A stretch of DNA of 64,000 nucleotides from an uncultured Roseivirgaceae bacterium. Its GTDB lineage: Bacteria > Bacteroidota > Bacteroidia > Cytophagales > Cyclobacteriaceae. The DNA is taken from assembly GCA_964350505.1 (NCBI GenBank), contig CAYGKL010000001.1, positions 13,675-77,674 of the forward strand, given 5' to 3'. A model generated the notes under the pieces. The model was not told the DNA's origin. It saw only the letters and a list, made by a program, of their open reading frames with translations, and ran no database searches. Positions 1-64,000 of this stretch are shown in pieces. Position numbers and translations under genes: made by a program. Each line of letters opens with the position of its first letter. Positions within the stretch are counted from its first letter, which is position 1.

Positions 1-486
1 TTTCTCTTTAAGAAATACCGTTTGATCACCAGCATTATGTAGGATGTTTTTGTAGTTGATTTTGGATGCTGCCAATGCTACAATCTCAGCATTAGGCATT
101 TCAGTCATACTTCCATCGAACTTCCAGATTCGATCCATTGAGGCATAAGAAATATCGAAAGCACCATCAGTGATTTTAGAAATCTGTAAGGCTCTACTAA
201 TCAAGTCGAAAAGTTCTTTGTCTACTTTCACAGGTTGAACACCCGCTTGCCTAATAATTTCACTTGTTTGTGAATTGGGATCCCACGAAGAAATAAGCTT
301 TTCTATCCTGGTAATTTCAGCGATAGCAGCATTAATAGCATCCCAAGCGAATTGCGGATCATCATGAATGGCAGTAATTTCAAACCGACTGCCCATCAAT
401 TTAACCACCTTATTATGCCTTTGTGCGGTTTGAGCGGATAAGGAAAATCCTAGCGCCAAAAAGATAAAAATCAGATATTGTTTCAT
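1..486 (-). CDS. apbE: FAD:protein FMN transferase ApbE (5' part; runs off the window start)
   Basis: Not in the ORF track. Manual translation from ATG at 486 gives MKQYLIFIFLALGFSLSAQ...KLMGSRFEITA...EITRIEKLISSWDPNSQTSEI...ALQISKITDGAFDISYA, typical ApbE N-terminal motifs. ATGA overlap with the upstream thioredoxin stop. Confidence 0.9.
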   Translation of the reverse strand, partial: MKQYLIFIFLALGFSLSAQTAQRHNKVVKLMGSRFEITAIHDDPQFAWDAINAAIAEITRIEKLISSWDPNSQTSEIIRQAGVQPVKVDKELFDLISRALQISKITDGAFDISYASMDRIWKFDGSMTEMPNAEIVALAASKINYKNILHNAGDQTVFLKEK

Positions 487-914
487 GGCAATATCTGTTT
501 GAATGAACTGATGTAGTCTACAGGGCTTTTGGTTTTATCAAAACCAAAAGTACCAAGTATCTCTCCTTCGCTATTGATGAAAAGCGCTAGCGGAAACTCT
601 CCGTTTGGGTTATACCTCTCAGCCAGTTCCTCATTATGTGCAGTTTGTTCTTTAGAGAGCCTATTGGCCTTTTTATAAGGAAAGTCAGCTTTCAGTAAAA
701 CCAGATGTTCATCTGCATATTTAATGAATTCTTGCTTTTCGAATAACTCATTGTGTAGTTGAATACAAGGCTTACACCAGTCAGAACCAGAGAAAACCAA
801 TAACACCGTCTTATGCTCATCTGAAGCTACTTTTTGAGCTTCTTGATAGTTGAAATGCCAATCTGGATTTGCCTGAAAAAACAGAAAAAAGGCAAAGGAT
901 AGTAAATAGTTCAT
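483..914 (-). CDS. Exported thioredoxin-family protein
   Basis: Hydrophobic N-terminus; FSGSDWCKPC (CxxC) motif. Confidence 0.85.
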   Translation of the reverse strand: MNYLLSFAFFLFFQANPDWHFNYQEAQKVASDEHKTVLLVFSGSDWCKPCIQLHNELFEKQEFIKYADEHLVLLKADFPYKKANRLSKEQTAHNEELAERYNPNGEFPLALFINSEGEILGTFGFDKTKSPVDYISSFKQILP

Positions 915-1031
915 CTTTAGAATTTGAGCCTAAATACTTTTCGCTTGAAATTACCCCACCCCTATGACTTTGCTTTATTTAGAAGAAGAAAGCAGTCATG
1001 AATTTAAGAATCCTATTACCAGTAATAAGTC

Positions 1032-1123
1032 TACCAATCATCGACAAATAGCTACCAGTTATCGATGAATTCGTACCCGTCATCGAAATGGTAAAAAAGG
1101 TGTTCATATTTTTCCAATTTTTG
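1032..1123 (+). promoter_or_regulatory. Repeat-type promoter P1: three 21-bp-period direct repeats plus -7-like box
   Basis: TACCAATCATCGA (1032), TACCAGTTATCGA (1053), TACCCGTCATCGA (1074). Cores at 1038/1059/1080; AATTTTTG at 1116, 36 bp after the last core. Confidence 0.7.
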
Positions 1124-1233
1124 AATCAGATCAATGATTAAACCAGATGATAATCAATAGGTTATGTCGGATTTCTTAAGATCTAAGATACTTAGGGTGT
1201 ACCAATGTATCATAAAAAATGTTTTGGTTGAGG

Positions 1234-1263
1234 GCCATCCGGACGGGATGGCTTTTTCTTTTT
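1234..1263 (+). terminator. Intrinsic terminator
   Basis: Stem GCCATCC(1234-1240)/GGATGGC(1246-1252), loop GGACG, followed by TTTTTCTTTTT. Confidence 0.75.
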
Positions 1264-1320
1264 ATGGCCTCTTAGAATAGTGCCTTTGTCAGATGCTATG
1301 AATTAGTGTCTATTATAACA

Positions 1321-1411
1321 ATCACTTATCCTTTAGGAACTTCCTTTTATCGATTAAAAAAATCCATTCATCGTTTTAACAGCATGAGTCTCTAAAATCA
1401 ACCGAGATTTG
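1321..1411 (+). promoter_or_regulatory. Repeat-type promoter P2 (receiver/LruC operon)
   Basis: Cores TTATCC 1326, TTATCG 1347, TCATCG 1368 (21-bp period); GAGATTTG at 1404 (+36); ATG at 1425. Confidence 0.7.
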
Positions 1412-1424
1412 AAGAAAAAAAAAC

Positions 1425-1820
1425 ATGGAATCTATCTTAATTGTTGAACACAGCTACATGATGAGACTCTTTCTCATCAATTATTTTAGTCAGAACTTTG
1501 ATGTTAAAGCCGTTGAGACCCCTTCTGAAGCAATAGAACTTCTTCAGAAAAAATCACGACCAGCAGCTGTCATCTCCAACTTTCATTCGGACAAAAGCAT
1601 TGAAAGAACAGCGTTTCAGGAAATGATTAAGCTTTTAGAGCATAATGCAATTCCTTCAATGGTTATTACTGATCACGATAAAAGTGAACAACGCATTGAA
1701 GCCTTGAGAATGGGTGCTAAAGACTCTGTGAGCAAGCCCTTTAACCCTGTTGAATTACAACTCAGAATTATGAGTACCATCGGCTACAAACATATCGACA
1801 AGATGAAAAAAGTAGCATAA
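1425..1820 (+). CDS. Single-domain response-regulator receiver, atypical (no phospho-acceptor Asp)
   Basis: Receiver motifs ILIVE, IPSMVIT and SKPFNP are present, but the usual D-D pair reads E-H-S and the phospho-acceptor position reads PAAVISN. Confidence 0.75.
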   Translation: MESILIVEHSYMMRLFLINYFSQNFDVKAVETPSEAIELLQKKSRPAAVISNFHSDKSIERTAFQEMIKLLEHNAIPSMVITDHDKSEQRIEALRMGAKDSVSKPFNPVELQLRIMSTIGYKHIDKMKKVA

Positions 1821-1876
1821 ATCATCAACTAGAACCATCCGCTTCAAATCATTTTATAATTCTTAATTAAAAAAAT

Positions 1877-3904
1877 ATGAAAAAGTATCTCCTATTCTCC
1901 TTCGCTCTTTTTCTTCTCAGTGGATGTTTAGAAAAGCCAATGACTGAAATTGAAGAAACTGTAAATGAATCTTCTAGCTTCGACTTTAATACCACACAGG
2001 ATGTTCAATTAATCGTGAAGATGACTGATGGTAACGGAAGTCCATTTGCTGGATTAAAGTTCTCGATCTATGAGCATATCAATGACGAAAAAGGTAAAAA
2101 ATTATTTACAGCAGTTACCAATAGCACTGGTAATTTCAAGCAGTATGTTAAACTACCAGCCTATTTTGAAAGCGTTTTAATTGAAACCAATTTCATAGGA
2201 ATACCCAACAATATCGCTGTACCATTATTGAACAACACGATTGAGCTAGATTACAGTAATGGTCAATTGAACTCCGCAGTAGTTGAAAGCAATTCTTCAA
2301 GTCAACAGGGATCTGCAGCGAATCAATCCTATTCGATAAACGGCATGACTTTCAATTATATGGATTCATATAGTTCAGCTGGCGTACCTGCTAATTTAGA
2401 ACCTGAAAGAGATATTATCAGCGCAAGTTTACTGCAATACATTAATGCCTCCCTTCCAGAGTCGCAGCCTGTACCAGTTTATCACCCAACATATTTAGCG
2501 AATGGTAAAAAGACGACTTTGGATATCATTGAAACAGCAGATGTATGGTTAACTTTCGTACATGAAGGAGCTGGATGGAGAAATGCCATTGGTTTTTATA
2601 CTTACCAAACGACAAGCCCACCACAAACTCTCGATGATATTAGCACCATAAATATAGCCTTTCCGAACCTGTCGTTTATTGGTTCTGGTGGTGCCCTTAT
2701 TTCTGGAGATAAAATTAAACTAGGAAGGTTTGAACCTGGAGTTTCTCTCGGTGTAGTTCTATTAGCAGATGGTTGGGATGGTTCCAATTCCGAAAACTTC
2801 AATCACATTGTGTTTGCCGATAAGCAATTAAACCCTGAGCCAAATGATGACCTAAAACAACACAATGTACTTCTTTGGGATGCAGAAAATGAGCTTTTCT
2901 TGATAGGTTTTGAAGACGTTAGAAGAGACGATATTCCTTTCAGATGTGATCAGGATTTCAATGATGCTATTTTGTTTGTCTCTTCCAATCCTGTGAGAGC
3001 CATTAGCACTGAAAACGTTAGCCCTGTTGACAAACCAGGAACTTTGGATACAGATGGTGACGGTATTAATGACATCTTGGATGAATTCCCTAATGACCCT
3101 GAAAAGGCATATACAAGCTACTACCCTTCTTCCAGCACTTTTGGAAGCTTTGCCTTTGAAGATAACTGGCCAGATTATGGAGATTATGATTTCAATGACC
3201 TAGTTGTTGACTATCAGTTTAAGCATTCTCTTAATGCTAATAATGAGGTGGTAGAAATGGAGTCTAAATTTAAGGTAAGAGCCATAGGTGCCGGTTTTAG
3301 AAATGGATTTGGTTTTGCAACCAACCTACTTCCTTCTGAAATACTGTCCAGTACGGGTCATGTGGTGAATAGTCCCATTATAAAACTTAATACCAACGGT
3401 ACTGAGCAAAACCAAGACAATGCAGTATTCATTGTTTCAAACAACGTTCACGATCTATTCAACAATTCAGGATTTATTAATACCCAAGACGCAGATGCGC
3501 CAGTTGAAGATCAAATGGTTACACTCATAACTGTATTTAATGGTCCAAAAACATATGCAGATATAGGCCCTGCACCTTATAATCCTTTCTTAATCATAAG
3601 CCAAGACAGAGGGCGCGAGGTACACTTACCAGGGTACCAACCGACTAACTTAATGAATAGAGACTTCTTCGGGACGTTGGATGACAATTCTGACCCATCA
3701 AAAGGTATTTATTATAGATCCAAAACGGATTTACCATGGGCCATTCATCTACCTGAAAGCTTTGAATATCCAAAAGAGAAAGTAGATATCCGAAGTGGAC
3801 ACCTAAGATTCAAAGATTGGGCTCAGAGCTCTGGTTACAGCTATATGGATTGGTATAGAGACCAGCAAGGTTACAGAAACACTAGTCAATTATTTAAGAA
3901 ATAG
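1877..3904 (+). CDS. LruC-domain (DUF4842-like) surface lipoprotein with DUF4114-like domain
   Basis: Lipobox LLSGC; GFED...DFNDAI motif; DTDGDGINDILDEFPNDP Ca-binding repeat; FEDNWPDYGDYDFNDLVV and LPWAI...YPKE motifs of LruC domains. Confidence 0.8.
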   Translation: MKKYLLFSFALFLLSGCLEKPMTEIEETVNESSSFDFNTTQDVQLIVKMTDGNGSPFAGLKFSIYEHINDEKGKKLFTAVTNSTGNFKQYVKLPAYFESVLIETNFIGIPNNIAVPLLNNTIELDYSNGQLNSAVVESNSSSQQGSAANQSYSINGMTFNYMDSYSSAGVPANLEPERDIISASLLQYINASLPESQPVPVYHPTYLANGKKTTLDIIETADVWLTFVHEGAGWRNAIGFYTYQTTSPPQTLDDISTINIAFPNLSFIGSGGALISGDKIKLGRFEPGVSLGVVLLADGWDGSNSENFNHIVFADKQLNPEPNDDLKQHNVLLWDAENELFLIGFEDVRRDDIPFRCDQDFNDAILFVSSNPVRAISTENVSPVDKPGTLDTDGDGINDILDEFPNDPEKAYTSYYPSSSTFGSFAFEDNWPDYGDYDFNDLVVDYQFKHSLNANNEVVEMESKFKVRAIGAGFRNGFGFATNLLPSEILSSTGHVVNSPIIKLNTNGTEQNQDNAVFIVSNNVHDLFNNSGFINTQDADAPVEDQMVTLITVFNGPKTYADIGPAPYNPFLIISQDRGREVHLPGYQPTNLMNRDFFGTLDDNSDPSKGIYYRSKTDLPWAIHLPESFEYPKEKVDIRSGHLRFKDWAQSSGYSYMDWYRDQQGYRNTSQLFKK

Positions 3905-3921
3905 ACTGTTATTGATTTCAT

Positions 3922-3953
3922 GTAAAAGGCGCCCCAAAAGGGTGCTTTTTTAC
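3922..3953 (+). terminator. Intrinsic terminator after the LruC gene
   Basis: AAAAGGCGCCC-CAAAA-GGGTGCTTTTT hairpin with G-U pairs on the + strand, then a T-run. Confidence 0.8.
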
Positions 3954-4038
3954 TTTTTACTCAGTTCTATTAATTTGTTAGACACACTTAATCTCTACTC
4001 TACAGTGCCTCTCAATATCCTCTGAACAGCACATCAAT

Positions 4039-4129
4039 TCTCCCCATCTTCCCTCTCCTTTCATTCATCTTCAATTCTTGTTCAATCGTCTAATAAACCA
4101 CTTCGAGGCCTTTAAAGGGACTACTTTTG
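4039..4129 (+). promoter_or_regulatory. Repeat-type promoter P3 (EPS operon start)
   Basis: Cores CCATCT 4044, TCATCT 4065, TCGTCT 4086; consensus -7 box TACTTTTG at 4122 (+36). Confidence 0.7.
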
Positions 4130-4151
4130 ATTAAAATTAAATGACAGAAAA

Positions 4152-4910
4152 GTGAATAAGAGAACAACAACAATCGTCAAAAGAGCATTCGATATTGCCT
4201 TCGCTGGCACGCTTATTTTGCTTATTAGCCCTATACTGATTTTAGTGTCTATAGCAATCCGCTTAGACTCTAAAGGTCCTATTTTCTATTATTCATACAG
4301 AGTGGGGCAAAACTATAAGATTTTCAAGTTCTACAAGTTCAGGTCGATGCGCACGGATGCAGACAAATTAGTAGATAATCTAAAACACCTGAATCAATAC
4401 GGTGCTGATATTAAAAATGAGCTGGAAGAATTTGAATTAACTAGACACACCATTGCCTATCATGCGAACGATCCAATCATGATCCGCGATGAAAAATATG
4501 CCCAGGTACAACACTTTGATAATCACAAACAACAAGACAATAGCAATTCATTTGTGAAGTTCGTTAACGACCCAAGAATTACAAGAATCGGAAAGCTGAT
4601 TAGAAATAGTAGCATCGATGAATTGCCTCAACTCTTTAACATTCTAAAAGGCGATATGTCAGTAGTTGGCAACAGACCTCTCCCTCTTTACGAAGCAGAG
4701 AAACTAACTACCGATGATCGTGTGGGTCGTTTTTTAGGCCCAGCAGGTCTTACAGGTCTTTGGCAAGTAACAGAACGTGGCAAGGACAATGTGGATCCTG
4801 AAAACCGCGTAAAGCTTGATATTGAGTATGCAGAAAACCATAGCCTTTGGATGGATTTGAAAATTCTAGTCAAAACTCCAATCGCAGCCTTTCAACATGA
4901 AAACGTATAA
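4152..4910 (+). CDS. Priming polyprenyl-phosphate sugar transferase (WcaJ/Bac_transf family)
   Basis: KRAFDI, DSKGPIFY, KFRSM, DPRITRIG...SIDELPQLFNILKGDMSVVGNRP and GLTGLWQV motifs; internal insertion of about 70 aa. Confidence 0.92.
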   Translation: MNKRTTTIVKRAFDIAFAGTLILLISPILILVSIAIRLDSKGPIFYYSYRVGQNYKIFKFYKFRSMRTDADKLVDNLKHLNQYGADIKNELEEFELTRHTIAYHANDPIMIRDEKYAQVQHFDNHKQQDNSNSFVKFVNDPRITRIGKLIRNSSIDELPQLFNILKGDMSVVGNRPLPLYEAEKLTTDDRVGRFLGPAGLTGLWQVTERGKDNVDPENRVKLDIEYAENHSLWMDLKILVKTPIAAFQHENV

Positions 4911-4913
4911 GTT

Positions 4914-6074
4914 ATGAAAAGGCTAATTCAACAATTAACCAGACCGAATTCTGGTCACAAATACCTTCCATTTGTCGATGGTATAAGATTCATAGCCATC
5001 ATGCCAGTGGTGTTATTACATGCCAATGAACGCTTTTTAAGGTATGTCTATGGCGAAGAAAACTTATCAGGCATTGGTGATCAAATGAATTACATCATTA
5101 GCCGTGGCGCTATTGGTGTAATGATTTTCTTCGCTCTGAGTGGTTTTGTTTTAGCACTTCCCTTTGCCAAAGGCACTACAAACTTCAGTTATAAAACTTA
5201 TTTCAGCCGTAGGTTAGAAAGGCTAGAGCCTCCCTACATCTTCTGGATGAGCCTTTTTGCTGTTATTCTATTCTTTCAATCCGGAATTGGAATCGCAGAA
5301 ATGGCAGGTCATTATTTCAGCAGCATTTTCTATCTACATAATATTGTCTATAGCGACTTCCCAATCATTAACCCTGTGGCTTGGTCGTTAGAAGTAGAAA
5401 TTCAGTATTACCTGATGGCACCATTTATAGCCATCACATATTTCAATCAAAAAGATGAATTGACAAGAAGGTTAGTACTTAGCTTATTGCTACTCTTTTT
5501 CATTGTTTATCAGCATGTTCTTGGCTTTCAATTTCAGCCCTTTAGAGCATCTATTTTAGGTCAGCTTCAGCATTTCCTTATTGGTCTTTTAGCGGCCGAT
5601 TTGTACACGCACAGCAAGAACTGGTCTTCAAAAAGGACTTATTTATGGGATATTATTGGGCTAATTTCTATCCCCGTAATGATGTTCACCTGGACAGACG
5701 ATCTAGAAAAAGCTTTACTCTTTTCCCCCGCTCTTTTGAGCTTCTTTATCAGCACATTTAAAGGTAGAATCATCCCTCAAATTCTATCTTATAAATGGAT
5801 TCCAGTGATTGGTGGAATGTGTTACACCATATACCTTACCCACTTACCTTTGCTAGAATTAATGTATTCACTCATCGGTAAAATCGGTTACTCAACGACA
5901 TATCTATCAGGTCTATCGATAAGTCTAATTCTTACCCTCCCAATCATCTTACTTAGTAGTATAATCTTTTATCGGGTCATTGAAAGACCTTTCATGAAGA
6001 AAAATGGAATGAGTCAGATCATTGATAAACTCAGAACTCTAACCGGTAGAAGATTAGCTAAAACAGAAAGATAA
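4914..6074 (+). CDS. Acyltransferase family 3 (membrane O-acyltransferase)
   Basis: DGIRFIA, FFALSGF, RRLERL, WSLEVEIQYY and YTIYLTH motifs; multiple TM segments. Confidence 0.9.
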   Translation: MKRLIQQLTRPNSGHKYLPFVDGIRFIAIMPVVLLHANERFLRYVYGEENLSGIGDQMNYIISRGAIGVMIFFALSGFVLALPFAKGTTNFSYKTYFSRRLERLEPPYIFWMSLFAVILFFQSGIGIAEMAGHYFSSIFYLHNIVYSDFPIINPVAWSLEVEIQYYLMAPFIAITYFNQKDELTRRLVLSLLLLFFIVYQHVLGFQFQPFRASILGQLQHFLIGLLAADLYTHSKNWSSKRTYLWDIIGLISIPVMMFTWTDDLEKALLFSPALLSFFISTFKGRIIPQILSYKWIPVIGGMCYTIYLTHLPLLELMYSLIGKIGYSTTYLSGLSISLILTLPIILLSSIIFYRVIERPFMKKNGMSQIIDKLRTLTGRRLAKTER

Positions 6075-6075
6075 C

Positions 6076-6792
6076 ATGAAACGATTCTTACTTACCATCG
6101 GCTGCTTAATCTCCTTCAACCTAGCTAGTAAAGCTCAAGTAGAGGTGCAAGGCTTAAGTATTGAAAACCTGAGACCAGTTGAAGAGCTTGTGACCATTGC
6201 CATCGAGCGTTCATCTGATATTAAAGCATTAAATGTATCTCAACTTCAAAAAGATCAGGAAATAGCTATCGACAAAAAGAAGTGGTTACAACATTTATCT
6301 CTAGCCGCTGGCGTCAATTACGGAAATGGTATTGTGGCCGACCAACTTACAGGAGATCAAGTTGGAACTTCCCTCACCTATTTAGCCAGACAAAATGTAA
6401 CCTATAATATAGGTTTTAACATCAGACTCCCTTTCACCGAAGTGAGCTCAAGAAAAAACGTCATCAAGATCAAGTCTTTAGAAATTGAAAAACTAGACCA
6501 TCTAAAGACTAGCCAAGAAGACGTGCTGAGAAAAGAAATCATTCAAGTTTATTCTAATCTCAAGCATTTTATCACTTCAATTGAAGTCCAGTCGGAAGTA
6601 GTAGAATCAAATGAAATGGCGCTAACCATTGCAGAAGGGTACTTCAAAGCAGGCAAAATTGGAATGGAACAATACAGAATGGCAGTTGAATCTCGGTACT
6701 CCTCAAAACTGGAGTTTGAAAAGGCTAAAAATGAAGCATGGTTAGCCTATAACACATTGAAAGCTATTGTTGGAGAAGAAATTTTGAAATAA
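6076..6792 (+). CDS. TolC/OEP-family outer-membrane protein with a single OEP repeat
   Basis: Signal peptide; helix, two amphipathic beta-strands (LSLAAGVNYG, YNIGFNIRLPF), long helices, YFKAGKI motif; only 238 aa. Confidence 0.7.
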   Translation: MKRFLLTIGCLISFNLASKAQVEVQGLSIENLRPVEELVTIAIERSSDIKALNVSQLQKDQEIAIDKKKWLQHLSLAAGVNYGNGIVADQLTGDQVGTSLTYLARQNVTYNIGFNIRLPFTEVSSRKNVIKIKSLEIEKLDHLKTSQEDVLRKEIIQVYSNLKHFITSIEVQSEVVESNEMALTIAEGYFKAGKIGMEQYRMAVESRYSSKLEFEKAKNEAWLAYNTLKAIVGEEILK

Positions 6793-6795
6793 GAC

Positions 6796-8859
6796 ATGAC
6801 TATCATAGAAATCATCAGGTTACTTGCTCGTTACTTTCACTTCATTGCAGGAACTGCCATTCTATTGGCCTTCCTGGTAATCTACAGCACAAAGGATAGC
6901 AAGAAAGAGTATTCGACTCACACGTTACTTAACACTGGTCTTATTTCAGGTTATAGTATTGAAAGCAATTCAAGCGGAAGAATTGATTATGCCAAAACCA
7001 ATAATGAGCTAGAAAACCTTATTAACATAGCTACTGCTTACGAGACCAATAAAGAGCTTTCAGCACGTTTAATGGCCCACTTGCTCATTGCACAAAGGGA
7101 CAATAAACTGAAATTACTTCCAGATAACTTGTCTGACTTTGAACAAACACTCCAACACTTAGAAATCAACATTACTAATCAAGACTCAGAAATATCTGTT
7201 TATCAAAAACTTGTAAACATCCGTGAAGAAGATCAATTCAATGAAGTCTATCTAATTGCCAACTCGAAGAATCAATTTTTTGGCATTGAACAGTTAGAGA
7301 ACATTACCGTGATTAGAGAAGGCAGTAGTGACATGATACGCATGGAATACTCCTCTTTCGATCCTTACTTAACCCAAAAAACATTGGAGTTACTGACCGA
7401 CATTTTCATGTCTAAGCAAACCACTATCAAAGAAGGTCAGAGCGACTCAGTAATCGAATTCTTTGAATCATCTGTGGAGAAGTCATCCATGAGATTGAAG
7501 TCGGCAGAGGATCAATTACTGAATTTCAGAGTAAACAACCAAATAATTAACTACTATGAGCAAACTCGCTTTATATCAGGCAATAAAGAAGAGCTAGACA
7601 AACAATATCAAGATGAATTAAAAATTCAAGCTGGTGCTAAATCTGCCTTAAATAAAATTGAATTAGAGGTATCTGATAAGGGAATATTATCGAGCCTTCA
7701 ATCAAGGTTAGCCGATAATACAGGAATCATTTCAAAATATTCTACCGAATTAGCAACGCTAGAACTGACCACAGATTCTATTCCTAGTTCTGCATTAATC
7801 ATTCAAAAGTCATTATTGGAATCAAATATTGATTCATTGAAGCGTCAGATGACAAACATCGCTGATGAGATGCTATTTGCTTACCAAACACCAGAGGGAA
7901 TTGAAACCAAAGATTTACTTACTCAATGGCTCAATTACACTATTGTAAAAGAGGAATCGTCTGCTAAACTATCAGTTATGAAGACCAGGCAGGCTGAATA
8001 TGAGAAAATTTACGATCGCTATGCTCCTCTTGGCTCTACCCTCAAAAGACTTGAAAGAGAAATTGATGTAGCCGAAAGAGAATACCTTGAGAACTTACAT
8101 AGTTTCAATCAGGCCAGACTTCATAAATACAGTATGATGATGTCATCGAATATTAAAGTGATTGATGCTCCATACTACCCAGTTAAGCCTGAAAAGTCTA
8201 AACGCATGATGATGGTGATTCTAGCTTTTATGGTGGGTATCATTTTACCAACCAGTATAATCATTGCGGTAGAGCTAATGGATAGCACACTTAAAAACCC
8301 TGAACATGCTTGCCTTCAAACAGGCCTTAATCTAGGCGGTTTACTACCTAAGGTAAACCCTAAAATGAGTAAGAAAATCAACCTAGAGGCTTTGAATAAG
8401 CAAGCATTAAACCTTTTTATCCAAGAACTAAGGGCCAATGCAAAAGGATCGAAACGTCCGAAAAGAATCATGCTTTTTAGCCCAGAAAATGGCGAAGGAA
8501 AAACTTACCTCAAAGAAGAACTAAACAAGCATTTTAGCTTTCTTTCAGAGGGAGAAAATCCAGAATTCACCTTCCTAGAACTGCAACCTATTCTTCATAA
8601 CCCTTATACAGAAGAGCAACTAGCAGAAGGCGACATCCATGTACTTGTAGTTCGTGCCAATAGAAAATGGACCGCTTCAGACAAACACGCCTTAAAGGTT
8701 TACAAAAAGATTGCGGGTAAGAAGCCCTTCCTATTCTTGAATGCTGTAACAACAGAAGTAATGGAAGAAGTGATTGGAGAAATACCAAAGAAAAGAAGCT
8801 GGTTGAGAAGCCATGTTAGGCAAATTTTAGTTCACGGTTTCAAACCTTCAACCATATGA
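6796..8859 (+). CDS. GumC/Wzc-like polysaccharide co-polymerase with degenerate BY-kinase tail
   Basis: Two TM segments flanking a long coiled-coil periplasmic region; VIDAPYYPVKP motif before TM2; Walker A-like SPENGEGKT. Confidence 0.8.
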   Translation: MTIIEIIRLLARYFHFIAGTAILLAFLVIYSTKDSKKEYSTHTLLNTGLISGYSIESNSSGRIDYAKTNNELENLINIATAYETNKELSARLMAHLLIAQRDNKLKLLPDNLSDFEQTLQHLEINITNQDSEISVYQKLVNIREEDQFNEVYLIANSKNQFFGIEQLENITVIREGSSDMIRMEYSSFDPYLTQKTLELLTDIFMSKQTTIKEGQSDSVIEFFESSVEKSSMRLKSAEDQLLNFRVNNQIINYYEQTRFISGNKEELDKQYQDELKIQAGAKSALNKIELEVSDKGILSSLQSRLADNTGIISKYSTELATLELTTDSIPSSALIIQKSLLESNIDSLKRQMTNIADEMLFAYQTPEGIETKDLLTQWLNYTIVKEESSAKLSVMKTRQAEYEKIYDRYAPLGSTLKRLEREIDVAEREYLENLHSFNQARLHKYSMMMSSNIKVIDAPYYPVKPEKSKRMMMVILAFMVGIILPTSIIIAVELMDSTLKNPEHACLQTGLNLGGLLPKVNPKMSKKINLEALNKQALNLFIQELRANAKGSKRPKRIMLFSPENGEGKTYLKEELNKHFSFLSEGENPEFTFLELQPILHNPYTEEQLAEGDIHVLVVRANRKWTASDKHALKVYKKIAGKKPFLFLNAVTTEVMEEVIGEIPKKRSWLRSHVRQILVHGFKPSTI

Positions 8860-9983
8860 AAAAGACCATAGTATGCCATAGCTTCCCTGCATGGGACACC
8901 CCTTATATTAAATCAACCATTGAGCTTCTTAAACAGCTGAGTAAAGACCACAGGGTGATCATGATTGACTATCACTACACCATTAAAGACTTGTTTTTCA
9001 ATAAGATAAGTCCTGTAAAACAAATTTCAGGTGTTGGGTCACGCGTCAGAATGATACAAACAGAATATGGTCAAATCGAGGTGATATCCACTCCTCCTGT
9101 AATTCCCATTAACTGGATTAAGAACAAAAAACTATTCCATTTCATGGCTAAAGTTAATAGTCGTTTGATCGGTAGAACCATTAAAAAACAGCTAACCAAG
9201 CTCGGTGTTCAAGACTATACATTGATCAATGCTTTTAACCCCATTTATGGCTTTTTCATGAACGACATTTTCAAGCCTCTAAAGACCATCTATTACTGCT
9301 ATGACGAAATAGCAGCTACTGAATGGTCGGGTAAGCATGGAGCCACTTATGAGCAGGCTTACATTCCAATGGTAGATGAGGTAATCTGCACGAGCAGCAC
9401 ATTAAAAGCTCACAAACAAGAATTTGCCAAAGAAGTGAAATTCATACCAAATGGAGTTAATCTGGACATCTTCTTGGCTACAGATAAAGAGATTACCAAT
9501 GGCAAAACGATAGGCTATATTGGAGCAATTGACAACAGAATTGACTTTGAATTAATAGACTACTGCGCTAAAACCTTGAGCGATCATCACTTTCAGTTTT
9601 TCGGCCCTATAAAGACAGAAATACCTATCCTGCCTGCCAATGTAACATTTCTGGGCTCGGTAGATCAAAGCAAGCTGCCTGAGAAAATTGAGCAGTTCGA
9701 TGTTTGTCTTATCCCATTTGTGAAGACTCAATTGACTGAAGCCATTTACCCGCTGAAGATCAACGAATACCTCGCCATGGGTAAGCCAGTAGTTACCACC
9801 CACTTTTCAGATCTTTCAGACTTTAAAAAAGTGGCTGAAATTGCAGAGAGTAAAGAAGATTTCTTGAAGGCTATTAAACGTTCTATCCGGTACAACTCCA
9901 GATTAAAAGTTCAAGACCGAATTGAGTTTGCAAAAGGAAACTCTTGGGAGAATCGTGCTCAAGAGTTTGCCGAAGCGATTTAG
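8856..9983 (+). CDS. GT-B glycosyltransferase (TuaH-like)
   Basis: IYYCYDE, IPNGV, GYIGAI and PLKINEYLAMGKPVV motifs. Confidence 0.85.
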   Translation: MKKTIVCHSFPAWDTPYIKSTIELLKQLSKDHRVIMIDYHYTIKDLFFNKISPVKQISGVGSRVRMIQTEYGQIEVISTPPVIPINWIKNKKLFHFMAKVNSRLIGRTIKKQLTKLGVQDYTLINAFNPIYGFFMNDIFKPLKTIYYCYDEIAATEWSGKHGATYEQAYIPMVDEVICTSSTLKAHKQEFAKEVKFIPNGVNLDIFLATDKEITNGKTIGYIGAIDNRIDFELIDYCAKTLSDHHFQFFGPIKTEIPILPANVTFLGSVDQSKLPEKIEQFDVCLIPFVKTQLTEAIYPLKINEYLAMGKPVVTTHFSDLSDFKKVAEIAESKEDFLKAIKRSIRYNSRLKVQDRIEFAKGNSWENRAQEFAEAI

Positions 9984-10002
9984 GATATAACTTATCCCAC
10001 AA

Positions 10003-10072
10003 GCAACTCATCGAAGCTCACAGTTCATTCACCGTTTTTAAAAGAATCACTTAGGCAAACAGTGCATCTTTG
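10003..10072 (+). promoter_or_regulatory. Repeat-type promoter P4 (internal, Wzy-like gene)
   Basis: Cores TCATCG 10008 and TCACCG 10029; CATCTTTG at 10065 (+36). ATG at 10078 would imply an almost leaderless mRNA. Confidence 0.6.
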
Positions 10073-10077
10073 TATCA

Positions 10078-11559
10078 ATGAAAACCAAGAGCGTAATTAA
10101 TTCTGAACCAACAGGAGCCGCCATTTTGGCCAGTCCACAAGGCTGGTTGATTATGATTGCTCTTTTAGGGTTTAGCTTTTTGGTAATTAGCTTTATTGGT
10201 TTGGCAGGTGGAATGCTGCTCATTGGTTTGCCTATCGGCATGGTGGTGTTGGCCATGATTTGGAACAAACCAAAGCTTGGTGTTTGGGGAAGTCTTATCA
10301 TGGGCTTCTTTTCAGCTGGAATTACGCGTTATGTACCAGGGCCTTGGGGCTTAACGGTAGACATTCTTTTAGCCTTATCTTGGCTAAGTGTTATCCTTAA
10401 CAAATCAATTCAAATCAAGTGGAAAGAAGCTAAAAACCCGATCGTAGCACTGACAACTTTCTGGATGCTTTATCTTGTTTTAGAGATTGTTAACCCTAGC
10501 GGTAATGGTCTTGTGGCTTGGTTTTATGCCATGCGAGGTATTGGCTTCTATCAAGCACTCACAGTTCCACTAATCTTTCTTCTTTTCAGAAAACAAAAAG
10601 ACACAGAGCAATTCTTTAATGCGCTCATCTACTTCTCTTTAATTGGTACTATCTGGGGCTTTAAACAGCAAATATTTGGAACAGATGGTGCTGAAGATCA
10701 TTGGCTTTATGCTGAGGAACATCACGAAGAACATATTCTTCATGGCGTTCTAAGGGTGTTTTCATTCTATTCAGATGCTGGGAGTTTTGGTGCATCTCAA
10801 GCCATGATGTCATTAATGTCGGGCATACTTTTTATGGGGCCTTACAAAGGCATTAAGAAATTCAAGTATCTCATTTTCGCCATTATCTTTCTTATGGGCT
10901 TTGGCATTTCTGGAACTAGAGGAGCTTTGGCAGTGCCTTTGGCCGGAGGGATTGCCTATCTTATTCTCATCAAGAACTTCAGAATACTAATTAGCGGTTT
11001 CAGTGGCATGGTCTTAGTTTTTGTGATCCTTAAGTATACCTTCCTCTTTCAGGGAGTTGAACAGGTAAGGCGCATGAGAACAGCCTTGGACCCAAATAAC
11101 AAGTCGTTGAGCGTGCGTTATGATAATCAGAAAATATTTGCTCGCTATTTATCTAACAAACCTTTTGGAGCAGGTATAGGCACAGCTGGTTTCTGGGGGG
11201 CTAGGTTCAACCCTGATTCACTTTTAGCCAATACAGCTACAGATAGTTGGTTCGTAAAAATCTGGGTGGAAACAGGCCCTGTGGGGCTTACTATTCATAT
11301 AGCATTTCTAGGTTTTATTCTTGGCTATGGAGGACAGAAAATCATGAGGATGCGTGACCCTAAAAACCGAACACAGGCCTCTGCACTTTATGCCATGTTT
11401 GCCGGAGCCATTCTTGCCAGTTATGGCAACCAGGTACTCATTCAAATGCCAACGGGTATCATTCTCAATTTTGCAATCCCTTATATTTTTCTAATTGCCG
11501 ATAGAGATAAGAAGCAATGGCTGAAGTCTATCAAGAAGCCCAAGGAGTTGAGCGTTTAG
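10078..11559 (+). CDS. O-antigen ligase/Wzy-family polymerase
   Basis: About 12 TM segments; ISGTRGA, RVFSFYSDA, KPFGAGIG and DSWFVKIWVETGPVG (Wzy_C-like) motifs. Confidence 0.8.
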   Translation: MKTKSVINSEPTGAAILASPQGWLIMIALLGFSFLVISFIGLAGGMLLIGLPIGMVVLAMIWNKPKLGVWGSLIMGFFSAGITRYVPGPWGLTVDILLALSWLSVILNKSIQIKWKEAKNPIVALTTFWMLYLVLEIVNPSGNGLVAWFYAMRGIGFYQALTVPLIFLLFRKQKDTEQFFNALIYFSLIGTIWGFKQQIFGTDGAEDHWLYAEEHHEEHILHGVLRVFSFYSDAGSFGASQAMMSLMSGILFMGPYKGIKKFKYLIFAIIFLMGFGISGTRGALAVPLAGGIAYLILIKNFRILISGFSGMVLVFVILKYTFLFQGVEQVRRMRTALDPNNKSLSVRYDNQKIFARYLSNKPFGAGIGTAGFWGARFNPDSLLANTATDSWFVKIWVETGPVGLTIHIAFLGFILGYGGQKIMRMRDPKNRTQASALYAMFAGAILASYGNQVLIQMPTGIILNFAIPYIFLIADRDKKQWLKSIKKPKELSV

Positions 11560-11591
11560 GTTAAAGAATACAAACCCAAAATCTCTCATTC

Positions 11592-11682
11592 CCAACTCAT
11601 CTCCCAACGCAATTCACTCATCGTTACTTTCCTCCCATTCATCTTAATCCTCTAAAGGAAGGCTCTAAGAGAGGTAGATTTG
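11592..11682 (+). promoter_or_regulatory. Repeat-type promoter P5 (internal, GT2 operon)
   Basis: Cores TCATCT 11597, TCATCG 11618, TCATCT 11639; consensus -7 box TAGATTTG at 11675 (+36); ATG at 11699. Confidence 0.72.
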
Positions 11683-11698
11683 AATCAAAATTAAGCTG

Positions 11699-12877
11699 AT
11701 GAAAACTCTATTCGAATCCTTACTTCTTTTGCCAATTGCCTACTTGACCTTTTCAAGTATGTATCAATTGATACTAGCGCTGGCTTCACATTCAAAAACT
11801 AGAAGTCCTCAAAACAGCAACTTTGGTTTCGCTCGCTTTTTGATTTTGGTTCCAGCCTATAAAGAAGATGCCATCATCAAATATAGCGCTGCAAAGAACT
11901 TGCTAGTCAAATACGAATACCCGAGAGAGCATTTCGATTTTGTAGTCATTGCCGATCAGCTTCAAGAAAGTACTAAACTAGCCTTGAAAAATGGAGGCGC
12001 TAAAGTGCATAATGTAAACTTTGATAAAAGCACCAAAGTAAAATCGCTTCAAAGTGCCATAGCTAAATACAATAAAGGCTATGATGCTGTCATCGTATTA
12101 GATGCTGATAATGTAATGGAGAAGGGCTTTCTTTTCAAAGCTAATCAACTATTACAGTCAGGCTATAGATCCATTCAAGGATTGAGAAAAGCGGCCAATG
12201 CCAATACTTCAACAGCCCTAATGGATGGCCTTTCAGAAACAGCCAATACGGAAATGCTTTGTAAGGGAGCGAATCGCTTAGGCTTTTCCTCCAAGTTATC
12301 AGGTTCAGCCATGGTTTTCGATTTCGAGCTTTTTAAGAGCACTATTAATCAATGCCAAGCCATTGGTGGCTTCGATAAAGAAATGGAGCTCATGCTCACC
12401 AAAAACAGAGAATATATTCACTACTCAGCTGAGCTTGCTGTGCTAGATCAAAAAGTTACTTCAACTAAAGCTTTCACAAAACAAAGAGGCAGATGGATTG
12501 AAGCACAATACACCTTCTTTAAAAAGTCATTTAGAGAAAGTATCAAAGAATTAGCAAAAGGTAATTTCGACTTCTTTCATAAGGTGATGCAATTAGCGCT
12601 TCCGCCACGTGCAGTAGCACCCTTTGCAATCATGTTACTGACCATTATTGGTTTACTTCTATCCTCTTCGCTCATCATCATTAGCGGGTCGATAGCCTTA
12701 GTTGCTCTGATAATGGCATACTTAATCGTATTACCACTTAAGCCTCTCTTTCGTCAATCGATAAAGATTGGGCTGAGTATACCGCAGATTGGTTTTGCCG
12801 CAATAAAGTCTCTTCTGCTGATGCGTAAATCGCGCAACGAGTTTATTCATACAAAACACGAACTAATAGAAGGATAA
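11699..12877 (+). CDS. GT2 glycosyltransferase (membrane-associated)
   Basis: LVPAYKED, VIAD, VLDADN, GSAM and QRGRW motifs; flanking TM helices. Confidence 0.88.
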   Translation: MKTLFESLLLLPIAYLTFSSMYQLILALASHSKTRSPQNSNFGFARFLILVPAYKEDAIIKYSAAKNLLVKYEYPREHFDFVVIADQLQESTKLALKNGGAKVHNVNFDKSTKVKSLQSAIAKYNKGYDAVIVLDADNVMEKGFLFKANQLLQSGYRSIQGLRKAANANTSTALMDGLSETANTEMLCKGANRLGFSSKLSGSAMVFDFELFKSTINQCQAIGGFDKEMELMLTKNREYIHYSAELAVLDQKVTSTKAFTKQRGRWIEAQYTFFKKSFRESIKELAKGNFDFFHKVMQLALPPRAVAPFAIMLLTIIGLLLSSSLIIISGSIALVALIMAYLIVLPLKPLFRQSIKIGLSIPQIGFAAIKSLLLMRKSRNEFIHTKHELIEG

Positions 12878-13038
12878 TGTTTGAAGGAATGCCTTGGCCA
12901 GTCGTTATACCCATTGCCATTTTAGTAATGGTCTATAGCGTCACACTTTCTAATAGAGAAGAAAAAGTGGCCATAGTGAAGCGAATAAAGCAATTAAAAA
13001 AGCAAAAAAGTAAACTGAAATCTAATGGACTCAAATAG
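12877..13038 (+). CDS. Small single-pass membrane protein (53 aa), absent from the ORF track
   Basis: TAATG overlap with the GT2 stop; MFEGMPWPVVIPIAILVMVYSVTLSNREEKVAIVKRIKQLKKQKSKLKSNGLK; fills the gap up to the GT4 gene. Confidence 0.6.
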   Translation: MFEGMPWPVVIPIAILVMVYSVTLSNREEKVAIVKRIKQLKKQKSKLKSNGLK

Positions 13039-14182
13039 AACGCTTAAGATATTACTAATCTCTAAAACTTTGCCCTGGCAGTTTAAGGGAGGTATTCAAA
13101 CCCATACTTGGGAGTTGGCCAAGAGTCTTGTAGAGATAGGCCATTCAGTAACAATTCTAAATGGAGGACCTTTTAGATCAAAGACAACCACATTTCTGAA
13201 AGATGGTATTGAAGTGGTCCAAATCCCCTTCTTTCCAGGTAGGTATTTGAAACCTGTTTCACTTTTAGCAGAAGAGTTTTCTTTTAACTGGTCAGTCCTT
13301 ACATGGACGATTAAAAATCATCAACCATTTGATATAATTCATTCTCAAGGGCGCAGTGGTTATTTATTGAGCTTTTTCAAACCGATTAAAAACCGCTTGG
13401 TGAACACTGTGCATGGTTTAATAGATATTGAAAGTCAGCATTGCAAATGGTATAGCCTGAACGCTAATCTGCATAACGCATTTACCAAAAAAGTTGAAAA
13501 CAGATTATATAACAAGGCGGCAAGACTTGTTGCCGTGAGTACTGCTTTAAAGGGAGAACTATCAGAAAAGAGGTTTGTACAACAACCGATTCAAGTGATA
13601 TCTAATGGAGTCAATACGTTCCCTAAAACTCTATCACTTAAGAATAAGGCAGCAAGGTTTCTCTTTATAGGTCGCTTGCATCCAATTAAAGGAATTGCCA
13701 AGATGATTGAACAAATGGACTTGGCGAATGAAAACATTAGCTTAGATATAGTAGGCAATGGAAGTGAAAGAGACGCCATAGTAAGAATTATTGAAGCAAA
13801 AGGCCTACAGAAAAAAGTGAAGCTCTTGGGCGAACTTACTAGCGAAGAGATACACAACATACTCCCACACTACACTGCCCTTGTATTGCCAAGCCTGTAT
13901 GAAACTCAAGGCATTGTATTGCTAGAAGCCAACTCAGAAGGCGTTCCTGTAATAGCATCAGATTTACCTGCCATTCGTGAAACGATTACTCACGGAGAAA
14001 ACGGATTGCTTTGCCCGACAAATAACCCTGTAGCCTTTATTGAGGCAATGAATTACATGGCTAACCATAGACAAGAAGCAGAAATGATGGGATCTATAGG
14101 CCGAATAAAAGTAGAAGCAGAATATAGCTGGAACAAAATAGCTGTGAAAACAGAGTCACTTTATTACTCTATCGCATCATGA
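13025..14182 (+). CDS. GT4 glycosyltransferase
   Basis: GGIQTH, ISNG, FIGRLHPIKG and LPSLYETQGIVLLEA...G.PVIAS motifs. Confidence 0.9.
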   Translation: MDSNRTLKILLISKTLPWQFKGGIQTHTWELAKSLVEIGHSVTILNGGPFRSKTTTFLKDGIEVVQIPFFPGRYLKPVSLLAEEFSFNWSVLTWTIKNHQPFDIIHSQGRSGYLLSFFKPIKNRLVNTVHGLIDIESQHCKWYSLNANLHNAFTKKVENRLYNKAARLVAVSTALKGELSEKRFVQQPIQVISNGVNTFPKTLSLKNKAARFLFIGRLHPIKGIAKMIEQMDLANENISLDIVGNGSERDAIVRIIEAKGLQKKVKLLGELTSEEIHNILPHYTALVLPSLYETQGIVLLEANSEGVPVIASDLPAIRETITHGENGLLCPTNNPVAFIEAMNYMANHRQEAEMMGSIGRIKVEAEYSWNKIAVKTESLYYSIAS

Positions 14183-15471
14183 AAAGAATGCCAAATATCC
14201 GCATAGGAAATACGGTTTACTCCTTCACAGGACAAATTAGTTTTCTACTAACTAACTTTCTCCTTTTCATATATTTAGCCAAAAACTACGACCAGACCAC
14301 CTTTGGCCATTGGGCCATTTTTATCACTACCATTTCCATCTTAGATGGTATGCGACAAGGCTTTACACAAAATGGTCTAGCCAGACTGATTATAAAGCAT
14401 CCAGGAGACAGAGAAATTAGAAGTACTAGCCTACTGCTGAACTATGCCATTGTAATCATTACAAGTATCATTCTTAAGGTCTTAGCTGTACTATCTGATG
14501 AGTCTATCGGTATCCTATACAGCAACGGCTACAAAATATTGATTGTGCTGGCTACCATTCAGTACCTCAATACAGTTTATCAGGCCAATTACCAATTCAG
14601 ACAATATTTCATCATCAACCTGATCTATTTGATCTCATTTGTAAGTGCCATGGCATTTCAAATTTTGGTAATCGGAAAACCTGAGTTAACAACGATCATT
14701 AATCTTATGCTCATCAGTATAGTACCCAACATTGCTTTAGCTATTTATAGAAAGCAGTTCTATATTTTAAAACCAAGAAAGGAGACTGCACTGGCACTGA
14801 TACACTTCGGAAAATACTCTTCTGGAACCAACTTGATGTCCCTTCTTTTTCAACGGGTTGACCTGATCATGATCAATTATTTCTTAGACCCTACGTCTGT
14901 TGCCATTTTCCATTTTGCCACTAAGATTATCAACTATGCAGAGCTTCCGCTTCAAGCATTGTCCCAAGTCATTTATCCTAAAATAGCGACCAGTCACCTG
15001 AGCAATAATGGCACTGAACTTAATAAAACTTATGGTGCCTCCATATTATGGATATTAGCATTCATAATCCCAATGAGCTTAACAGTGATCATATTTAATA
15101 AAACAATTATAACCCTAATAGGATCAGTAAGTTACTTGCCTGCATCTTCAATAATATTGGTGCTGTGTATTGCCACTTTTTTTAAGCCATGGGGACGAGT
15201 TTTCGGACTTACTTTAGACGCAGTAGGAAAACCTAAAGTGAACTTCTATATGCTAGCTTTTAGCCTTATTGTTAATGTAATAATGAATTGGGTTTTAATA
15301 CCGGTTTATGGGATCAATGGCGCGGCAATAGCTACATCATTGAGCATAATTATCACCATCATTATCGGTCAGTTTAATATCAGAAGGACACTCAAGTTTA
15401 ACCCTGTACATGAAGTATTGGAAGCATTCAAAACAATGTATCATTTAAAAATTAGCAAAAAATGGAATTAA
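14179..15471 (+). CDS. Wzx-type oligosaccharide flippase
   Basis: About 12 TM segments; DLIMINYFL and YGINGAAIAT MOP-family motifs. Confidence 0.85.
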   Translation: MKRMPNIRIGNTVYSFTGQISFLLTNFLLFIYLAKNYDQTTFGHWAIFITTISILDGMRQGFTQNGLARLIIKHPGDREIRSTSLLLNYAIVIITSIILKVLAVLSDESIGILYSNGYKILIVLATIQYLNTVYQANYQFRQYFIINLIYLISFVSAMAFQILVIGKPELTTIINLMLISIVPNIALAIYRKQFYILKPRKETALALIHFGKYSSGTNLMSLLFQRVDLIMINYFLDPTSVAIFHFATKIINYAELPLQALSQVIYPKIATSHLSNNGTELNKTYGASILWILAFIIPMSLTVIIFNKTIITLIGSVSYLPASSIILVLCIATFFKPWGRVFGLTLDAVGKPKVNFYMLAFSLIVNVIMNWVLIPVYGINGAAIATSLSIIITIIIGQFNIRRTLKFNPVHEVLEAFKTMYHLKISKKWN

Positions 15472-16277
15472 CATTCGGTTCAGCCCAGATATATACCAGT
15501 GAGAGAATGAAAAACTCTCCTGTTTTAGCCAAAATGTTTCATAAAGTATTTGGTTATACTAACGTTGGCAATTATGCTCGTTTCACGGTATTTAAAGAAT
15601 TAGTCAAAAGCATTTCACTGAAAGAGGATGCCAAAATCTTAGACTTAGGCACCGGATATGGTGAGTACAGCTTTAGTCTTGCAGAGGCTTTGCCACATAG
15701 CGAAGTTCATAGCCTAGATATTGACAGAGACCGTGTTAAATCTGTAGATACGGCTATCGAAAAAAGTGGAATTCAGAATATTCATACCCACTGCACATTT
15801 ACAGAACAACTTGAGGAAAAGGATTTCGATTTTGTATTCTCAGTCGATGTATTCGAACACATTGCCCCTGAAGACATGCCTTTTAAAGCTGTTTATAAAA
15901 GGCTAAGACCAGGTGGTAAATTCATGGTTAAGATGCCTTATGTTACACAAAGGACAATTCTTCCAGAAAATTGGTTTGAAGACCATCATGAATGGTTGGA
16001 AGAAGAACACATAGGTCAGGTCTACGACCTTCATAACCTTAAGAGGCGTTTTGTTGAAGAAGGCTTTAGGGTAATTCATTCTTCGTATTCAGATGGTTGG
16101 TTATCTAGATTAGGTTGGGAAGTAGCCTATTTAGGCAAGAAAGTAGGAATAATAGGTCAGCTTTTAACCTTACCCTTTGCTAAGCTGTGTATCAAATTAG
16201 ATCGTGCAATGCATCTCAATCAATGGGGAAATGCCATTCAAGTAATCGGTGTAAAAGAAGAATCATGTCGCCCTTAG
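15462..16277 (+). CDS. Class I SAM-dependent methyltransferase
   Basis: ILDLGTGYG motif I; FDFVFSVDVFEHI; LRPGG. Confidence 0.85.
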   Translation: MELTFGSAQIYTSERMKNSPVLAKMFHKVFGYTNVGNYARFTVFKELVKSISLKEDAKILDLGTGYGEYSFSLAEALPHSEVHSLDIDRDRVKSVDTAIEKSGIQNIHTHCTFTEQLEEKDFDFVFSVDVFEHIAPEDMPFKAVYKRLRPGGKFMVKMPYVTQRTILPENWFEDHHEWLEEEHIGQVYDLHNLKRRFVEEGFRVIHSSYSDGWLSRLGWEVAYLGKKVGIIGQLLTLPFAKLCIKLDRAMHLNQWGNAIQVIGVKEESCRP

Positions 16278-17143
16278 TCTCAATCATAACAGTTAACTAC
16301 AAACAGGCTCAAGTCACTTGTGAACTCCTTGAGTCAATAGTAAAACTCAATTACTCCAACTTAGAAGTAATTGTAGTAGACAATGCTCAGGAAGGTGATG
16401 ATTCACAACTATACCAAGCCGTTCTTCCATCTGTAAAAGTGTTGAATGCCAAAGAAAATTTAGGCTTTGCAGGTGGCAACAATTTGGGTATTCAACAAGC
16501 AACTGGAGACTTTCTGTTTCTTTTGAACAATGATACAGAACTAGACAATGGCGTGATTGAGTCTTTGCTAAGTAGGTTTACCGAACCAACTATTGCAGCA
16601 GCCTCTCCTATACTCAGGTATTTTGATGAACCGAATAATATTCAATTCGCAGGATTCACCAAAATAAGCTCATTGACAGGCAGAAACGAATTATTAAAAC
16701 AACCTCAGCAATTTACACCTTATGAAACTCCCTACTTTCATGGGGCTGCGGTGATGCTTCGCAAAAGCATTATCGCTGAATGTGGCTTGATGCCAGAGGA
16801 GTTTTTCCTCTACTATGAAGAGTTGGAGTGGTCTAGAAAAATTACAAAATGTGGCTATCAACTTTTAATAGATCCACAAGTTCATGTACTCCATAAAGAG
16901 TCTGTTTCAACTGGAAAAAACAGTCCATTGAAGCTCTATTATCAAACCAGAAATAGAGTTCATTTTATGCGGGCTAAAGACTCTTCGAATTCGTTGCTCT
17001 TTATGCTTTTCTTCCTGTTTATATCAATACCAAAGGGTTTACTCAAATACGGATTACATAGAGAATGGAAGCATTTGAGCGCCTTTTTACAGGCTATTAA
17101 TGATGCGGTGTTCTTCAAGAGATTTGGTTTCAGACCAATTTAA
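16265..17143 (+). CDS. GT2 glycosyltransferase (WbbL/rhamnosyltransferase-like)
   Basis: SIITVNY, VVDN, NLGFAGGNN, LLNND and FFLYYEE motifs. ATG at 16265 is preferred over the track start 16187. Confidence 0.88.
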   Translation: MSPLVSIITVNYKQAQVTCELLESIVKLNYSNLEVIVVDNAQEGDDSQLYQAVLPSVKVLNAKENLGFAGGNNLGIQQATGDFLFLLNNDTELDNGVIESLLSRFTEPTIAAASPILRYFDEPNNIQFAGFTKISSLTGRNELLKQPQQFTPYETPYFHGAAVMLRKSIIAECGLMPEEFFLYYEELEWSRKITKCGYQLLIDPQVHVLHKESVSTGKNSPLKLYYQTRNRVHFMRAKDSSNSLLFMLFFLFISIPKGLLKYGLHREWKHLSAFLQAINDAVFFKRFGFRPI

Positions 17144-17177
17144 TTCATTCAACGAGCAAGAAGGTATGTTCATCGAA
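17144..17177 (+). promoter_or_regulatory. Partial repeat site P6 upstream of the last GT2
   Basis: Cores TCAACG 17149 and TCATCG 17170 (21 bp apart), but no -7 box at +36. Confidence 0.35.
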
Positions 17178-17227
17178 ATTAGAACCCTTATTCAATACAA
17201 ATCGAGTTACTTCAAATAAAAATTAAC

Positions 17228-18406
17228 GTGATGGAAATTTTGTTCTGGACCTCCCTATTTATCATTTTCTATGTATTCGTTGGCTATGGTATTATCATAA
17301 GCCTTCTGGCTAAATTCAAGGATAAGAAGGCTCTTTTAGAGCTGTCTAATGAAGATTTACCTATGATCAGTTTCGTAATTGCAGCCTATAACGAGGAAGA
17401 GATTATCGAAGAAAAGATTCAAAACACTTTAAACCTCAATTACCCAAAAGAGAAACTCCAATTGAAAATAGTAACTGACGGATCTACTGACAGTACTAAT
17501 GCTATAGTGAGTAAATACCCCGAGGTGGAGCTCTGTTTTGAACCTCAAAGAGCGGGAAAAATAGCTGCTGTGAACCGTATAATGCCTGAGATTGAAACTC
17601 CATTTACTGTCTTTTCAGATGCTAATGTTATGATCAATAAAGATGGTATCAGAAATATGATCAGCCATTTCCAGAACAACAGGGTTGGCGCTGTTTCTGG
17701 AGAGAAAACGGTAATGAGTAATGATGCAGATGGCGCAAGTAGCGCAGGTGAGGGATTTTATTGGAAATATGAATCCTATCTGAAGAAGAAGGATGCCGAA
17801 TGGAACACCTTGGTTGGGTCGGCTGGAGAACTTTTTGCCATCAGAACACATCTTTATGAGGCTATTGAAACCAATACACTTATAGAAGATTTTGTATTGA
17901 CTATGAAACTTTCGGCAAAAGGTCATCAAGTGGCCTATGAGCCAAATGCCTTAGCTATGGAAACTGGTTCAGCAAGTATTGAAGAAGAAACAAAACGCAA
18001 GGTGAGAATCTCTGCTGGTGGAATTCAAGCTGTAATTAAGCTTTGGCCACTCTTAAATTTCATGAAATATGGTAAACTCACTTTTCAATATATTTCACAT
18101 CGAGTTCTGAGGTGGACATTAATGCCTTTGGCATTGATTGCAGTGTTTGTGAGCCCTTTCTTTCTTATGGACAATGCTTGGTTCTATAAGATAATCCTAA
18201 GCCTAGAATTAGTCTTCGGATCCTTAGCAATCGCTGGTTATCTAATCAGAAATAAGGAAACCAAGAATAAAGTGCTATATATTCCGTACTACTTTCTTTA
18301 CATGCATTACTGTGTAATACTTGGCTGGATAAAATACTTCAGGGGTAAGCAGCAAGTAACCTGGGAAAAAGCGAAAAGAGCAACTATGCCTCTACAGCAA
18401 GTTTAA
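17228..18406 (+). CDS. GT2 glycosyltransferase (IcaA/PgaC-like processive family)
   Basis: IAAYNEE, VTDGSTD, GKIAA, FSDAN, IED and RKVRI motifs; N- and C-terminal TMs. Confidence 0.88.
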   Translation: MMEILFWTSLFIIFYVFVGYGIIISLLAKFKDKKALLELSNEDLPMISFVIAAYNEEEIIEEKIQNTLNLNYPKEKLQLKIVTDGSTDSTNAIVSKYPEVELCFEPQRAGKIAAVNRIMPEIETPFTVFSDANVMINKDGIRNMISHFQNNRVGAVSGEKTVMSNDADGASSAGEGFYWKYESYLKKKDAEWNTLVGSAGELFAIRTHLYEAIETNTLIEDFVLTMKLSAKGHQVAYEPNALAMETGSASIEEETKRKVRISAGGIQAVIKLWPLLNFMKYGKLTFQYISHRVLRWTLMPLALIAVFVSPFFLMDNAWFYKIILSLELVFGSLAIAGYLIRNKETKNKVLYIPYYFLYMHYCVILGWIKYFRGKQQVTWEKAKRATMPLQQV

Positions 18407-19120
18407 TTTCTTTATCAAAGCTTCCTTATTGGCTCTGGAAATTGGAATTACCTTATGGTCGATCAATAAATTGGATTCTTCAATATCTATGATTTTAGAA
18501 ATATTGATGACATAAGAGCGATGCACCTTCACAAAGTTATGATCGCCCAACCGCTCCTCTACCCTTTTCATGGTAGTATGAACAATATAACCTTTCTCTA
18601 GGGTCTTGAAAAGTGCATAATCTCCTTTGGCTTCGATGTATAGGATGTCATCGATTTTAACTTTGATCAACTTCGAGTCCACCTTCAAGAAAATACTGTC
18701 TTGAATAACTCTAGACATTCCCTGACTTTCTTTGGCATCCTTAAAACGCTCAAAAGCACTCATCGCAACCTCTATAGCCGCATTAATGTCTTTTACACCA
18801 TAAGGCTTAACTAGATAACCAAATGGACCTTTTGATTTGGCCCTTGCAATGGTGTCGTTATCGGCAAATGCTGTTGTGAAAATAAAAGGTATTTGAAAGT
18901 TTTGATTGATAAGGTCGGCCAAGTCTACCCCATCTATATCTCCGCCAATTTGTATATCAAGTAAGGCCAAGTCGGGTAAAGTCTCATTGCAGATTGCAAT
19001 AGCTTTTTCGGCATCATCAGCTACACCAATAATTTCATGTTTTAGAATGCCTAGAATGTCTTGTACACTCTCTGCAATCATTGGATCATCTTCAACGATG
19101 AGTATTTTCAGTCGGCTCAT
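18392..19120 (-). CDS. LytTR-family response regulator
   Basis: Intact receiver (VEDD, PDLALLD, FTTA, KPY) plus LytTR domain (ILYIEAKGDY, FVKVHRSYVIN, IPISR). Confidence 0.93.
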   Translation of the reverse strand: MSRLKILIVEDDPMIAESVQDILGILKHEIIGVADDAEKAIAICNETLPDLALLDIQIGGDIDGVDLADLINQNFQIPFIFTTAFADNDTIARAKSKGPFGYLVKPYGVKDINAAIEVAMSAFERFKDAKESQGMSRVIQDSIFLKVDSKLIKVKIDDILYIEAKGDYALFKTLEKGYIVHTTMKRVEERLGDHNFVKVHRSYVINISKIIDIEESNLLIDHKVIPISRANKEALIKKLNLL

Positions 19121-19173
19121 TAACTCTTGTTTGTCCGAATCTACTAAATCATTCGATTATTTTACAAATAAGC

Positions 19174-22100
19174 TTATGAAATTGGTAACTCAATGATAAA
19201 CTCAGAGCCAATGTTTTCGGTGCTCTCTACGGTTATTGTTCCACCGTGCATTTCTGTGAACTCTTTAACAATAGATAAGCCCAATCCAGAACCTTGGATG
19301 TTACTCACATTGGTTGCTCTATAGAAAGACCCAAATAGTCCTTTTAAGTCTTTTTGAGGTATCCCTATACCATGATCTTTAAATGTCAAACTCATTCTAT
19401 CTAACTGATTAAATGAGAGGGATATTTCAGGAGCTTCTTTGCCTTTAGAATATTTAAGTGCATTAGAGATGAGGTTAGAAACCACATGGTCCATGAGCTG
19501 CTCATCAATGGCAACCTCTTGTGGAACACCATTTACATGTAAATCGATAACGCGATGCTCCAAATCAGTTTCTGAAGACTTATTAATCTGTCGTTGAATA
19601 AATTGTATAAAATCTACAGGCTTTTTATTGATTTGAATTTTGCCAGACTCTATTCTACCTAGCATCAGAATATCATTCATCAAAGAAGTAACTCGATTTA
19701 GATCACTGTCTATTCTGTCAATGTACTTCTTGTATTTAGCAAAATGGTCTGGAAGATCATCTTCTAGTTGATAACTAATCAGATCAGTGTTCTGCTTAAT
19801 GGTAGTAAGAGGCGTTCTGAACTCATGTGAAGTCATTGCTACGAAACGAGATTTTAGCTCATTTAATTCACGCTCTTTATTCAGAGCCTTTTCCATCTCC
19901 TCTTGAACCCGCTTTTGAATGGTAATATCACTTAGAAAAGCAGTAAATGTATGTCTACCTTTACTTTCTACCGGAATAATGGCCATCTCTATTGGAAACT
20001 CTTCACCCGATTTCCTCATAGCTGTAATCTCTATTTTTTGATTAAGCACTGGCCCTCTGCCAGTAGCTAAAAAATGCTTCATCCCTTGATCATGTGCCTT
20101 ATGATGCTTAGTAGGGATAATTGTTTCGGTTAGGGACTTTCCAATGGCCTCTTGTGCCGAATAACCAAAAATAGCCTCAGCTTGTATATTCCATTCCGTC
20201 ACAATACCTCTTTCATCTATAGTTATTACTGCGTCAATAGCATTGTGAAGAATCTTTCTGAGCTTTTGCTCACTTTCTGTCAATTCTCTTTCAGCTTTTT
20301 CTTGTTTTTTCTTGGCAATGGCATTCTTTAAACGGTTAGAGGCAAGGTTAGCTATTGTTGTAAGCGTGTTCAGATGGCTTTCATTAAAAAAGCCCTTTTC
20401 TTTATGCTCAGAATCAATAACTCCAATCACTTGACCGTCTGCTATGATTGGAACAGAAATCTCTGAATATCTGAAAGCATCATCTTCCAAATAGCGAGTA
20501 TCTTTACTAGTATCGTTCACTATTTCAGCTTTCCCTGATTTAGCTACAGCACCTACGATACCTTCACCTAAAGGAATAAATACCGGATCTTTTATTTGTC
20601 TATTTTTTGCTTGTTTAGGTCCATAAGCGGCTATTTGCTCAAGCACTTCCTTGTCGTTGTCAAGGATGTAAATGACACAGTCTTCATAGCCGAATTTATC
20701 AATTACATTTTCAGCTATTTCCCAAGCAATTTCGCCAATGGAATCATCCACAAGTAGTTTAGTCACGAAATCATTGATAGCACCCAAATGCTCATAACTT
20801 CTTTCTAATTCTTGATTCTTTTGAGCTAATATCTCTTGGTCAGATTTAAGACTCTTTTGATTTTCTGAGAGGGTTATTGTATAACCTATCCATTTAGCAA
20901 ATAAGCTGATGAATTCGATGTCATATCCATCAAAATTATGCTCCCTTGGCTTAGAGGATGAAAAATTAACAGTACCACGCCTTTTACCATTTACATCATA
21001 GGAAACACCCAAATAGGTCTCAATTCCAAATAAATGATGGGAAGGGTGATCTGTGTGGCTTGAGAGAGAAACATTACTCATATGAATAATGTCATTCTGT
21101 TTTAAAACTAACTCACAAAAAGTATCACCTAACCTAAACTGATCGCCAATATTTATAGTCGCGTTTGGATCCTTTGATACAAAATTTTTGACGGTGTAAG
21201 TTTCATCTTTGATCTCACTTATAATCGCTAAATCAAGTCCAAGGTATTTCTTAGCTAATTTTAAGCCTTGTGAAATCTGGTCTTCAGAGGAAAGGCTAAG
21301 ATTTGAGGTAACATAATTGAGTGCTTCAATACCATTTTTGTACTTGTTGAGGCGATCTTTGGTGACTTTTAGTTCCTCTTCATCATTGATTCTTTCAGTG
21401 ATATCGACATGGATACCAATACTCCCTCTAATGGTTCCATCTATATTATAAATTGGGGCACCACTAATTACTGCCCATCTTACAGTACCATCTTTTTGCC
21501 GAATGGGTATTTCATAAACTCCTTTTCCACCGCGCTGCCGTTGTTTATGCTCTTTTTTGAGCACTTCAAGGCCATGATCATTAGTTAGTAATTCAGAGGC
21601 CACCTTGCCGATCAACTCTTCTTTAGCGTAACCAGAAACCTTGGTCATAGCGTCATTCGCATAGACAATTTTCTCGTCAAGATCTACTTCCATAAGTCCA
21701 AACTGAAGGTTCTGAATAATACCTCTATATTTCTCTTCAGATTGTTCGAGCTCAGAACGGTTATGATAGCTCTCTGTAATATCTCTTCCTACTCCTAAAA
21801 AGCCGATTATATTTAGATCGTTTTCCAAGAGTTGAACACTGAGACCAATCCAAACCTTGTCACCCAAGCTTGTAACAATTGGCACTTCCTGAAAAGTAGA
21901 TTTAACTCTTTTTTTCAGTTGACTTGCATAGAATTGCTGGCTTGACTCCTGATAATCAGGATGTATTAACTCTAGATAAGACTTACCTAAAATCTCTTCC
22001 TCCTTATATCCAGTAATCTGAAGAGTCTTTGGATTAACATAAGTGAATTTACCTGCTGAATCACATTCATAAATAATCTCATTAGCTGCCTCTACAATGA

Positions 22101-22383
22101 GCTTATACTTTTCGTTATCGGGACTATTTTGTGCCATATAGCAATCTTCAGTAGAAAAGAAGATAGTATAAAATTTATTGTAAAATGTAACTTTATACGA
22201 GACTTCACAATCAAAGAAATGGATATCTATAAGTCCCGCTACTTTACCGGTGGTCTGGTAACTCTTCAAAATTTTGACAATAGCTCGATTATTTTCATCC
22301 TTTAAATAGGACAAAAACCGACTTGATAGCAGAGAAGATGCGACTATATCGCCCTCTGCAGTTACCTTTACACTTGAATTCAT
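19174..22383 (-). CDS. Cytoplasmic PAS-PAS-GAF-GAF-PAS sensor histidine kinase
   Basis: H-box TSHEFRTPLT, N-box NLISNALKYS, DHGIGIP and GSGLGLSI G-boxes; three PAS/PAC and two GAF-like segments; no TM. ATG 22383 is preferred because the track TTG at 22407 coincides with the -7-like box. Confidence 0.9.
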   Translation of the reverse strand: MNSSVKVTAEGDIVASSLLSSRFLSYLKDENNRAIVKILKSYQTTGKVAGLIDIHFFDCEVSYKVTFYNKFYTIFFSTEDCYMAQNSPDNEKYKLIVEAANEIIYECDSAGKFTYVNPKTLQITGYKEEEILGKSYLELIHPDYQESSQQFYASQLKKRVKSTFQEVPIVTSLGDKVWIGLSVQLLENDLNIIGFLGVGRDITESYHNRSELEQSEEKYRGIIQNLQFGLMEVDLDEKIVYANDAMTKVSGYAKEELIGKVASELLTNDHGLEVLKKEHKQRQRGGKGVYEIPIRQKDGTVRWAVISGAPIYNIDGTIRGSIGIHVDITERINDEEELKVTKDRLNKYKNGIEALNYVTSNLSLSSEDQISQGLKLAKKYLGLDLAIISEIKDETYTVKNFVSKDPNATINIGDQFRLGDTFCELVLKQNDIIHMSNVSLSSHTDHPSHHLFGIETYLGVSYDVNGKRRGTVNFSSSKPREHNFDGYDIEFISLFAKWIGYTITLSENQKSLKSDQEILAQKNQELERSYEHLGAINDFVTKLLVDDSIGEIAWEIAENVIDKFGYEDCVIYILDNDKEVLEQIAAYGPKQAKNRQIKDPVFIPLGEGIVGAVAKSGKAEIVNDTSKDTRYLEDDAFRYSEISVPIIADGQVIGVIDSEHKEKGFFNESHLNTLTTIANLASNRLKNAIAKKKQEKAERELTESEQKLRKILHNAIDAVITIDERGIVTEWNIQAEAIFGYSAQEAIGKSLTETIIPTKHHKAHDQGMKHFLATGRGPVLNQKIEITAMRKSGEEFPIEMAIIPVESKGRHTFTAFLSDITIQKRVQEEMEKALNKERELNELKSRFVAMTSHEFRTPLTTIKQNTDLISYQLEDDLPDHFAKYKKYIDRIDSDLNRVTSLMNDILMLGRIESGKIQINKKPVDFIQFIQRQINKSSETDLEHRVIDLHVNGVPQEVAIDEQLMDHVVSNLISNALKYSKGKEAPEISLSFNQLDRMSLTFKDHGIGIPQKDLKGLFGSFYRATNVSNIQGSGLGLSIVKEFTEMHGGTITVESTENIGSEFIIELPIS

Positions 22384-22399
22384 TTGGCTTGAGATAGTG

Positions 22400-22489
22400 C
22401 AAAGCAAGCATTAATAACCATATGTGTGACTCAGATTCGTTGAATCGACAGAATGCTTCGATGAATGACAAAATCTTTCGATAAGCTGA
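22400..22489 (-). promoter_or_regulatory. Repeat-type promoter P7 (histidine kinase/LytTR operon)
   Basis: On the minus strand: cores TTATCG (starts 22484), TCATCG (22464), TCAACG (22443); TTGCTTTG starts at 22407, 36 bp after the last core. Confidence 0.62.
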
Positions 22490-22628
22490 GGCTGGTTGAT
22501 AGAGAGGAAGCAAAAGAACTCTCTGAAATGCTTTAAATGCTAGATTGAAAAAGACTTCACCAACTTTGGCCGTAAGCACAGGCCTCAACTCATCTATTGA
22601 ATTCTTCTGCTTTAGCCCTCTTCAAGAA

Positions 22629-23495
22629 TTAATATTTTTGAGGAATCCAATTCGGTTGTGCATGAAAAGCACTTCCTGATGTGACCTTAGTGAATTTTCC
22701 ATCCAAGATATCTATTGTATAAATATGATCACCATCGTTCTCGGTGGTGCCATGAAACGCAATTTTATCACCAGATAAGGACCATGATATTTCACTTTCA
22801 GCGTAAGGAGTATTTGTTATCTGTTCAATATTTCCGTCAGTGAGGTCTAGTGTAAAAATATCCCAGCTCTTATTATCGCTCGAATCTGACATGCAAAAGG
22901 CAACTTTTTCACTACTGGGAGACCAAGACATGTACTTCTTGGGCATTTTGCTTTGAGTTAGCTGCTTTGTCTTTTTGGATAAAAAGGAAAAAACATGAAT
23001 CTCTGAGCTACCACTTTCTTCAGAAATGAAGGAAATAAACTCTTCATTTAAAGACAATTCGAAATCACCATCTGTTCCTTCATACTCAATGAAGAGCTCC
23101 TTTTGACCCTTCTCCACATCCATCTTCCAAATTTGTATGCTTTCACCAGACTGCTGAGAATAAAATAAGTATTTGCCGTTCTTGCTAAGATTAATATCCA
23201 AGAAATGCCCAACAAACAGAGTGTCGATAACTTCCTTTTCTAAGGAAAGAAAAACACCATTACCAGTTTTTGAATAAGCTGTATAGGTAACTTTATTCAA
23301 TGCTGAACTCCATCTTGGATTGAATTTCTTTAGCGAGTCATTAGTGAGCAACTCCTCCCATTGACCTAATAAGTCTGAGCTATAAAGATCTTGACTTTGG
23401 TCTTGCTCTTTCACATATATCAATCGCTCATTCAGGTGATTATCTGGCATATTGCAGCCATATAAAAACAAGATAAAAAGCCATGAATACTTCAT
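22629..23495 (-). CDS. TolB-like beta-propeller lipoprotein (PD40 repeats)
   Basis: Lipobox LYGC; repeated P.WS/SWSP..KIAF and QLT blade motifs. Confidence 0.75.
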   Translation of the reverse strand: MKYSWLFILFLYGCNMPDNHLNERLIYVKEQDQSQDLYSSDLLGQWEELLTNDSLKKFNPRWSSALNKVTYTAYSKTGNGVFLSLEKEVIDTLFVGHFLDINLSKNGKYLFYSQQSGESIQIWKMDVEKGQKELFIEYEGTDGDFELSLNEEFISFISEESGSSEIHVFSFLSKKTKQLTQSKMPKKYMSWSPSSEKVAFCMSDSSDNKSWDIFTLDLTDGNIEQITNTPYAESEISWSLSGDKIAFHGTTENDGDHIYTIDILDGKFTKVTSGSAFHAQPNWIPQKY

Positions 23496-23544
23496 CAACA
23501 AAAGAGGCTGTTAAAGATTACCAATTGATTTTCAACCAATTAGA

Positions 23545-24216
23545 CTAAATAGGCGAATTAAGAGTTTTCAACTCTTCAATAGTCGCTAGTGGGTCAACAG
23601 ATTTGAACACAAAATTACCAGCCACCAACACATCGGCTCCAGCTTTCATCAATGGCCCTGCATTATGTGCATTGACTCCTCCATCAATCTCAATCAATGT
23701 ATGAGCCTCATTCTCGGCAATGATCTCTTTGAGCTGTCTCACTTTTTTGTAGGTATTTTCAATGAACTTTTGACCACCAAAACCTGGATTCACGCTCATC
23801 ATACAAACTAAATCGATGTCTCCGATTACATCCTCTAACAACTGAACATTCGTATGTGGATTCACGGCTACTCCTGCCCTACAATCCAAAGCCTTTATTT
23901 CTTCAAGCACTCTGTGCAAGTGATTACAGGCTTCAAAATGGACCGTAATATTTGCGGCTCCTGCATCTCGAAATGCCTTTAAGTACTTTTCAGGATGAAC
24001 AATCATGAGGTGTACATCTAAAGGCTTTTTCGCATACTTATTAATCGCTTCTATTACAGGTAGGCCAAAAGATATATTCGGCACAAATACGCCATCCATC
24101 ACATCTACGTGAATCCAGTCTGCCTGACTTTCATTCAACATTTCGATATCACGTTGTAGGTTGGCAAAATCTGCGGCCAATACGGAAGGGGCAATTATGG
24201 GTGAGCTCATAGACAA
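23545..24216 (-). CDS. rpe: Ribulose-phosphate 3-epimerase
   Basis: IAPSVLAADF, HVDVMDGVFVPN, DVHLM, MSVNPGFGGQKF and EIDGGV motifs. Confidence 0.97.
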   Translation of the reverse strand: MSMSSPIIAPSVLAADFANLQRDIEMLNESQADWIHVDVMDGVFVPNISFGLPVIEAINKYAKKPLDVHLMIVHPEKYLKAFRDAGAANITVHFEACNHLHRVLEEIKALDCRAGVAVNPHTNVQLLEDVIGDIDLVCMMSVNPGFGGQKFIENTYKKVRQLKEIIAENEAHTLIEIDGGVNAHNAGPLMKAGADVLVAGNFVFKSVDPLATIEELKTLNSPI

Positions 24217-24223
24217 ATATAAA

Positions 24224-25810
24224 TCAATATTTAATGATCTTTCTGGTAGAAGAACCTGAAGTAGTAATCACTCGCAAAAAATACAAGCCACTTTCCGTTA
24301 GAGAAATTTTCAAGGGATTGTAAGCGTAGAATGGCACAAACTCATAATTGCTCTCCAATTTTCCTGTACTTTTAATAAGTTGAATGGTCACTTTTTCTCC
24401 AAAAAATCTTTCACTAAAGTTAATCTGAATTTCTTCAGTTGTTGGATTAGGAAAAGCATTAAAAGCTGGAACGCTCGCCTCTGCCTCGTTTCTATTTATT
24501 TCCATAACCCTATCAAAATTAGGAATTCCATAGCCATATTCCCGATCAGGGCTATTTGCCCGATCTCCTGATTTTCTAATTAATTCCCGAACCTCTTCGG
24601 CAGTTTTATTGGGATAAGCTTCCCAAACCCCAGCTACTAAACTTGTGAGCAAAGGAGCTGAAAAAGAGGTGCCATTCTGAGCTGCTATAGTTCCTTGGGC
24701 TGTCACCAACAATGTGGCAACTCCTCTTGCAACTACATCTGGTTTAATTGTATTTGGAGTAAAAGTATCTCTACTACTAAAATTAGCGATCATTTCACCA
24801 GCATCGATTGCCCCTACTGCCAGCACCAAGGGACTGTCGGCAGGAGCACTTACCACCGTTCCAGAATTTCCAGCACTATTAACCAATACAATGCCTTTCG
24901 AGGCGGCAATATTCGCAGCCTTTGTAATCACAGCAGTTTCACCATCGAGCTGCTCATTTGTATAATTCATCGAGCGGTTGGTGAAGCTATTATGATAACC
25001 GAGTGAGGTGCTGATGACATCAACTCCAGCGCTATCCGCCTTTTCGGCTGCAAAAAGCCAATTATACTCTTCCACTCTATATTCCCAAGGCGCCTCTGTT
25101 ACACTTAGAATAAATGTAGCTTGAGGGGCTCCACCTATGTAATCTTCTTGATCTGCTGCTATGATAGAGAGCACACGCGTTCCGTGGCTATAGATATTTT
25201 CGACATTTTCCGAATTCTCAACGAAGTCGAATCCATAAAGAATTCTATCTTCCTCGAAAATGTGCTGAAAACCTGGGAGCTGAGTAATGTTTTGAAAACC
25301 ATCATCGAAAACTCCTATAAGCACTCCTTTTCCATAGAAGCCAAATTCATGCATTGCATCAATGCCTAACATTTCTTGCTGATTGCTAGCGAGGTTAGGT
25401 CTAACAGGCATTTCTTCTTCATCATTTTTAGTTGATCCTCGCGCTCTCAATGGTGCTTCTGGAGCCACAAATTCTAATGAACTGACGAAGCTAAGGTTTT
25501 GCACTACATCAGATTTCGCATCATCCATTTGAACAAGAATCCCATTCATCCATTTGGTTGAATAGAAAACCTCTACTCCTAAATCTTTGATGGTTTGAAT
25601 ATAACTAGCTGTTACAGGCAAATCTTGCTCTGAAATGCTTATACCCTGCTTTTCTCTTCTTTGAAGTGCTTTTTGGGATAAGAACTGTTCCGGTTGATCA
25701 ATTGAATATAAGTTGGAAGACTTGTCATTAAAAAAAACCATGTATCGGTCTTGCGCCAGCACATGAAAGCCAAGGAAAAAGGTAAATAAGATGTAAACAC
25801 CTTTACTCAT
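24224..25810 (-). CDS. S8 subtilisin-like peptidase with T9SS type A C-terminal domain
   Basis: Triad VFDDGF, HGTRV, GTSFSAP; C-terminal FPNP...SGLYFLRV...TRKIIK. Confidence 0.9.
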   Translation of the reverse strand: MSKGVYILFTFFLGFHVLAQDRYMVFFNDKSSNLYSIDQPEQFLSQKALQRREKQGISISEQDLPVTASYIQTIKDLGVEVFYSTKWMNGILVQMDDAKSDVVQNLSFVSSLEFVAPEAPLRARGSTKNDEEEMPVRPNLASNQQEMLGIDAMHEFGFYGKGVLIGVFDDGFQNITQLPGFQHIFEEDRILYGFDFVENSENVENIYSHGTRVLSIIAADQEDYIGGAPQATFILSVTEAPWEYRVEEYNWLFAAEKADSAGVDVISTSLGYHNSFTNRSMNYTNEQLDGETAVITKAANIAASKGIVLVNSAGNSGTVVSAPADSPLVLAVGAIDAGEMIANFSSRDTFTPNTIKPDVVARGVATLLVTAQGTIAAQNGTSFSAPLLTSLVAGVWEAYPNKTAEEVRELIRKSGDRANSPDREYGYGIPNFDRVMEINRNEAEASVPAFNAFPNPTTEEIQINFSERFFGEKVTIQLIKSTGKLESNYEFVPFYAYNPLKISLTESGLYFLRVITTSGSSTRKIIKY

Positions 25811-26519
25811 CTATAAACCCGTGGGCAATCAATTCCTCTCTATATAAACGGCCTGATTCAATCAATCCTTGCCCCAAACACTCTTGTCTAGAACAAATCT
25901 TGACTTCGTTATACATCTTGTAGATTAGACCAATGCTATCTCGATACACTTCCCTTCTAATATCACGAAACGTAATTCCATCTTGGTCATTACTGATTTC
26001 AATTTCTGCTGTTCTAAGAAAGGTATTGAGTCCAATAGTGAACTGACCATTGAAGTTGACATACTTTTGAACAGTGGCTTCTCTCCCATTAAACAAGTTC
26101 CTATCCCATCTGATGGTGGTATCTGATGGAAATACCATTTTCACTAATGGTATATTATTTTCAACTGAAATAGCCTTATTCCCTTCAATTCTTGCCGTCC
26201 ATACAGAATCAAGTTCCCAAGATAAGTTCTCGTTTTCACGTCTATATCTATTGATGATATGTGAAACTTGACCACTATTATTAGAGAAAGGTTCTCCAAC
26301 CTCTTCTCTTATTTGATAGCTAGAAGTGTCACTAATACTGACTGCAGAATAACGGATTTCATAAACATCGTATTCACGGTACTTACCTTGTTCAAGAAAG
26401 AAATAAGATTTACCTAAATCAGGATTTAGTGGTGGAAGGGGATCTTCATCACTGCTGCTGCCACAGGCATAAATAAAAATGGCTATAATGAAAAGTAAAA
26501 CTCCGTTTTTGAGCCTCAT
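25803..26519 (-). CDS. Hypothetical lipoprotein
   Basis: Lipobox IYAC followed by an acidic segment; long ORF within an operon. Confidence 0.7.
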   Translation of the reverse strand: MRLKNGVLLFIIAIFIYACGSSSDEDPLPPLNPDLGKSYFFLEQGKYREYDVYEIRYSAVSISDTSSYQIREEVGEPFSNNSGQVSHIINRYRRENENLSWELDSVWTARIEGNKAISVENNIPLVKMVFPSDTTIRWDRNLFNGREATVQKYVNFNGQFTIGLNTFLRTAEIEISNDQDGITFRDIRREVYRDSIGLIYKMYNEVKICSRQECLGQGLIESGRLYREELIAHGFIDE

Positions 26520-26745
26520 GATGCGAATTAATGCCTAATTGAAACGATTAACAAACATTGTATAGTGTAAAACCCTTCACCAAATTCCTTTTAAGTCAAG
26601 TATCTGTGTGAAATCTACGCTAAAATACCCTTTTAATACATTTTCGAAGCTTATTACCCTATCACTTCTTTTCCTTTTCTTCGCCTGATCTTGCTGTAAA
26701 TTTTATGAAAGAATTAGCTTTGCCCTAGATTTAAACCTCAGCAAC

Positions 26746-27348
26746 ATGGCATTGAAAACCTTTGTGAAAGTAAGTGGAATAAACAATTTGAGTGACACTC
26801 GATATTGCGCAGGCATGGGTGTAAATCAATTGGGGTTTAACATTGAAGAAGGACATTCTAACTATACTGATATACAATCTTTTAAGGAGTTGTCCGACTG
26901 GGTATCTGGTGTACAGTTTGTTGGTGAAATTGAATTGGTAGAGTCGAAAGGAAAAATCGCACAGATTATTGAAGGCTATGAGTTAGACGCCATTCAAGTC
27001 TCTGATATAGAGCTAATACCCGAAGCTTTAGAAACAGGAAAGGCTATTATTTTCTATACCACATCGCTGGCTCAAGCGGAAGAAGTTGTCAATACTTTTA
27101 AAGGTAAGCTTTCCTATGTACTACTCGAGGATGAAAAAGCGGAACTAGAGAATCTTACGCTTTTGGCTCAGAAAACTGCGCTTGTGTTAGGCGCTGGACT
27201 GACTGCTGAGAGCTTAGATGACCTACTTGAAGAAACAAAACCTATGGGTCTGGCCCTTAAAGGTGGGGATGAGATTAGACCTGGTTACAAAGATTTCGAT
27301 GAAATGGCAGACATTCTCGAGGCTTTAGATACCGATGAGTGGGGTTGA
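26746..27348 (+). CDS. Degenerate phosphoribosylanthranilate isomerase (TrpF)-like TIM barrel
   Basis: VKVSGINN..D and GVNQLGF resemble the TrpF N-terminus; catalytic Cys reads Ser; -7 box TAGCTTTG at 26715. Confidence 0.7.
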   Translation: MALKTFVKVSGINNLSDTRYCAGMGVNQLGFNIEEGHSNYTDIQSFKELSDWVSGVQFVGEIELVESKGKIAQIIEGYELDAIQVSDIELIPEALETGKAIIFYTTSLAQAEEVVNTFKGKLSYVLLEDEKAELENLTLLAQKTALVLGAGLTAESLDDLLEETKPMGLALKGGDEIRPGYKDFDEMADILEALDTDEWG

Positions 27349-27426
27349 TGAGTTGAAATAGCCTTATCGCATTCCCCTTATCAAGTTTTTGTCAAGTGCA
27401 TCAGATAATTTCATAGTTTAGATGCT

Positions 27427-27924
27427 ATGAAAAGACTGTTTACTATCCTTCTTATTACTGGTTTGTCTCTCAGCTCAGCATTAGCTCAAAACGACTTGAC
27501 CACCTTCATATTGGTTCGCCACGCTGAAAAGGCAAATGATGATCCAAGAAATCCATCGTTATCTGAAATTGGCTTAGCCAGAGCTAATAAGTTGACGGAG
27601 GTTCTCCAATCGAATGATATTACAGCTATCTATTCAACTCCTTATAAAAGAACTCAAAGTACGGTAGCACCCATTGCCAAGGCTAAAGGCCTCACAGTTG
27701 AGGACTATAATTTCCAAAGTCCTACTTTCATTCAGGAAATGCTCGATAAGCATAAAGGAGGTATTATCCTTGTTTCTGGGCATTCAAATACTACTCCTAT
27801 GGTGGCTAACAAACTTCTTGGAGAAGAAAAATTCGCTCAGCTAGATGAAAATGAATACAGTAAAATATTCATTATTACAGTTTCTAGCATTGGAAAAGGA
27901 AGCGTTGTTGTTCAGAAATATTAG
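27427..27924 (+). CDS. Exported histidine phosphatase (phosphoglycerate mutase/SixA-like)
   Basis: Signal peptide; LVRHAEK, STPYKRT and GHSNT motifs. Confidence 0.85.
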   Translation: MKRLFTILLITGLSLSSALAQNDLTTFILVRHAEKANDDPRNPSLSEIGLARANKLTEVLQSNDITAIYSTPYKRTQSTVAPIAKAKGLTVEDYNFQSPTFIQEMLDKHKGGIILVSGHSNTTPMVANKLLGEEKFAQLDENEYSKIFIITVSSIGKGSVVVQKY

Positions 27925-28799
27925 TTTGATTTTGTCTCAGACTCTTTCAGTCCTAAGAAACTTATTCCGACCAAAGCACTCGTAAGACTGATGAGAAAGA
28001 ATAAAGTGGCTAGTGCCGTGGCATCTGTTTGGTTGATAAAGAGATAGGCAGCCCCTTTAACCATTACCAACTCACGTATTCCAATTCCACCTGGTAGAGA
28101 AACAGGTAAGGAAGCAGCTACCGAAGTCACAAGAAATAGGGTTAAGTAATCAATATATCCAGCTTCAACACCTAGAGCTTTAAGAATAAGAAAAGCACTT
28201 AGCACTTGTAAAGATTGAACTCCTAGAGCTTGTATGTTTGTGATATGGTTAACCTTTTTAAAAGTCTTGAACAGTAAATGTACTAAGAGATAATAAGCTG
28301 GATAAGCCACAATTAAACCTACCCAGAGCAAGAAACCATAAGGCGCTAAAGCCTCTTTTCCTTGTCCCAGCAAACCTAGACCAAAGGCTAAAAAACCCAA
28401 TGCCACTACTCCACTGACTCGATCAAGCAAAGTGGCGCTAATGAGAGGTTTAACAGAAGTCTTGTACCATTTATTCAGTAGATAAACCTTGTAGCCATCA
28501 CCTCCAATACCGCCAGGTAAAAACTGATTGTAAAGCATGCCGAGGTAATAGAGTTTCAAATTGAACTGGGTAGAAAGTGACAGACCGAGAGCTCTAAAGA
28601 AATAATTTAGCCGAATAGCACTAAGAACTTTGGACGCATTGAATGCTATGAGAGCCAACAATAACCATCCAATTTGAGCAGATAATAAGGTACGTTTTAG
28701 TTCTTCAACATCGATATCTTGAAGCACATATCTAATTGCCAGGACAGCAATAAATAACTGCCCAGCTACTTTAACCCATTTTTTAAGCTTTTTGCTCAC
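27921..28799 (-). CDS. Lysylphosphatidylglycerol-synthase TM domain/flippase-like protein (UPF0104)
   Basis: NQFLPGGIGGD, LLDRVSG and PGGIGIRE motifs. Confidence 0.85.
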   Translation of the reverse strand: MSKKLKKWVKVAGQLFIAVLAIRYVLQDIDVEELKRTLLSAQIGWLLLALIAFNASKVLSAIRLNYFFRALGLSLSTQFNLKLYYLGMLYNQFLPGGIGGDGYKVYLLNKWYKTSVKPLISATLLDRVSGVVALGFLAFGLGLLGQGKEALAPYGFLLWVGLIVAYPAYYLLVHLLFKTFKKVNHITNIQALGVQSLQVLSAFLILKALGVEAGYIDYLTLFLVTSVAASLPVSLPGGIGIRELVMVKGAAYLFINQTDATALATLFFLISLTSALVGISFLGLKESETKSN

Positions 28800-29727
28800 C
28801 TACAAAGGTCTCTTTAAGGCGGTACACCTTTTTGTTCTGCGATTCAAAATAGGTTCTCATCATCAACTCAGCAATAATACCTACGGTAATAAACTGAATA
28901 CCCGCTAGAATTAGAATACTTCCTAACAAAAGAAGTGGCCTTCCCCAAATATCCTCTCCTGTCCAAAACTTATAAATCACCAAATAAAGATCTATTGCAA
29001 AACCGAGAATGAAAGTGATGATCCCCCACATTCCGAAAAGATGCATTGGTCTGCGGAAATACTTCTGAAAAAAGATCATGAGAATCAAATCGGCCATTAC
29101 GCGGAATGTTCGGTTGATCCCATACTTGGACTCACCATGTATTCTGGCATGATGTTTCACATCTACCTCGGCCATTTTTGCACCCTGAAGTTTTGCTAAA
29201 ACAGGTATAAACCTGTGCAATTCACCATAAAGGCCTAAATTCTTGGCAATGTCTTTCTTGTAAATTCTAAGGCTGCAACCATAGTCACTCAACCTAACAT
29301 CCGTGGTATTTCGAATAATCCAGTTAGCGATCTTACTTGGAAACTTGCGAAGGACAAAGCCATCTTTTCTATTCGCACGAACACCAGCAACAACGTCTAC
29401 ACCAGCTTCTTCCAATTTTGCCATCATGGCTGGAATATCGGATGGATCGTTTTGAAGGTCACCATCCATAGTAACGATGAACTCTCCTTCCGCGGCATCT
29501 ATACCAGCAGACATGGCCGTACTTTGACCATGGTTCTTATTGAAGACCAAGACCTTAGTTCGATCATTAGCTACTTTTTTAGCATTTTCCACCGTTTTAT
29601 CAGTAGAACCATCATCAACTAAAATGAGCTCATAATCTATTCCTTTCAATGCGTCATATTCTTTTTCACACAGTGGAATAACATTATCTTCTTCGTTGTA
29701 GAGTGAAACAACAACCGAAAGTTTCAT
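28783..29727 (-). CDS. Polyprenol-phosphate glycosyltransferase, GT2 (ArnC/GtrB-like)
   Basis: VDDGSTD, NHGQSTA, MDGDLQNDP, DYGCSL and HRFIP motifs; two C-terminal TMs. Confidence 0.9.
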   Translation of the reverse strand: MKLSVVVSLYNEEDNVIPLCEKEYDALKGIDYELILVDDGSTDKTVENAKKVANDRTKVLVFNKNHGQSTAMSAGIDAAEGEFIVTMDGDLQNDPSDIPAMMAKLEEAGVDVVAGVRANRKDGFVLRKFPSKIANWIIRNTTDVRLSDYGCSLRIYKKDIAKNLGLYGELHRFIPVLAKLQGAKMAEVDVKHHARIHGESKYGINRTFRVMADLILMIFFQKYFRRPMHLFGMWGIITFILGFAIDLYLVIYKFWTGEDIWGRPLLLLGSILILAGIQFITVGIIAELMMRTYFESQNKKVYRLKETFVGEQKA

Positions 29728-29848
29728 AGGCAAAAATTGAACTGCAAAGTAAATGAGTTCTGCCTCAAATACCTAATAAAGCCCATTATGGATGAGATTG
29801 CGAATTTACTCCTGAAGCTTCAACATTTTAGTTTAGTTTTGTTACCGA

Positions 29849-31423
29849 ATGAAATTAAGAGTCATTTTCGGAGCCATCGTGGCCTTATCTATTGCCGTTA
29901 TGTTTGCCAATATTGGTGGACTAGATGTTTATGCGCTCGATGAAGCGAAAAATGCTGAGGCAGCAAGGGTTATGTTCGAAAGTGGTGACTACGTGGTGCC
30001 GTACTATAATGGTGACCTGAGAACTGACAAACCTCCCCTTCATTACTATTTCATGGCTGCTGGATACAACCTTTTTGGAGTAAATGCCTTTGGAGCGAGG
30101 TTCTTCTCATCACTCTTTGGTGTACTCACAATCATCATCACTTTCCTCTTTGTACTCAAGCATTTCAATACTCGAGCGGCAATTTTCTCTAGTCTTGTGC
30201 TCATTAGTTCACTGCATTTCAATTTGCAGTTTCATATGTCGGTTCCAGACCCCTACCTCGTCTTCTTCATGACTTGGTCATTTTATTCTTTTTATGAAGC
30301 TTATAAAACGAGTAATCGTTGGCAGCTCTTCTTCTTTTATTTTGCCATTGGTTGCGGACTGTTAACGAAGGGACCAATAGCCTTGGCGTTGCCAGGGTTA
30401 GCGGCACTTATCTTTTTGATTTTGAATAAGGATTTTAAGCTGAAAACGATTTGGAGAATGCAGCCCATTGGAGGAATACTACTCTCACTTCTTGTAGCCT
30501 TCCCCTGGTATTATGAGGTTGATCGAAGCACAAAAGGTATATGGACAGAAGATTTCTTTTTCAAACATAACTTCTCTAGGTACTCGGAAGCCATGGAAGG
30601 TCACGAGGGTATCTTCTTAATCACTTTTGCATTTGTCTTTGTATTAGGCATGCTCACCTTTCTACCCTTTGTCTTTCAAAGTGTGAAATCTGCCATTATC
30701 AATCGAAAGAATGAACCATTGCTCTTTGCGCTTATTGCTTCATTGGTTGTGGTAGTCTTCTTTGCTTCCTCAAGTACTAAACTACCAAACTATACAGTGC
30801 CTAGCTATCCGGTTTTGGCGATTGTTCTTGGTGTATACCTGTCTCAAATTGACGCAGCTTGGCTGAAAAATAATTGGAACAAATTAGGCTTAATCACCTA
30901 TTCTATACTATTAATAGGGTTTCCAGTTGGAATTTATTTTGGCCTGAAAGCTGATCTTTCCCTTAATCACCTTACAGCACTGGCCTACTACTTTGTGGTT
31001 TTAACCTTGGTTGGCTTTTACAACTTGATCATAGTTGTAAGCAAAAAGAGTATCACAAATCTCATCAAATGGAATATTGCAGGATGGATTGCTACAATCC
31101 TCTTGTTTTTCCATGTAATCTTCCCTCAGGTAGACGCTGAAAACCCGGTGCGAAAGCTTTTGCGAACGATGGATACAAGTAAAACTATTATTTCCTATCA
31201 GCGTTTAAACCCAGCTTTTGTTTTCGCTTTAGAAAGAGAAATCCCACGGTTCGCTGAAATTGATGAAATCAAGCTAGCCATCACTCAATCACCTGCAGGC
31301 TATATTATATCAAGGAAGGAATTACGTGAGGAACTGGAGTCAATCGAAGGCTTGGTGTACCATTCTGAGGCGAGAGACCTTTTCGAAACACCAACTACAC
31401 TGGTGATGAAATGGGGTAAATAA
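29849..31423 (+). CDS. ArnT/PMT-family (GT39/GT83-like) GT-C glycosyltransferase
   Basis: LDEAKNAEAAR, DKPPL, ARFFS, LTKGP and TKLPNY motifs; -7 box TAGTTTTG at 29834. Confidence 0.88.
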   Translation: MKLRVIFGAIVALSIAVMFANIGGLDVYALDEAKNAEAARVMFESGDYVVPYYNGDLRTDKPPLHYYFMAAGYNLFGVNAFGARFFSSLFGVLTIIITFLFVLKHFNTRAAIFSSLVLISSLHFNLQFHMSVPDPYLVFFMTWSFYSFYEAYKTSNRWQLFFFYFAIGCGLLTKGPIALALPGLAALIFLILNKDFKLKTIWRMQPIGGILLSLLVAFPWYYEVDRSTKGIWTEDFFFKHNFSRYSEAMEGHEGIFLITFAFVFVLGMLTFLPFVFQSVKSAIINRKNEPLLFALIASLVVVVFFASSSTKLPNYTVPSYPVLAIVLGVYLSQIDAAWLKNNWNKLGLITYSILLIGFPVGIYFGLKADLSLNHLTALAYYFVVLTLVGFYNLIIVVSKKSITNLIKWNIAGWIATILLFFHVIFPQVDAENPVRKLLRTMDTSKTIISYQRLNPAFVFALEREIPRFAEIDEIKLAITQSPAGYIISRKELREELESIEGLVYHSEARDLFETPTTLVMKWGK

Positions 31424-31490
31424 CCTTTCTTGCTTCACAGAGACTGTTTCCAACGTTGGTATCAAACCAATCACTCTAAGATTCTCAAAA

Positions 31491-32132
31491 CTATTTTCTA
31501 AGTAACCCATTCTGAAGTTTCTCAGAATCACTTTTAGGAGCCATTATCATATAAGCAAGTACAACCGAAAGAATTCCGAAAAGGCTTCCAAAATATACAT
31601 CGCGAGCAAAATGCTGAAGAATATACATTCTACTTACCCCTACTAAAACAGCTGAGAAGAAGATCAATACCCTCAACCACGTTGACTTGATAATTAAAAT
31701 GAGAAAGAATGCCAGCGTAAAGGCAGATGCTGTGTGACCTGAAGGAAAAGCATCAAAGCTTCTTACATTGACTCCTTCTACAAAATTCAGCACATCAATT
31801 TGATCCTCAAAGAACAGCTTAGGGCGCGGTTCACCGGCAAATAGCCATTGCTTCAAAATGTGTACAAAAATGGTCTGAAACACAATGGCAATTAGAAAAG
31901 TAAAGAACTTATGGTAGTTGAAAAATAGGTAGCCCAGGGCAACAATGGCCAACAAAGAACCATCTCCCAAATGTGTCCAATATTTAAAGAAAAAGTCGCC
32001 AAATGTAGTATGTCGGTCATTTAACCACAAAACCAAATCACCATGCACTGTAGAGACTAAGAGTAAGCCTCCTAACACAAAATAAAGGGCTGTGAACCAA
32101 TGAACAGTTTTTCCGAATAGATCAGCTTTCAT
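31491..32132 (-). CDS. PAP2-family membrane phosphatase
   Basis: K.....EPRP, FPSGHT and SRMYILQHF motifs. ATG 32132 is preferred. Confidence 0.88.
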   Translation of the reverse strand: MKADLFGKTVHWFTALYFVLGGLLLVSTVHGDLVLWLNDRHTTFGDFFFKYWTHLGDGSLLAIVALGYLFFNYHKFFTFLIAIVFQTIFVHILKQWLFAGEPRPKLFFEDQIDVLNFVEGVNVRSFDAFPSGHTASAFTLAFFLILIIKSTWLRVLIFFSAVLVGVSRMYILQHFARDVYFGSLFGILSVVLAYMIMAPKSDSEKLQNGLLRK

Positions 32133-32790
32133 ATTTAAATTTGAAGCGTAAGTACTTAATCTTCTCTCCCTTTGCGAGAAACTTTTTCTCAAACTCGGTT
32201 TTTATTCCGTGATGATATTCCATTAAAGGTGTTGAATATAAATCAAAAGTCTGATCGAGGATTTCAATATCATTTCTTTCATTTAGTACCTCAAGTGTAT
32301 ATTCGAACAGCATGGTACTATCTGTCTTTAAATTGACAATGCCTTCAGTTGAAATCACACTTTTATAGAGTTCTAAAAACCTTGGGGACGTTAGTCTTCT
32401 TTTAATATCGCGATCCTTCGGTCTTGGATCTGGAAAAGTGATCCATATTTCCGACACTTCTTCTGAAGCAAAGAACTGATCTAGGTGCTCAATCTGAGCC
32501 CTAAGGAATGCAGTATTCGTTAAATCATTCTCTATGGAAGTCGTACTGCCAACCCAAAGCCTATCGCCTTTAACATCGATACCCACGAAGTTCTTTTCTG
32601 GGTATACAGAAGCCAATCCCGTTGTATAGTGTCCTTTCCCACAAGCCAATTCTAAGACAATAGGTTGGTCATTTACAAAGTAATCTTTATTCCATAGGCC
32701 CTTTAAATTCGAATAAATGGGCTTATAGTCCTCAATAACATTGTGCCTTTCTGTAAGCTCTCCAAACCTTTTCAGTTTTGCTCTTCCCAT
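32122..32790 (-). CDS. trmB: tRNA (guanine-N7)-methyltransferase
   Basis: LELACGKG, FVGIDVKG, IWITFPDP and TEFEKKF motifs. Confidence 0.93.
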   Translation of the reverse strand: MGRAKLKRFGELTERHNVIEDYKPIYSNLKGLWNKDYFVNDQPIVLELACGKGHYTTGLASVYPEKNFVGIDVKGDRLWVGSTTSIENDLTNTAFLRAQIEHLDQFFASEEVSEIWITFPDPRPKDRDIKRRLTSPRFLELYKSVISTEGIVNLKTDSTMLFEYTLEVLNERNDIEILDQTFDLYSTPLMEYHHGIKTEFEKKFLAKGEKIKYLRFKFKYES

Positions 32791-34016
32791 TACAAATCTT
32801 CTATTTCAGCCACAACAAAAGTACTTCCACCAATAAATATCATATCGTTTGCTTGAGCCAACTCACGTGCTTTAGCAATAGCTTCATTAACATCCTTCTC
32901 ATAAAACTTGGCTTGCTCTAAATGTCTTGTCTTCTGCTCCAACTCTTCAAGTAAAAGTGCTCTGGGAATTTTAGGCTCGCAGAATATGAGTTGTGCATGG
33001 CTTGGAAGCATTGCTAAAATGGGGTTTAAATCCTTTTCCTTTACAAAGCCCAAAACCATGTAAAGTTCTTCATGAACCTGGGATGTAATCTGCTCAACTA
33101 TGTATTGAAAAGCTTCTTTATTATGCCCTGTATCACAAATAGTTAAAGGGTTTGAGCCTAGCTGCTGCCAACGCCCCTTGAGCCCAGTACTCTGCTGCAC
33201 CTCAGATAAACCCATAATCAGATTACGCTTTGAGATTTTCCATCCGTTTACTCTAAGAACTTCTACCGCAGTAAGAACCCCTTTAATGTTTTTGGCCTGA
33301 TAATTTCCTTTTAAATCAGACAAAGGCATCTCATGGAAAGTCTGTTCCTCTGCAAATGTAATTTTGGCATTCATCGTCTTTGCCATTGCTTTGAACACAG
33401 ACTCAGTTTCTATATGTTTCTCAGTGACAACAACTGGAACATTCGGCTTGATAATTCCCGCTTTTTCGGAGGCTATTTTTGTCAGCGTATCTCCTAACAT
33501 TTCCATGTGATCCATACCAATATTGGTGATCACAGAAAGTTCAGGAGTAATAATATTGGTAGAGTCAAGCCTTCCTCCCAACCCAACTTCAATAACAGCT
33601 ACATCTACTTTGGCCTCAGCAAAATACTGAAAGGCCATGGCAACAGTCATTTCAAAGAAAGATGGCTTTATATCTTCAATAAGACTTTGATTTTCAGCAA
33701 TAAACGCTGTAACAAACTCTTGTGAAACTTCCTTCCCATCAATCCTTATACGCTCAGTAAATGATTTCAAATGAGGTGAAGTATAAAGTCCTACTTTGAA
33801 ACCAGCAGATTGCAGTACAGAGGCCAGCATATGAGAGGTACTTCCCTTTCCATTCGTTCCGGCAATATGGATACTCTTGAACTTGTTATGTGGATTTCCG
33901 AGCGCCTCACACAGCTTGATGGTATTGGTAAGGTCTTTTTTGAAAGCTGCCTGCCCTACCCGTTGGTACATGGGTAAAGCTTTGTACATAAAATCTAGCG
34001 CTTCCTTATAAGTCAT
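32790..34016 (-). CDS. folC: Folylpolyglutamate synthase/dihydrofolate synthase
   Basis: HIAGTNGKGS, GLYTSPHL, EVGLGGRLDSTN and CDTGHN motifs. Confidence 0.95.
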   Translation of the reverse strand: MTYKEALDFMYKALPMYQRVGQAAFKKDLTNTIKLCEALGNPHNKFKSIHIAGTNGKGSTSHMLASVLQSAGFKVGLYTSPHLKSFTERIRIDGKEVSQEFVTAFIAENQSLIEDIKPSFFEMTVAMAFQYFAEAKVDVAVIEVGLGGRLDSTNIITPELSVITNIGMDHMEMLGDTLTKIASEKAGIIKPNVPVVVTEKHIETESVFKAMAKTMNAKITFAEEQTFHEMPLSDLKGNYQAKNIKGVLTAVEVLRVNGWKISKRNLIMGLSEVQQSTGLKGRWQQLGSNPLTICDTGHNKEAFQYIVEQITSQVHEELYMVLGFVKEKDLNPILAMLPSHAQLIFCEPKIPRALLLEELEQKTRHLEQAKFYEKDVNEAIAKARELAQANDMIFIGGSTFVVAEIEDL

Positions 34017-34134
34017 GGTACGAAGATACTAGGAGCATTTGGATCAGATTATTTCTTTCAAAAGAAATTTCATTCTGCCATACGTGTGTTGAACTAGATG
34101 TCCGTCATATAAGCGAAACTCAAAAATTATAAAT

Positions 34135-34797
34135 TTGAAAAAGCAACTCAAAATTACATTGGTACTTACCATTCTGGCAGCATTATTCTCAGGATGTTCG
34201 TATGAAGAGATCAACGGCAATGGCCCGGTGGTTGAAGAAGAAAGATCAGTCGGTGCATTCACCTCCTTAAGTCTCAGGCTACCTGCCAAACTGTATGTTT
34301 ACAATGGCAATGAATCCTCGGTAAGCATCCAAACAAATGAGAACGTTCAGCGATATATCGAAACAACCGTAATAAATGATGAGCTCATTATTGAAACAAT
34401 ACCGAATGTTTCTATTAGAAATACGGATGTCCTGAACATTTATGTAACCTCCGACCTAGTCTCCAGCTTTAGTATCGATGGCTCAGGACTCATCAGTATT
34501 GAAGATTGTTTAGATGCAGCAGCCTTGTCTTTTGACATCAATGGTTCAGGTGATATTAAAGCTTGCGGTTTAACCGATGTGTTGAGCGTAGTTATCAATG
34601 GCTCAGGTAAATTCAAGGGATTCGATCTAGAAGCTGGAACTGCCGAATTGAATATTCGAGGGTCAGGCGATATTGAAATAAGTGTTAATGATGTATTAGA
34701 AGCCGATATATCTGGATCTGGAAAAATAGAATATTATGGTACTCCCCAAGTTTCTCAACAAATTAGCGGCTCAGGAAAAGTTAGAAAGAAGAATTAA
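34135..34797 (+). CDS. Head GIN domain (DUF2807) lipoprotein
   Basis: Lipobox FSGC; repeated I.GSG.I beta-solenoid motifs; TTG start. Confidence 0.85.
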   Translation: MKKQLKITLVLTILAALFSGCSYEEINGNGPVVEEERSVGAFTSLSLRLPAKLYVYNGNESSVSIQTNENVQRYIETTVINDELIIETIPNVSIRNTDVLNIYVTSDLVSSFSIDGSGLISIEDCLDAAALSFDINGSGDIKACGLTDVLSVVINGSGKFKGFDLEAGTAELNIRGSGDIEISVNDVLEADISGSGKIEYYGTPQVSQQISGSGKVRKKN

Positions 34798-35756
34798 TTG
34801 GTCTTAATCACAAAGGTTACTTCTCCTTTAGATATAGAAGCAGCTGTTTTGGAAGGGTCTGTTTGAATAAAGCTCAACTGAAGCACCTGCTTCTTATAAA
34901 ACTCTACGATGGTATTGTCACTGATTGTTGTTCCCGGAATAATGGTGGCATTCAATACTTTACCTCTATCGTCAACGGTGATAGAGAATTTAATCACACC
35001 ATCAATCTGAGAGTCATCCTTGTCTGCTGGAGGACTTTTCCACTTCCAACCATCTAAACTGTAACTTACACCAAGGTCTGCACCACCAGGGTCGGTACCT
35101 GTAGTATTCGTTTTTCCTGTGGGATCACCCATATTACCTCGGATATCCGTTTGGGTTCCCTGATTATTGGAAGCGGCCTCTTTATTATCAGTATCTGTCT
35201 TTTTACCCCCCATCAATGCCCTATTGTCTACAACAGGTTTTGGTTTAGGTTCTTCCTTAGGTTTAACCTCTTCTTTCTTCTCTTCTACAGGAGGAGCAAT
35301 TTCTTCTTTCTTAGTCTCCGTTACTGGAGGAGTTTTTTCTTCAACCTTTACTTCCGTTTTCTCTGGAGAAGTTATCGTTTCAGAAACGGTTTCTTCCACA
35401 GGAGGAGCCACTTCTTTGACTTCCTCAACTGGTGGAGTTTCAATCTTCGCTTCCTCAACAGGCTGCTCTTCTACAATTTCTTCCTGAGATTCCTCAGTTT
35501 CATTGTTTTCGGTATCCGTTTCTGCATCTGGTGGAGTATCGTTTTCTGTGTCCTCCAAAGGAGCATCAATGGTGCGTTCAATATCACCACTTCCCGCTTC
35601 CTGAAAGCCAAGGTTCAACTCGATACCATATTCTGGAACGGGAGGATCTGGTTCTCTCCAAGCGACTAAAACCAAGAAAATAGCGATCAAAGAGCTATGG
35701 ATAATAGCCGAAACTATTATACTAAACTTCTTGTCTTTCTTTTCCTGTTCTGACAT
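34794..35756 (-). CDS. TonB-like energy transducer
   Basis: TM helix with S-x3-H (SAIIHSSL); Glu/Pro/Lys-rich linker; C-terminal TonB-like domain (FSITVDDRGKV). Confidence 0.8.
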   Translation of the reverse strand: MSEQEKKDKKFSIIVSAIIHSSLIAIFLVLVAWREPDPPVPEYGIELNLGFQEAGSGDIERTIDAPLEDTENDTPPDAETDTENNETEESQEEIVEEQPVEEAKIETPPVEEVKEVAPPVEETVSETITSPEKTEVKVEEKTPPVTETKKEEIAPPVEEKKEEVKPKEEPKPKPVVDNRALMGGKKTDTDNKEAASNNQGTQTDIRGNMGDPTGKTNTTGTDPGGADLGVSYSLDGWKWKSPPADKDDSQIDGVIKFSITVDDRGKVLNATIIPGTTISDNTIVEFYKKQVLQLSFIQTDPSKTAASISKGEVTFVIKTN

Positions 35757-36146
35757 TTATTCGGGTCTTGTTACCAAGATCGTTTTTTGTTTCAATTTGG
35801 CTGCAAGTCCTGCAACCCTAGCCGTATGACCAGTCGGAACAGAAGCATCAATATTTAAACTTAAGGTACCTTCTTGCCCACTAGTTAAACGAGCCAATTC
35901 ACTCTCTAGTGTTTCAGGTGTTACTTCCTTCTGATTGAGCACATAACGTAAATCGGCTGTAATCGTCAAGCTATTCTTCTGCATGGAAATTGTTGCAGAC
36001 TCGGCTGTAGGCAAATTAACAGGCAAACCGGAAGGTGTGATAAATGAGGACGTCAGCATGAAAAAGATCAACAACAAAAAGACAATGTCTGTCATTGACG
36101 ACATGCTGAAGTTAGACTCAACCTTATATTTTGACTTTATATCCAT
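35757..36146 (-). CDS. exbD: Biopolymer transporter ExbD/TolR
   Basis: MTDIVFLLLIFFM and VNLPTA motifs. Confidence 0.92.
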   Translation of the reverse strand: MDIKSKYKVESNFSMSSMTDIVFLLLIFFMLTSSFITPSGLPVNLPTAESATISMQKNSLTITADLRYVLNQKEVTPETLESELARLTSGQEGTLSLNIDASVPTGHTARVAGLAAKLKQKTILVTRPE

Positions 36147-36148
36147 CT

Positions 36149-36832
36149 TTACTGAGGTTCTTGAAGTAGATCAATAAAATCTATTGAAGTATATTCCATG
36201 TAGTGAATAGCCTTCTGCACCTTAGCTACCAAATAATTATACCCTAAATAGGCTATAATACCCACTACAAGACCTGCTGCTGTTGTTACCATAGCTTCAT
36301 AAATACCCGTAGAAAGCAACTTTGGACTTACAGAACCTTCTTCTTGTGCAATTGCAATAAAGGCTTGAATCATACCTGATACAGTACCCAAGAAACCAAT
36401 CATTGGCGCTGCACCAGAGATTGTTGCTAATAGAGAAAGGTTTTTTTCAAGCTTATACACTTCAATCTTCCCCACATTCTCAATAGAGGCTTCAATAGTC
36501 TTCAAAGGAGATCCTATTCTATGAATTCCCTTCTCCACCATCTTAGCAATGGGCGAATCTGTTTGTGAGCACAATAGCTTTGCTCCATTCACATCACCAT
36601 TCATTACCAAGTCTTTGATTTTATCCATAAACTCGAAAGGTGTTTTAGAGGCCCTATTAAGGCTCCGAAGTCTTTCAAAGAATATGTATATGGCTATCGC
36701 CCAAAGGATAACGAGTGGGACTAACCAAAATCCACCCTTTAATAAGATTTCAAAAAAGAAAAGTACTCCATCTTCTCCGCCACCGACAGCTGTTGTATCG
36801 GATGCGGCTAATTCTTGCAATAATATCACCAT
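36149..36832 (-). CDS. exbB: MotA/TolQ/ExbB proton channel
   Basis: LATISGAAPMIGFLGTVSGMI and GIYEAMVTTAAGL motifs. Confidence 0.92.
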   Translation of the reverse strand: MVILLQELAASDTTAVGGGEDGVLFFFEILLKGGFWLVPLVILWAIAIYIFFERLRSLNRASKTPFEFMDKIKDLVMNGDVNGAKLLCSQTDSPIAKMVEKGIHRIGSPLKTIEASIENVGKIEVYKLEKNLSLLATISGAAPMIGFLGTVSGMIQAFIAIAQEEGSVSPKLLSTGIYEAMVTTAAGLVVGIIAYLGYNYLVAKVQKAIHYMEYTSIDFIDLLQEPQ

Positions 36833-36833
36833 A

Positions 36834-37646
36834 TTAATATTTCAGTACCCAGATATTTTCACCGTAGGTTGCCACTAATTCAGACCTTTTTTGTTCTCCT
36901 TCAGCCATACTTGCTGATGGTGCTATACCCACTCTATGAAACTTGAACGTGCCAGTTGGGCTCAGCAAATAAGCACTCGTACCTGACTCTACTATTTCTT
37001 GAGCTTTATCCTCCGCTAGGTCTTCATCGTAAAAACTTCCGATAACAACATAGGAACGGCCATCAGGAGCAGAAATTGCAAACAGCTCAGCTTTTGGTTT
37101 AACTGGTTCAGGCTTAGGTTGAGGCTCAGGTTCTGGTGCTTTCTGTACAGGTTGAGTTTGCTCTATTTTCGGCTTAACTGTTTCTGGTTCTTTCTTTTTA
37201 AACACTAAGAAATAGATAGCTGCAGCTACCACCAGTATTAGAATAACAATGAGAATTATGATTCCGCTATTATCTTTTTTCTCCTCTTCTTTTTTTGGTT
37301 TTTCATTAGGAGTCTCCTTTTCTTGAGCTTTCTCTTCTCCCGTGGTAAATGCAAAAGGAACTGGTTCTTCTTTTTCTTCCTCTTTTGAAGGTTCTTTAGA
37401 ACTATCCTCTATCACATCAACCGGATCAATTATTGGTTCAGGAGTATTTATATCTTCAGGATTATCACTTACCGGCTCAAGCTCTATATCATCTAAACCA
37501 AAATCGTCATCAGTAACTTGCGGGTCTTTAGGCTGATCTTCATTTTTTGGTTTAGGCGTATTCTTTTTAGCTCTGGTATTTCTATTACCAGAGTTTTTAG
37601 GCTTGTTACTTCCGTTTGATGAATCGCTTTTCTTTTTAGCTGCCAT
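36834..37646 (-). CDS. Bitopic SPOR-domain protein
   Basis: Acidic low-complexity N-terminus, single TM, Pro-rich linker, C-terminal YVVIGSF...A...WVLKY SPOR domain. Confidence 0.8.
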   Translation of the reverse strand: MAAKKKSDSSNGSNKPKNSGNRNTRAKKNTPKPKNEDQPKDPQVTDDDFGLDDIELEPVSDNPEDINTPEPIIDPVDVIEDSSKEPSKEEEKEEPVPFAFTTGEEKAQEKETPNEKPKKEEEKKDNSGIIILIVILILVVAAAIYFLVFKKKEPETVKPKIEQTQPVQKAPEPEPQPKPEPVKPKAELFAISAPDGRSYVVIGSFYDEDLAEDKAQEIVESGTSAYLLSPTGTFKFHRVGIAPSASMAEGEQKRSELVATYGENIWVLKY

Positions 37647-37720
37647 ACGAAATAAGATTGATGATGAATTTACAAATTAGTAAAATATAAAAAGCTATAC
37701 TAAAATGGGCGAGTATGAAA

Positions 37721-39364
37721 CTAGAAAGTGACCGATAATCCACCTAAGAACTGAATGCCTCGCGATGAATAGTTGAGATACCTCTCGTACTCTTTGCCGA
37801 ATAGGTTGTTTACTTGTAAAAATACACCAAATCGATCACTTATCTCGTATCTCCCGCCTAAATTCAAGTCTATAATATCATCTAACTCAAAAACTTGTGC
37901 CGTTTCACCATTTAAAGCCATTAACCCACCTAAATAGTATAAGTCTGTAGTCACTGTTAGCTTATCTATAGGGAAGATAGTAGTGTTAAAAGCTGCCTTG
38001 AAGTTGGGGCGGTGCCATGCTTCTGCAAGAGTCGACATCGTATAATTATAAAAATCGAACCTCAAAGAGCTTCTCACCTTTCCAGGTCTTTCAAAATTAA
38101 TGGCTGAAAAAACATCTAATTGTCTTGTTTGACCTCCATCGTAAAGCACTTCAAAACGCGTAGAATCAGCGATAGAATTAGTGAAGAATTGAAGGTTATT
38201 AAATGAAGCATAGCTAAAACCACTGCTGATTCTAAAGCCTTCGAACAATTCAAAATCCAACCCACCGAAGACATCACTGGCTTTTTCCGTATTTCTCAGA
38301 TCAAAGTCTGCTGCAAGAAATGGATTTTCAGTAATAGATGATTCTACAGAATTAAACTCTAGGTCTCCTTCGTAACCAGCATAGATTCTGAACCCTGAAC
38401 TCAAGGCATAGTCTAGCTTAATGGCAGGATAAAACCCTAATCCTCTATTAAACCCATTGTCTGCAGCTAAATTGAAACCAGCATTCAGCGTGAACCCATT
38501 TGTTATGTAATTCACTCGTGGCCTAAAGTTCATGTAGCTTCGATTATCCTCTTCAGTATCTTCTCGCTTCGATAGTGTTGCTAGAAAGTCAGCATTGATT
38601 TTCAAATCATCATTGATAATGAAGAATCCCCCAAGGTCGAAATTGAACTTGTTCTCACGTGCGTTTAAGTCATCTTTGAAAAAAGTCCAATCTGTTTTGA
38701 AGTGATAATCAAAATTCGACTCTTTGTTAGCATTCTCAATTAATACATTGGTAGAAAATCTCGTGAAATTTTGCTCAATATCTCCTGCTTCAAAATCTAG
38801 AACAGGATTATAGCCATAGAAATGAACTTTCTGGCTTGAATAATTCATGGATCCAGAAACCTTATTTACGTTGCTGAAGTACTTAGCGCCTATGGCTGCT
38901 TCTGTTCTTCCTTCGCCAGAGTTTTCATCGAAAACTGGCCCATTCTTAGAAGATAAATGCCTTACATAAAGGTTGAAAAGATAAGATTCCTGTCGTTTTG
39001 ATCCCAAATACCCCTCAACATAAGGTGTACCATAATTGCCATATCCCATCTTTAGGAAGTTAGCCGTGAGTGGAGCAAGCTTATCATTACCTTGAAAGTT
39101 GACCGTTCTGAAAGATGGTTCAAGTGGATTCAAACTGTATTGAAACCTCTTAAAGTCATATTGCTGATTGGTGTCTGTTTCACTAACAGGCAATGAAGGT
39201 ATTTTCTCAAAATTTCGAGTCGCAGCCGGAAGTGTTATCCTTCTATCTTTTCGAATCACAATTTCAGCTTCTTCTAACTGACTTCCCTGCCCTTGTTGAG
39301 CGAATAAGCTCATTGATGATAAGCCTAAGAAAGCTATCAATGTTGTTTTAACTAGCTTATTCAT
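37721..39364 (-). CDS. Outer-membrane beta-barrel, TonB-receptor-like without a recognisable plug
   Basis: Signal peptide MNKLVKTT; amphipathic strands; VNNLFG...Y and terminal GLSVTF. ATG 39364 overlaps the TPR gene stop. Confidence 0.75.
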   Translation of the reverse strand: MNKLVKTTLIAFLGLSSMSLFAQQGQGSQLEEAEIVIRKDRRITLPAATRNFEKIPSLPVSETDTNQQYDFKRFQYSLNPLEPSFRTVNFQGNDKLAPLTANFLKMGYGNYGTPYVEGYLGSKRQESYLFNLYVRHLSSKNGPVFDENSGEGRTEAAIGAKYFSNVNKVSGSMNYSSQKVHFYGYNPVLDFEAGDIEQNFTRFSTNVLIENANKESNFDYHFKTDWTFFKDDLNARENKFNFDLGGFFIINDDLKINADFLATLSKREDTEEDNRSYMNFRPRVNYITNGFTLNAGFNLAADNGFNRGLGFYPAIKLDYALSSGFRIYAGYEGDLEFNSVESSITENPFLAADFDLRNTEKASDVFGGLDFELFEGFRISSGFSYASFNNLQFFTNSIADSTRFEVLYDGGQTRQLDVFSAINFERPGKVRSSLRFDFYNYTMSTLAEAWHRPNFKAAFNTTIFPIDKLTVTTDLYYLGGLMALNGETAQVFELDDIIDLNLGGRYEISDRFGVFLQVNNLFGKEYERYLNYSSRGIQFLGGLSVTF

Positions 39365-42300
39365 TGTTGCCTCCTTTCTGAACACCTGTAGAATCTGTTT
39401 TCACACTATCGCTCTGAATTTCTTGTTGCCTTAGAGCAGCCTCCATCTTTTCTATGTCTGCCAGTTTATTTTTAGCCTGTTCCACTATTGACTCAATAGG
39501 CGAATATTCAATAATTGAATTAACAGTAGCCTTTGCTTGGAACAGCTCGTCCAATGCTATATAATCATCTGCTATAAGTAAGAAGGCCTTGCCCAGCCAT
39601 TCATCGAAGTCAGAAAAATTCTCATTGAACTCAAATAAAGTCGTCAGCGACTCCTGATATTTACCTTGCTGATAAAATATTCTACCCAAAAGATACTGAG
39701 CCTCAGCACCATACTTATTCTTTGCGGTATTGATGGTAGCCAAAAGATCATCTATTGCAGCATCGAAATTTCCTTCCAGATAAGATGCTTTTCCGAGGTA
39801 TAGCTGAGCTTTGTTCACTTGGTCCTGACTGATACTACCTTTTGTAATGATGTTTTTAGCGTAAGTTCTCATCTGGTCATATTGAGCCAGGTTGAAATGG
39901 GCTTCTAGCAAGCCTGCCCAGGCATCATTTTCTTGCCTTTTTGAAATAGCAATGTTTTCGAGCTTGTTGTAGTAATTGGTGGCCTCTCCAAAATCACCCG
40001 CTTTCAATTGCAACTCTCCTATCCGCTGGAAAACAACGTCAATGTCTGTTACTTGAGCCTCTCTGTCTAATTCATAATATAATGCTAAGGCCTTTTCAGT
40101 ATTGTTCAGTCTGTAATTTGATTCTGCTCGGTAAAACTTTGCTTGATGCCTGAGTGGGCTACTGGCGTAATTCTTCTCATAATCTTCGAATGCTCCTATT
40201 GCGGCAGCATATTCCTGACCGAAGTAAAGGTTCTTGGCAGATTCAAGTTCTATATTTTCAAGTGCCTGATTATCTGGGTTGGCACTTTTATACCTAGCCA
40301 AATACTGATCGAATTCTAATACCTTATTATTCAACTTTAATGTATTCTGAAGTCCAAGCAATGCTGAATTGGCAACCCTGCTGGTTACATACTTATCCAA
40401 AATGGTTTTATAATCTTCTTCTGCTTTATCTAACTCATTTATATTAAAGAAAGCCAATGCCCTACTTTCAAAAGCATAAGGAATAAATGGACTTTGATCT
40501 AACCTTTCAATGATTCTAGTAAAGCCTTGAATAGACTCTTGATATTCTCTATTCTCTAATTGAATTTGAGCTTTCTTGTAAATGGCATCATCATAATATC
40601 GAGATCTGTCAAAACGATTAATGACTACATCGAGTGCTTCAATCGCCTCATCACTTTTCTCTTGGAAGTCTTTGACTACACCTTTTTGAAAATAGGCATA
40701 ATCGATATTAGGGTTGTTGGTATCTATGGCTCTCTGATAATACGAAATGGCTGTCGCATACGCCTTATCTACATAGTAGCAATCTGCTAGTCTCAGAATC
40801 GCATCATTGAAATTGAGCTTGTTTTGAGCATCTTCTAAGGCATCCACATATCGCTTAAAGTAAATTCTGGCGTTCGGGTAATCTCTAGTGTTATAATAGG
40901 AATAACCAATACCATAATTAGCCTTCAGATAATACTCTGATTCTTGATTTCTTGTTCTAAACACCTGCTGATAAGCATCAATCGCATTGGTGTAATTTCT
41001 AGCAGTGGCCAAAGCTTCAGCTTTCCAAAATAATGCTGCCGTTTCTAAATCACTGTCAACTCTGTAGGTCAAGGATTTATCGAACAACTGAACGGCATTG
41101 GTGTAGTTGGCACTATTGAAGAATTCGGTTCCTTTATAAAAAGTCACCTTTTGATAAGCCGCCTGAACACGGGGACTTTTGTTTTGAATTCTTTCGATAA
41201 AAGTGATGGCACGCGTAAAGTCACTGGTATTCAGAAAAGCCTCTGAAAGCAGATTATTTGCTTCTGGAATATATTGAGATGTTGGATACTGGTTGATAAA
41301 TCGATCTAAGGTAGTAATGGCCTGAGAATAATTCTTCGATTCAAAATTCACCTTAGCCACATTGAAGGCCGATTCTTCCTGAATTTCTTTATTGAAAGGC
41401 AATTTGCTAGACTTATCGAAAGCTGATGTAGCAAACACATAGTTCCCCTGCTCAACATATAACTGCCCTAGGTAATAAGAGGCATATTGCGACAGGGTGT
41501 CTTCTTTCAACGCAACCCTCTTAAAATCCTCAATGGCAGGTTCAGCATTGCCAACTGAAAAATTAGAGAAAGCAATTCTGTAAAGTGTTTGATCGGTTAC
41601 ACTTTGTGCAGCCAATTGTCGGTATAATGCATAAAATTCTAACGCCTCATCATATCTCGCTTCGGCAAAGGCAGATTCACCTGCCAACTGATAAATCTGA
41701 TACAGGTAATCCATTCTGCCTTTTTCAGTTCCAATGTCTTTGAATTTGCCAGCATAGGCCAATACCTCGCCATACCTCTTTTGCTGGAAGTATGAACTTG
41801 TAATCATGATTGGTACTCTATATTGATATTTTTCGCTTTCCTCCGATTTCCTTAGGTCAACAATTGCTTTGTCGAACTCTTTATCGGTGTAAGCCAAAAA
41901 ACCTGCGTAGTAATTAGCATCAGCTTGAAACTCACCACTTTCTCGTTTTGCTAAATCGAAGTATTTAATTGACTCCTCTTTTCTGTTCAGGCTAAAGGCT
42001 GAATAGGCAATTTTAAAATAAGTCTCAGCTCTTTGGTCTGCATCTAGAGCATTCAGATTGGCTAATTTTAGGTATTTATTGGCGGTTAAATAGTCTTTAG
42101 ATTTAAATGAATTGACTCCCAAGTTGTAATAAGCTTTGGATGCTTTAGGGTGACTGGGTCGCTTTTTTACAAACTCAGATATGAGTTGTGGCCCATCCGC
42201 ATTATTCAAATTCAGGGCACAAAGGGCAACATAATATTCTGCATCGGCCTTTTTGATATTATCAGTACCTACCAATAAATACCTTTCGAATTGCTCCCGG

Positions 42301-42443
42301 GCAGCACTGTACTTCTCTTTATCGAGCAACTCCAATCCGAAGCGATAATACTTATTATCACTGTTTTGGTGTAAAGTACTTTGAGCTTTTAATGACCCGA
42401 GCGTTACAAGGCTGATGGCTACAATAGCTAAAAAATTCCTCAT
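39357..42443 (-). CDS. Large exported tetratricopeptide-repeat protein
   Basis: Signal peptide MRNFLAIV...KAQ; many TPR helix pairs (YY.A, A...F). Alternative start at 42506. Confidence 0.88.
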   Translation of the reverse strand: MRNFLAIVAISLVTLGSLKAQSTLHQNSDNKYYRFGLELLDKEKYSAAREQFERYLLVGTDNIKKADAEYYVALCALNLNNADGPQLISEFVKKRPSHPKASKAYYNLGVNSFKSKDYLTANKYLKLANLNALDADQRAETYFKIAYSAFSLNRKEESIKYFDLAKRESGEFQADANYYAGFLAYTDKEFDKAIVDLRKSEESEKYQYRVPIMITSSYFQQKRYGEVLAYAGKFKDIGTEKGRMDYLYQIYQLAGESAFAEARYDEALEFYALYRQLAAQSVTDQTLYRIAFSNFSVGNAEPAIEDFKRVALKEDTLSQYASYYLGQLYVEQGNYVFATSAFDKSSKLPFNKEIQEESAFNVAKVNFESKNYSQAITTLDRFINQYPTSQYIPEANNLLSEAFLNTSDFTRAITFIERIQNKSPRVQAAYQKVTFYKGTEFFNSANYTNAVQLFDKSLTYRVDSDLETAALFWKAEALATARNYTNAIDAYQQVFRTRNQESEYYLKANYGIGYSYYNTRDYPNARIYFKRYVDALEDAQNKLNFNDAILRLADCYYVDKAYATAISYYQRAIDTNNPNIDYAYFQKGVVKDFQEKSDEAIEALDVVINRFDRSRYYDDAIYKKAQIQLENREYQESIQGFTRIIERLDQSPFIPYAFESRALAFFNINELDKAEEDYKTILDKYVTSRVANSALLGLQNTLKLNNKVLEFDQYLARYKSANPDNQALENIELESAKNLYFGQEYAAAIGAFEDYEKNYASSPLRHQAKFYRAESNYRLNNTEKALALYYELDREAQVTDIDVVFQRIGELQLKAGDFGEATNYYNKLENIAISKRQENDAWAGLLEAHFNLAQYDQMRTYAKNIITKGSISQDQVNKAQLYLGKASYLEGNFDAAIDDLLATINTAKNKYGAEAQYLLGRIFYQQGKYQESLTTLFEFNENFSDFDEWLGKAFLLIADDYIALDELFQAKATVNSIIEYSPIESIVEQAKNKLADIEKMEAALRQQEIQSDSVKTDSTGVQKGGNNE

Positions 42444-42514
42444 CAATTTGTCTTTGCTCACTTTAATCCTAAACTCTTTTGTTGACTGAATATTGTTAGA
42501 CCTCATTGATCTGT

Positions 42515-43537
42515 TCAGTGCATCAATTTGAAAACTAATTCTCTTAAAATTTCTTCCTCAGCCATAGAGCCTGAATTCACGCCCTTCGATCTTAAATCTG
42601 CTTCGCGAAGCAAGGAAATACTTTGCATCACTTTTCCCAAAGGATATCTGGCAGCAGCTATTTTATATTCCTTCACCACAAATGGAGGCAAGCCCATAGC
42701 CCGAGCTAAACCACTATCAGATTTGTCTTTGGCGCTATGAAGCAGCAACAGCTTTGTATAATAGCTGAACAAAATCGCGATCATAGGTATAATTGAGTTG
42801 GCACGAATATTCGCTGCAAAGTAGTTCACTATCCGATTGGCCTTCAATACGTCTCCAGCAGAAATGGCCTTTTGCAATTCAAAAACATTGTAATCTTTAT
42901 TAATGCCAACATATTTCTGAATATGCTCTGGAGTAATCTCCTCCCCATCCTTTAAGTTGATGGCAATTTTATTGACTTCGTTGGTTAATCTTTCAAGGTT
43001 ATTGCCTAGGTACTCTGCAAGTAACTGAACAGACTGATAACCAATATTGAAGCCTTTTTCCTTGGCAAAGCTTTCTATCCACTTAGGCACTTCATAATCA
43101 CGAAGTTTGGTGGTGGTTAACAATACAGACTTTTTGCCCAAAGCTTTTGAAAGTGGCTTTCTGCCATCTACCTTCTTATGCTTATGTGCAAACACCAACA
43201 CCGTTGAAGGAACAGGATTATCCAAGTAGTTCATCAAAAGGCTTTGACCTTCATCCTTATTGAGATCTAGAATATCCTTTGCCTCTTTTACGATCACCAC
43301 TTGTCGTTCAGCCATCATGGGAAAGCGCCTTGCTGCCGAAACAATTTGATTCACCGCTACATCTTTGCCATACATGATGGTTTGATTGAAGCCTTTCTCA
43401 GTTTCATTGAGACAATTGTCTTCTATAAAATCAGTGATTTGATCTATGTAATAAGGTTCCTCTCCTTGTAAAAAATACACAGGTGCATATTTTCCGGCTT
43501 TCAGTTCCTGCAAAATCTGGTCGGGAGTAGCTGCCAT
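42515..43537 (-). CDS. holA: DNA polymerase III subunit delta
   Basis: YFLQGEEPY, PMMAERQVVIVKEA and YNVFEL motifs. Confidence 0.93.
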   Translation of the reverse strand: MAATPDQILQELKAGKYAPVYFLQGEEPYYIDQITDFIEDNCLNETEKGFNQTIMYGKDVAVNQIVSAARRFPMMAERQVVIVKEAKDILDLNKDEGQSLLMNYLDNPVPSTVLVFAHKHKKVDGRKPLSKALGKKSVLLTTTKLRDYEVPKWIESFAKEKGFNIGYQSVQLLAEYLGNNLERLTNEVNKIAINLKDGEEITPEHIQKYVGINKDYNVFELQKAISAGDVLKANRIVNYFAANIRANSIIPMIAILFSYYTKLLLLHSAKDKSDSGLARAMGLPPFVVKEYKIAAARYPLGKVMQSISLLREADLRSKGVNSGSMAEEEILRELVFKLMH

Positions 43538-43631
43538 AGATAAGATTCAAATATACAACCTCGATTCTATTTTCAAGAGAATTCGAACTAAGACTTTTTT
43601 CAACTGTTTATATTTGCAAAAAAGGAGAATA

Positions 43632-44315
43632 ATGGTCGATTCGATTGTAGAGAAAGGTATAAAAGCTTGCCAAGCCAGCGATTTTAAAAAGGGAGTTGAA
43701 CTTTTTACCGAAGCTTTGAAGGAAAATCCTCTTCATACAAAGGCGCTATATAACAGAGCAAGAGCGCTTTCTAAAATTGAGCGCCTTGAAGATGCTCTCA
43801 AAGATTTTGAACAACTTGTTAAAATTGAACCCTCTGACGCCACTTTTATTGGCGACTATGCGGTGGCTTTGCATCTCAACAATAAAGATGAGGAAGCGCT
43901 CGTACAATTCTATCGTGCCCTAGAACTGGAACCAAAGAATCCCTACAGATGGTCTTCATTGGGTTTCTTTAAGGACAGAATTGGCAAAAGTCAGGAAGCA
44001 CTTTCCGATTACGAAAAAGCCATTGCACTAGACCCAGAAGATGCAATTGCACTGAACAACAAAGGTTTGATTGAAGAAAAGCTCGGGTATCAGGAAAGAT
44101 CAAAGAAAAGCTTTGATCAATCGAACAAGTTGGTAGGTTATAATCCTTCGGAAAAGTCGGCTAATAAAACTAGAAATGCCCCTCCTACATTCAAGCCTCA
44201 ACCTTCCCAAGAAAAAGCAACTCGTTGGGGAATAATCAAATCAGTTTTTACCAAAGAAGGGTTCAAAGATTTTAGTCAATTCACTAAAAACAAAATGTTA
44301 GGTTCGAAAGAATAA
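43632..44315 (+). CDS. TPR-repeat protein
   Basis: Tandem TPRs (ALELEP.N, AIALDPED). The -7 box TATATTTG at 43609 overlaps the track TTG, so ATG 43632 is preferred. Confidence 0.85.
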   Translation: MVDSIVEKGIKACQASDFKKGVELFTEALKENPLHTKALYNRARALSKIERLEDALKDFEQLVKIEPSDATFIGDYAVALHLNNKDEEALVQFYRALELEPKNPYRWSSLGFFKDRIGKSQEALSDYEKAIALDPEDAIALNNKGLIEEKLGYQERSKKSFDQSNKLVGYNPSEKSANKTRNAPPTFKPQPSQEKATRWGIIKSVFTKEGFKDFSQFTKNKMLGSKE

Positions 44316-44378
44316 AAACTTGATGATGTTGAAAGCGTTGGACTTTCTTAACTTTAACTTTATTAACCGACCAACCCT

Positions 44379-44963
44379 ATGAAAAAGTTAGCGCTATTAC
44401 TCATCATTCTTTCCTCTTCAAATCTAGTAGCTCAGCAAATGAGCAAGGAAGATCAAATTAAATCTGCCGTATTAGCTGCCCCAGCTGCAGTGCGCGATGG
44501 CGCACATGTATATGGATTCAATGAAAAAGGCGAAATGGTGACTCTCAGGGAAGGCACTAATAACTTTATTGTCAGGTCAGACGACCCAAATGCAGCTGGT
44601 TTCGAAGTAGTTTCTTACCCAAAGAATGTTGAGCCATTTATGGCCAGAGGTCGTCAACTCAAGGCTGAAGGAAAAAACAGAGGTGAAATTTTTGACATTC
44701 GTGAAGAAGAGATGAAAAGCGGAAAGCTTGAAAAACCAGGCTATGGCTCAACGCTTAACATCTATTTTGGTCCAGATGCTCGATATAATCCAGAAACTGG
44801 AGAATTAGAAGGCGGCAGTTTCAGGTATGTGATCTACACTCCTCTTGCCACAGCCGAATCAACTGGCTTACCGATCAGTCCCAATGGAAATGGGCATCCC
44901 TGGGTGATGTTCCCAGGGTTATACCGTGCTCATATTATGATCACCCCTCCGAGCGGAAATTAG
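44379..44963 (+). CDS. Exported hypothetical protein
   Basis: Signal peptide; AVLAAP, LREGTN, AESTGL and PWVMFPG..AHIM segments look conserved, but the family is not named. Confidence 0.7.
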   Translation: MKKLALLLIILSSSNLVAQQMSKEDQIKSAVLAAPAAVRDGAHVYGFNEKGEMVTLREGTNNFIVRSDDPNAAGFEVVSYPKNVEPFMARGRQLKAEGKNRGEIFDIREEEMKSGKLEKPGYGSTLNIYFGPDARYNPETGELEGGSFRYVIYTPLATAESTGLPISPNGNGHPWVMFPGLYRAHIMITPPSGN

Positions 44964-44966
44964 GAT

Positions 44967-47603
44967 TTACTCACTTCTCAATGCATTAATCGGATTACTC
45001 GTTGCCGTCCTAATCGACTGAAATCCAACTGTTAACCATGCTATTATGGCAACAGATATGACGGGTATTATCCAGATCAGTGGGTTATTGAGGTTTAGCT
45101 GATAGGCGAAGGTTGCTAGCCATTCCTTCATCAATAAATAACCAACTGGAATCGCTGCCAAGGCACCTAAACCCACAAGAATTGTGAAGTTACTAATCAC
45201 CATTAAGGTAAGGCTTTGAACAGATGCTCCCAGCACTTTACGAACAGCAATTTCTTTATGCCTTCTCTGCAAGGTAAAAGCAGCCAATGCAAACAAGCCT
45301 AAACATGCAATTATGATAGCTAAGCCTGATGAGGCCGTAAAAAGACTACCAAATCGTTCTTCTTCTTTATAAAGCGAGTCAAATGCATCGTCCAAAAACA
45401 CATACTCAAAAGGTTCGCTAGGTAAAGTTTGAGACCATGCCTCTCTTACCTGTGAAACTGTGTTTTGATAATCACCCGAAACCTTAATCGACAAATAATT
45501 TGCTTGATACCAATCCTCCTCAACTCTACCGTCATCTTCCATTAACCTAAAAACAAACGGCTGTATCTCACCTCTCAGAGAAGCGTAATTGAAATTTTTA
45601 ACAACGCCTATCACTGTGTAATCTTCTCCATCTCCCCTGCTCAACTTTTTACCAAGAACATCACCACCAAGCCATTTTTGAGCTTGCTCATTAATTAGTA
45701 TATTGGCAGTATCTGAAACTAATTCTTTATTAAAGCCACGCCCTGCAACGAGTTCCATATTCATGGTCTCCAAATAGTTTTCTGTAGCAAAGAGATTGAT
45801 GAAACTGAGCGCTCTAGGGTTATCCTCTAAGGTTTGATAACCGTAATCAGGAATTCTTCCAGAAAGGTAATTACTTGAAAAAGACCTTTTTTCTATGGTT
45901 GAAATTCTATCAATCTGATTTAGGAAAGAAGAGCTCTTTTCTTCCAATAGGCTGGTGTTTTTCACGATCAACACTTGCTCTGTCTCAAAACCCAGCTCTT
46001 GTTTTTTTATAAAATTCAATTGACTGAAAACTACAACTGTGCACACAATTAATAGAATGGATATAGCAAACTGAAAGGCTACAAGACCCTTTCTGAGCAA
46101 TGCGCTGCTTTTACTTCCAGTTTGAGCTTCTCCTTTCAAGGCTTTTATCGGTTTGAAAGATGATATAACCAATGCAGGATATGCACCCGCCAGAAGTCCT
46201 ACCAAAATCATCAACCCAAAGAGTTTCAATAAAGTCAAAGAATCGAAGAGTTCTGAAAACTCAAAATTTCGATTAGCCAAGCTATTAAACCCATCAAGTG
46301 CCAGCGATGCCATTCCAAGTGCAAGAATAGATGAAAGAAAACAAACCAAAATAGACTCAACCATAAATTGGCCTATCAGCTGACTTCTCAATGAACCTAA
46401 GACCTTTCTCATTCCCACTTCTTTAGAGCGCATGGCGGAACGAGCTGTGCTGAGGTTCATGAAGTTAATACAAGCTATGATTAAGATAAAAAGTGCTACT
46501 GCTGAGAATATGTAAACATTGTCAATATTGCCGCTTGAACCCAAGGCCAAATGTGGATAATGAAGATGTAAGGACTGCATCGGCAAAAATGCATAAGTCT
46601 TCTTGCCACCAGCGGCTATGAAGTCTTCAAAAGTGTCATGACCGGTGTATTTCACAAGTTCTGGCCCAATATACTGGGCAACAAAATCAGGGATTTTGGC
46701 ATTGATCTGTGCCACCGTGGCACCCTTTGCCAGCTTAACATAAGTAAAAAAGTTATTGCCCGTCCAATTACCAACTGTCACCCATGGATCGTCTGGATAA
46801 GAACTAATGTAACTATAGTAAAAATGAGTGTTTTTAGGTGGGTCAGCTACAACTCCAGTTACTTGAACTTTTTGATTATCAACTTCAATCACTTGCCCTA
46901 TGGCTTCTCCAAAATCGAAAAGCTTATCGGCCAATGCTTTTGTGAGAACAATGGAGTTAGGTTTACTGAGTGCCTGATTAGGATTACCCTCTAAAAATTG
47001 AACTGTAAAAATTTTGCTGAAAGTAGAGTCCGCGCTGAATCCTCTTGCCTCTTTAAATATCTGATCGCCAACTTTGAGTTTTTGATCAAATGGCCCATTC
47101 AGCCTGGCTACCTCTTCGATTTCCGGAAAGTCAATCTTCATTTGAATTCCCATTCTTGCTGGTGTATAAGCACCTGATTGACCATTAGCTACACGGTAGA
47201 TTCTATCTACATCTTTGTGGAAATTATCGTAGCTCAGCTCATGGCTTATATACATGGTAATGAGTAAACAGGCAGCCAGACCAATAGCCAACCCTGAGAT
47301 GTTGATAGCACTGTAAAAACGCTGCCTCAATAAGCTCCTAACCGAAATTTTAAAATAGTTTTTGAACATAGCAATGTTGTTTAATGAGTTAAAATCTTCA
47401 AGACCTTTGATATACTTTAAGCGAAAAAAACGGAATACATCCCACGAGAATTGACGCCTTGCTTTTTTCAGACCAACAGTTTCAATTCTTTTATAGAACA
47501 GCTCATAGGCATCTCCTTCAATGATTTCCAGCGCCCTTGGTTTACAATAAAACCTAAGCAGCTTTAATGCCCATTGAGGCGGCTCCTGATCAAATGGAGA
47601 CAT
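44967..47603 (-). CDS. Duplicated FtsX/MacB-like ABC permease with N-terminal permease-prefix domain
   Basis: PPQWALKLL..Y...EIIEGD prefix; INFMNLSTARS..R.KEVGMRKVLG and EIAVRKVLGAS motifs; ends NPINALRSE. Confidence 0.92.
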   Translation of the reverse strand: MSPFDQEPPQWALKLLRFYCKPRALEIIEGDAYELFYKRIETVGLKKARRQFSWDVFRFFRLKYIKGLEDFNSLNNIAMFKNYFKISVRSLLRQRFYSAINISGLAIGLAACLLITMYISHELSYDNFHKDVDRIYRVANGQSGAYTPARMGIQMKIDFPEIEEVARLNGPFDQKLKVGDQIFKEARGFSADSTFSKIFTVQFLEGNPNQALSKPNSIVLTKALADKLFDFGEAIGQVIEVDNQKVQVTGVVADPPKNTHFYYSYISSYPDDPWVTVGNWTGNNFFTYVKLAKGATVAQINAKIPDFVAQYIGPELVKYTGHDTFEDFIAAGGKKTYAFLPMQSLHLHYPHLALGSSGNIDNVYIFSAVALFILIIACINFMNLSTARSAMRSKEVGMRKVLGSLRSQLIGQFMVESILVCFLSSILALGMASLALDGFNSLANRNFEFSELFDSLTLLKLFGLMILVGLLAGAYPALVISSFKPIKALKGEAQTGSKSSALLRKGLVAFQFAISILLIVCTVVVFSQLNFIKKQELGFETEQVLIVKNTSLLEEKSSSFLNQIDRISTIEKRSFSSNYLSGRIPDYGYQTLEDNPRALSFINLFATENYLETMNMELVAGRGFNKELVSDTANILINEQAQKWLGGDVLGKKLSRGDGEDYTVIGVVKNFNYASLRGEIQPFVFRLMEDDGRVEEDWYQANYLSIKVSGDYQNTVSQVREAWSQTLPSEPFEYVFLDDAFDSLYKEEERFGSLFTASSGLAIIIACLGLFALAAFTLQRRHKEIAVRKVLGASVQSLTLMVISNFTILVGLGALAAIPVGYLLMKEWLATFAYQLNLNNPLIWIIPVISVAIIAWLTVGFQSIRTATSNPINALRSE

Positions 47604-47928
47604 ACTTCAACCCTAAGTTTGGGATTTGTTCGTAAAGCTTATTCCGCTGTTCATGGATAGCATCTAACGTGTGCTGACCTGCCACCGTAATGTTGAAAAA
47701 GCGTTTTCTTCTGCCCCCTCGTTCAGCTGTGGCTCCACCAACGCTCGACTCAAGAAAGCCCTTTGACTCTAACCGATCCAAAGCAGAATGAACAGCACTA
47801 ATATTGATTTTCCGACCTGTTTGACTTTCCAGTTCTTCCATTACGCTTATTCCATAAGCATTGTCTCGCAGTATGGCTACTATGAGCAAAACCAATTCCT
47901 CAAACTCTCCTATTTGAATTCTTCCCAT
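47590..47928 (-). CDS. PadR-family transcriptional regulator
   Basis: GEFEELVLL, AYG, L.RLE.KG and GGRRKRFF motifs; directly upstream of the permease. Confidence 0.92.
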   Translation of the reverse strand: MGRIQIGEFEELVLLIVAILRDNAYGISVMEELESQTGRKINISAVHSALDRLESKGFLESSVGGATAERGGRRKRFFNITVAGQHTLDAIHEQRNKLYEQIPNLGLKYVSI

Positions 47929-47941
47929 GGGATTTTATTTC

Positions 47942-47989
47942 TTTCACAATAGTAAATGAAATATATATGTTTCACTATTGCAAATGAAA
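47942..47989. promoter_or_regulatory. Two TTTCA-N10-TGAAA palindromes (probable PadR operators)
   Basis: TTTCACAATAGTAAATGAAA (47942-47961) and TTTCACTATTGCAAATGAAA (47970-47989), 14-61 bp upstream of the padR start. Confidence 0.6.
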
Positions 47990-48088
47990 TACTTCAAATA
48001 ATTACTGAACTGTAATATGTTTGTACCGAATCGGGATGAAAGGTGAGTGACAAGTTCAGGGTTTCAATAAATTGAAGCCCTGATTCAT

Positions 48089-49024
48089 TTAATAGCCTAC
48101 TTTACGATTGATTTGATGAAGCAGCTCTTCCCCTGCTATCAGTCTTTCTGTATTCTTTAGCAAGAGCTTAATGGCTGAATACGGAGAAGTTACACTGGCC
48201 ACATGAGGCGTTATTTTAATTTTAGGGTGGCTCCAATAAGGATGATCAGTTGGTAAAGGTTCTTCTCTAAACACATCTAACTGTGCTCCACTTAGCTGTC
48301 CTGATTCGAGGGCAGAAATGAGGTCTTCCTCAATTAAATGATTTCCTCTGGCCACGTTAATAAGATAAGCACCCTTCTTCATTTTCGAGAAAAACGAAGT
48401 ATCTAGAATACCCTCAGTCTTTGGAGTTACAGGAAGCAAATTGATCAGAACATCAAGAGGTTGTAAAAATTCAGTCAGCTGGTCACCGCTATAGCAACTA
48501 ACTCCCTCAATGTTCTTCTGGGTACGGCTATACCCTGAAACCTCGAAACCCAAACTACTTAGACTAGTGGCACAATGCCCTCCAAGCTCTCCTAATCCAA
48601 GCAAACCAACCTTCAAATTATGGTAAGGTAATCTATCCCAAATAGCCGCTTTCTGATTGTGAGCATGTTGATCCATACTTCTTTGATGCATCATCACAGT
48701 CATGAGGCAGTAGTTTGTCATGTCTCTAGTTAAAAAAGGATCCACAATTCGGGTAATTGAAATGTGTTCAGGAATTTGAGGATCGTTTACTAAGTGATCA
48801 ACCCCTGCTCCTAGTGAACTTACCCATTTGAGGTTTGGCAGTTTTTCAACTACACCTTGATCTAGTGGCTTCCAAACAAACAATGCCTGCACATTAGATA
48901 AATCAGCCTCTGTTGGCCATATATGTATCTTATTTACAAGATGAGACTTGTATAAGCCCTCAATCCAAGGCGCTGGTTGCCAAACTTTAGTACAGAGTAA
49001 AATATCTATTTTTTGCTGATCCAT
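48089..49024 (-). CDS. D-2-hydroxyacid dehydrogenase (GhrA-like)
   Basis: [31 protein letters not shown] and TPHVAS motifs. Confidence 0.92.
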
Positions 49025-49602
49025 TTGCTGTCTTTGATATAAAATCTCCAGGGTTTTAATGCATCCTCTTCTGCATAATCTACTCCAATTCTGGTCGAAG
49101 TTATTATTTCGTTTTCAAGTAACAATGGAGCATCTTCAATCCAAATCTCATTTCCAGAAAGCGAAACACCATAATGCCGCTTAGTTTCAATGCCCAATGC
49201 TTGTGTTAATGTGCCCGGACCAGAAGTTAATGTCTTCTCTATTTTTGTCCTTTTTCTTCGCTCTAGCATAATAGCGATGCCTTCTAAAGGCTCAATCGCT
49301 CTTACCAAAATAGCATCGGCTTGATTAGCTCTGTTGGTAACCACATTAAACAAATGATGAATCCCATAGCATAGATAAACATAGGCATGACCGCCTTCAG
49401 CATACATTATTTCTGTACGAGCTGTTCTAACACCATTGTTGGCGTGGCAAGCCTTATCATTCACTCCAGAATAAGCTTCAACTTCAGTAATTCTTCCAGC
49501 AGTATAGCTGTTATCTATGTACGTATGAATAGTCTTACCTAAGAGCTCTTTTGCAATCTGGACTACATTCTCGCGCTGATAAAAACTATTCTGAAGTATC
49601 AT
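49006..49602 (-). CDS. mpg: DNA-3-methyladenine glycosylase (MPG/AAG family)
   Basis: [31 protein letters not shown] and RIGV motifs. Confidence 0.93.
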
Positions 49603-49673
49603 AGAGAAAACAAAGCAACTAAATTCCTTTAATTCAGTTATAATTGTTGAATCAAAAAAAAACTGATCTAAAA

Positions 49674-50207
49674 ATGAAAAAGGTATTTATTTCATTAGCC
49701 ACATTACTCTTATTGTTCTCTTTCAATTCGGCACAAGCCCAAAGAGGACCAGCAGCAAGTCCAAAAGTTACAATCACCCAAATGGTAGGTAACACAACTT
49801 TAACTATGGTGTATTCAAGACCTAGTTTAGATGGAAGATCACTTGCTACTCTAGCACCAAATGGCCAAGTTTGGAGAACAGGTGCTAACGAAAACACAAG
49901 AATTACAGTTGACAAGGATGTTATGATTGGTGGCAAAAAGTTAGCCGCTGGTGAATATTCTTTGTACACCATACCTGGCGACAGCGAATGGACAGTAATC
50001 ATTAACAAGGCCATGTCATGGGGAACTCAGTATGATGAAGGCCAAGATGTATTCAGGTTTACTGCGAAACCAACAACAACAGACAAAACGGTTGAGACTT
50101 TCAACATGACAATGACTGACTTCGACAAGAACAGTAAAGACAAAGCAATGATTGAAATAGCTTGGGGTAACACCTCTGTTAAATTCCCAATTGCCGTAAC
50201 GAATTAA
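49674..50207 (+). CDS. DUF2911-domain exported protein
   Basis: ASP, VYSRPS, WRTGANE.T and [10 protein letters not shown] motifs. ATG 49674 is preferred. Confidence 0.88.
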
Positions 50208-50226
50208 GAATTTTCAAATCTTATAG

Positions 50227-50259
50227 AAAGCTTCCATTCAGTGAATGGAAGCTTTTTTT
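50227..50259 (+). terminator. Intrinsic terminator
   Basis: 13-bp stem AAAGCTTCCATTC/GAATGGAAGCTTT, loop AGT, then a T-run. Confidence 0.85.
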
Positions 50260-50288
50260 ATATCTTCGAACGATTAAAAATTGAACTC

Positions 50289-51137
50289 ATGAAAAGATTA
50301 ACACTTAGCTTAATTGCATTTTTTGCTTGCGCACTAGCTGTGGCACAAATACAAATGCCTCCTGCGAGCCCTACTTTTGAATTAAAAGGTACCATAGGCC
50401 TGTCCGAGGTAAAAGTTGTTTACTCTCGACCAAGTGCTAGAGGAAGAGATGTAGCAGGTGAGCTTATCCCCTACAATGAAGTATGGAGAACAGGTGCTAA
50501 TGCATCCACGAAAATAACCTTTAGTGATGATGTGCTTCTAGACGGTAATCCAGTAGCCGCTGGTGAATATGCCCTCTATACCGAATTCACCGAAGAAGAA
50601 GCCACTATCATACTCAGCAAAAATTTGGGTTGGTGGGGAGCAATTGGTTACGATGCAAAAGATGATGTACTCAGATTTAAGGTACCTGTTAAGCATCCAA
50701 GCAGTCATTATGAAACCTTCACTATCAGTTTCTCAGACTTCACTATGAGTTCTGCCAACCTGAATATGAAATGGGAACATACCAAAGCCATGTTTAAGAT
50801 TGAAAGTAAGGTGGATGATGTAGTAATGGCTCAGATCAAAGAGCAAGTTATTGACAATACACCGATGAACACTGGCATCTATTTTCAAGCAGCTGGTTAT
50901 TACTACGATACAGAAAGAGACTCTGATATGGCGCTTGGCTGGGTAAATAAGGCAATAGAGGGTTCAAATCAGAAAGAATATTGGGTGGTTCACCTGAAAG
51001 CTAAATTATTAGCTCGCTTAGGTAAAAAGTCAGAAGCTAAAACTGCTGCTCAAGAATCTATGAAGTTAGCAGAGGCTGGCGGCAACCCTGATTATGTAAG
51101 ACTAAACGAGAAGTTGATCGCCAGTTTGAACGACTAA
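50289..51137 (+). CDS. DUF2911-domain protein with C-terminal TPR-like helices
   Basis: ASP, YSRPSARGR and WRTGAN motifs; helical C-terminal extension. ATG 50289 is preferred. Confidence 0.88.
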   Translation: MKRLTLSLIAFFACALAVAQIQMPPASPTFELKGTIGLSEVKVVYSRPSARGRDVAGELIPYNEVWRTGANASTKITFSDDVLLDGNPVAAGEYALYTEFTEEEATIILSKNLGWWGAIGYDAKDDVLRFKVPVKHPSSHYETFTISFSDFTMSSANLNMKWEHTKAMFKIESKVDDVVMAQIKEQVIDNTPMNTGIYFQAAGYYYDTERDSDMALGWVNKAIEGSNQKEYWVVHLKAKLLARLGKKSEAKTAAQESMKLAEAGGNPDYVRLNEKLIASLND

Positions 51138-51156
51138 TAGGCTCTCACAAAGCAAT

Positions 51157-51195
51157 AAGGCCACTCTAGAATCATTTATCTAGAGTGGCTTTTTA
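51157..51195. terminator. Bidirectional intrinsic terminator between convergent genes
   Basis: GCCACTCTAGA(51160-51170)/TCTAGAGTGGC(51179-51189), flanked by A-rich and T-rich tails. Confidence 0.8.
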
Positions 51196-51200
51196 GTTGC

Positions 51201-51620
51201 TCAAAAATCTGGTGGTTTTCGCATCGACTTCTTTTCGGAAAGTTTCTTCTTCCCATCTATTCTTTTCTTGATAGCTGCTTTTGAGGGTTTTGTTTTCTTG
51301 CGAGGTTTAGGTTCGGTAAAAGCCTTCTCAAGTGCTTGAAAAAACAGTTTTACCGCCAACTCTTTATTCTTCAATTGACTTCGGTGTGTTTCAGCACTAA
51401 AGAGCACATCACCTTCATTCGTGAGCTTACTCGACCATTTCTTTTGGAGTCTCTCCTTTTCTTCATCAGAAAGTAAAAGGGAACTATTAACGTTGAACCT
51501 TAAGGTAACCCGTGTCTCTAGTTTATTGACATTCTGCCCACCCGGCCCCGAACTCCTTGAGGTTTGGAACTGAAATTCGGTATAGAAATCTCTAGACGCT
51601 ATTTCTCGGACATTGAACAT
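51201..51620 (-). CDS. arfB: Alternative ribosome rescue peptidyl-tRNA hydrolase ArfB
   Basis: SRSSGPGGQNVNK, RSQLKN and a basic C-terminal tail. Confidence 0.95.
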   Translation of the reverse strand: MFNVREIASRDFYTEFQFQTSRSSGPGGQNVNKLETRVTLRFNVNSSLLLSDEEKERLQKKWSSKLTNEGDVLFSAETHRSQLKNKELAVKLFFQALEKAFTEPKPRKKTKPSKAAIKKRIDGKKKLSEKKSMRKPPDF

Positions 51621-51670
51621 TATTCAAAGATTGAAGAAAAAACATAAGCTTCAACCTAAGGGCTAAAGAA

Positions 51671-52105
51671 TTAGAACAAACTGGTTTGAAAACCTACTTT
51701 GGTATTAAAGCTTCTGTTTACCCTTAGTCTATCCTGGATTTCCAACCGGCTAGTTCTTAAAGGTCGTTTCACTTCTCTTGAATGCGTATAGTATTTTAAC
51801 ACCAATTCGCTTTCTAAATCAAGTAAACGAGCAAATTCGAAAACAGCTTCAGACTGATTAGGAAGACTCTTAATTTTCGATTTTAAACCTTCAATAATGT
51901 TTAGGAGGTTTTCTATATCACTCTGTGACTGAGAATCCTGACTCTTTCCTGACACAATATTGGGAATGCCCAAAGCCATGATATTTACCTCGTGCAATAG
52001 TTGAGTGACATTATCATCCTCACATTGCCTCTCCAAATCAGAAGCTTTAGAAGCGAGCCTTATGCTTTGCTCCAACACTTTAAAGTTTACCATGCTTTTC
52101 ATCAT
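51671..52105 (-). CDS. Hypothetical helical protein ending in QTSLF
   Basis: 144-aa ORF, amphipathic helices, C-terminal beta-clamp-like pentapeptide. Confidence 0.6.
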   Translation of the reverse strand: MMKSMVNFKVLEQSIRLASKASDLERQCEDDNVTQLLHEVNIMALGIPNIVSGKSQDSQSQSDIENLLNIIEGLKSKIKSLPNQSEAVFEFARLLDLESELVLKYYTHSREVKRPLRTSRLEIQDRLRVNRSFNTKVGFQTSLF

Positions 52106-52157
52106 TCAATTACTTTTACCTTTCACATCAATTATTCCGTATCATTATCTTATTCAA

Positions 52158-52257
52158 AACCCTTAAAACTCTCCGCAACCGTTGGCTGCGGAAAGCGTCA
52201 GTAATAACTGACAGGGTTGTCTAAATCGGAGGCCGATGAAGAGCACCGTCCATGCTC
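52158..52257 (-). ncRNA. Candidate structured RNA (three-way junction plus two hairpins)
   Basis: GC-rich intergenic island with five helices. Two A-C mismatches on the + strand become G-U pairs on the minus strand. Confidence 0.45.
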
Positions 52258-52295
52258 CAAACATTCACCTAAACACCATCAACTCTCCAATGTCT

Positions 52296-52904
52296 TTAAT
52301 AGAATCCCATCAACTCATTCTCTCCTCTAGCCAGCGGAATTGCTGCCAAATTCTCCCAAGTTGTATAAGGAGCCTTTCTTTTGAGGAGGTGTAAACGAGA
52401 CACTCTAAAATTATTAGTATATGCTTTAGCCTTGTAATCTGTTACTGCATTCAAAAACTGCAACGGAGTTAAGTCCTGCCCCACATTCATTACTGGCCTA
52501 AAATTTTTGTTCAAAAAAGCGAGTGATACTAATTGCTTAAAAAGGCACAACCTTAACTGATGGTAAACATCTGTCAATGACTCCTTATTCAGAATATCTA
52601 TATAAACAGATCTATGGGCTGTATCGAATTCAAAACCATTCAAAAAGACCTCAAATCCATTGATTGAGTTCAATGTTTTATCGATACAGTCAATCACTTT
52701 AGCCTCTCTATCTTCTGTCTGAAAGAAAGATATCAGCCTAATATGAGCACAGGAATTCTGGCCAGGGTAAGCACCATACTTATGAAAAAACTCCTTCTTG
52801 AAATCTTTAATCTCTTGATTGATCTCCGCATAAGGCAAGGCAATGATCAGGTACTCTGACAATGCTCTTCCAGCAAACAAGTTCATGGGTTTATTCATTA
52901 GCAT
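52296..52904 (-). CDS. 2H-phosphoesterase (2'-5' RNA ligase-like) fold protein with degenerate motifs
   Basis: YLIIALP, AHIRLISF (motif 1), F.V.L.GF..F, FRPVMNVG (motif 2 position) and F.V..L.LLK. Confidence 0.7.
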   Translation of the reverse strand: MLMNKPMNLFAGRALSEYLIIALPYAEINQEIKDFKKEFFHKYGAYPGQNSCAHIRLISFFQTEDREAKVIDCIDKTLNSINGFEVFLNGFEFDTAHRSVYIDILNKESLTDVYHQLRLCLFKQLVSLAFLNKNFRPVMNVGQDLTPLQFLNAVTDYKAKAYTNNFRVSRLHLLKRKAPYTTWENLAAIPLARGENELMGFY

Positions 52905-52914
52905 GATTCAAATG

Positions 52915-52953
52915 TACTAAATTTTTTAGTATTTAAAACTATATATTTTAGTA
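52915..52953. promoter_or_regulatory. Tandem TACTAAA-N3-TTTAGTA palindromes (probable repressor operator)
   Basis: Perfect copy at 52915-52931; degenerate AACTATA-TAT-TTTAGTA at 52937-52953; weaker copy at 53101-53117. Confidence 0.55.
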
Positions 52954-53154
52954 TTTGATTTAAAAGCCGAATAACCACCCTATATCCAATAAAAAGGCAT
53001 TTTTATGAAAATGAGGGTAATGAATTATTCAAACTGACATCAGAGAAAGCTGCCAGCTGGAACATAGAAAAGAAAAGTGAGTGGTAGCGAGAGTTGCTAA
53101 ATCTAAAATTATTAGTATTTACTTTAAGCGATTACTAAACCAAGAAGAACACCC

Positions 53155-54204
53155 TCAAACAATAGCCTTACGAGCCTCTTTAAACTGCTTGAAGGCCAAG
53201 GCATATGAATCACTTCTTAGAGAAAGCATATTTTGAAACTGAAGGAGTAATTTATAGGGTTGAAATGTGGCTTTATCGAAAACTGAATTTGAGACCCCAA
53301 GCATTTCTGCCACTTGATCACCCAGCAAATAAGCAACCAACGCATTACTTTGTCCTTTTAGAGGGGAATCAAAAGTGGCCTTTTCAAAATAATTAAGTAG
53401 AGATTTAGTCAATCTCCTCCCCGATTCGCTTGTTTTAAATTGCCTTTCGCGAATGTTACGCTCTAAGACATATGCCGCCTTATTGTTCTCAGGCAAAAGA
53501 GACCTGTCCAGGCCTAATAACTTTCCAATCTGATTCCAGTAGTTCACATAATAAAAGGCCTCTTCTGAACTTACTTTTTTACCCAGCTTTTTCAGACCAC
53601 GAATAACAATGAGTGAAAAGGCCAAATTAGTACCAGCCATATCTTCTTGATTGACGGGTTCTCCTAATGCTTTTGTATCCCAAGAAGTCATGTTTTTAGC
53701 ATACCATCGGGTTGCAGCATGCATAAGTCGCACTTTGAAGATACTAACGACAGCCTTGCCATCAGCTTGGAATGCGTTCTCACTAGTTACATCAAAAACA
53801 AATTCAGCCGTCTCTAAAAGTCTCTTTTCGGGGTTTTCTAATATTTGCTTAGACCGAATAAGTACCTCAGCTCCATTAGCTGCTGCATAACAATAAGGCA
53901 AGGAAAGCATGCCCAACAAAAGCATAATATCTGAAGCATGCTGACTAAAGAACATCTGCCCTTTATCAAGTGCTTCTTTTGGTAATTGTTTGGCTTCATT
54001 CTGCATGGCATCAAACAGAAGCCTGAGCTCTGGTTTAACTTCCTTTGGAAGTCGATCGGAGTTTTTCGATAAGCCAGTCATCTCTTCAAACAACTGATGC
54101 TTATTGAGTGGAAAATAAGCTGCAATGACATTGTCAGCCAATGGGTCTATCTCCATTCTGGAGGTTACCAATTTTAACTTTGAGATACTTTGATAACTAC
54201 TCAT
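53155..54204 (-). CDS. MpaB/rubber-oxygenase-like (DUF2236) protein
   Basis: SLPYCYAA, RLLET..F, KVRLMHAATR and PVNQEDMAGTNLAFS motifs. Confidence 0.85.
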   Translation of the reverse strand: MSSYQSISKLKLVTSRMEIDPLADNVIAAYFPLNKHQLFEEMTGLSKNSDRLPKEVKPELRLLFDAMQNEAKQLPKEALDKGQMFFSQHASDIMLLLGMLSLPYCYAAANGAEVLIRSKQILENPEKRLLETAEFVFDVTSENAFQADGKAVVSIFKVRLMHAATRWYAKNMTSWDTKALGEPVNQEDMAGTNLAFSLIVIRGLKKLGKKVSSEEAFYYVNYWNQIGKLLGLDRSLLPENNKAAYVLERNIRERQFKTSESGRRLTKSLLNYFEKATFDSPLKGQSNALVAYLLGDQVAEMLGVSNSVFDKATFQPYKLLLQFQNMLSLRSDSYALAFKQFKEARKAIV

Positions 54205-54305
54205 CCTTGTTGAAACCTAATTCTGATTTCAAAGTTTAAAATTCCTTTCATTTCAAATGAAAACATAAATCACTATTTTCCACATTATTACTTTAAACTT
54301 CTCAT

Positions 54306-55181
54306 ATGAAACAACTCCTAAGTCTTCTATTTTTATCATTTTTAGGTATATCCCTTTTTGCTCAAAGTACTCCTCCAAGCACTGATATTCATGTTTTTGA
54401 ATTGAAGGAAAAGAAGGGAAAAATCACTATTTCGAAAGGAAAGAACATTACGAATCGGACTGGATACGACAACCAACCCTCCTTCTTTAATAATGATTAT
54501 ATCCTTTACACTGCTTCTCAAGCCACAGGTCAAACTGATATTATGATTTATGACCTTTATGAAGAAGATGCTAGAAACCTTACCAATTCAAAGGATAGTG
54601 AATATTCAGCCACACCCATACCCGGATATAACTCTTTTGCCGTGGTGCGAGTAGAAGAAGACAACAGCCAAAGACTCTGGATGTATCAGATGGATGGAAA
54701 AACTGCTCCAAAATTGATTTTCGAGAAGATTCAACCTGTTGGCTATTTCGCAATTGTAGATCAGGACGTTCTAATGTTTGTGTTAGGTCAACCTGCAACT
54801 TTAGTATTAGCAAACATGAATGTAGTAGATGATGATATCATCACAAGTAATATAGCCAGAACCATTCGAGCCATTCCAGGCACAAAGGAATTCACCTTTG
54901 AAAGAAGAGAAGAGGATGGTTCAAACTTTATTTACCGTTTAGAACGCACCAAAAATGAATTCAGCAAAGTGGTAAAAAAGCCTGCTAACTCTGTTGATTG
55001 GACAATTACCCAAGAAGGCACTTACATTACAAGTGTAGGTTCTAAACTATTGGCTTTCAATCCGAAGCAACATTCAGATTGGCAAGAAATCACAGATCTA
55101 GGATCAGTTGGTGCCAAAGGCATTACAAGATTAGCTGTGAGCCAAAAGAATGATAAGCTGGCAATTGTGATCAACAACTAG
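54306..55181 (+). CDS. Exported beta-propeller (TolB-like) protein
   Basis: Signal peptide; GYDNQPSF, SEYSATP and ITRLAVS repeats. Confidence 0.7.
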   Translation: MKQLLSLLFLSFLGISLFAQSTPPSTDIHVFELKEKKGKITISKGKNITNRTGYDNQPSFFNNDYILYTASQATGQTDIMIYDLYEEDARNLTNSKDSEYSATPIPGYNSFAVVRVEEDNSQRLWMYQMDGKTAPKLIFEKIQPVGYFAIVDQDVLMFVLGQPATLVLANMNVVDDDIITSNIARTIRAIPGTKEFTFERREEDGSNFIYRLERTKNEFSKVVKKPANSVDWTITQEGTYITSVGSKLLAFNPKQHSDWQEITDLGSVGAKGITRLAVSQKNDKLAIVINN

Positions 55182-55320
55182 AACGAAATCACTTTTTTGT
55201 CTCAAAACTATTTCACAATTTCAGGCTGATTTTTGATTCTTGACAAGTGTAAAAGATGATTTAATCGTATTATTGCTTTTCATTTGAATAAGATATCCTA
55301 ACCATATCAATAAAGTAGCT

Positions 55321-56376
55321 ATGTTCAAAACGTACACTTTCCCCAGTGTTATTGAAGGAAACAACACCGATTTAAGAAATGTATCTCCAGACCTTATTAA
55401 CGGTTTGAAAATATACCACAACAATGAAGGCTATGTCATCGGAAACTTGGCATTAACTGAAGGAGTTTCTCCACACAGAAATATCAACAGTGCGCCCGAT
55501 GAATTAGACTACAACCTACTCTTGAAGTCAGGCTTACTTATCGCCAACCAGAAGTTGGGCAATCCACTTACCGTTTCAACAGGATTTCCATTCTCCACTT
55601 TTCAGTTGTACAAAGAGCAAGCCACTAACCAAATCAATGCTAACCACATTGTTGATTACGAAGCAGCTACATATGGTGGCGGAGGCCGCAAGAATGTACA
55701 AGTAGAAATTGATGCGGTTCAGGTAATTCCAGAAGTTATTGGTTGTGCCATTGCTTTAAGAAAAGGTAATCAGCAAGTAGACGGAAACTTTTTTGTTATG
55801 TCTTTAGGATATGGTACTCTTGAAGGACTATTGAGCACTGAAGGCGGTATCGTACAAAGAACTTCACTCTCTACTTATGGACTGAGATACGCAGTTAATC
55901 TATTAGAGAAAGAATTGGCGAAGACTTACTACTTGGAGTTAAAAACAGAACATCAGATTGATGTGGCTTTCCAAAAAGGTGTAATCTTCTTAAACAGAAA
56001 AAGAATTGATATCAAGTCAATAAGAGATAAAGTAATTCGTCAATATTATGAGGATGTTGTTTCTCCAGCGATGAGAAAGGCCTTCAATGATAATGATTTT
56101 ACTGTTTCTCATAGAATGTTCCTTGGCGGGGGCGGTGCTTTGTACCCTCAATTAATTGAGTGTTTCAAAGAAGAATTCCAAGATGTATTAGATCTCGAGG
56201 TGGCATTCGAACCCCAAACATTGGCTAGCCGAGGTTACTGCATTAATTCAGCTCAATTGAATGGCGGTGTTAAAGCAAATGCCGTTGGTTTGGATATTGG
56301 AAATGCTACTACCATCATTTCTGTTTATGATGACAATAACGTAATGACTGAATCTTCCATTCCTGCTGAATACTAA
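55321..56376 (+). CDS. ParM/StbA-like actin-fold ATPase, apparently circularly permuted
   Basis: FPS, YVIGNLA, STGFP, connect-1 VIPEVIG, phosphate-2 SLGYGTLE, adenosine LGGGGA and connect-2 PQTLASRGY in the usual order; phosphate-1 GLDIGNATT near the C-terminus. Confidence 0.8.
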   Translation: MFKTYTFPSVIEGNNTDLRNVSPDLINGLKIYHNNEGYVIGNLALTEGVSPHRNINSAPDELDYNLLLKSGLLIANQKLGNPLTVSTGFPFSTFQLYKEQATNQINANHIVDYEAATYGGGGRKNVQVEIDAVQVIPEVIGCAIALRKGNQQVDGNFFVMSLGYGTLEGLLSTEGGIVQRTSLSTYGLRYAVNLLEKELAKTYYLELKTEHQIDVAFQKGVIFLNRKRIDIKSIRDKVIRQYYEDVVSPAMRKAFNDNDFTVSHRMFLGGGGALYPQLIECFKEEFQDVLDLEVAFEPQTLASRGYCINSAQLNGGVKANAVGLDIGNATTIISVYDDNNVMTESSIPAEY

Positions 56377-56846
56377 TGAGTAAAAAACCGGAAATAGCTA
56401 ACAATCCGTCTACCTACATTACCCAAATCCGTGAGGGCTCGGTGATCTCCGGTAATATGAAATCTGAGCATAGCATTCGTGTAGATGGATTTGTAACAGG
56501 CGATCTGATCTCTGGGGAAAAAATCATAATTGGTAGTCATGCTGAAATTGGAGGAAACTTAAGTGGTTCAGATATTACCATTGAAGGCTACGTGAATGGC
56601 GATGTGCTTTCAAACGGACATTTGCACCTCACTCAAAACGCACGAATATTTGGTAAAATCTACGCCAAGAAGATTTCGGTTGATAATGGTGCTGAAATGA
56701 ACGGTAAAGTAACCGTTGGTGAATCTGTTGAAATGCCAGAACTTAATTCCAGCTCTCCATCAAGGTCTTCTAAGGATGTTAATATTAACCGCAATAGGAA
56801 CAATTCAACCGAACAAAAAGACAGTTACGGTTCTGTTGCTTGGTAA
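56376..56846 (+). CDS. Bactofilin (polymer-forming cytoskeletal protein)
   Basis: I.EG..I.G, IRVDG.V.GD, I.G.V.G and GA..NGK beta-helix repeats; TAATG overlap with the actin-like gene. Confidence 0.93.
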   Translation: MSKKPEIANNPSTYITQIREGSVISGNMKSEHSIRVDGFVTGDLISGEKIIIGSHAEIGGNLSGSDITIEGYVNGDVLSNGHLHLTQNARIFGKIYAKKISVDNGAEMNGKVTVGESVEMPELNSSSPSRSSKDVNINRNRNNSTEQKDSYGSVAW

Positions 56847-57158
56847 CTTTTGAGTGATCGGTTAATCAGTAATTGGAAACCAGGTTAATCTCAATCCTTT
56901 TAATTAGAAAGGGCCTTCAATTAATACTGAAACTTCCGCCAATCATGGTGTCCTCACCATGACCACATAAAAAGCTATATCTACCAATCGGTGAAGACAC
57001 TAATTGTGGCAAATAGGGCCTTAATGTTTTGGAACCTAGACTATTTTCTGATTTCTGTTTTTCGCTATACTATTTACTGACATATAAATCACTTACTTCC
57101 TTTTTAGCTTTTAAGCTCCCCTACCATCTTCTATATTTGCCCACCCAAAAACGTTACC

Positions 57159-58445
57159 ATGAGCAATAGTTTAATTCAAGAGTTACAGTGGAGAGGCATG
57201 ATTCACGACATCATGCCCGGAGCCGAAGATCAGCTAAGTAAAGAAATCACTACAGGATATGTAGGCTTCGACCCAACTGCAGACTCTCTTCACATTGGTA
57301 ACCTTGTTCCGGTAATGCTTTTGGTTCATTTACAAAGAGCGGGGCACAAACCTGTTGCTTTGGTTGGTGGTGCTACAGGAATGGTGGGAGATCCGTCAGG
57401 GAAATCTGCAGAAAGAAATCTGCTCGACTTAGACACACTCAACCATAACCTAAATGCTCAGAAAGAGCAGCTTCAGAAATTTCTGAACTTTGATTGTGGT
57501 GAGAACTCTGCCGAGATTGTTAACAATTATGATTGGTTCAAAGATTTCGGCTTTCTAGAATTCATCAGAGAAGTGGGTAAGCACATTACTGTTAACTACA
57601 TGATGTCTAAGGATTCCGTGAAAAGCAGACTGGAAAGCGGGATGTCTTTTACTGAATTTAGCTACCAACTTATTCAAGGTTTTGACTTCCTTCATCTGTA
57701 CGAAAACCTCAATTGCAAGCTGCAAATGGGCGGTTCAGACCAATGGGGCAACATTGTAACGGGTACTGAGCTCATTCGTAGAAAAGCGCAAGGTGAAGCT
57801 TTTGCCATTACCGCACCTCTCATTAAAAAGGCAGACGGCACCAAGTTCGGAAAATCTGAAGGCGGAAACGTTTGGTTAGATGCTGAAAAAACCTCCCCTT
57901 ACAAATTCTATCAGTACTGGTTAAATACTTCGGATGAAGATGCCAGCAACTTCATTAAGATCTTTACACTATTGCCTAGGGAAGAGATTGAAAGCTTAGA
58001 AAAAGAACATGCAGAAGCGCCACATATGAGGACTCTGCAAAAAGCTTTAGCCGAAGACGTTACAAGAAGAATCCATTCTGAAGAAGACCTTCAGACAGCC
58101 ATAAAAGCTTCGAATATACTTTTCGGTAAATCAACTACAGAAGACTTAGCTTCTCTCAATGAAAGCACACTTCTATCTGTATTCGAAGGAGTTCCTCAAG
58201 TAAACATTTCAAAAGCAGACTTGGCAGAAGCTGAAAACTATATCGATTTATTGAGTACAACCACTCAAGAACAGATATTTGCATCTAAAGGTGAAGCCAG
58301 AAGAATGCTGCAAGGTGGTGGCGTTTCTGTAAATAAAGCTAAGGTAGAAGACATGAATGCTAAACCTGAGTTCAGCTTGCTTCAGGAGAAGTACTTCTTG
58401 GTTCAAAAAGGAAAGAAGAATTACTATCTAGTTTTAGTTGACTAA
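57159..58445 (+). CDS. tyrS: Tyrosine--tRNA ligase
   Basis: [24 protein letters not shown] and KFGKSE motifs; S4-like C-terminus; -7 box TATATTTG at 57132. Confidence 0.98.
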
Positions 58446-58545
58446 AAGAGTAAATCCTTCCAGCCGCAACTTATCTCTTACCAACAATCATTTTAGGCTT
58501 GTTCGGAAAAGGCTATTCCGCTAAATTCCATCAAACCTTAATGCT

Positions 58546-61500
58546 ATGTTCAAGAGAACCCTCCTACTATTCTTATCTTTCCTTTCTATTGGCACCTTCG
58601 CACAAAGCGACCTCGATACCAAACTAGGTAATCACCGCTTCCGATTTATAGGCCCTGAAGGTAACCGAGCCATAGCCATCACTGGTGTACCAGGCGATCC
58701 TATGATCAACTACATTGGCGCAGCCTCTGGTGGTCTTTGGAAAACAGATGATGGAGGAATCAATTGGCAACCTATTTTCGATGACCAAGACATTTCATCT
58801 ATTGGCTCTATTGCTTTAGCACCAACCGATCCCGATCAGGTTTGGGTAGGAACAGGCGAAACCTTTGTTATCCGTCCAGCGCATGCCATGGGAAATGGCA
58901 TTTATTTCTCTCCAGATGCTGGAAAAACTTGGGAGCACAAAGGACTTGAAAAAACAGGCAGAATTGGAAGAGTGATTGTTCACCCGAAAGATGCAAAAAC
59001 GATCTATGCGGCATCATTAGGCCATACTTATGGCCCACAGCAAGAAAGAGGTGTTTACCGATCTAAGGATGGAGGCAAGAATTGGGAGAGAGTACTTTTT
59101 GTAGATGAAGGAACCGGAGCGGCTGACTTGGCCATGGACCCGGAAAACCCAAATATACTTTATGCAGGTATGTGGTCTATCAAGATCAATACTTGGGGTT
59201 TGAACAGTGGTGGACCTGGAGGTGGTGTCTATCGCTCTTTGGATGGTGGTGATACTTGGGAGCACCTGACTAGCAAAGGGCTTCCAGGTGGTAAAAATCG
59301 CCCTGTGGGTAAGACGGCAGTAGCAGTCTCTCACAGCGATCCTAATGTAGTCTATGCGCTTTTTGAAGCAGAGAGTCCTGAACTATGGCGAAGTGCTGAC
59401 AAGGGCGAAACTTGGGCTCTGCAAAGCAGAGATCACGATTGGAACGAAAGAGCTCCCTACTACACCCGAATAGCAGTAGGCACAGGAAACCCCGATGAAG
59501 TTTACTCATTAAGTGTGCGTTTTGTCCAATCGCTAGATGGTGGTAAAACAAGAGAAAGAAGACCTCCAAGAGGCGGTGGAGATAACCACGATATGTGGAT
59601 TGACCCTACCAACCCAGACAGAATGATGGTAGCCCACGATGGAGGCGCTAGCATTAGCTTAAACCATGGCCGTTCCTTTCAAAGAGTGGTATTGCCAATT
59701 GCACAGATGTACCATGTAGCGGTAGATAACCAGATTCCTTACAACGTATTTGGTAACCGTCAAGATGGTTGGTCTTATATGGGGCCAAGTAACTCGCTGC
59801 AGGGTTACATTCCTTTGGGCCTTTGGAAAGGTGTTGGCGGCTGCGAAAGTGGCTTTGCTCAGCCCGATCCTAACGATAACAACATCATCTGGTCTGGCTG
59901 CTATGACGGTGGACTGGAGAGACATGATTTAAGAACAGGCCACTCAAGAGAAGTTCGCATTTGGCCAGAAGCTGGCTATGGCTGGGCACCTGCCGATATG
60001 AAATACAGATGGCATTGGAATTTCCCATTGAGCTTCTCTACACGTACTAAGAGCAGAGTTTATGTAGGAAGTCAGTATGTGCATCAATCTGACGATGGTG
60101 GCCAAAGCTGGCAAATCATCAGCCCAGATTTAACCCTGAATTTGAAAGATCACCAACAAAGCTCAGGTGGAGTGGCCATTGATAACCTAATGACTTTTGA
60201 TGGTTCTACCCTTTTTGCTATCGAAGAATCTCCATTAGAAAAAGGCTTGATCTATGTTGGCACGAATGACGGACAGGTTCAAGTCACTAAAGATGGTGGA
60301 CAAAACTGGACGAATGTTACTGCCAATATTCCTGATTTACCACAATGGGGAACTATTGCCAATATTGAGATCTCCAGATACCAAAAAGGTTCAGCTTTCA
60401 TTTCTGTAGACCTACACCAAATGGGTGATTTCGATCCATACATCTACAAAACCACAGACTATGGACAGACTTGGAAGAAGATTTCAAAGGGTATTCCTTC
60501 CTCTGAATCTAGCTTTGTGCATGTGATCAAAGAAGATCCGAAACGCAAAGGATTGCTTTATGCTGGTATTGACAAAGGTATTTTCGTGAGCTATGATGAT
60601 GGCGCGAATTGGGACAGACTTAGGTTGAACCTTCCTCCTGCTCCTGTATATTGGATTGAGATTCAAGAAAACTTCGATGATATGGTGGTTGGTACATATG
60701 GCCGTGGCTACTACATTCTCGATAACCTCACGGCCCTCAGAAACCTCGACAAGGTCAATGATAAAGTAGAGCTTTTCGACATGCACGACACCTACCGTTT
60801 CAATACTAAGGAAAGTATTAAAACGGATGGGCAGAGCATGAACTCTGGGCAAAACCCTGCCAATGGTGCCATCATCAACTACTTCCTGCCAAAAAAAGTA
60901 AGTGGTAGCGTAAGCTTAGAAATTCATGGAAAAGACAAGGAATTGATTCGCACCATCAATGGCAGAAACAACAAAGGTGTCAATCGCTTGACATGGGACT
61001 TGCGCTATGAGCCAGTATTTCAACCTAAATTGAGAGTTCAGCCTCCAGGTAGGCCTTGGGTTCAGTTGAATGGTGAAGGCTGGAGACCACTTGTACAGTG
61101 GGATTTAGACCTAATGGCTGGCCAATTCGGTCCTAGAGTAGCTCCTGGAGATTATCAGGTTGATTTAGTGATTGCCGATGCCGAAGGCAACGAACTAGAA
61201 AGACATTCTAAATCTATTACAGTGCTGAAAGACCCAATGTCTGAAGGAACACAAGAGGACATTGATGCGCAGGTATATTTCGCACTACAGCTGCGAGATG
61301 CCATGAACATTGCCGTGAGCAACATCAATGCGGTAGAGGTTTTAAGAAAAGAATTGGAAGACATTATAGCTGAAGAGTCTGACAAAAAAACACAAAAAGA
61401 AGCGTTAAGACTGAAAGGTGTGGCTGAAGATATCGCTGGAAAGCTCTATGATATTCAATTAACTGGAGCCAGAGAAGATGCTTTTAGGAATCCGATCAAG

Positions 61501-61722
61501 CTTTACGGAAGACTCAGTGCGCTAGCCAGTGACATCAATGGAAGTGGAATAGACTTCCGTCCTACCAACCAGCAAGGCGAGGTTTATGAAGTGCTGAATG
61601 AAAGACTTCAAGCCGCTGTTGAGCAATTCGATAAAGTGATTAATGAAGACATTAAGCAATTCAATAAAGCCCTAGAAAGAAAAAACAGAACGATTGAAAT
61701 TGAGAAGTCTGGAGGGAATTAA
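58546..61722 (+). CDS. VPS10/sortilin-like BNR-repeat glycosyl hydrolase-like exported protein
   Basis: Multiple Asp-box S.D.G.TW repeats; signal peptide; C-terminal helical region. Confidence 0.85.
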   Translation: MFKRTLLLFLSFLSIGTFAQSDLDTKLGNHRFRFIGPEGNRAIAITGVPGDPMINYIGAASGGLWKTDDGGINWQPIFDDQDISSIGSIALAPTDPDQVWVGTGETFVIRPAHAMGNGIYFSPDAGKTWEHKGLEKTGRIGRVIVHPKDAKTIYAASLGHTYGPQQERGVYRSKDGGKNWERVLFVDEGTGAADLAMDPENPNILYAGMWSIKINTWGLNSGGPGGGVYRSLDGGDTWEHLTSKGLPGGKNRPVGKTAVAVSHSDPNVVYALFEAESPELWRSADKGETWALQSRDHDWNERAPYYTRIAVGTGNPDEVYSLSVRFVQSLDGGKTRERRPPRGGGDNHDMWIDPTNPDRMMVAHDGGASISLNHGRSFQRVVLPIAQMYHVAVDNQIPYNVFGNRQDGWSYMGPSNSLQGYIPLGLWKGVGGCESGFAQPDPNDNNIIWSGCYDGGLERHDLRTGHSREVRIWPEAGYGWAPADMKYRWHWNFPLSFSTRTKSRVYVGSQYVHQSDDGGQSWQIISPDLTLNLKDHQQSSGGVAIDNLMTFDGSTLFAIEESPLEKGLIYVGTNDGQVQVTKDGGQNWTNVTANIPDLPQWGTIANIEISRYQKGSAFISVDLHQMGDFDPYIYKTTDYGQTWKKISKGIPSSESSFVHVIKEDPKRKGLLYAGIDKGIFVSYDDGANWDRLRLNLPPAPVYWIEIQENFDDMVVGTYGRGYYILDNLTALRNLDKVNDKVELFDMHDTYRFNTKESIKTDGQSMNSGQNPANGAIINYFLPKKVSGSVSLEIHGKDKELIRTINGRNNKGVNRLTWDLRYEPVFQPKLRVQPPGRPWVQLNGEGWRPLVQWDLDLMAGQFGPRVAPGDYQVDLVIADAEGNELERHSKSITVLKDPMSEGTQEDIDAQVYFALQLRDAMNIAVSNINAVEVLRKELEDIIAEESDKKTQKEALRLKGVAEDIAGKLYDIQLTGAREDAFRNPIKLYGRLSALASDINGSGIDFRPTNQQGEVYEVLNERLQAAVEQFDKVINEDIKQFNKALERKNRTIEIEKSGGN

Positions 61723-61749
61723 AGGATTAATCACCGCAAAGTATAAAAG

Positions 61750-61846
61750 TCCTCCTTTCTCAAAGGAGGTGACCGCAGGTCGAAGGATTTAAAAAGACTG
61801 AAAACCTTAGGCTAATCCCCCTATCCCCCTTTTTGAAAAAGGGGGA
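61750..61846. repeat. Inverted pair of REP-like hairpin units
   Basis: CCTCCTTT-CTC-AAAGGAGG (61751-61769) followed by GGATTT, and TCCCCCTTTTT-G-AAAAAGGGGGA (61824-61846), whose reverse complement is followed by GGATT. Confidence 0.5.
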
Positions 61847-61893
61847 GTGGAAGTTGCTAGTTTGAAATGTTAGGTCAAAATTGGAGGTTAAAT

Positions 61894-62658
61894 CTACCCT
61901 CTCTTAAACACCATCTTGGTATCGTCAGAAGACTCTGCATCGAACCAATAACCATCGTAATCGAAGCCTTTCATGCCTTCTGGGTCATTGATTTGATTTT
62001 TGATGATGTACTGTGCCATCATACCTCTAGCCTTCTTGGCAAAGAAAGAGATTACTTTATACTTTCCGTTTTTATGATCTAAAAACTCCACATTCACCAC
62101 TTTGGCTTTGAGTGCAGGACGGTCAATGGCCTTGAAGTATTCTTGTGAGGCGAGGTTGATCAGCACATTGTCCCCCTGCTTTTTAAGGTCTCGGTTCACT
62201 TGTGCAGCCACCTTATCTGTCCAGTAATTGTAGAGGGTGGTGTAATCGTCAAATGCCAGGCGTGTACCCATTTCTAAACGATAAGGCTGAATAAGGTCTA
62301 GAGGACGTAACAGTCCATATAAGCCAGAGAGAATGCGCAAATGATCTTGAGCAAAAAGAATATCATCGTTACTCAACTCTTCAGCTTCTAAGCCAATATA
62401 AACATCCCCCTTAAAGGCGTAAACTGCCTGCTTAGCTATTTTAGGACTCTTGCTCTTGGTAAATTGTCGATAGCGAGAAGCATTCAATTCCGCTAAGTTC
62501 TCACTCAAATCCATGAGCTCCTGAATCTCCTCAGGAGACTTTTCTTTCAATACACCAATGAGCTCTAAGGCTTCTTTTTGAAATTTGGGATATGAGGCTT
62601 CCTTATCACAAGGCGTTTCGAAATCGAGAGTTTTAGCAGGAGATAATACTAATAGCAT
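61894..62658 (-). CDS. yaaA: Peroxide stress protein YaaA (UPF0246)
   Basis: LSPAKTLD, FKGDVY.GL, ILSGLYG.LRPLD.IQPYRLEMGT, NLAS.EY and AKKARG motifs. ATG 62658 is preferred. Confidence 0.93.
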   Translation of the reverse strand: MLLVLSPAKTLDFETPCDKEASYPKFQKEALELIGVLKEKSPEEIQELMDLSENLAELNASRYRQFTKSKSPKIAKQAVYAFKGDVYIGLEAEELSNDDILFAQDHLRILSGLYGLLRPLDLIQPYRLEMGTRLAFDDYTTLYNYWTDKVAAQVNRDLKKQGDNVLINLASQEYFKAIDRPALKAKVVNVEFLDHKNGKYKVISFFAKKARGMMAQYIIKNQINDPEGMKGFDYDGYWFDAESSDDTKMVFKRG

Positions 62659-62883
62659 GGTTTTTATTCTTTGTACAAACATACAAATCAAGGCCGTGAA
62701 TTGTTTCAACAAGTCATTGCTATTGTCAATAAAGTATAGTTAAAATCAGCCTGATTTTACTTCAATCATTTTCGATGCTTATGCCTACCTCTTCAATTGA
62801 GATAATGCAATCTCATCCCATACAATTAGGCGATTTTAGCTGATTTCACTATTTTCACAAACAACCTTAGATTATCCCATTCA

Positions 62884-63828
62884 ATGAAGCAATTGTTGCT
62901 TTTATCTTTTCCCATTCTGTTGATCAGCTTCTCGGATCAACGTTTAGAGAGCTTCATCAACTATCAACAAAAAATTCCAGGAACAAGCTTAACCATCGAT
63001 ATGGTAGCCATTAAAGGCGGCTCTTTCCAAATGGGCAGCATGGCTCAAGCAGATGAACAGCCTTTGCATCAAGTTAGCATCTCTTCTTTTTGGATGGCTA
63101 AACATGAAACCACCTGGAATCTCTATCGCTTATTCATGGAGCGAAATGTTGATAATCAGCAACCCGAATCGGTAGAAGGCGATGAGGTGAAAATTAAAGT
63201 CGATGCTGTTTCTGGAGCCACCACACCATATGTCGACATGAGTTTTGGTATGGGTACCGATGGTTATCCTGCCATAGGCATGACCCAGCTGGCTGCCTCA
63301 AAATTCTGCGAATGGCTTTCGGCCATGACTGGTCACTTTTACAGATTACCCACAGAAGCAGAATGGGAGTATGCCGCCCGCGCTGGTACAACGACTGATT
63401 ACTCTTTCGGAGATATAGCACAGATTAATGAGTATGCTTGGCACCAAGGAAATAGTGAAGAAGCCTATCATCCAGTGGGAGAAAAGCAACCAAACCCCAG
63501 GGGATTGTTCGATATGCACGGCAATATTGCAGAATGGACTTTAGATGCGTATGCTCCTGTTTATAATGTGGCCGATGCAGAGAATCCATGGATTGTTCCA
63601 ACTAAAACCTATCCAAGGGTGGCGAGAGGCGGATCATGGACCGATGAACCTAGTGCATTAAGAAGTTCAGCCAGGAAGGCATCAGATAAGTCATGGAAAA
63701 AACGTGATCCGCAAATACCGAAAAGTAAATGGTGGCATACCGATGCTCCATTTGTAGGATTCAGAATAGTTAGGCCTCAGCAAACCCCGACTGAGGTACA
63801 GCAGAAAAAATATTGGGGATATGAGTAA
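62884..63828 (+). CDS. Formylglycine-generating enzyme family (FGE-sulfatase domain) protein
   Basis: RLPTEAEWEYAARAG, PN..GLFDMHGNIAEW, RGGSW and GFRIVR motifs. Confidence 0.9.
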   Translation: MKQLLLLSFPILLISFSDQRLESFINYQQKIPGTSLTIDMVAIKGGSFQMGSMAQADEQPLHQVSISSFWMAKHETTWNLYRLFMERNVDNQQPESVEGDEVKIKVDAVSGATTPYVDMSFGMGTDGYPAIGMTQLAASKFCEWLSAMTGHFYRLPTEAEWEYAARAGTTTDYSFGDIAQINEYAWHQGNSEEAYHPVGEKQPNPRGLFDMHGNIAEWTLDAYAPVYNVADAENPWIVPTKTYPRVARGGSWTDEPSALRSSARKASDKSWKKRDPQIPKSKWWHTDAPFVGFRIVRPQQTPTEVQQKKYWGYE

Positions 63829-63852
63829 ATTGAGAAATTAACACCAACCATA

Positions 63853-64000
63853 ATGGAAAATAAATCGAGAAGAAACTTCGTAAAAGCAGCTGCATTATCA
63901 ACCAGTGGCCTGTTGATCTTGCCAGCGGGCCTTCAAGCAAAGGCCTATAGCACAGGTGCTCAAAAGCTAAAACTAGCCTTAGTAGGCTGCGGAGGCAGAG
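63853..64000 (+). CDS. Tat-exported Gfo/Idh/MocA oxidoreductase (5' part, runs off the window end)
   Basis: Manual translation MENKSRRNFVKAAA...KLKLALVGCGGR: twin-arginine signal plus Rossmann G.G.R. Confidence 0.8.
   Translation, partial: MENKSRRNFVKAAALSTSGLLILPAGLQAKAYSTGAQKLKLALVGCGGR

Follow-up and report, generated by a model that had tools for sequence, protein, structure and literature searches.

The 64,000-nucleotide stretch of DNA analysed here (the window) contains one self-contained exopolysaccharide (EPS) cassette of a marine Roseivirga bacterium, in which each transcription unit, the kinase-regulator operon included, is preceded by a site made up of short direct repeats, or boxes. 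It is probable that a LytTR regulator and its adjacent kinase switch on the cassette through these boxes, acting at activator-dependent sigma-A promoters. The identity of the binder, the activation and the start sites are what we infer from the sequence. The soluble PAS/GAF kinase would phosphorylate the adjacent LytTR regulator (18392-19120), which, as a dimer or a larger oligomer, would bind the boxes and recruit or position RNA polymerase, with two to four box copies standing in for the -33 element at the cassette promoters. The EPS genes would be switched on through the promoters P3, P4 and P5, and probably also through a site at 17149/17170. P2 would drive the operon of a receiver-only protein and LruC, and P6 the regulator's own operon, providing positive feedback. 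The preliminary description had all six of its promoters serving the EPS locus, which needs correction at P1, predicted to drive a short terminated RNA and no EPS gene.

The cassette opens on the forward strand with the genes for the receiver-only protein (1425-1820) and an LruC/DUF4842 protein (1877-3904), the latter followed by a terminator at 3924-3950. The EPS genes, assigned by Pfam, encode a sugar transferase, an acyltransferase, an OEP, a GNVR chain-length protein and a GT1 (4152-9983), then a wzy-like polymerase (10078-11559), then a GT2, a GT4, a flippase, a methyltransferase and a further GT2 (11699-17143), and they are followed by the GT2 gene at 17228-18406. On the reverse strand are the REC and LytTR response regulator (18392-19120), the proposed binder, and a PAS/GAF/HisKA/HATPase histidine kinase (19174-22383). 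The kinase carries HisKA PF00512 and HATPase_c without PF06580, and its hydropathy profile has no hydrophobic segment, indicating a soluble type. A TTG start at 22407 was rejected; the true start is the ATG at 22383, and the N-terminus matches that in locus L001. LytTR regulators are usually paired with kinases of the LytS or AgrC type, whereas this kinase is of the HisKA PAS/GAF type. The case ties a cytoplasmic PAS/GAF sensor kinase to Wzx/Wzy exopolysaccharide production in marine biofilm bacteria. The sequencing runs that match the sequence are all of DNA, from biofilm, lake-water and macroalgae metagenomes, with no RNA run among them.

The repeat was originally defined by the hexamer T(C/T)ATCG and an extended consensus. 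Its cores are present, and all 17 of them, together with all six -7 boxes, lie at the coordinates first assigned to them, but the hexamer makes up only the 3' half of a longer box of 13 bp, kYCAnTYATCGAA, in which the C at core position +4 is invariant. The informative part of the box spans 9-13 nt, and each promoter holds it in 2-4 direct copies at a period of 20-21 bp, which is two helical turns and so places the copies on one face of the DNA. Strict T[CT]ATCG makes up 9 of the 17 cores (3 in P1, 2 in P2, none in P3, 1 each in P4 and P5, and 2 in P6), and the others are the variants TTATCC, TCATCT, CCATCT, TCGTCT, TCACCG and TCAACG. The strict hexamer fails as a motif definition at P3 and was replaced by the 13-bp box. 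Both strands of the window were scanned for the full architecture, which requires another box 20-22 bp upstream of the proximal one and a match to the -7 model between +34 and +45; the PWMs came exclusively from other genomes, at their orthologous loci. The six best matches in the window, at 30.3-37.6 bits, are exactly the six claimed sites.

P1 (1033-1087, forward strand, 31.7 bits) has three boxes at a period of 21, TCATCG at 1038, TTATCG at 1059 and TCATCG at 1080, and a -7-like box AATTTTTG at 1116-1123 with the 36-bp offset; its predicted start lies at about 1128. P2 (1321-1375, forward, 31.5 bits) also has three, TTATCC at 1326, TTATCG at 1347 and TCATCG at 1368, with -7 box GAGATTTG at 1404-1411, a predicted start at about 1416 and orthologs in loci L065-L071, L193 and L194. 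The boxes of P3 (4039-4093, forward, 30.3 bits) are degenerate (CCATCT 4044, TCATCT 4065, TCGTCT 4086), and judged by the hexamer the site is weak. What rescues it is the wider box, together with orthologs in which TCGTCT or TCATCT recurs at +36. Its -7 box is TACTTTTG at 4122-4129, with a predicted start at about 4134, and the proximal box and offset are kept in L014, L065-L068, L070, L193 and L194. P4 (10003-10036, forward, 36.1 bits, orthologs known) has two boxes, TCATCG at 10008 and TCACCG at 10029, and -7 box CATCTTTG at 10065-10072. The predicted start at about 10077 is one base ahead of the wzy ATG at 10078, and the same arrangement of TTTG, 5 nt and ATG is kept in L001-L004. P5 (11592-11646, forward, 36.9 bits) likewise has known orthologs, with boxes TCATCT at 11597, TCATCG at 11618 and TCATCT at 11639, -7 box TAGATTTG at 11675-11682 and a predicted start at about 11687. 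P6 is on the reverse strand (22436-22489, 37.6 bits), where TTATCG at 22484, TCATCG at 22464 and TCAACG at 22443 are followed by a -7-like box TTGCTTTG at 22400-22407 and a predicted start at about 22395. Its box spacings are 20 and 21, the step from 22484 to 22464 being the one exception to the constant 21-bp period first described. The count of six stands for these promoters and is probably to be extended by a seventh, weaker site upstream of the GT2 gene at 17228-18406. This candidate has two boxes (TCAACG 17149, TCATCG 17170; 17144-17177, forward) and a poor -7 box, and its score of 16.6 in the window compares with 23-34 for its counterparts in L001, L003, L004 and L009-L011.

About 20 Roseivirga genomes, and Algoriphagus as well, have this layout at the orthologous promoters, with spacers that have diverged. 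The same architecture is shared by the HK, wzy, GT, Bac_transf and receiver promoters of the Roseivirga loci and is found in Algoriphagus namhaensis too. In 13 other Roseivirga loci, 3-4 boxes occupy the place of P6. The same cassette is present in cultured strains of both genera, such as Roseivirga spongicola UST030701-084, R. ehrenbergii KMM 6017, R. seohaensis SW-152 and Algoriphagus namhaensis, which makes the prediction directly testable.

Evidence on the binder begins with the regulator itself, which contains PF00072 (1.4e-20) and PF04397 (1.2e-18) and whose translation has an acidic pocket (E10/D11/D12), the acceptor Asp55 and Lys105. Across Roseivirga and Algoriphagus, identity in its LytTR domain is 79-88%, and, the closest relative aside, this domain is better kept than the receiver domain. 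A PDB sequence search with the regulator matched the receiver domain alone and so offered no structural information on how the protein recognises DNA. The link between regulator and boxes rests on co-location and co-conservation, and many LytTR regulators are usual in a Bacteroidota genome, so the boxes could be real and yet bound by a paralogue or an unrelated factor encoded elsewhere, with the adjacent regulator controlling something else. We consider this unlikely. In Algoriphagus and in all Roseivirga loci examined, box sites stand ahead of the operon that encodes the regulator; by Pfam the cassette encodes no other DNA-binding protein, and the box resembles proven LytTR sites. Weaker versions of the box adjoin regulators that are 55-57% identical (L018, L021), but none were found beside more distant, paralogue-like regulators at 40-48% identity. 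The earlier proposal that the LytTR regulator drives the EPS locus is supported on every point open to sequence tests and stands as a prediction, for which the layout, the AlgR-like box, the position, the conservation and the lack of a second DNA-binding protein in the cassette all argue.

If the LytTR regulator is the binder, the architecture of the core promoters suggests how it may act. The standard Bacteroidota sigma-A promoter has a -33 TTTG/TTG element about 19 bp upstream of its -7 box, and short 5' UTRs are usual in the phylum. Cassette promoters are similar in the sequence of their TAnnTTTG-like box and in their predicted short 5' UTRs but differ by having no -33 element. The distance from the start of the proximal core to the start of the -7-like box had been given as 36 bp, and it is exactly that at 6/6 sites. 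Across 48 orthologous regions, TTTG starts exactly 40 bp past the start of the proximal core in 28, with other offsets almost absent, and TTTG at +15 or +16 is found in just 3. A -7 model from 43 orthologous sites has T at 36, A at 37 and TTTG at 40-43. The preliminary description had seen no -33 TTTG, and an alignment of 54 promoters bears this out: the 28-nt spacer between box and -7 box has no conserved column, and information is confined to the boxes and the -7 box, with none in the spacers or the -33 region. As the Bacteroidota sigma-A box occupies -12 to -5 (PMC9723704), the proximal box is predicted at about -53 to -41, ending just upstream of the standard -33 position.

This geometry also bears on the sign of regulation, which is not legible in sequence. 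Some LytTR proteins repress, such as AgrA at bsaA (PMC4227749), and the regulator could bind the boxes mainly as a repressor or anti-activator of promoters that fire without it. That is improbable, as all boxes lie upstream of -41 and overlap neither the -7 box nor the predicted start site, none of these promoters has a -33 element, which is how activator-dependent promoters look, and a distance to the -7 box that is fixed to the base pair fits contact with polymerase.

Several other lines of evidence concern the significance of the sites, which are real and make a stronger case than first described. The best score in 100 simulated second-order-Markov windows had a mean of 12.0 bits (sd 3.1) and never exceeded 21.5. 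The strict hexamer occurs 82 times on both strands of the window, and only 4 same-strand pairs are 20-22 bp apart, all in P1, P2 and P6, against about 0.16 expected by our own arithmetic from the hexamer counts. With a PWM trained on P1, P2 and P6 alone, P5 came first and P4 second among all other composites in 128 kb. Exact 5-mer autocorrelation, which uses no PWM, gave 107 at lag 20 and 91 at lag 21 in 63 orthologous upstream regions, compared with about 15 +/- 6 in shuffled regions. Matches of at least 22 bits were absent from the other 41 kb of the window, and also from about 6.5 kb beyond the cassette on the kinase side in the Roseivirga loci, centred on the response regulator, that hold this stretch. 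The genome scans covered 20-kb loci, so restriction to the cassette is established locally. Box pairs also occur in coding sequence at 5872/5892 and 14973/14994, but both lack a -7 box at +36 and were kept out of the regulon. Despite the degenerate cores and the strict hexamer in just 9 of 17, it is extremely improbable that the repeats arose by chance or have no regulatory role, for example as a REP-like or small mobile element, since null simulations fall below the observed scores throughout, conservation is limited to the short boxes and does not extend to the spacers, and orthologous promoters in two families keep the sites with their fixed offset.

The transcript predicted from P1 is a candidate short non-coding RNA of about 135 nt (1128-1262, forward strand), closed by an intrinsic terminator (1230-1256) that is followed by a T tail. 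A homologous box-driven module is found in L069 at 6100-6250. A small peptide is unlikely, as it is the nucleotide sequence that the window and L069 have in common, with reading frames that differ between them. Rfam gave sub-threshold matches only, to sroH, a ctRNA and GibS, the last at 22.8 bits where the gathering score is 115; they were rejected. A metagenome scan with the pattern ATCAT-N6-9-GTTTTGGTTGA was too unspecific, returning at least 120 matches, and no boxes were present upstream among the matches listed. A possible target inside the regulator gene, an 11-nt near-complement at 18899, was rejected as not significant, with 5 such matches against 2.0 expected.

Transcription activation in Bacteroidota is poorly understood, and the cassette offers a precise, conserved and testable cis-regulatory code comprised of the box sequence, its 20-21 bp period, the fixed 36-bp offset to the -7 box and the missing -33 element. 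A bolder reading, which we hold only tentatively and think rather less likely to be right than wrong, is that the cassette works as a portable EPS switch under positive autoregulation, in which the regulator replaces the sigma-A -33 contact base-exactly, and that in some lineages the boxes drive a small regulatory RNA (P1 and the L069 module), in the way that AgrA drives RNAIII. If true, the base-exact replacement would make these a distinct activator-dependent promoter class in Bacteroidota.

We know of no site consensus common to the LytTR family, so likeness to a given member is supportive and not defining. Known LytTR sites are made up of repeats of 9-11 nt with 11-13 nt between them (PMC4847170). 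The cassette sites fit the LytTR layout, with the regulator encoded in the cassette and repeats at 20-21 bp directly upstream of the core promoter. Direct-repeat activator sites of LytTR proteins are known from other phyla; none seems to be described for this phylum, and no description of a LytTR regulon in Bacteroidota was found in the literature searched. The E. coli LytS/LytTR regulators YpdB and BtsR bind sequentially and cooperatively to a pair of direct repeats, each about 10 nt long and separated by 11-13 nt (PMC4847170). They differ from the cassette in their single target promoter, membrane LytS-type kinase and motif (GGCATTTCAT).

Activators of the AgrA/ComE/PlnC type use direct repeats that recur about every 21 bp and directly precede core promoters of suboptimal sequence, and they autoregulate their own operon, and the agr promoter P3 drives a regulatory RNA (PMC4227749, PMC4847170). 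P1 of the cassette is likewise predicted to drive a short terminated RNA, and the HK-promoter form of the box, TCAGTTATC, has CAGTTA in common with the AgrA site ACAGTTAAG. The cassette ORFs include no peptide pheromone precursor or processing genes, no AgrB- or AgrC-like genes and no membrane HPK10 kinase, unlike systems of the agr type. The number of boxes also differs (two in agr-type activators, three to four in the cassette), as do the targets, which are EPS biosynthesis genes, and the promoter, which is of the Bacteroidota -7/-33 type.

The box also resembles the sites of AlgR, whose consensus is CCGTTCGTC and whose footprinted site is CCGTTCATC (PMC4787818). The box core CCATTCATC is identical to the footprinted site at 8/9 positions, and the cassette cores CCATTCGTC/CCATTCATC differ from the AlgR sites CCGTTCGTC/CCGTTCATC at one position. 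AlgR sites are mostly single 9-mers, some of them far upstream, whereas the cassette has 2-4 tandem boxes at 20-21 bp and a predicted fixed position of -48. The partner of AlgR, AlgZ/FimS, is a membrane kinase, unlike the soluble PAS/GAF HisKA kinase of the cassette, and the AlgR system belongs to another phylum and another promoter type. Like the cassette regulator, however, AlgR of Pseudomonas aeruginosa is a REC and LytTR regulator that controls an exopolysaccharide, alginate.

The window belongs to a Roseivirga species (Cytophagales): its proteins have their nearest relatives in Roseivirga genomes, and the window DNA occurs in biofilm metagenomes. By Pfam, the forward strand encodes a receiver-only protein (1425-1820), an LruC/DUF4842 protein (1877-3904) and a Wzx/Wzy-type EPS cluster (4152-18406) that contains a sugar transferase, an acyltransferase, OEP, a GNVR protein, several glycosyltransferases, Wzy, a flippase and a methyltransferase. 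Convergent with this cluster, the reverse strand carries a PAS/GAF/HisKA kinase (22383-19174) and a response regulator made up of REC and LytTR domains (19120-18392). The kinase is judged to be soluble, as it has no hydrophobic segment by hydropathy and no transmembrane segment. A mechanical ORF start, TTG 22407, sits within the kinase gene's own -7 box, and conservation of the N-terminus (MNSSVKV versus MNPSVTV in the related locus L001) identifies ATG 22383 as the actual start.

The preliminary description reported T(C/T)ATCG repeats with a 21-bp period at six promoters, P1 to P6, each set lying exactly 36 bp upstream of an nAnnTTTG-like box; these boxes start at 1116, 1404, 4122, 10065 and 11675 on the forward strand and at 22407 on the reverse. 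Both the repeats and the fixed spacing are confirmed. Direct inspection of the sequence found every core and box in place, and the offset from the start of the last core is exact at all six sites, the box of the kinase promoter (P6) being TTGCTTTG. Cores follow one another at 21 bp, with one exception at 20 bp (22484 to 22464). The hexamer calls for revision: it is matched strictly by 9 of the 17 cores, the other eight being one-base variants (TTATCC, TCATCT, CCATCT, TCGTCT, TCACCG, TCAACG), and it corresponds to the 3' half of a wider box of 13 bp, k-Y-C-A-n-T-Y-A-T-C-G/T-A-A, derived from 120 distinct units and nearly invariant for C at core position +4. The proximal unit of P3, TTCAATCGTCTAA, agrees with this box, though P3 is poor by the hexamer, and P3 orthologs retain TCGTCT or TCATCT at an unchanged offset.

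Strict hexamers occur 82 times on the two strands of the window, and same-strand pairs 20-22 bp apart occur only four times, all at P1, P2 and P6 (about 0.16 expected from the counts). With a PWM built from these three promoters alone, the best remaining composites window-wide are P5 and P4. The full layout was then scored with models trained on orthologous loci of other genomes only, excluding the window; to count as a match, a proximal box had to be accompanied by another box 20-22 bp upstream of it and by a -7 model at the fixed offset. Across 128 kb, the top six matches are exactly the six claimed sites, and their scores of 30.3-37.6 bits place the motif beyond chance when compared with the maxima of 100 second-order-Markov simulations (average 12.0, sd 3.1, largest 21.5). 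The remaining 41 kb of the window contains no match of comparable score. Upstream of the last GT2 gene lies a further two-box site, which the preliminary list lacks (17144-17177; TCAACG and TCATCG at a 21-bp distance). In the window its -7 box is poor and it scores only 16.6 bits, against 23-34 at the orthologous place in several Roseivirga loci.

About 20 Roseivirga loci with shared gene order were retrieved through the regulator gene, and nine further loci, representing the left half of the cassette, through LruC homologues. In 63 orthologous upstream regions, exact 5-mer autocorrelation, which uses no PWM, is highest at lags 20 (107) and 21 (91), compared with about 15 +/- 6 in shuffled controls, and shows a second harmonic at 40-41. 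TTTG starts exactly 40 bp past the proximal core start in 28 of 48 box-pair regions, with TTTA in most others. In 54 promoters, the only informative positions are those of the boxes and the -7 element. Neither the spacers between boxes nor the 28 nt separating the proximal box from the -7 box carry information, and a conserved -33 element is therefore lacking, in line with the preliminary description. Among the orthologs, layout matches of at least 22 bits mark the promoters of the kinase, wzy, GT, Bac_transf and receiver genes, and in most Roseivirga species the kinase promoter carries three or four copies of GTCAGTTATCGAA. No such match occurs in the ~6.5 kb beyond the cassette on the kinase side in cassette-holding, RR-centred Roseivirga loci. 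Conservation in orthologous promoters extends to Algoriphagus namhaensis, a member of a different family, which has the same cassette with a 72% identical regulator, and in which the kinase, wzy, Bac_transf and receiver promoters carry the same boxes. Weaker layouts adjoin 55-57% identical regulators in Croceimicrobium (L018) and a Bacteroidia genome (L021); none was found alongside regulators of 40-48% identity.

The comparative evidence supports the proposed reading of these elements as LytTR sites, and we infer that the cassette's own regulator binds them. By Pfam, the cassette encodes no other DNA-binding protein, and the strongest, most repeated sites lie at the regulator's own operon. 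Roseivirga and Algoriphagus regulators share 79-88% identity in the LytTR domain, which, except in the closest relative, is more conserved than the receiver domain, with the inter-domain linker falling to 33-57%; kinases from different Roseivirga loci share 50-70%. A PDB sequence search with the regulator matched the receiver domain only. LytTR regulators are reported to recognize two 9-11 nt repeats 11-13 nt apart, with no family-wide consensus (PMC4847170), a layout with which the window sites agree. The box cores, CCATTCATC in the window and CCATTCGTC in several orthologs, differ at one position in nine from AlgR sites, known from a ChIP-seq consensus (CCGTTCGTC) and from a footprinted example (CCGTTCATC) (PMC4787818). 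The kinase-promoter form TCAGTTATC has CAGTTA in common with the AgrA site ACAGTTAAG.

The sigma-A box of Flavobacterium, TAnnTTTG, occupies -12 to -5 (PMC9723704); transferred to the window, this position predicts start sites at about 1128, 1416, 4134, 10077, 11687 and 22395. The proximal box would then lie at about -53 to -41, with further boxes centred near -68 and -89, placing all copies on one helix face just upstream of the position expected for the missing -33 element. This geometry would suit an activator making up for a faulty upstream element of the promoter, as described for AgrA at the agr promoters P2 and P3, where spacers are suboptimal (PMC4227749). With such geometry, the phosphorylated regulator would most likely activate the entire cassette and its own operon. 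The implied units are the receiver-only protein and LruC from P2, closing in a terminator at 3924-3950; sugar transferase to GT1 (4152-9983) from P3; wzy from P4; GT2 to GT2 (11699-17143) from P5; probably the last GT2 gene from the site at 17149/17170; and the kinase and regulator from P6.

Where CheY has its phospho-acceptor Asp57, the receiver-only protein has Asn, and Glu-His replaces the acidic pair; in this lineage it may be a pseudo-receiver; the L065 receiver has the same substitutions, and the L066-L071 orthologs retain Asp. In two close relatives (L193, 2771-3571; L194, 5165-6001), LruC and Bac_transf are separated by an additional gene for a trypsin-like protease, which is missing from the window and has no box site of its own. 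At the wzy promoter (10065-10080), as in four orthologs (L001-L004), exactly 5 nt separate the TTTG of the -7 box from the ATG, which predicts an essentially leaderless mRNA; in Flavobacterium psychrophilum, such mRNAs make up only ~5.5% (PMC9723704). Pairs of boxes 21 bp apart also occur within coding DNA, at the acyltransferase 3' end (5867-5899) and in the flippase gene (14968-15001, retained in L001, L002 and L004), with no -7 box at +36, and in the Algoriphagus locus L071 a layout match at 13983 falls upstream of OEP, within the acyltransferase gene. All of these may be internal sites or may just reflect conservation of the coding sequence.

P1 drives no protein gene. Its predicted transcript of ~135 nt (1128-1262, forward strand) closes in a strong terminator (stem 1230-1256). 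Another Roseivirga locus, L069, has a module of two boxes and TACATTTG between LruC and Bac_transf (6100-6250) with a shorter terminated transcript, and immediately before the hairpin 22 of 29 nt, including GTTTTGGTTGA, are identical between the two. Both transcripts are candidates for a box-controlled small RNA. The module is absent from L065 and L194, and L193 begins too near the receiver gene to judge. Rfam gave no match to the P1 transcript above threshold, a metagenome scan for this RNA proved unspecific, and the RNA-seq runs searched did not contain the window sequence.

A literature search, which was not exhaustive, found no LytTR regulon or binding motif described for Bacteroidota. The type of system, LytTR direct-repeat sites, is known; what would be new is its occurrence in this phylum. 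The cassette is not an Agr-type quorum-sensing locus, having neither a peptide gene nor a membrane HPK10 kinase, and its kinase, being of the HisKA PAS/GAF type, separates it from LytS/LytTR and AlgZ/AlgR pairs. Its sites have the architecture of LytTR sites, and the system would work in the same way as AlgR, AgrA or YpdB.

Follow-up and report, generated by a model that had tools for sequence, protein, structure and literature searches.

A Wzx/Wzy Locus and the Question of Its Outer-Membrane Exit

How does a Wzx/Wzy-made polysaccharide leave a diderm cell when no OPX protein is encoded at its locus? The question is raised by a gene cluster in the 64-kb stretch of DNA analyzed here (the window, 64,000 nucleotides), whose genes described below all lie on the forward strand. 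The outer-membrane exits of polysaccharides in diderms, whether Wzx/Wzy- or ABC-dependent, are the Wza α-helical pore, the composite of an OPX protein with a β-barrel, and the class-3 OPX protein with a porin; to our knowledge, all three modeled exits use an OPX protein.

The core set of the Wzx/Wzy pathway, i.e., a priming phosphoglycosyl transferase, a flippase (Wzx), a polymerase (Wzy) and a co-polymerase (PCP), is complete at the locus, and the four functions read from the sequence in the initial annotation were all recovered (as Bac_transf, Polysacc_synt_3/MatE, Wzy_C and GNVR/PslE-like matches, respectively). The cluster is headed by a single-domain response regulator (REC only, 131 aa; 1425..1820), a Response_reg gene that occupies the same place in related loci and that tblastn found in 24 of the 31 loci fetched. 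It is followed by a 675-aa lipoprotein (1877..3904) with DUF4114 (E 1e-17) and DUF4842/LruC (E 4e-58; TIGR04456 LruC_dom, E 7.5e-75) domains and a lipobox in its N-terminus (MKKYLLFSFALFLLSGC); this LruC lipoprotein is also present in the Roseivirga, Algoriphagus, and Reichenbachiella loci, and absent from three others (L009-L011). Then come the small priming transferase (4152..4910; PF02397 E 3.7e-59, TIGR03025 E 4.5e-72) and an integral inner-membrane acyltransferase of the AT3 type (Acyl_transf_3, 4914..6074; PF01757 E 1.8e-31), with only a single nucleotide between its TAA stop codon and the start codon (ATG) of the gene that concerns us most (6076..6792). The PCP gene (6796..8859) begins 3 nt past the stop of the latter, and its own stop is overlapped by 4 nt by the start of a GT4-type glycosyltransferase gene (8856..9983; Glyco_trans_1_4 E 7e-9). 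Further downstream lie the Wzy-type polymerase (10078..11559; Wzy_C PF04932 E 4.9e-10), a GT2 glycosyltransferase (11699..12877; Glyco_tranf_2_3 E 4e-18), a GT4 glycosyltransferase named by synteny (13025..14182; its L001-L003 counterpart carries Glyco_transf_4/Glycos_transf_1), the Wzx-type flippase (14179..15471; Polysacc_synt_3 E 3.6e-11, MatE, Polysacc_synt), a SAM-dependent methyltransferase likewise named by synteny (15462..16277; L002 counterpart with Methyltransf_11/12/25), and, at the cluster end (16187..18406), two GT2 glycosyltransferases (16187-17143 and 17228-18406; Glycos_transf_2 E 1e-22, Glyco_tranf_2_3 E 1e-17).

A Conserved Single-Repeat TolC Homolog

The gene in front of the PCP gene encodes a secreted protein of 238 aa, hereafter half-OEP. 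Pfam matches it to a single OEP domain (PF02321) over practically the whole profile (positions 2-187 of 187, residues 36-233; E 1.1e-20, 74.6 bits against a cut-off of 22), and the same scan revealed neither a second OEP repeat nor PES/Poly_export and SLBB domains in this protein; that it carries exactly one full repeat had been claimed from the sequence and is borne out. The AF2 model (pLDDT 78) consists of a helix (residues 35-73), two strands (74-89 and 101-116) and two further helices (120-191 and 197-232). As predicted, this fold is that of one TolC repeat: a helix, a transmembrane β-hairpin, a 72-residue helix ∼108 Å long, and a return helix, the equatorial domain being absent from the model. 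The top Foldseek matches are all TolC, OprM, CmeC or CusC (prob 1.0), with OMF channels as the only matches at E < 1e-3 and TMq values of 0.48-0.58 against TolC, OprM, and CmeC. A profile search of the PDB retrieved TolC-type chains only, with half-OEP aligned to TolC repeat 2 (residues 194-392). By its OEP sequence match and its repeat fold, half-OEP thus groups with the OMF/TolC family, and throughout its own family it lacks the two tandem OEP repeats (about 420-500 aa) and the equatorial domain. It shares with E. coli TolC, P. aeruginosa OprM, CmeC, and CusC the repeat fold, a Gly-containing tip and a Sec signal peptide, whereas those proteins have two repeats and form trimers.

Profile matches to half-OEP amount to 695 clusters (50% identity) at E ≤ 1e-3. 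Among the best 150 relatives from a representative search, 127 measure 215-311 aa, and the 52 close homologs (46-100% identity) are about 237-240 aa long; a genome scan with alignment A1 reached Roseivirgaceae and Cytophagia only. In metagenome runs, the sequence was found as DNA only, from biofilm and lake water, and the contig itself stems from a biofilm metagenome. Because its length is conserved in homologs, the half-size is a real feature and no local truncation. The initial annotation had allowed for the loss of a second repeat by frameshift in this strain alone, an explanation that fails given a single-repeat length conserved over hundreds of clusters. A pseudogene or strain-specific truncation was rejected on account of length conservation down to 19% identity and of the intact flanking genes, and we regard the pseudogene reading as largely refuted. 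One might still see in half-OEP the remnant of a decaying full-length TolC, its profile being closest to the C-terminal TolC repeat, as it should be if the N-terminal half had been lost, or a hetero-oligomer subunit in need of a two-repeat OMF. Yet sequence as well as length is conserved over these hundreds of clusters, the flanking genes leave no space for a lost repeat, and neither the scanned ORFs of the window nor the related loci contain a second OEP gene, so that we give this reading hardly any credence. The comparisons support half-OEP as a genuine, conserved single-repeat OMF/TolC homolog.

Predicted Signal Peptide, β-Hairpin and Periplasmic Tip

A Sec signal peptide (residues 1-20) followed by Gln21 (6076..6138) constitutes a predicted signal-peptidase I site that conforms to the "Q-rule" of Bacteroidota (PMC5837995). 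Alignment A1 has Gln21 without exception, and the diverse alignment A2 conserves it at 90% or more; of 163 stand-alone relatives, 133 show [AGSTC]-Q after a hydrophobic segment. Cys10 was considered as a lipoprotein site and discarded, as this Cys is unconserved and its lipobox poor, while Q21 is invariant.

The predicted transmembrane β-hairpin (residues 74-120; 6295..6435), delimited by the AF2 strands and by column alternation, contains a variable polar loop (∼84-107). Hydrophobic and polar columns alternate at positions 74-83 and 108-120 in 50 diverse relatives, and Y82, G83, Y110, G113, and P119 are conserved in the 50-sequence family alignment. The hairpin is the best-conserved part of half-OEP and shows a dyad hydrophobic pattern as in OMP strands; AF2 confidence is low in this region (pLDDT ∼47-58, residues 71-120). 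A lone two-strand hairpin is unable to stand by itself in a membrane.

At the opposite end, the chain reverses from the long helix into the return helix at a predicted periplasmic tip (residues 186-200, A186-E187-x-x-F190-x-x-G193; 6631..6675), recognized from conservation and from alignment with TolC. In the 50-sequence family alignment G193 is conserved at 92%, F190 at 84%, A186 at 80% and E187 at 76%, and the segment lines up with the TolC H7/H8 tip "EAGFSVGTS" (EAGYSVGTR in Salmonella ST50). We propose these residues as a candidate site of half-OEP for docking on the co-polymerase.

A PslE/Wzc-Type Co-Polymerase as Constant Neighbor

The 687-aa product of 6796..8859, "GumC family" in NCBI naming, had been described from the sequence as a GumC-like partner with a long coiled coil, and turned out to be a bona fide PCP-2a-type co-polymerase with long periplasmic helices. 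Its layout comprises TM1 (14-31), a periplasmic helical domain (190-450), TM2 (469-495) and a cytoplasmic P-loop domain (502-680); it matches GNVR (PF13807, E 6.6e-8) and TIGR03007 (E 3e-19), as well as PslE (9v6l, E 7.7e-13 over residues 173-673) and Wzc (E 4e-4) by phmmer, and Foldseek with its AF2 model (pLDDT 84) gave Wzc and Wza-Wzc complexes as top matches (E 8e-15). Compared with the solved PslD-PslE and Wza-Wzc systems (PDB 9v6l, 9r64; PMC13434223, PMC12881504), it is homologous over TM1, the periplasmic domain, TM2, and the P-loop domain. Its Walker-A-like motif SPENGEGKT (8479..8505; Walker A GEGKT, with S562, E567, G568, and K569 invariant in 40 homologs) keeps the lysine that PslE has lost. 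As in PslE, there is no C-terminal tyrosine cluster of the kind that BY-kinases autophosphorylate, the tail KKRSWLRSHVRQILVHGFKPSTI being devoid of Tyr. The predicted tip of the periplasmic helical hairpin (residues 325-331, TTDSIPS; 7768..7788), placed by a helix break in the AF2 model and by alignment with PslE, also corresponds to the OPX-binding motif 3: HMMER aligns "...LT.TDSIPSS" of the PCP with "...RTyTDDAPPV" of the PslE motif-3 tip, which includes Y318, a residue in contact with the OPX protein PslD (PMC13434223). The outer-membrane partner is an OPX protein in these systems and would be a TolC-like protein here.

In all 31 loci fetched, from 100% to 19% identity, the gene immediately preceding that of the PCP is half-OEP; this extends to relatives the gene order initially noted in this one genome. 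These loci span the isolates Roseivirga spongicola, R. pacifica, R. thermotolerans, Algoriphagus kandeliae, and Reichenbachiella versicolor in addition to Bacteroidota MAGs; the PCP is of PslE/Wzc type throughout (680-740 aa), and genes for the priming transferase, Wzx, and Wzy accompany it. The presence of AT3 and of the LruC lipoprotein varies across the 31, whereas the half-OEP-PCP adjacency is constant.

No Poly_export or SLBB domain indicative of an OPX protein was found by Pfam in the scanned ORFs of the window (all those of at least 150 aa except 13025-14182 and 15462-16277), and no OPX/Poly_export gene in the 16 related loci with gene tables, whose flanks were inspected over ±10 kb. 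The absence of Wza/OPX first noted at this locus therefore holds for the whole window and for these 16 loci, in none of which a cognate OPX gene, the expected companion of the PCP in diderm Wzx/Wzy systems, stands beside the PCP gene. In the window and the 31 loci, tblastn with E. coli Wza gave a best E of 0.77 and a PES-motif regex no match, which is weak evidence as neither search had a positive control.

An OPX protein of the Wza/PslD type might be encoded elsewhere and export the polymer, half-OEP then being a gate, a porin-like terminal pore, an exporter of other small products, or an anchor. Wza/wzc-type loci are common in Bacteroidota, the inspection covered 64 kb of this genome and ±10 kb of the related ones, and in Algoriphagus a CpsB-type tyrosine phosphatase encoded ∼7 kb upstream hints at other capsule machinery in the vicinity. 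Canonical OPX genes, however, adjoin their cognate PCP genes (wza-wzc, pslD-pslE, gumB-gumC), and half-OEP fills precisely this slot in 31 out of 31 loci, with OPX-free flanks wherever inspected; moreover, OPX-PCP contacts are cognate-specific (PMC13434223). We therefore consider an OPX protein acting from elsewhere unlikely.

OMFs come with an HlyD/AcrA adaptor and an RND, ABC or MFS pump, whereas half-OEP comes with a PCP, Wzx, and Wzy, the PCP being its constant neighbor. Pfam detected no HlyD-type adaptor in the scanned window ORFs, and an efflux-pump role of half-OEP was ruled out as the locus has no adaptor or RND/ABC/MFS pump genes. The ORF at 39357-42506 (1,049 aa), a candidate RND pump by size, encodes a TPR protein. 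The 340-aa ORF adjoining it encodes a DNA polymerase III delta subunit.

Fusions of Half-OEP to the AT3 Acyltransferase

Among the best 150 relatives of half-OEP, 23 are fused in frame to an AT3 domain, giving AT3-OEP proteins of 612-665 aa that are newly seen here. In a rough NJ tree they are scattered over the part associated with AT3, where they form 21 separate fusion-only clades, and one occurs in the isolate Reichenbachiella versicolor. In these proteins the half-OEP domain begins ∼12-15 residues past a transmembrane segment, and a Q-rule site is found at the junction in 19 by pattern and in three more by eye. Because this site is kept, half-OEP is probably cleaved off AT3 in most fusions; uncleaved, it would be tethered to the inner membrane by the ∼12-15-residue linker, which would be incompatible with insertion into the outer membrane. 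The fusion adds both this topological constraint, with probable cleavage, and a rival reading of half-OEP.

The fusions recall AT3-SGNH proteins of the OafA/OafB type in their N-terminal AT3, extra transmembrane segment, and periplasmic C-terminal domain, and differ from them in that an OEP repeat replaces the SGNH hydrolase and the junction resembles a cleavable signal peptide. Half-OEP could accordingly be a periplasmic accessory of AT3 that aids acylation of the polymer rather than its export, as SGNH does in OafA-type O-acetyltransferases. The recurrence of fusion in so many clades and the single nucleotide that separates the two genes in the window speak for such a function. Yet loci without AT3 still pair half-OEP with the PCP (L004-L006, L009-L011, L027), and because of this retention its role is independent of AT3; no catalytic features are seen in the fold, which has retained an amphipathic hairpin of the membrane type, and the junction site in most fusions suggests release. 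An accessory role is thus quite improbable in our view.

The short linker and the low AF2 confidence of the hairpin would also suit a protein that stays on the inner membrane or close to it, either uncleaved or associating with it anew, and that surrounds the PCP as a periplasmic scaffold of helices without entering the outer membrane. We deem this very unlikely, given the conserved Q21 cleavage motif, the OMP-like dyad pattern in what is the best-conserved part of the protein, and structural neighbors that are all outer-membrane channels.

A Proposed TolC-Like Route for Polysaccharide Export

An OPX-free cluster with a half-size TolC-like protein points to an undescribed polysaccharide export route. 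The reading that we lean toward, with modest confidence, is that half-OEP forms a homo-oligomeric duct that replaces the OPX protein, docks on the PCP and exports the Wzx/Wzy polysaccharide. Of the TolC-like channel in place of OPX envisaged in the initial annotation, the single-repeat homolog, the OPX-free locus and the OPX slot beside the PCP stand as observations, and we infer from them the oligomerization, the outer-membrane location, the docking on the PCP, the substrate, and the cleavage of the fusions.

In the proposed mechanism, the 238-aa product would be exported by Sec and cleaved ahead of Gln21, and each chain would provide one TolC repeat, i.e., a transmembrane β-hairpin and one and a half long helices. 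Several copies arranged head-to-tail would build a TolC-like outer-membrane barrel continued by an α-helical periplasmic tunnel of ∼100 Å, and this duct, instead of an OPX protein, would be the outer-membrane exit of the Wzx/Wzy-dependent pathway. Its tip (AE..F..G) would meet the tips of the long PCP helical hairpins, and the polymer made by Wzy would pass from the PCP cage into the duct, driven by polymerization as proposed for PslD-PslE. In AT3 fusions, half-OEP would be released after translocation, because the signal-peptidase site is retained. The dimensions are compatible with such an arrangement, as a ∼100 Å duct and a PCP of ∼130-156 Å fit a periplasm of roughly 230 Å as measured for PslD-PslE (PMC13434223).

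Since each chain has one repeat, a half-OEP ring must have at least six chains and could not be a trimer. By analogy with TolC (3 × 2 repeats), the hexamer suggested in the initial annotation would use six copies. An octamer with a 16-strand barrel seems at least as plausible by analogy with PslE and Wzc, because these PCP homologs have been solved as octamers (PMC13434223). Eight copies would be expected if the duct matches the PCP-2a symmetry, with one repeat per PCP hairpin, and a TolC-like hexamer on an octameric PCP would be symmetry-mismatched. AcrA and TolC repeats pair 1:1, and we know of no TolC-type barrel with 16 strands.

The job proposed for half-OEP, a bridge from the PCP tip through the outer membrane, is that of OPX proteins (Wza, PslD, GumB; PF02563), which it also resembles in its gene position directly upstream of the PCP gene and in its periplasmic reach (74-100 Å). 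It differs from them in its unrelated fold and in the absence of PES/Poly_export or SLBB domains; its pore is a predicted β-barrel instead of the α-helical pore of Wza, and no separate porin would be involved, unlike with class-3 OPX proteins. Glycolipid export by DevBCA-HgdD is a precedent for a TolC-type duct. For glycans, an HlyD-like and TolC-like pair has been implicated in cyanobacterial cellulose export (Maeda et al., 2018, as presented in PMC8892547). Both of these systems pair a two-repeat TolC with a classical adaptor and are synthase- or ABC-dependent, in contrast to a PCP in a Wzx/Wzy pathway. We found no relevant publication on a single-repeat or hexameric TolC, nor on TolC in Wzx/Wzy pathways, in our literature search.

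Two-repeat OMFs presumably arose from a one-repeat state by duplication. We tentatively advance, without yet calling it probable, a fuller picture of an OPX-free Wzx/Wzy route of Bacteroidota: a PslE/Wzc-type ring would be capped by a single-repeat TolC-like duct, possibly as a 1:1 8-mer larger than known TolC; the half-OEP family would be a living representative of the ancestral one-repeat state, and the AT3 fusion a polyprotein resolved by signal peptidase. A one-repeat OMF would make the oligomeric plasticity of TolC and its duplication history directly testable. If the export role holds true, the conserved module of a PCP and a TolC-like protein without OPX would represent a fourth polysaccharide exit, and capsule translocons and tripartite efflux pumps, compared by analogy so far (PMC6003464), would be physically joined. 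Finally, because current annotations call these genes no more than "TolC family protein" and "GumC family protein", surveys of capsule and EPS loci scored on OPX will miss this OPX-free class in marine and biofilm Bacteroidota.

A single-repeat outer-membrane factor at the position of an OPX gene

The gene context provides the strongest evidence on the role of half-OEP, the 238-aa TolC-like protein encoded at 6076-6792 (+). Its gene lies between that of an Acyl_transf_3 acyltransferase (AT3, 4914-6074), whose stop codon ends 1 nt ahead of the half-OEP ATG, and that of a 687-aa GNVR protein (the partner co-polymerase, 6796-8859), which starts 3 nt past the half-OEP stop. The polysaccharide cluster further encodes a small priming transferase (Bac_transf), glycosyltransferases, a Wzy_C polymerase and a Wzx-type flippase. 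In all 31 related loci, reached via half-OEP (100-19% identity) or via the partner, the half-OEP CDS is directly followed by an orthologue of the 687-aa protein, and the priming transferase, Wzx, Wzy and glycosyltransferases are present wherever the contig is long enough. The AT3 and LruC lipoprotein genes are patchy, being kept in some loci and missing in others (L004-L006, L009-L011, L027), so neither is required for the half-OEP/partner pair. In the canonical systems (wza-wzc, pslD-pslE, gumB-gumC), the slot held here by half-OEP is that of the gene for the OPX, the Wza/PslD/GumB-type exporter.

The initial annotation described a locus with priming transferase, co-polymerase, Wzy and Wzx that lacks an OPX, and our Pfam scan bears this out for the window: no Poly_export/SLBB domain, second OEP or HlyD-type adaptor was found among the ORFs of at least 150 aa in the 64 kb other than 18392-19120 and the two that synteny identifies as a glycosyltransferase (13025-14182) and a methyltransferase (15462-16277). 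Nor does an OPX domain occur in the gene tables available for 16 of the related loci. We thus slightly favor, as the best-supported explanation, that half-OEP would replace the OPX as the exit and dock on the neighboring co-polymerase, because of its fold, its membrane signature, the deep invariant synteny and the absence of an OPX from all inspected DNA. The main risk to this explanation is an OPX encoded elsewhere in the genome; contacts between OPX and co-polymerase (PCP) are cognate-specific (PMC13434223).

Full-text searches retrieved no paper on single-repeat or hexameric outer-membrane factors (OMFs), nor on TolC-like proteins in Wzx/Wzy pathways, and TolC is not named among the components in recent OPX surveys and structures. 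The nearest precedent is a cyanobacterial cellulose system that combines an HlyD-like protein with a TolC-like protein, the latter being full-length, unlike half-OEP (PMC8892547). The analogy between the PCP/OPX pair and adaptor/TolC is an old one (PMC6003464), and here the two types of machine, until now only compared, appear physically mixed.

Fold and membrane signature of half-OEP

The ORF yields a single OEP match spanning the whole Pfam model (PF02321, profile 2-187 of 187, residues 36-233, E 1.1e-20), with nothing else significant in Pfam and no matching model in NCBIfam. Its AlphaFold2 model (19 homologs, pLDDT 78) comprises helices 35-73, 120-191 (72 residues) and 197-232 (return helix) and strands 74-89 and 101-116, which amounts to exactly one TolC structural repeat without the equatorial domain. 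The description of the protein as one OEP repeat with two beta-strands and long helices therefore stands. Foldseek matches in the PDB at E < 1e-3 were outer-membrane factors only (TolC, OprM, CmeC, CusC, MtrE), and the family profile maps onto the second TolC repeat (residues 194-392), H7/H8 tip included. A review of OMFs attributes the two repeats to gene duplication, the C-terminal one being more conserved and possibly ancestral.

The Sec signal peptide of half-OEP precedes an invariant Gln21, and a hydrophobic segment followed by x-Q is found in 133/163 stand-alone relatives, a pattern that matches the Q-rule for substrates of signal peptidase I in Bacteroidetes (PMC5837995). Among 50 diverse relatives, successive columns within strands 74-83 and 108-120 are in turn >85% and <30% hydrophobic; Y82, G83, Y110, G113 and P119 are conserved, and segment 84-107 is variable and polar. 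Judging from the alignment, this is the pattern expected of a transmembrane hairpin with lipid-facing and lumen-facing residues and an external loop, and the strands resemble the TolC strand LGLGADYTYSNGY. A two-strand hairpin can exist in the membrane only within an oligomeric barrel, and we therefore strongly infer that half-OEP homo-oligomerizes. A second conserved patch in the same relatives, A186-E187-x-x-F190-x-x-G193 (G193, 92%), forms the predicted periplasmic tip and is homologous to the tip with which TolC meets adaptor hairpins.

The partner co-polymerase and the putative assembly

Searched with phmmer against PDB sequences, the partner matches Pseudomonas aeruginosa PslE (9v6l, deposited as eight chains; E 7.7e-13 over residues 173-673), then Escherichia coli Wzc. 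Its AlphaFold2 model (40 homologs, pLDDT 84) contains TM1 (14-31), an alpha/beta base (39-187), long helices (190-247, 253-295 and 297-324, then, after a break at 325-331, 332-362, 368-409 and 412-450), TM2 (469-495) and a P-loop domain. By structure (Foldseek), the partner comes closest to Wzc and Wza-Wzc complexes (E 8e-15), and none of the matches at E <= 0.001 is an adaptor of the HlyD/AcrA type; the partner is a true PCP-2a-type co-polymerase. The Walker A motif (GEGKT, within 8479-8505), lysine included, is invariant in 40 homologs, and the partner sequence lacks a C-terminal tyrosine cluster, as does the pseudokinase PslE; it may thus act as an ATPase or a pseudokinase instead of a BY-kinase that phosphorylates itself. 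A Wzb-type phosphatase was not found in the 64-kb window. The most conserved periplasmic segment of the partner is a block at a helix break (residues 247-258, window 7534-7569), N-x-I-I-N-Y-Y-E-Q-T-R, invariant in the 40 homologs.

The predicted hairpin tip of the partner, L-T-T-D-S-I-P, aligns by HMMER with R-T-Y318-T-D-D-A-P of PslE. This is the tip of motif 3, where Tyr318 stacks against the PES motif of PslD, the OPX (PMC13434223). In the PslD-PslE structure, the PslE protrusion measures ~156 Å and PslD ~74 Å, for a periplasm of ~230 Å (PMC13434223). By analogy, a TolC-type tunnel of ~100-108 Å would fill a gap equal to that of PslD.

The homo-hexamer proposed initially follows from TolC being made of 3 x 2 repeats. 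Two points speak against simply assuming six copies: PslE and Wzc are octamers (PMC13434223), and AcrAB-TolC pairs its six adaptor hairpins with the six repeats of TolC, 1:1 per repeat (review PMC8277102). A subunit with a single repeat can adapt its copy number to that of its partner, so that, by analogy, a half-OEP 8-mer with a 16-strand barrel and a 16-helix tunnel would be at least as plausible as a hexamer.

Family distribution and fusions with AT3

Close homologs of half-OEP are 237-240 aa long (46-100% identity), and many carry the name "TolC family protein [Roseivirga]". When 1.84 billion cluster representatives were searched exhaustively with the family profile (HMMER), 695 clusters scored E <= 1e-3, of which 341 reached E <= 1e-10, and 127 of the 150 best representatives have 215-311 aa with a single matched stretch. 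The single-repeat length is therefore shared by homologs and clusters, which rules out the loss of a second repeat by frameshift in this strain only. Named hosts are Roseivirga, Roseivirgaceae, Cyclobacteriaceae/Algoriphagus, Reichenbachiella, Saprospiraceae and "Bacteroidota bacterium" MAGs; the family is Bacteroidota-wide, so far as names exist. One member (P0057, QNL22673.1) and its co-polymerase are deposited under an alphaproteobacterial name, "Hyphobacterium sp. CCMP332"; its signal peptide obeys the Bacteroidota Q-rule, and a wrong label on the record or a transfer of the locus may explain this. The window itself stems from a biofilm metagenome, and its subtilase at 24224-25810 (-), which bears a signal for type IX secretion (Por_Secre_tail), is consistent with a Bacteroidota host.

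The other 23 of the 150 best representatives are fusions (612-665 aa) of an N-terminal Acyl_transf_3 and a C-terminal half-OEP, a new finding beyond the initial annotation. One occurs in the isolate Reichenbachiella versicolor and others in MAGs, and the related loci L012 (8032-9939), L030 (8136-10004) and L031 (7993-9852) each have AT3 and half-OEP as a single ORF; in the window, the two genes (4914-6792) are separate, with the junction TAA-C-ATG. In a rough NJ tree, the fusions form 21 separate fusion-only clades amid stand-alone genes, in the AT3-associated half of the family, which suggests repeated fusion and fission at this junction. They retain the hydrophobic segment, with the x-Q motif in 19/23 by regex and 22/23 by eye. 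Only ~12-15 residues separate this segment from the first helix, too few to let an uncleaved fusion reach the outer membrane. On the simplest reading, transmembrane helix 11 also acts as an internal signal peptide and undergoes cleavage; the fusion may be a naturally cleaved polyprotein of an inner-membrane enzyme and an outer-membrane-type subunit. The fusions argue for tight co-expression of AT3 and half-OEP, but not for functional dependence on AT3, because AT3-less loci keep half-OEP.

Possible accessory and regulatory genes around the locus

The 675-aa LruC-domain lipoprotein (1877-3904; DUF4114 and LruC/DUF4842 domains) is encoded 5' of the priming transferase in Roseivirga, Algoriphagus and Reichenbachiella loci and is missing from more distant ones. 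Its sole PDB relative is an uncharacterized "putative lipoprotein" (3oqq, E 3e-11), and it could be an outer-membrane accessory of the putative duct. The locus opens with a single-domain response regulator (1425-1820), encoded upstream of the priming transferase and directly adjoining it in L009-L011. This recalls the single-domain regulator recently described to activate the EPS phosphoglycosyl transferase (PGT) of Myxococcus (PMC12802240).

ORF 18392-19120 (-) and a 1,077-aa PAS/GAF histidine kinase (19174-22407 (-)) converge on the end of the polysaccharide cluster. The Algoriphagus locus L029 has a Response_reg + LytTR regulator at the same place, so this ORF likely corresponds to it and helps to regulate the locus. 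An efflux pump, suspected by size at 36149-42506 (-), was rejected: this region encodes, in a row, a 1,049-aa TPR protein, a 554-aa ORF without Pfam match, a 270-aa ORF and a MotA/ExbB channel protein. A separate envelope-modification cluster (27921-32192) encodes an LPG_synthase_TM protein, a GT2, an ArnT/PMT-like glycosyltransferase and a PAP2 phosphatase.
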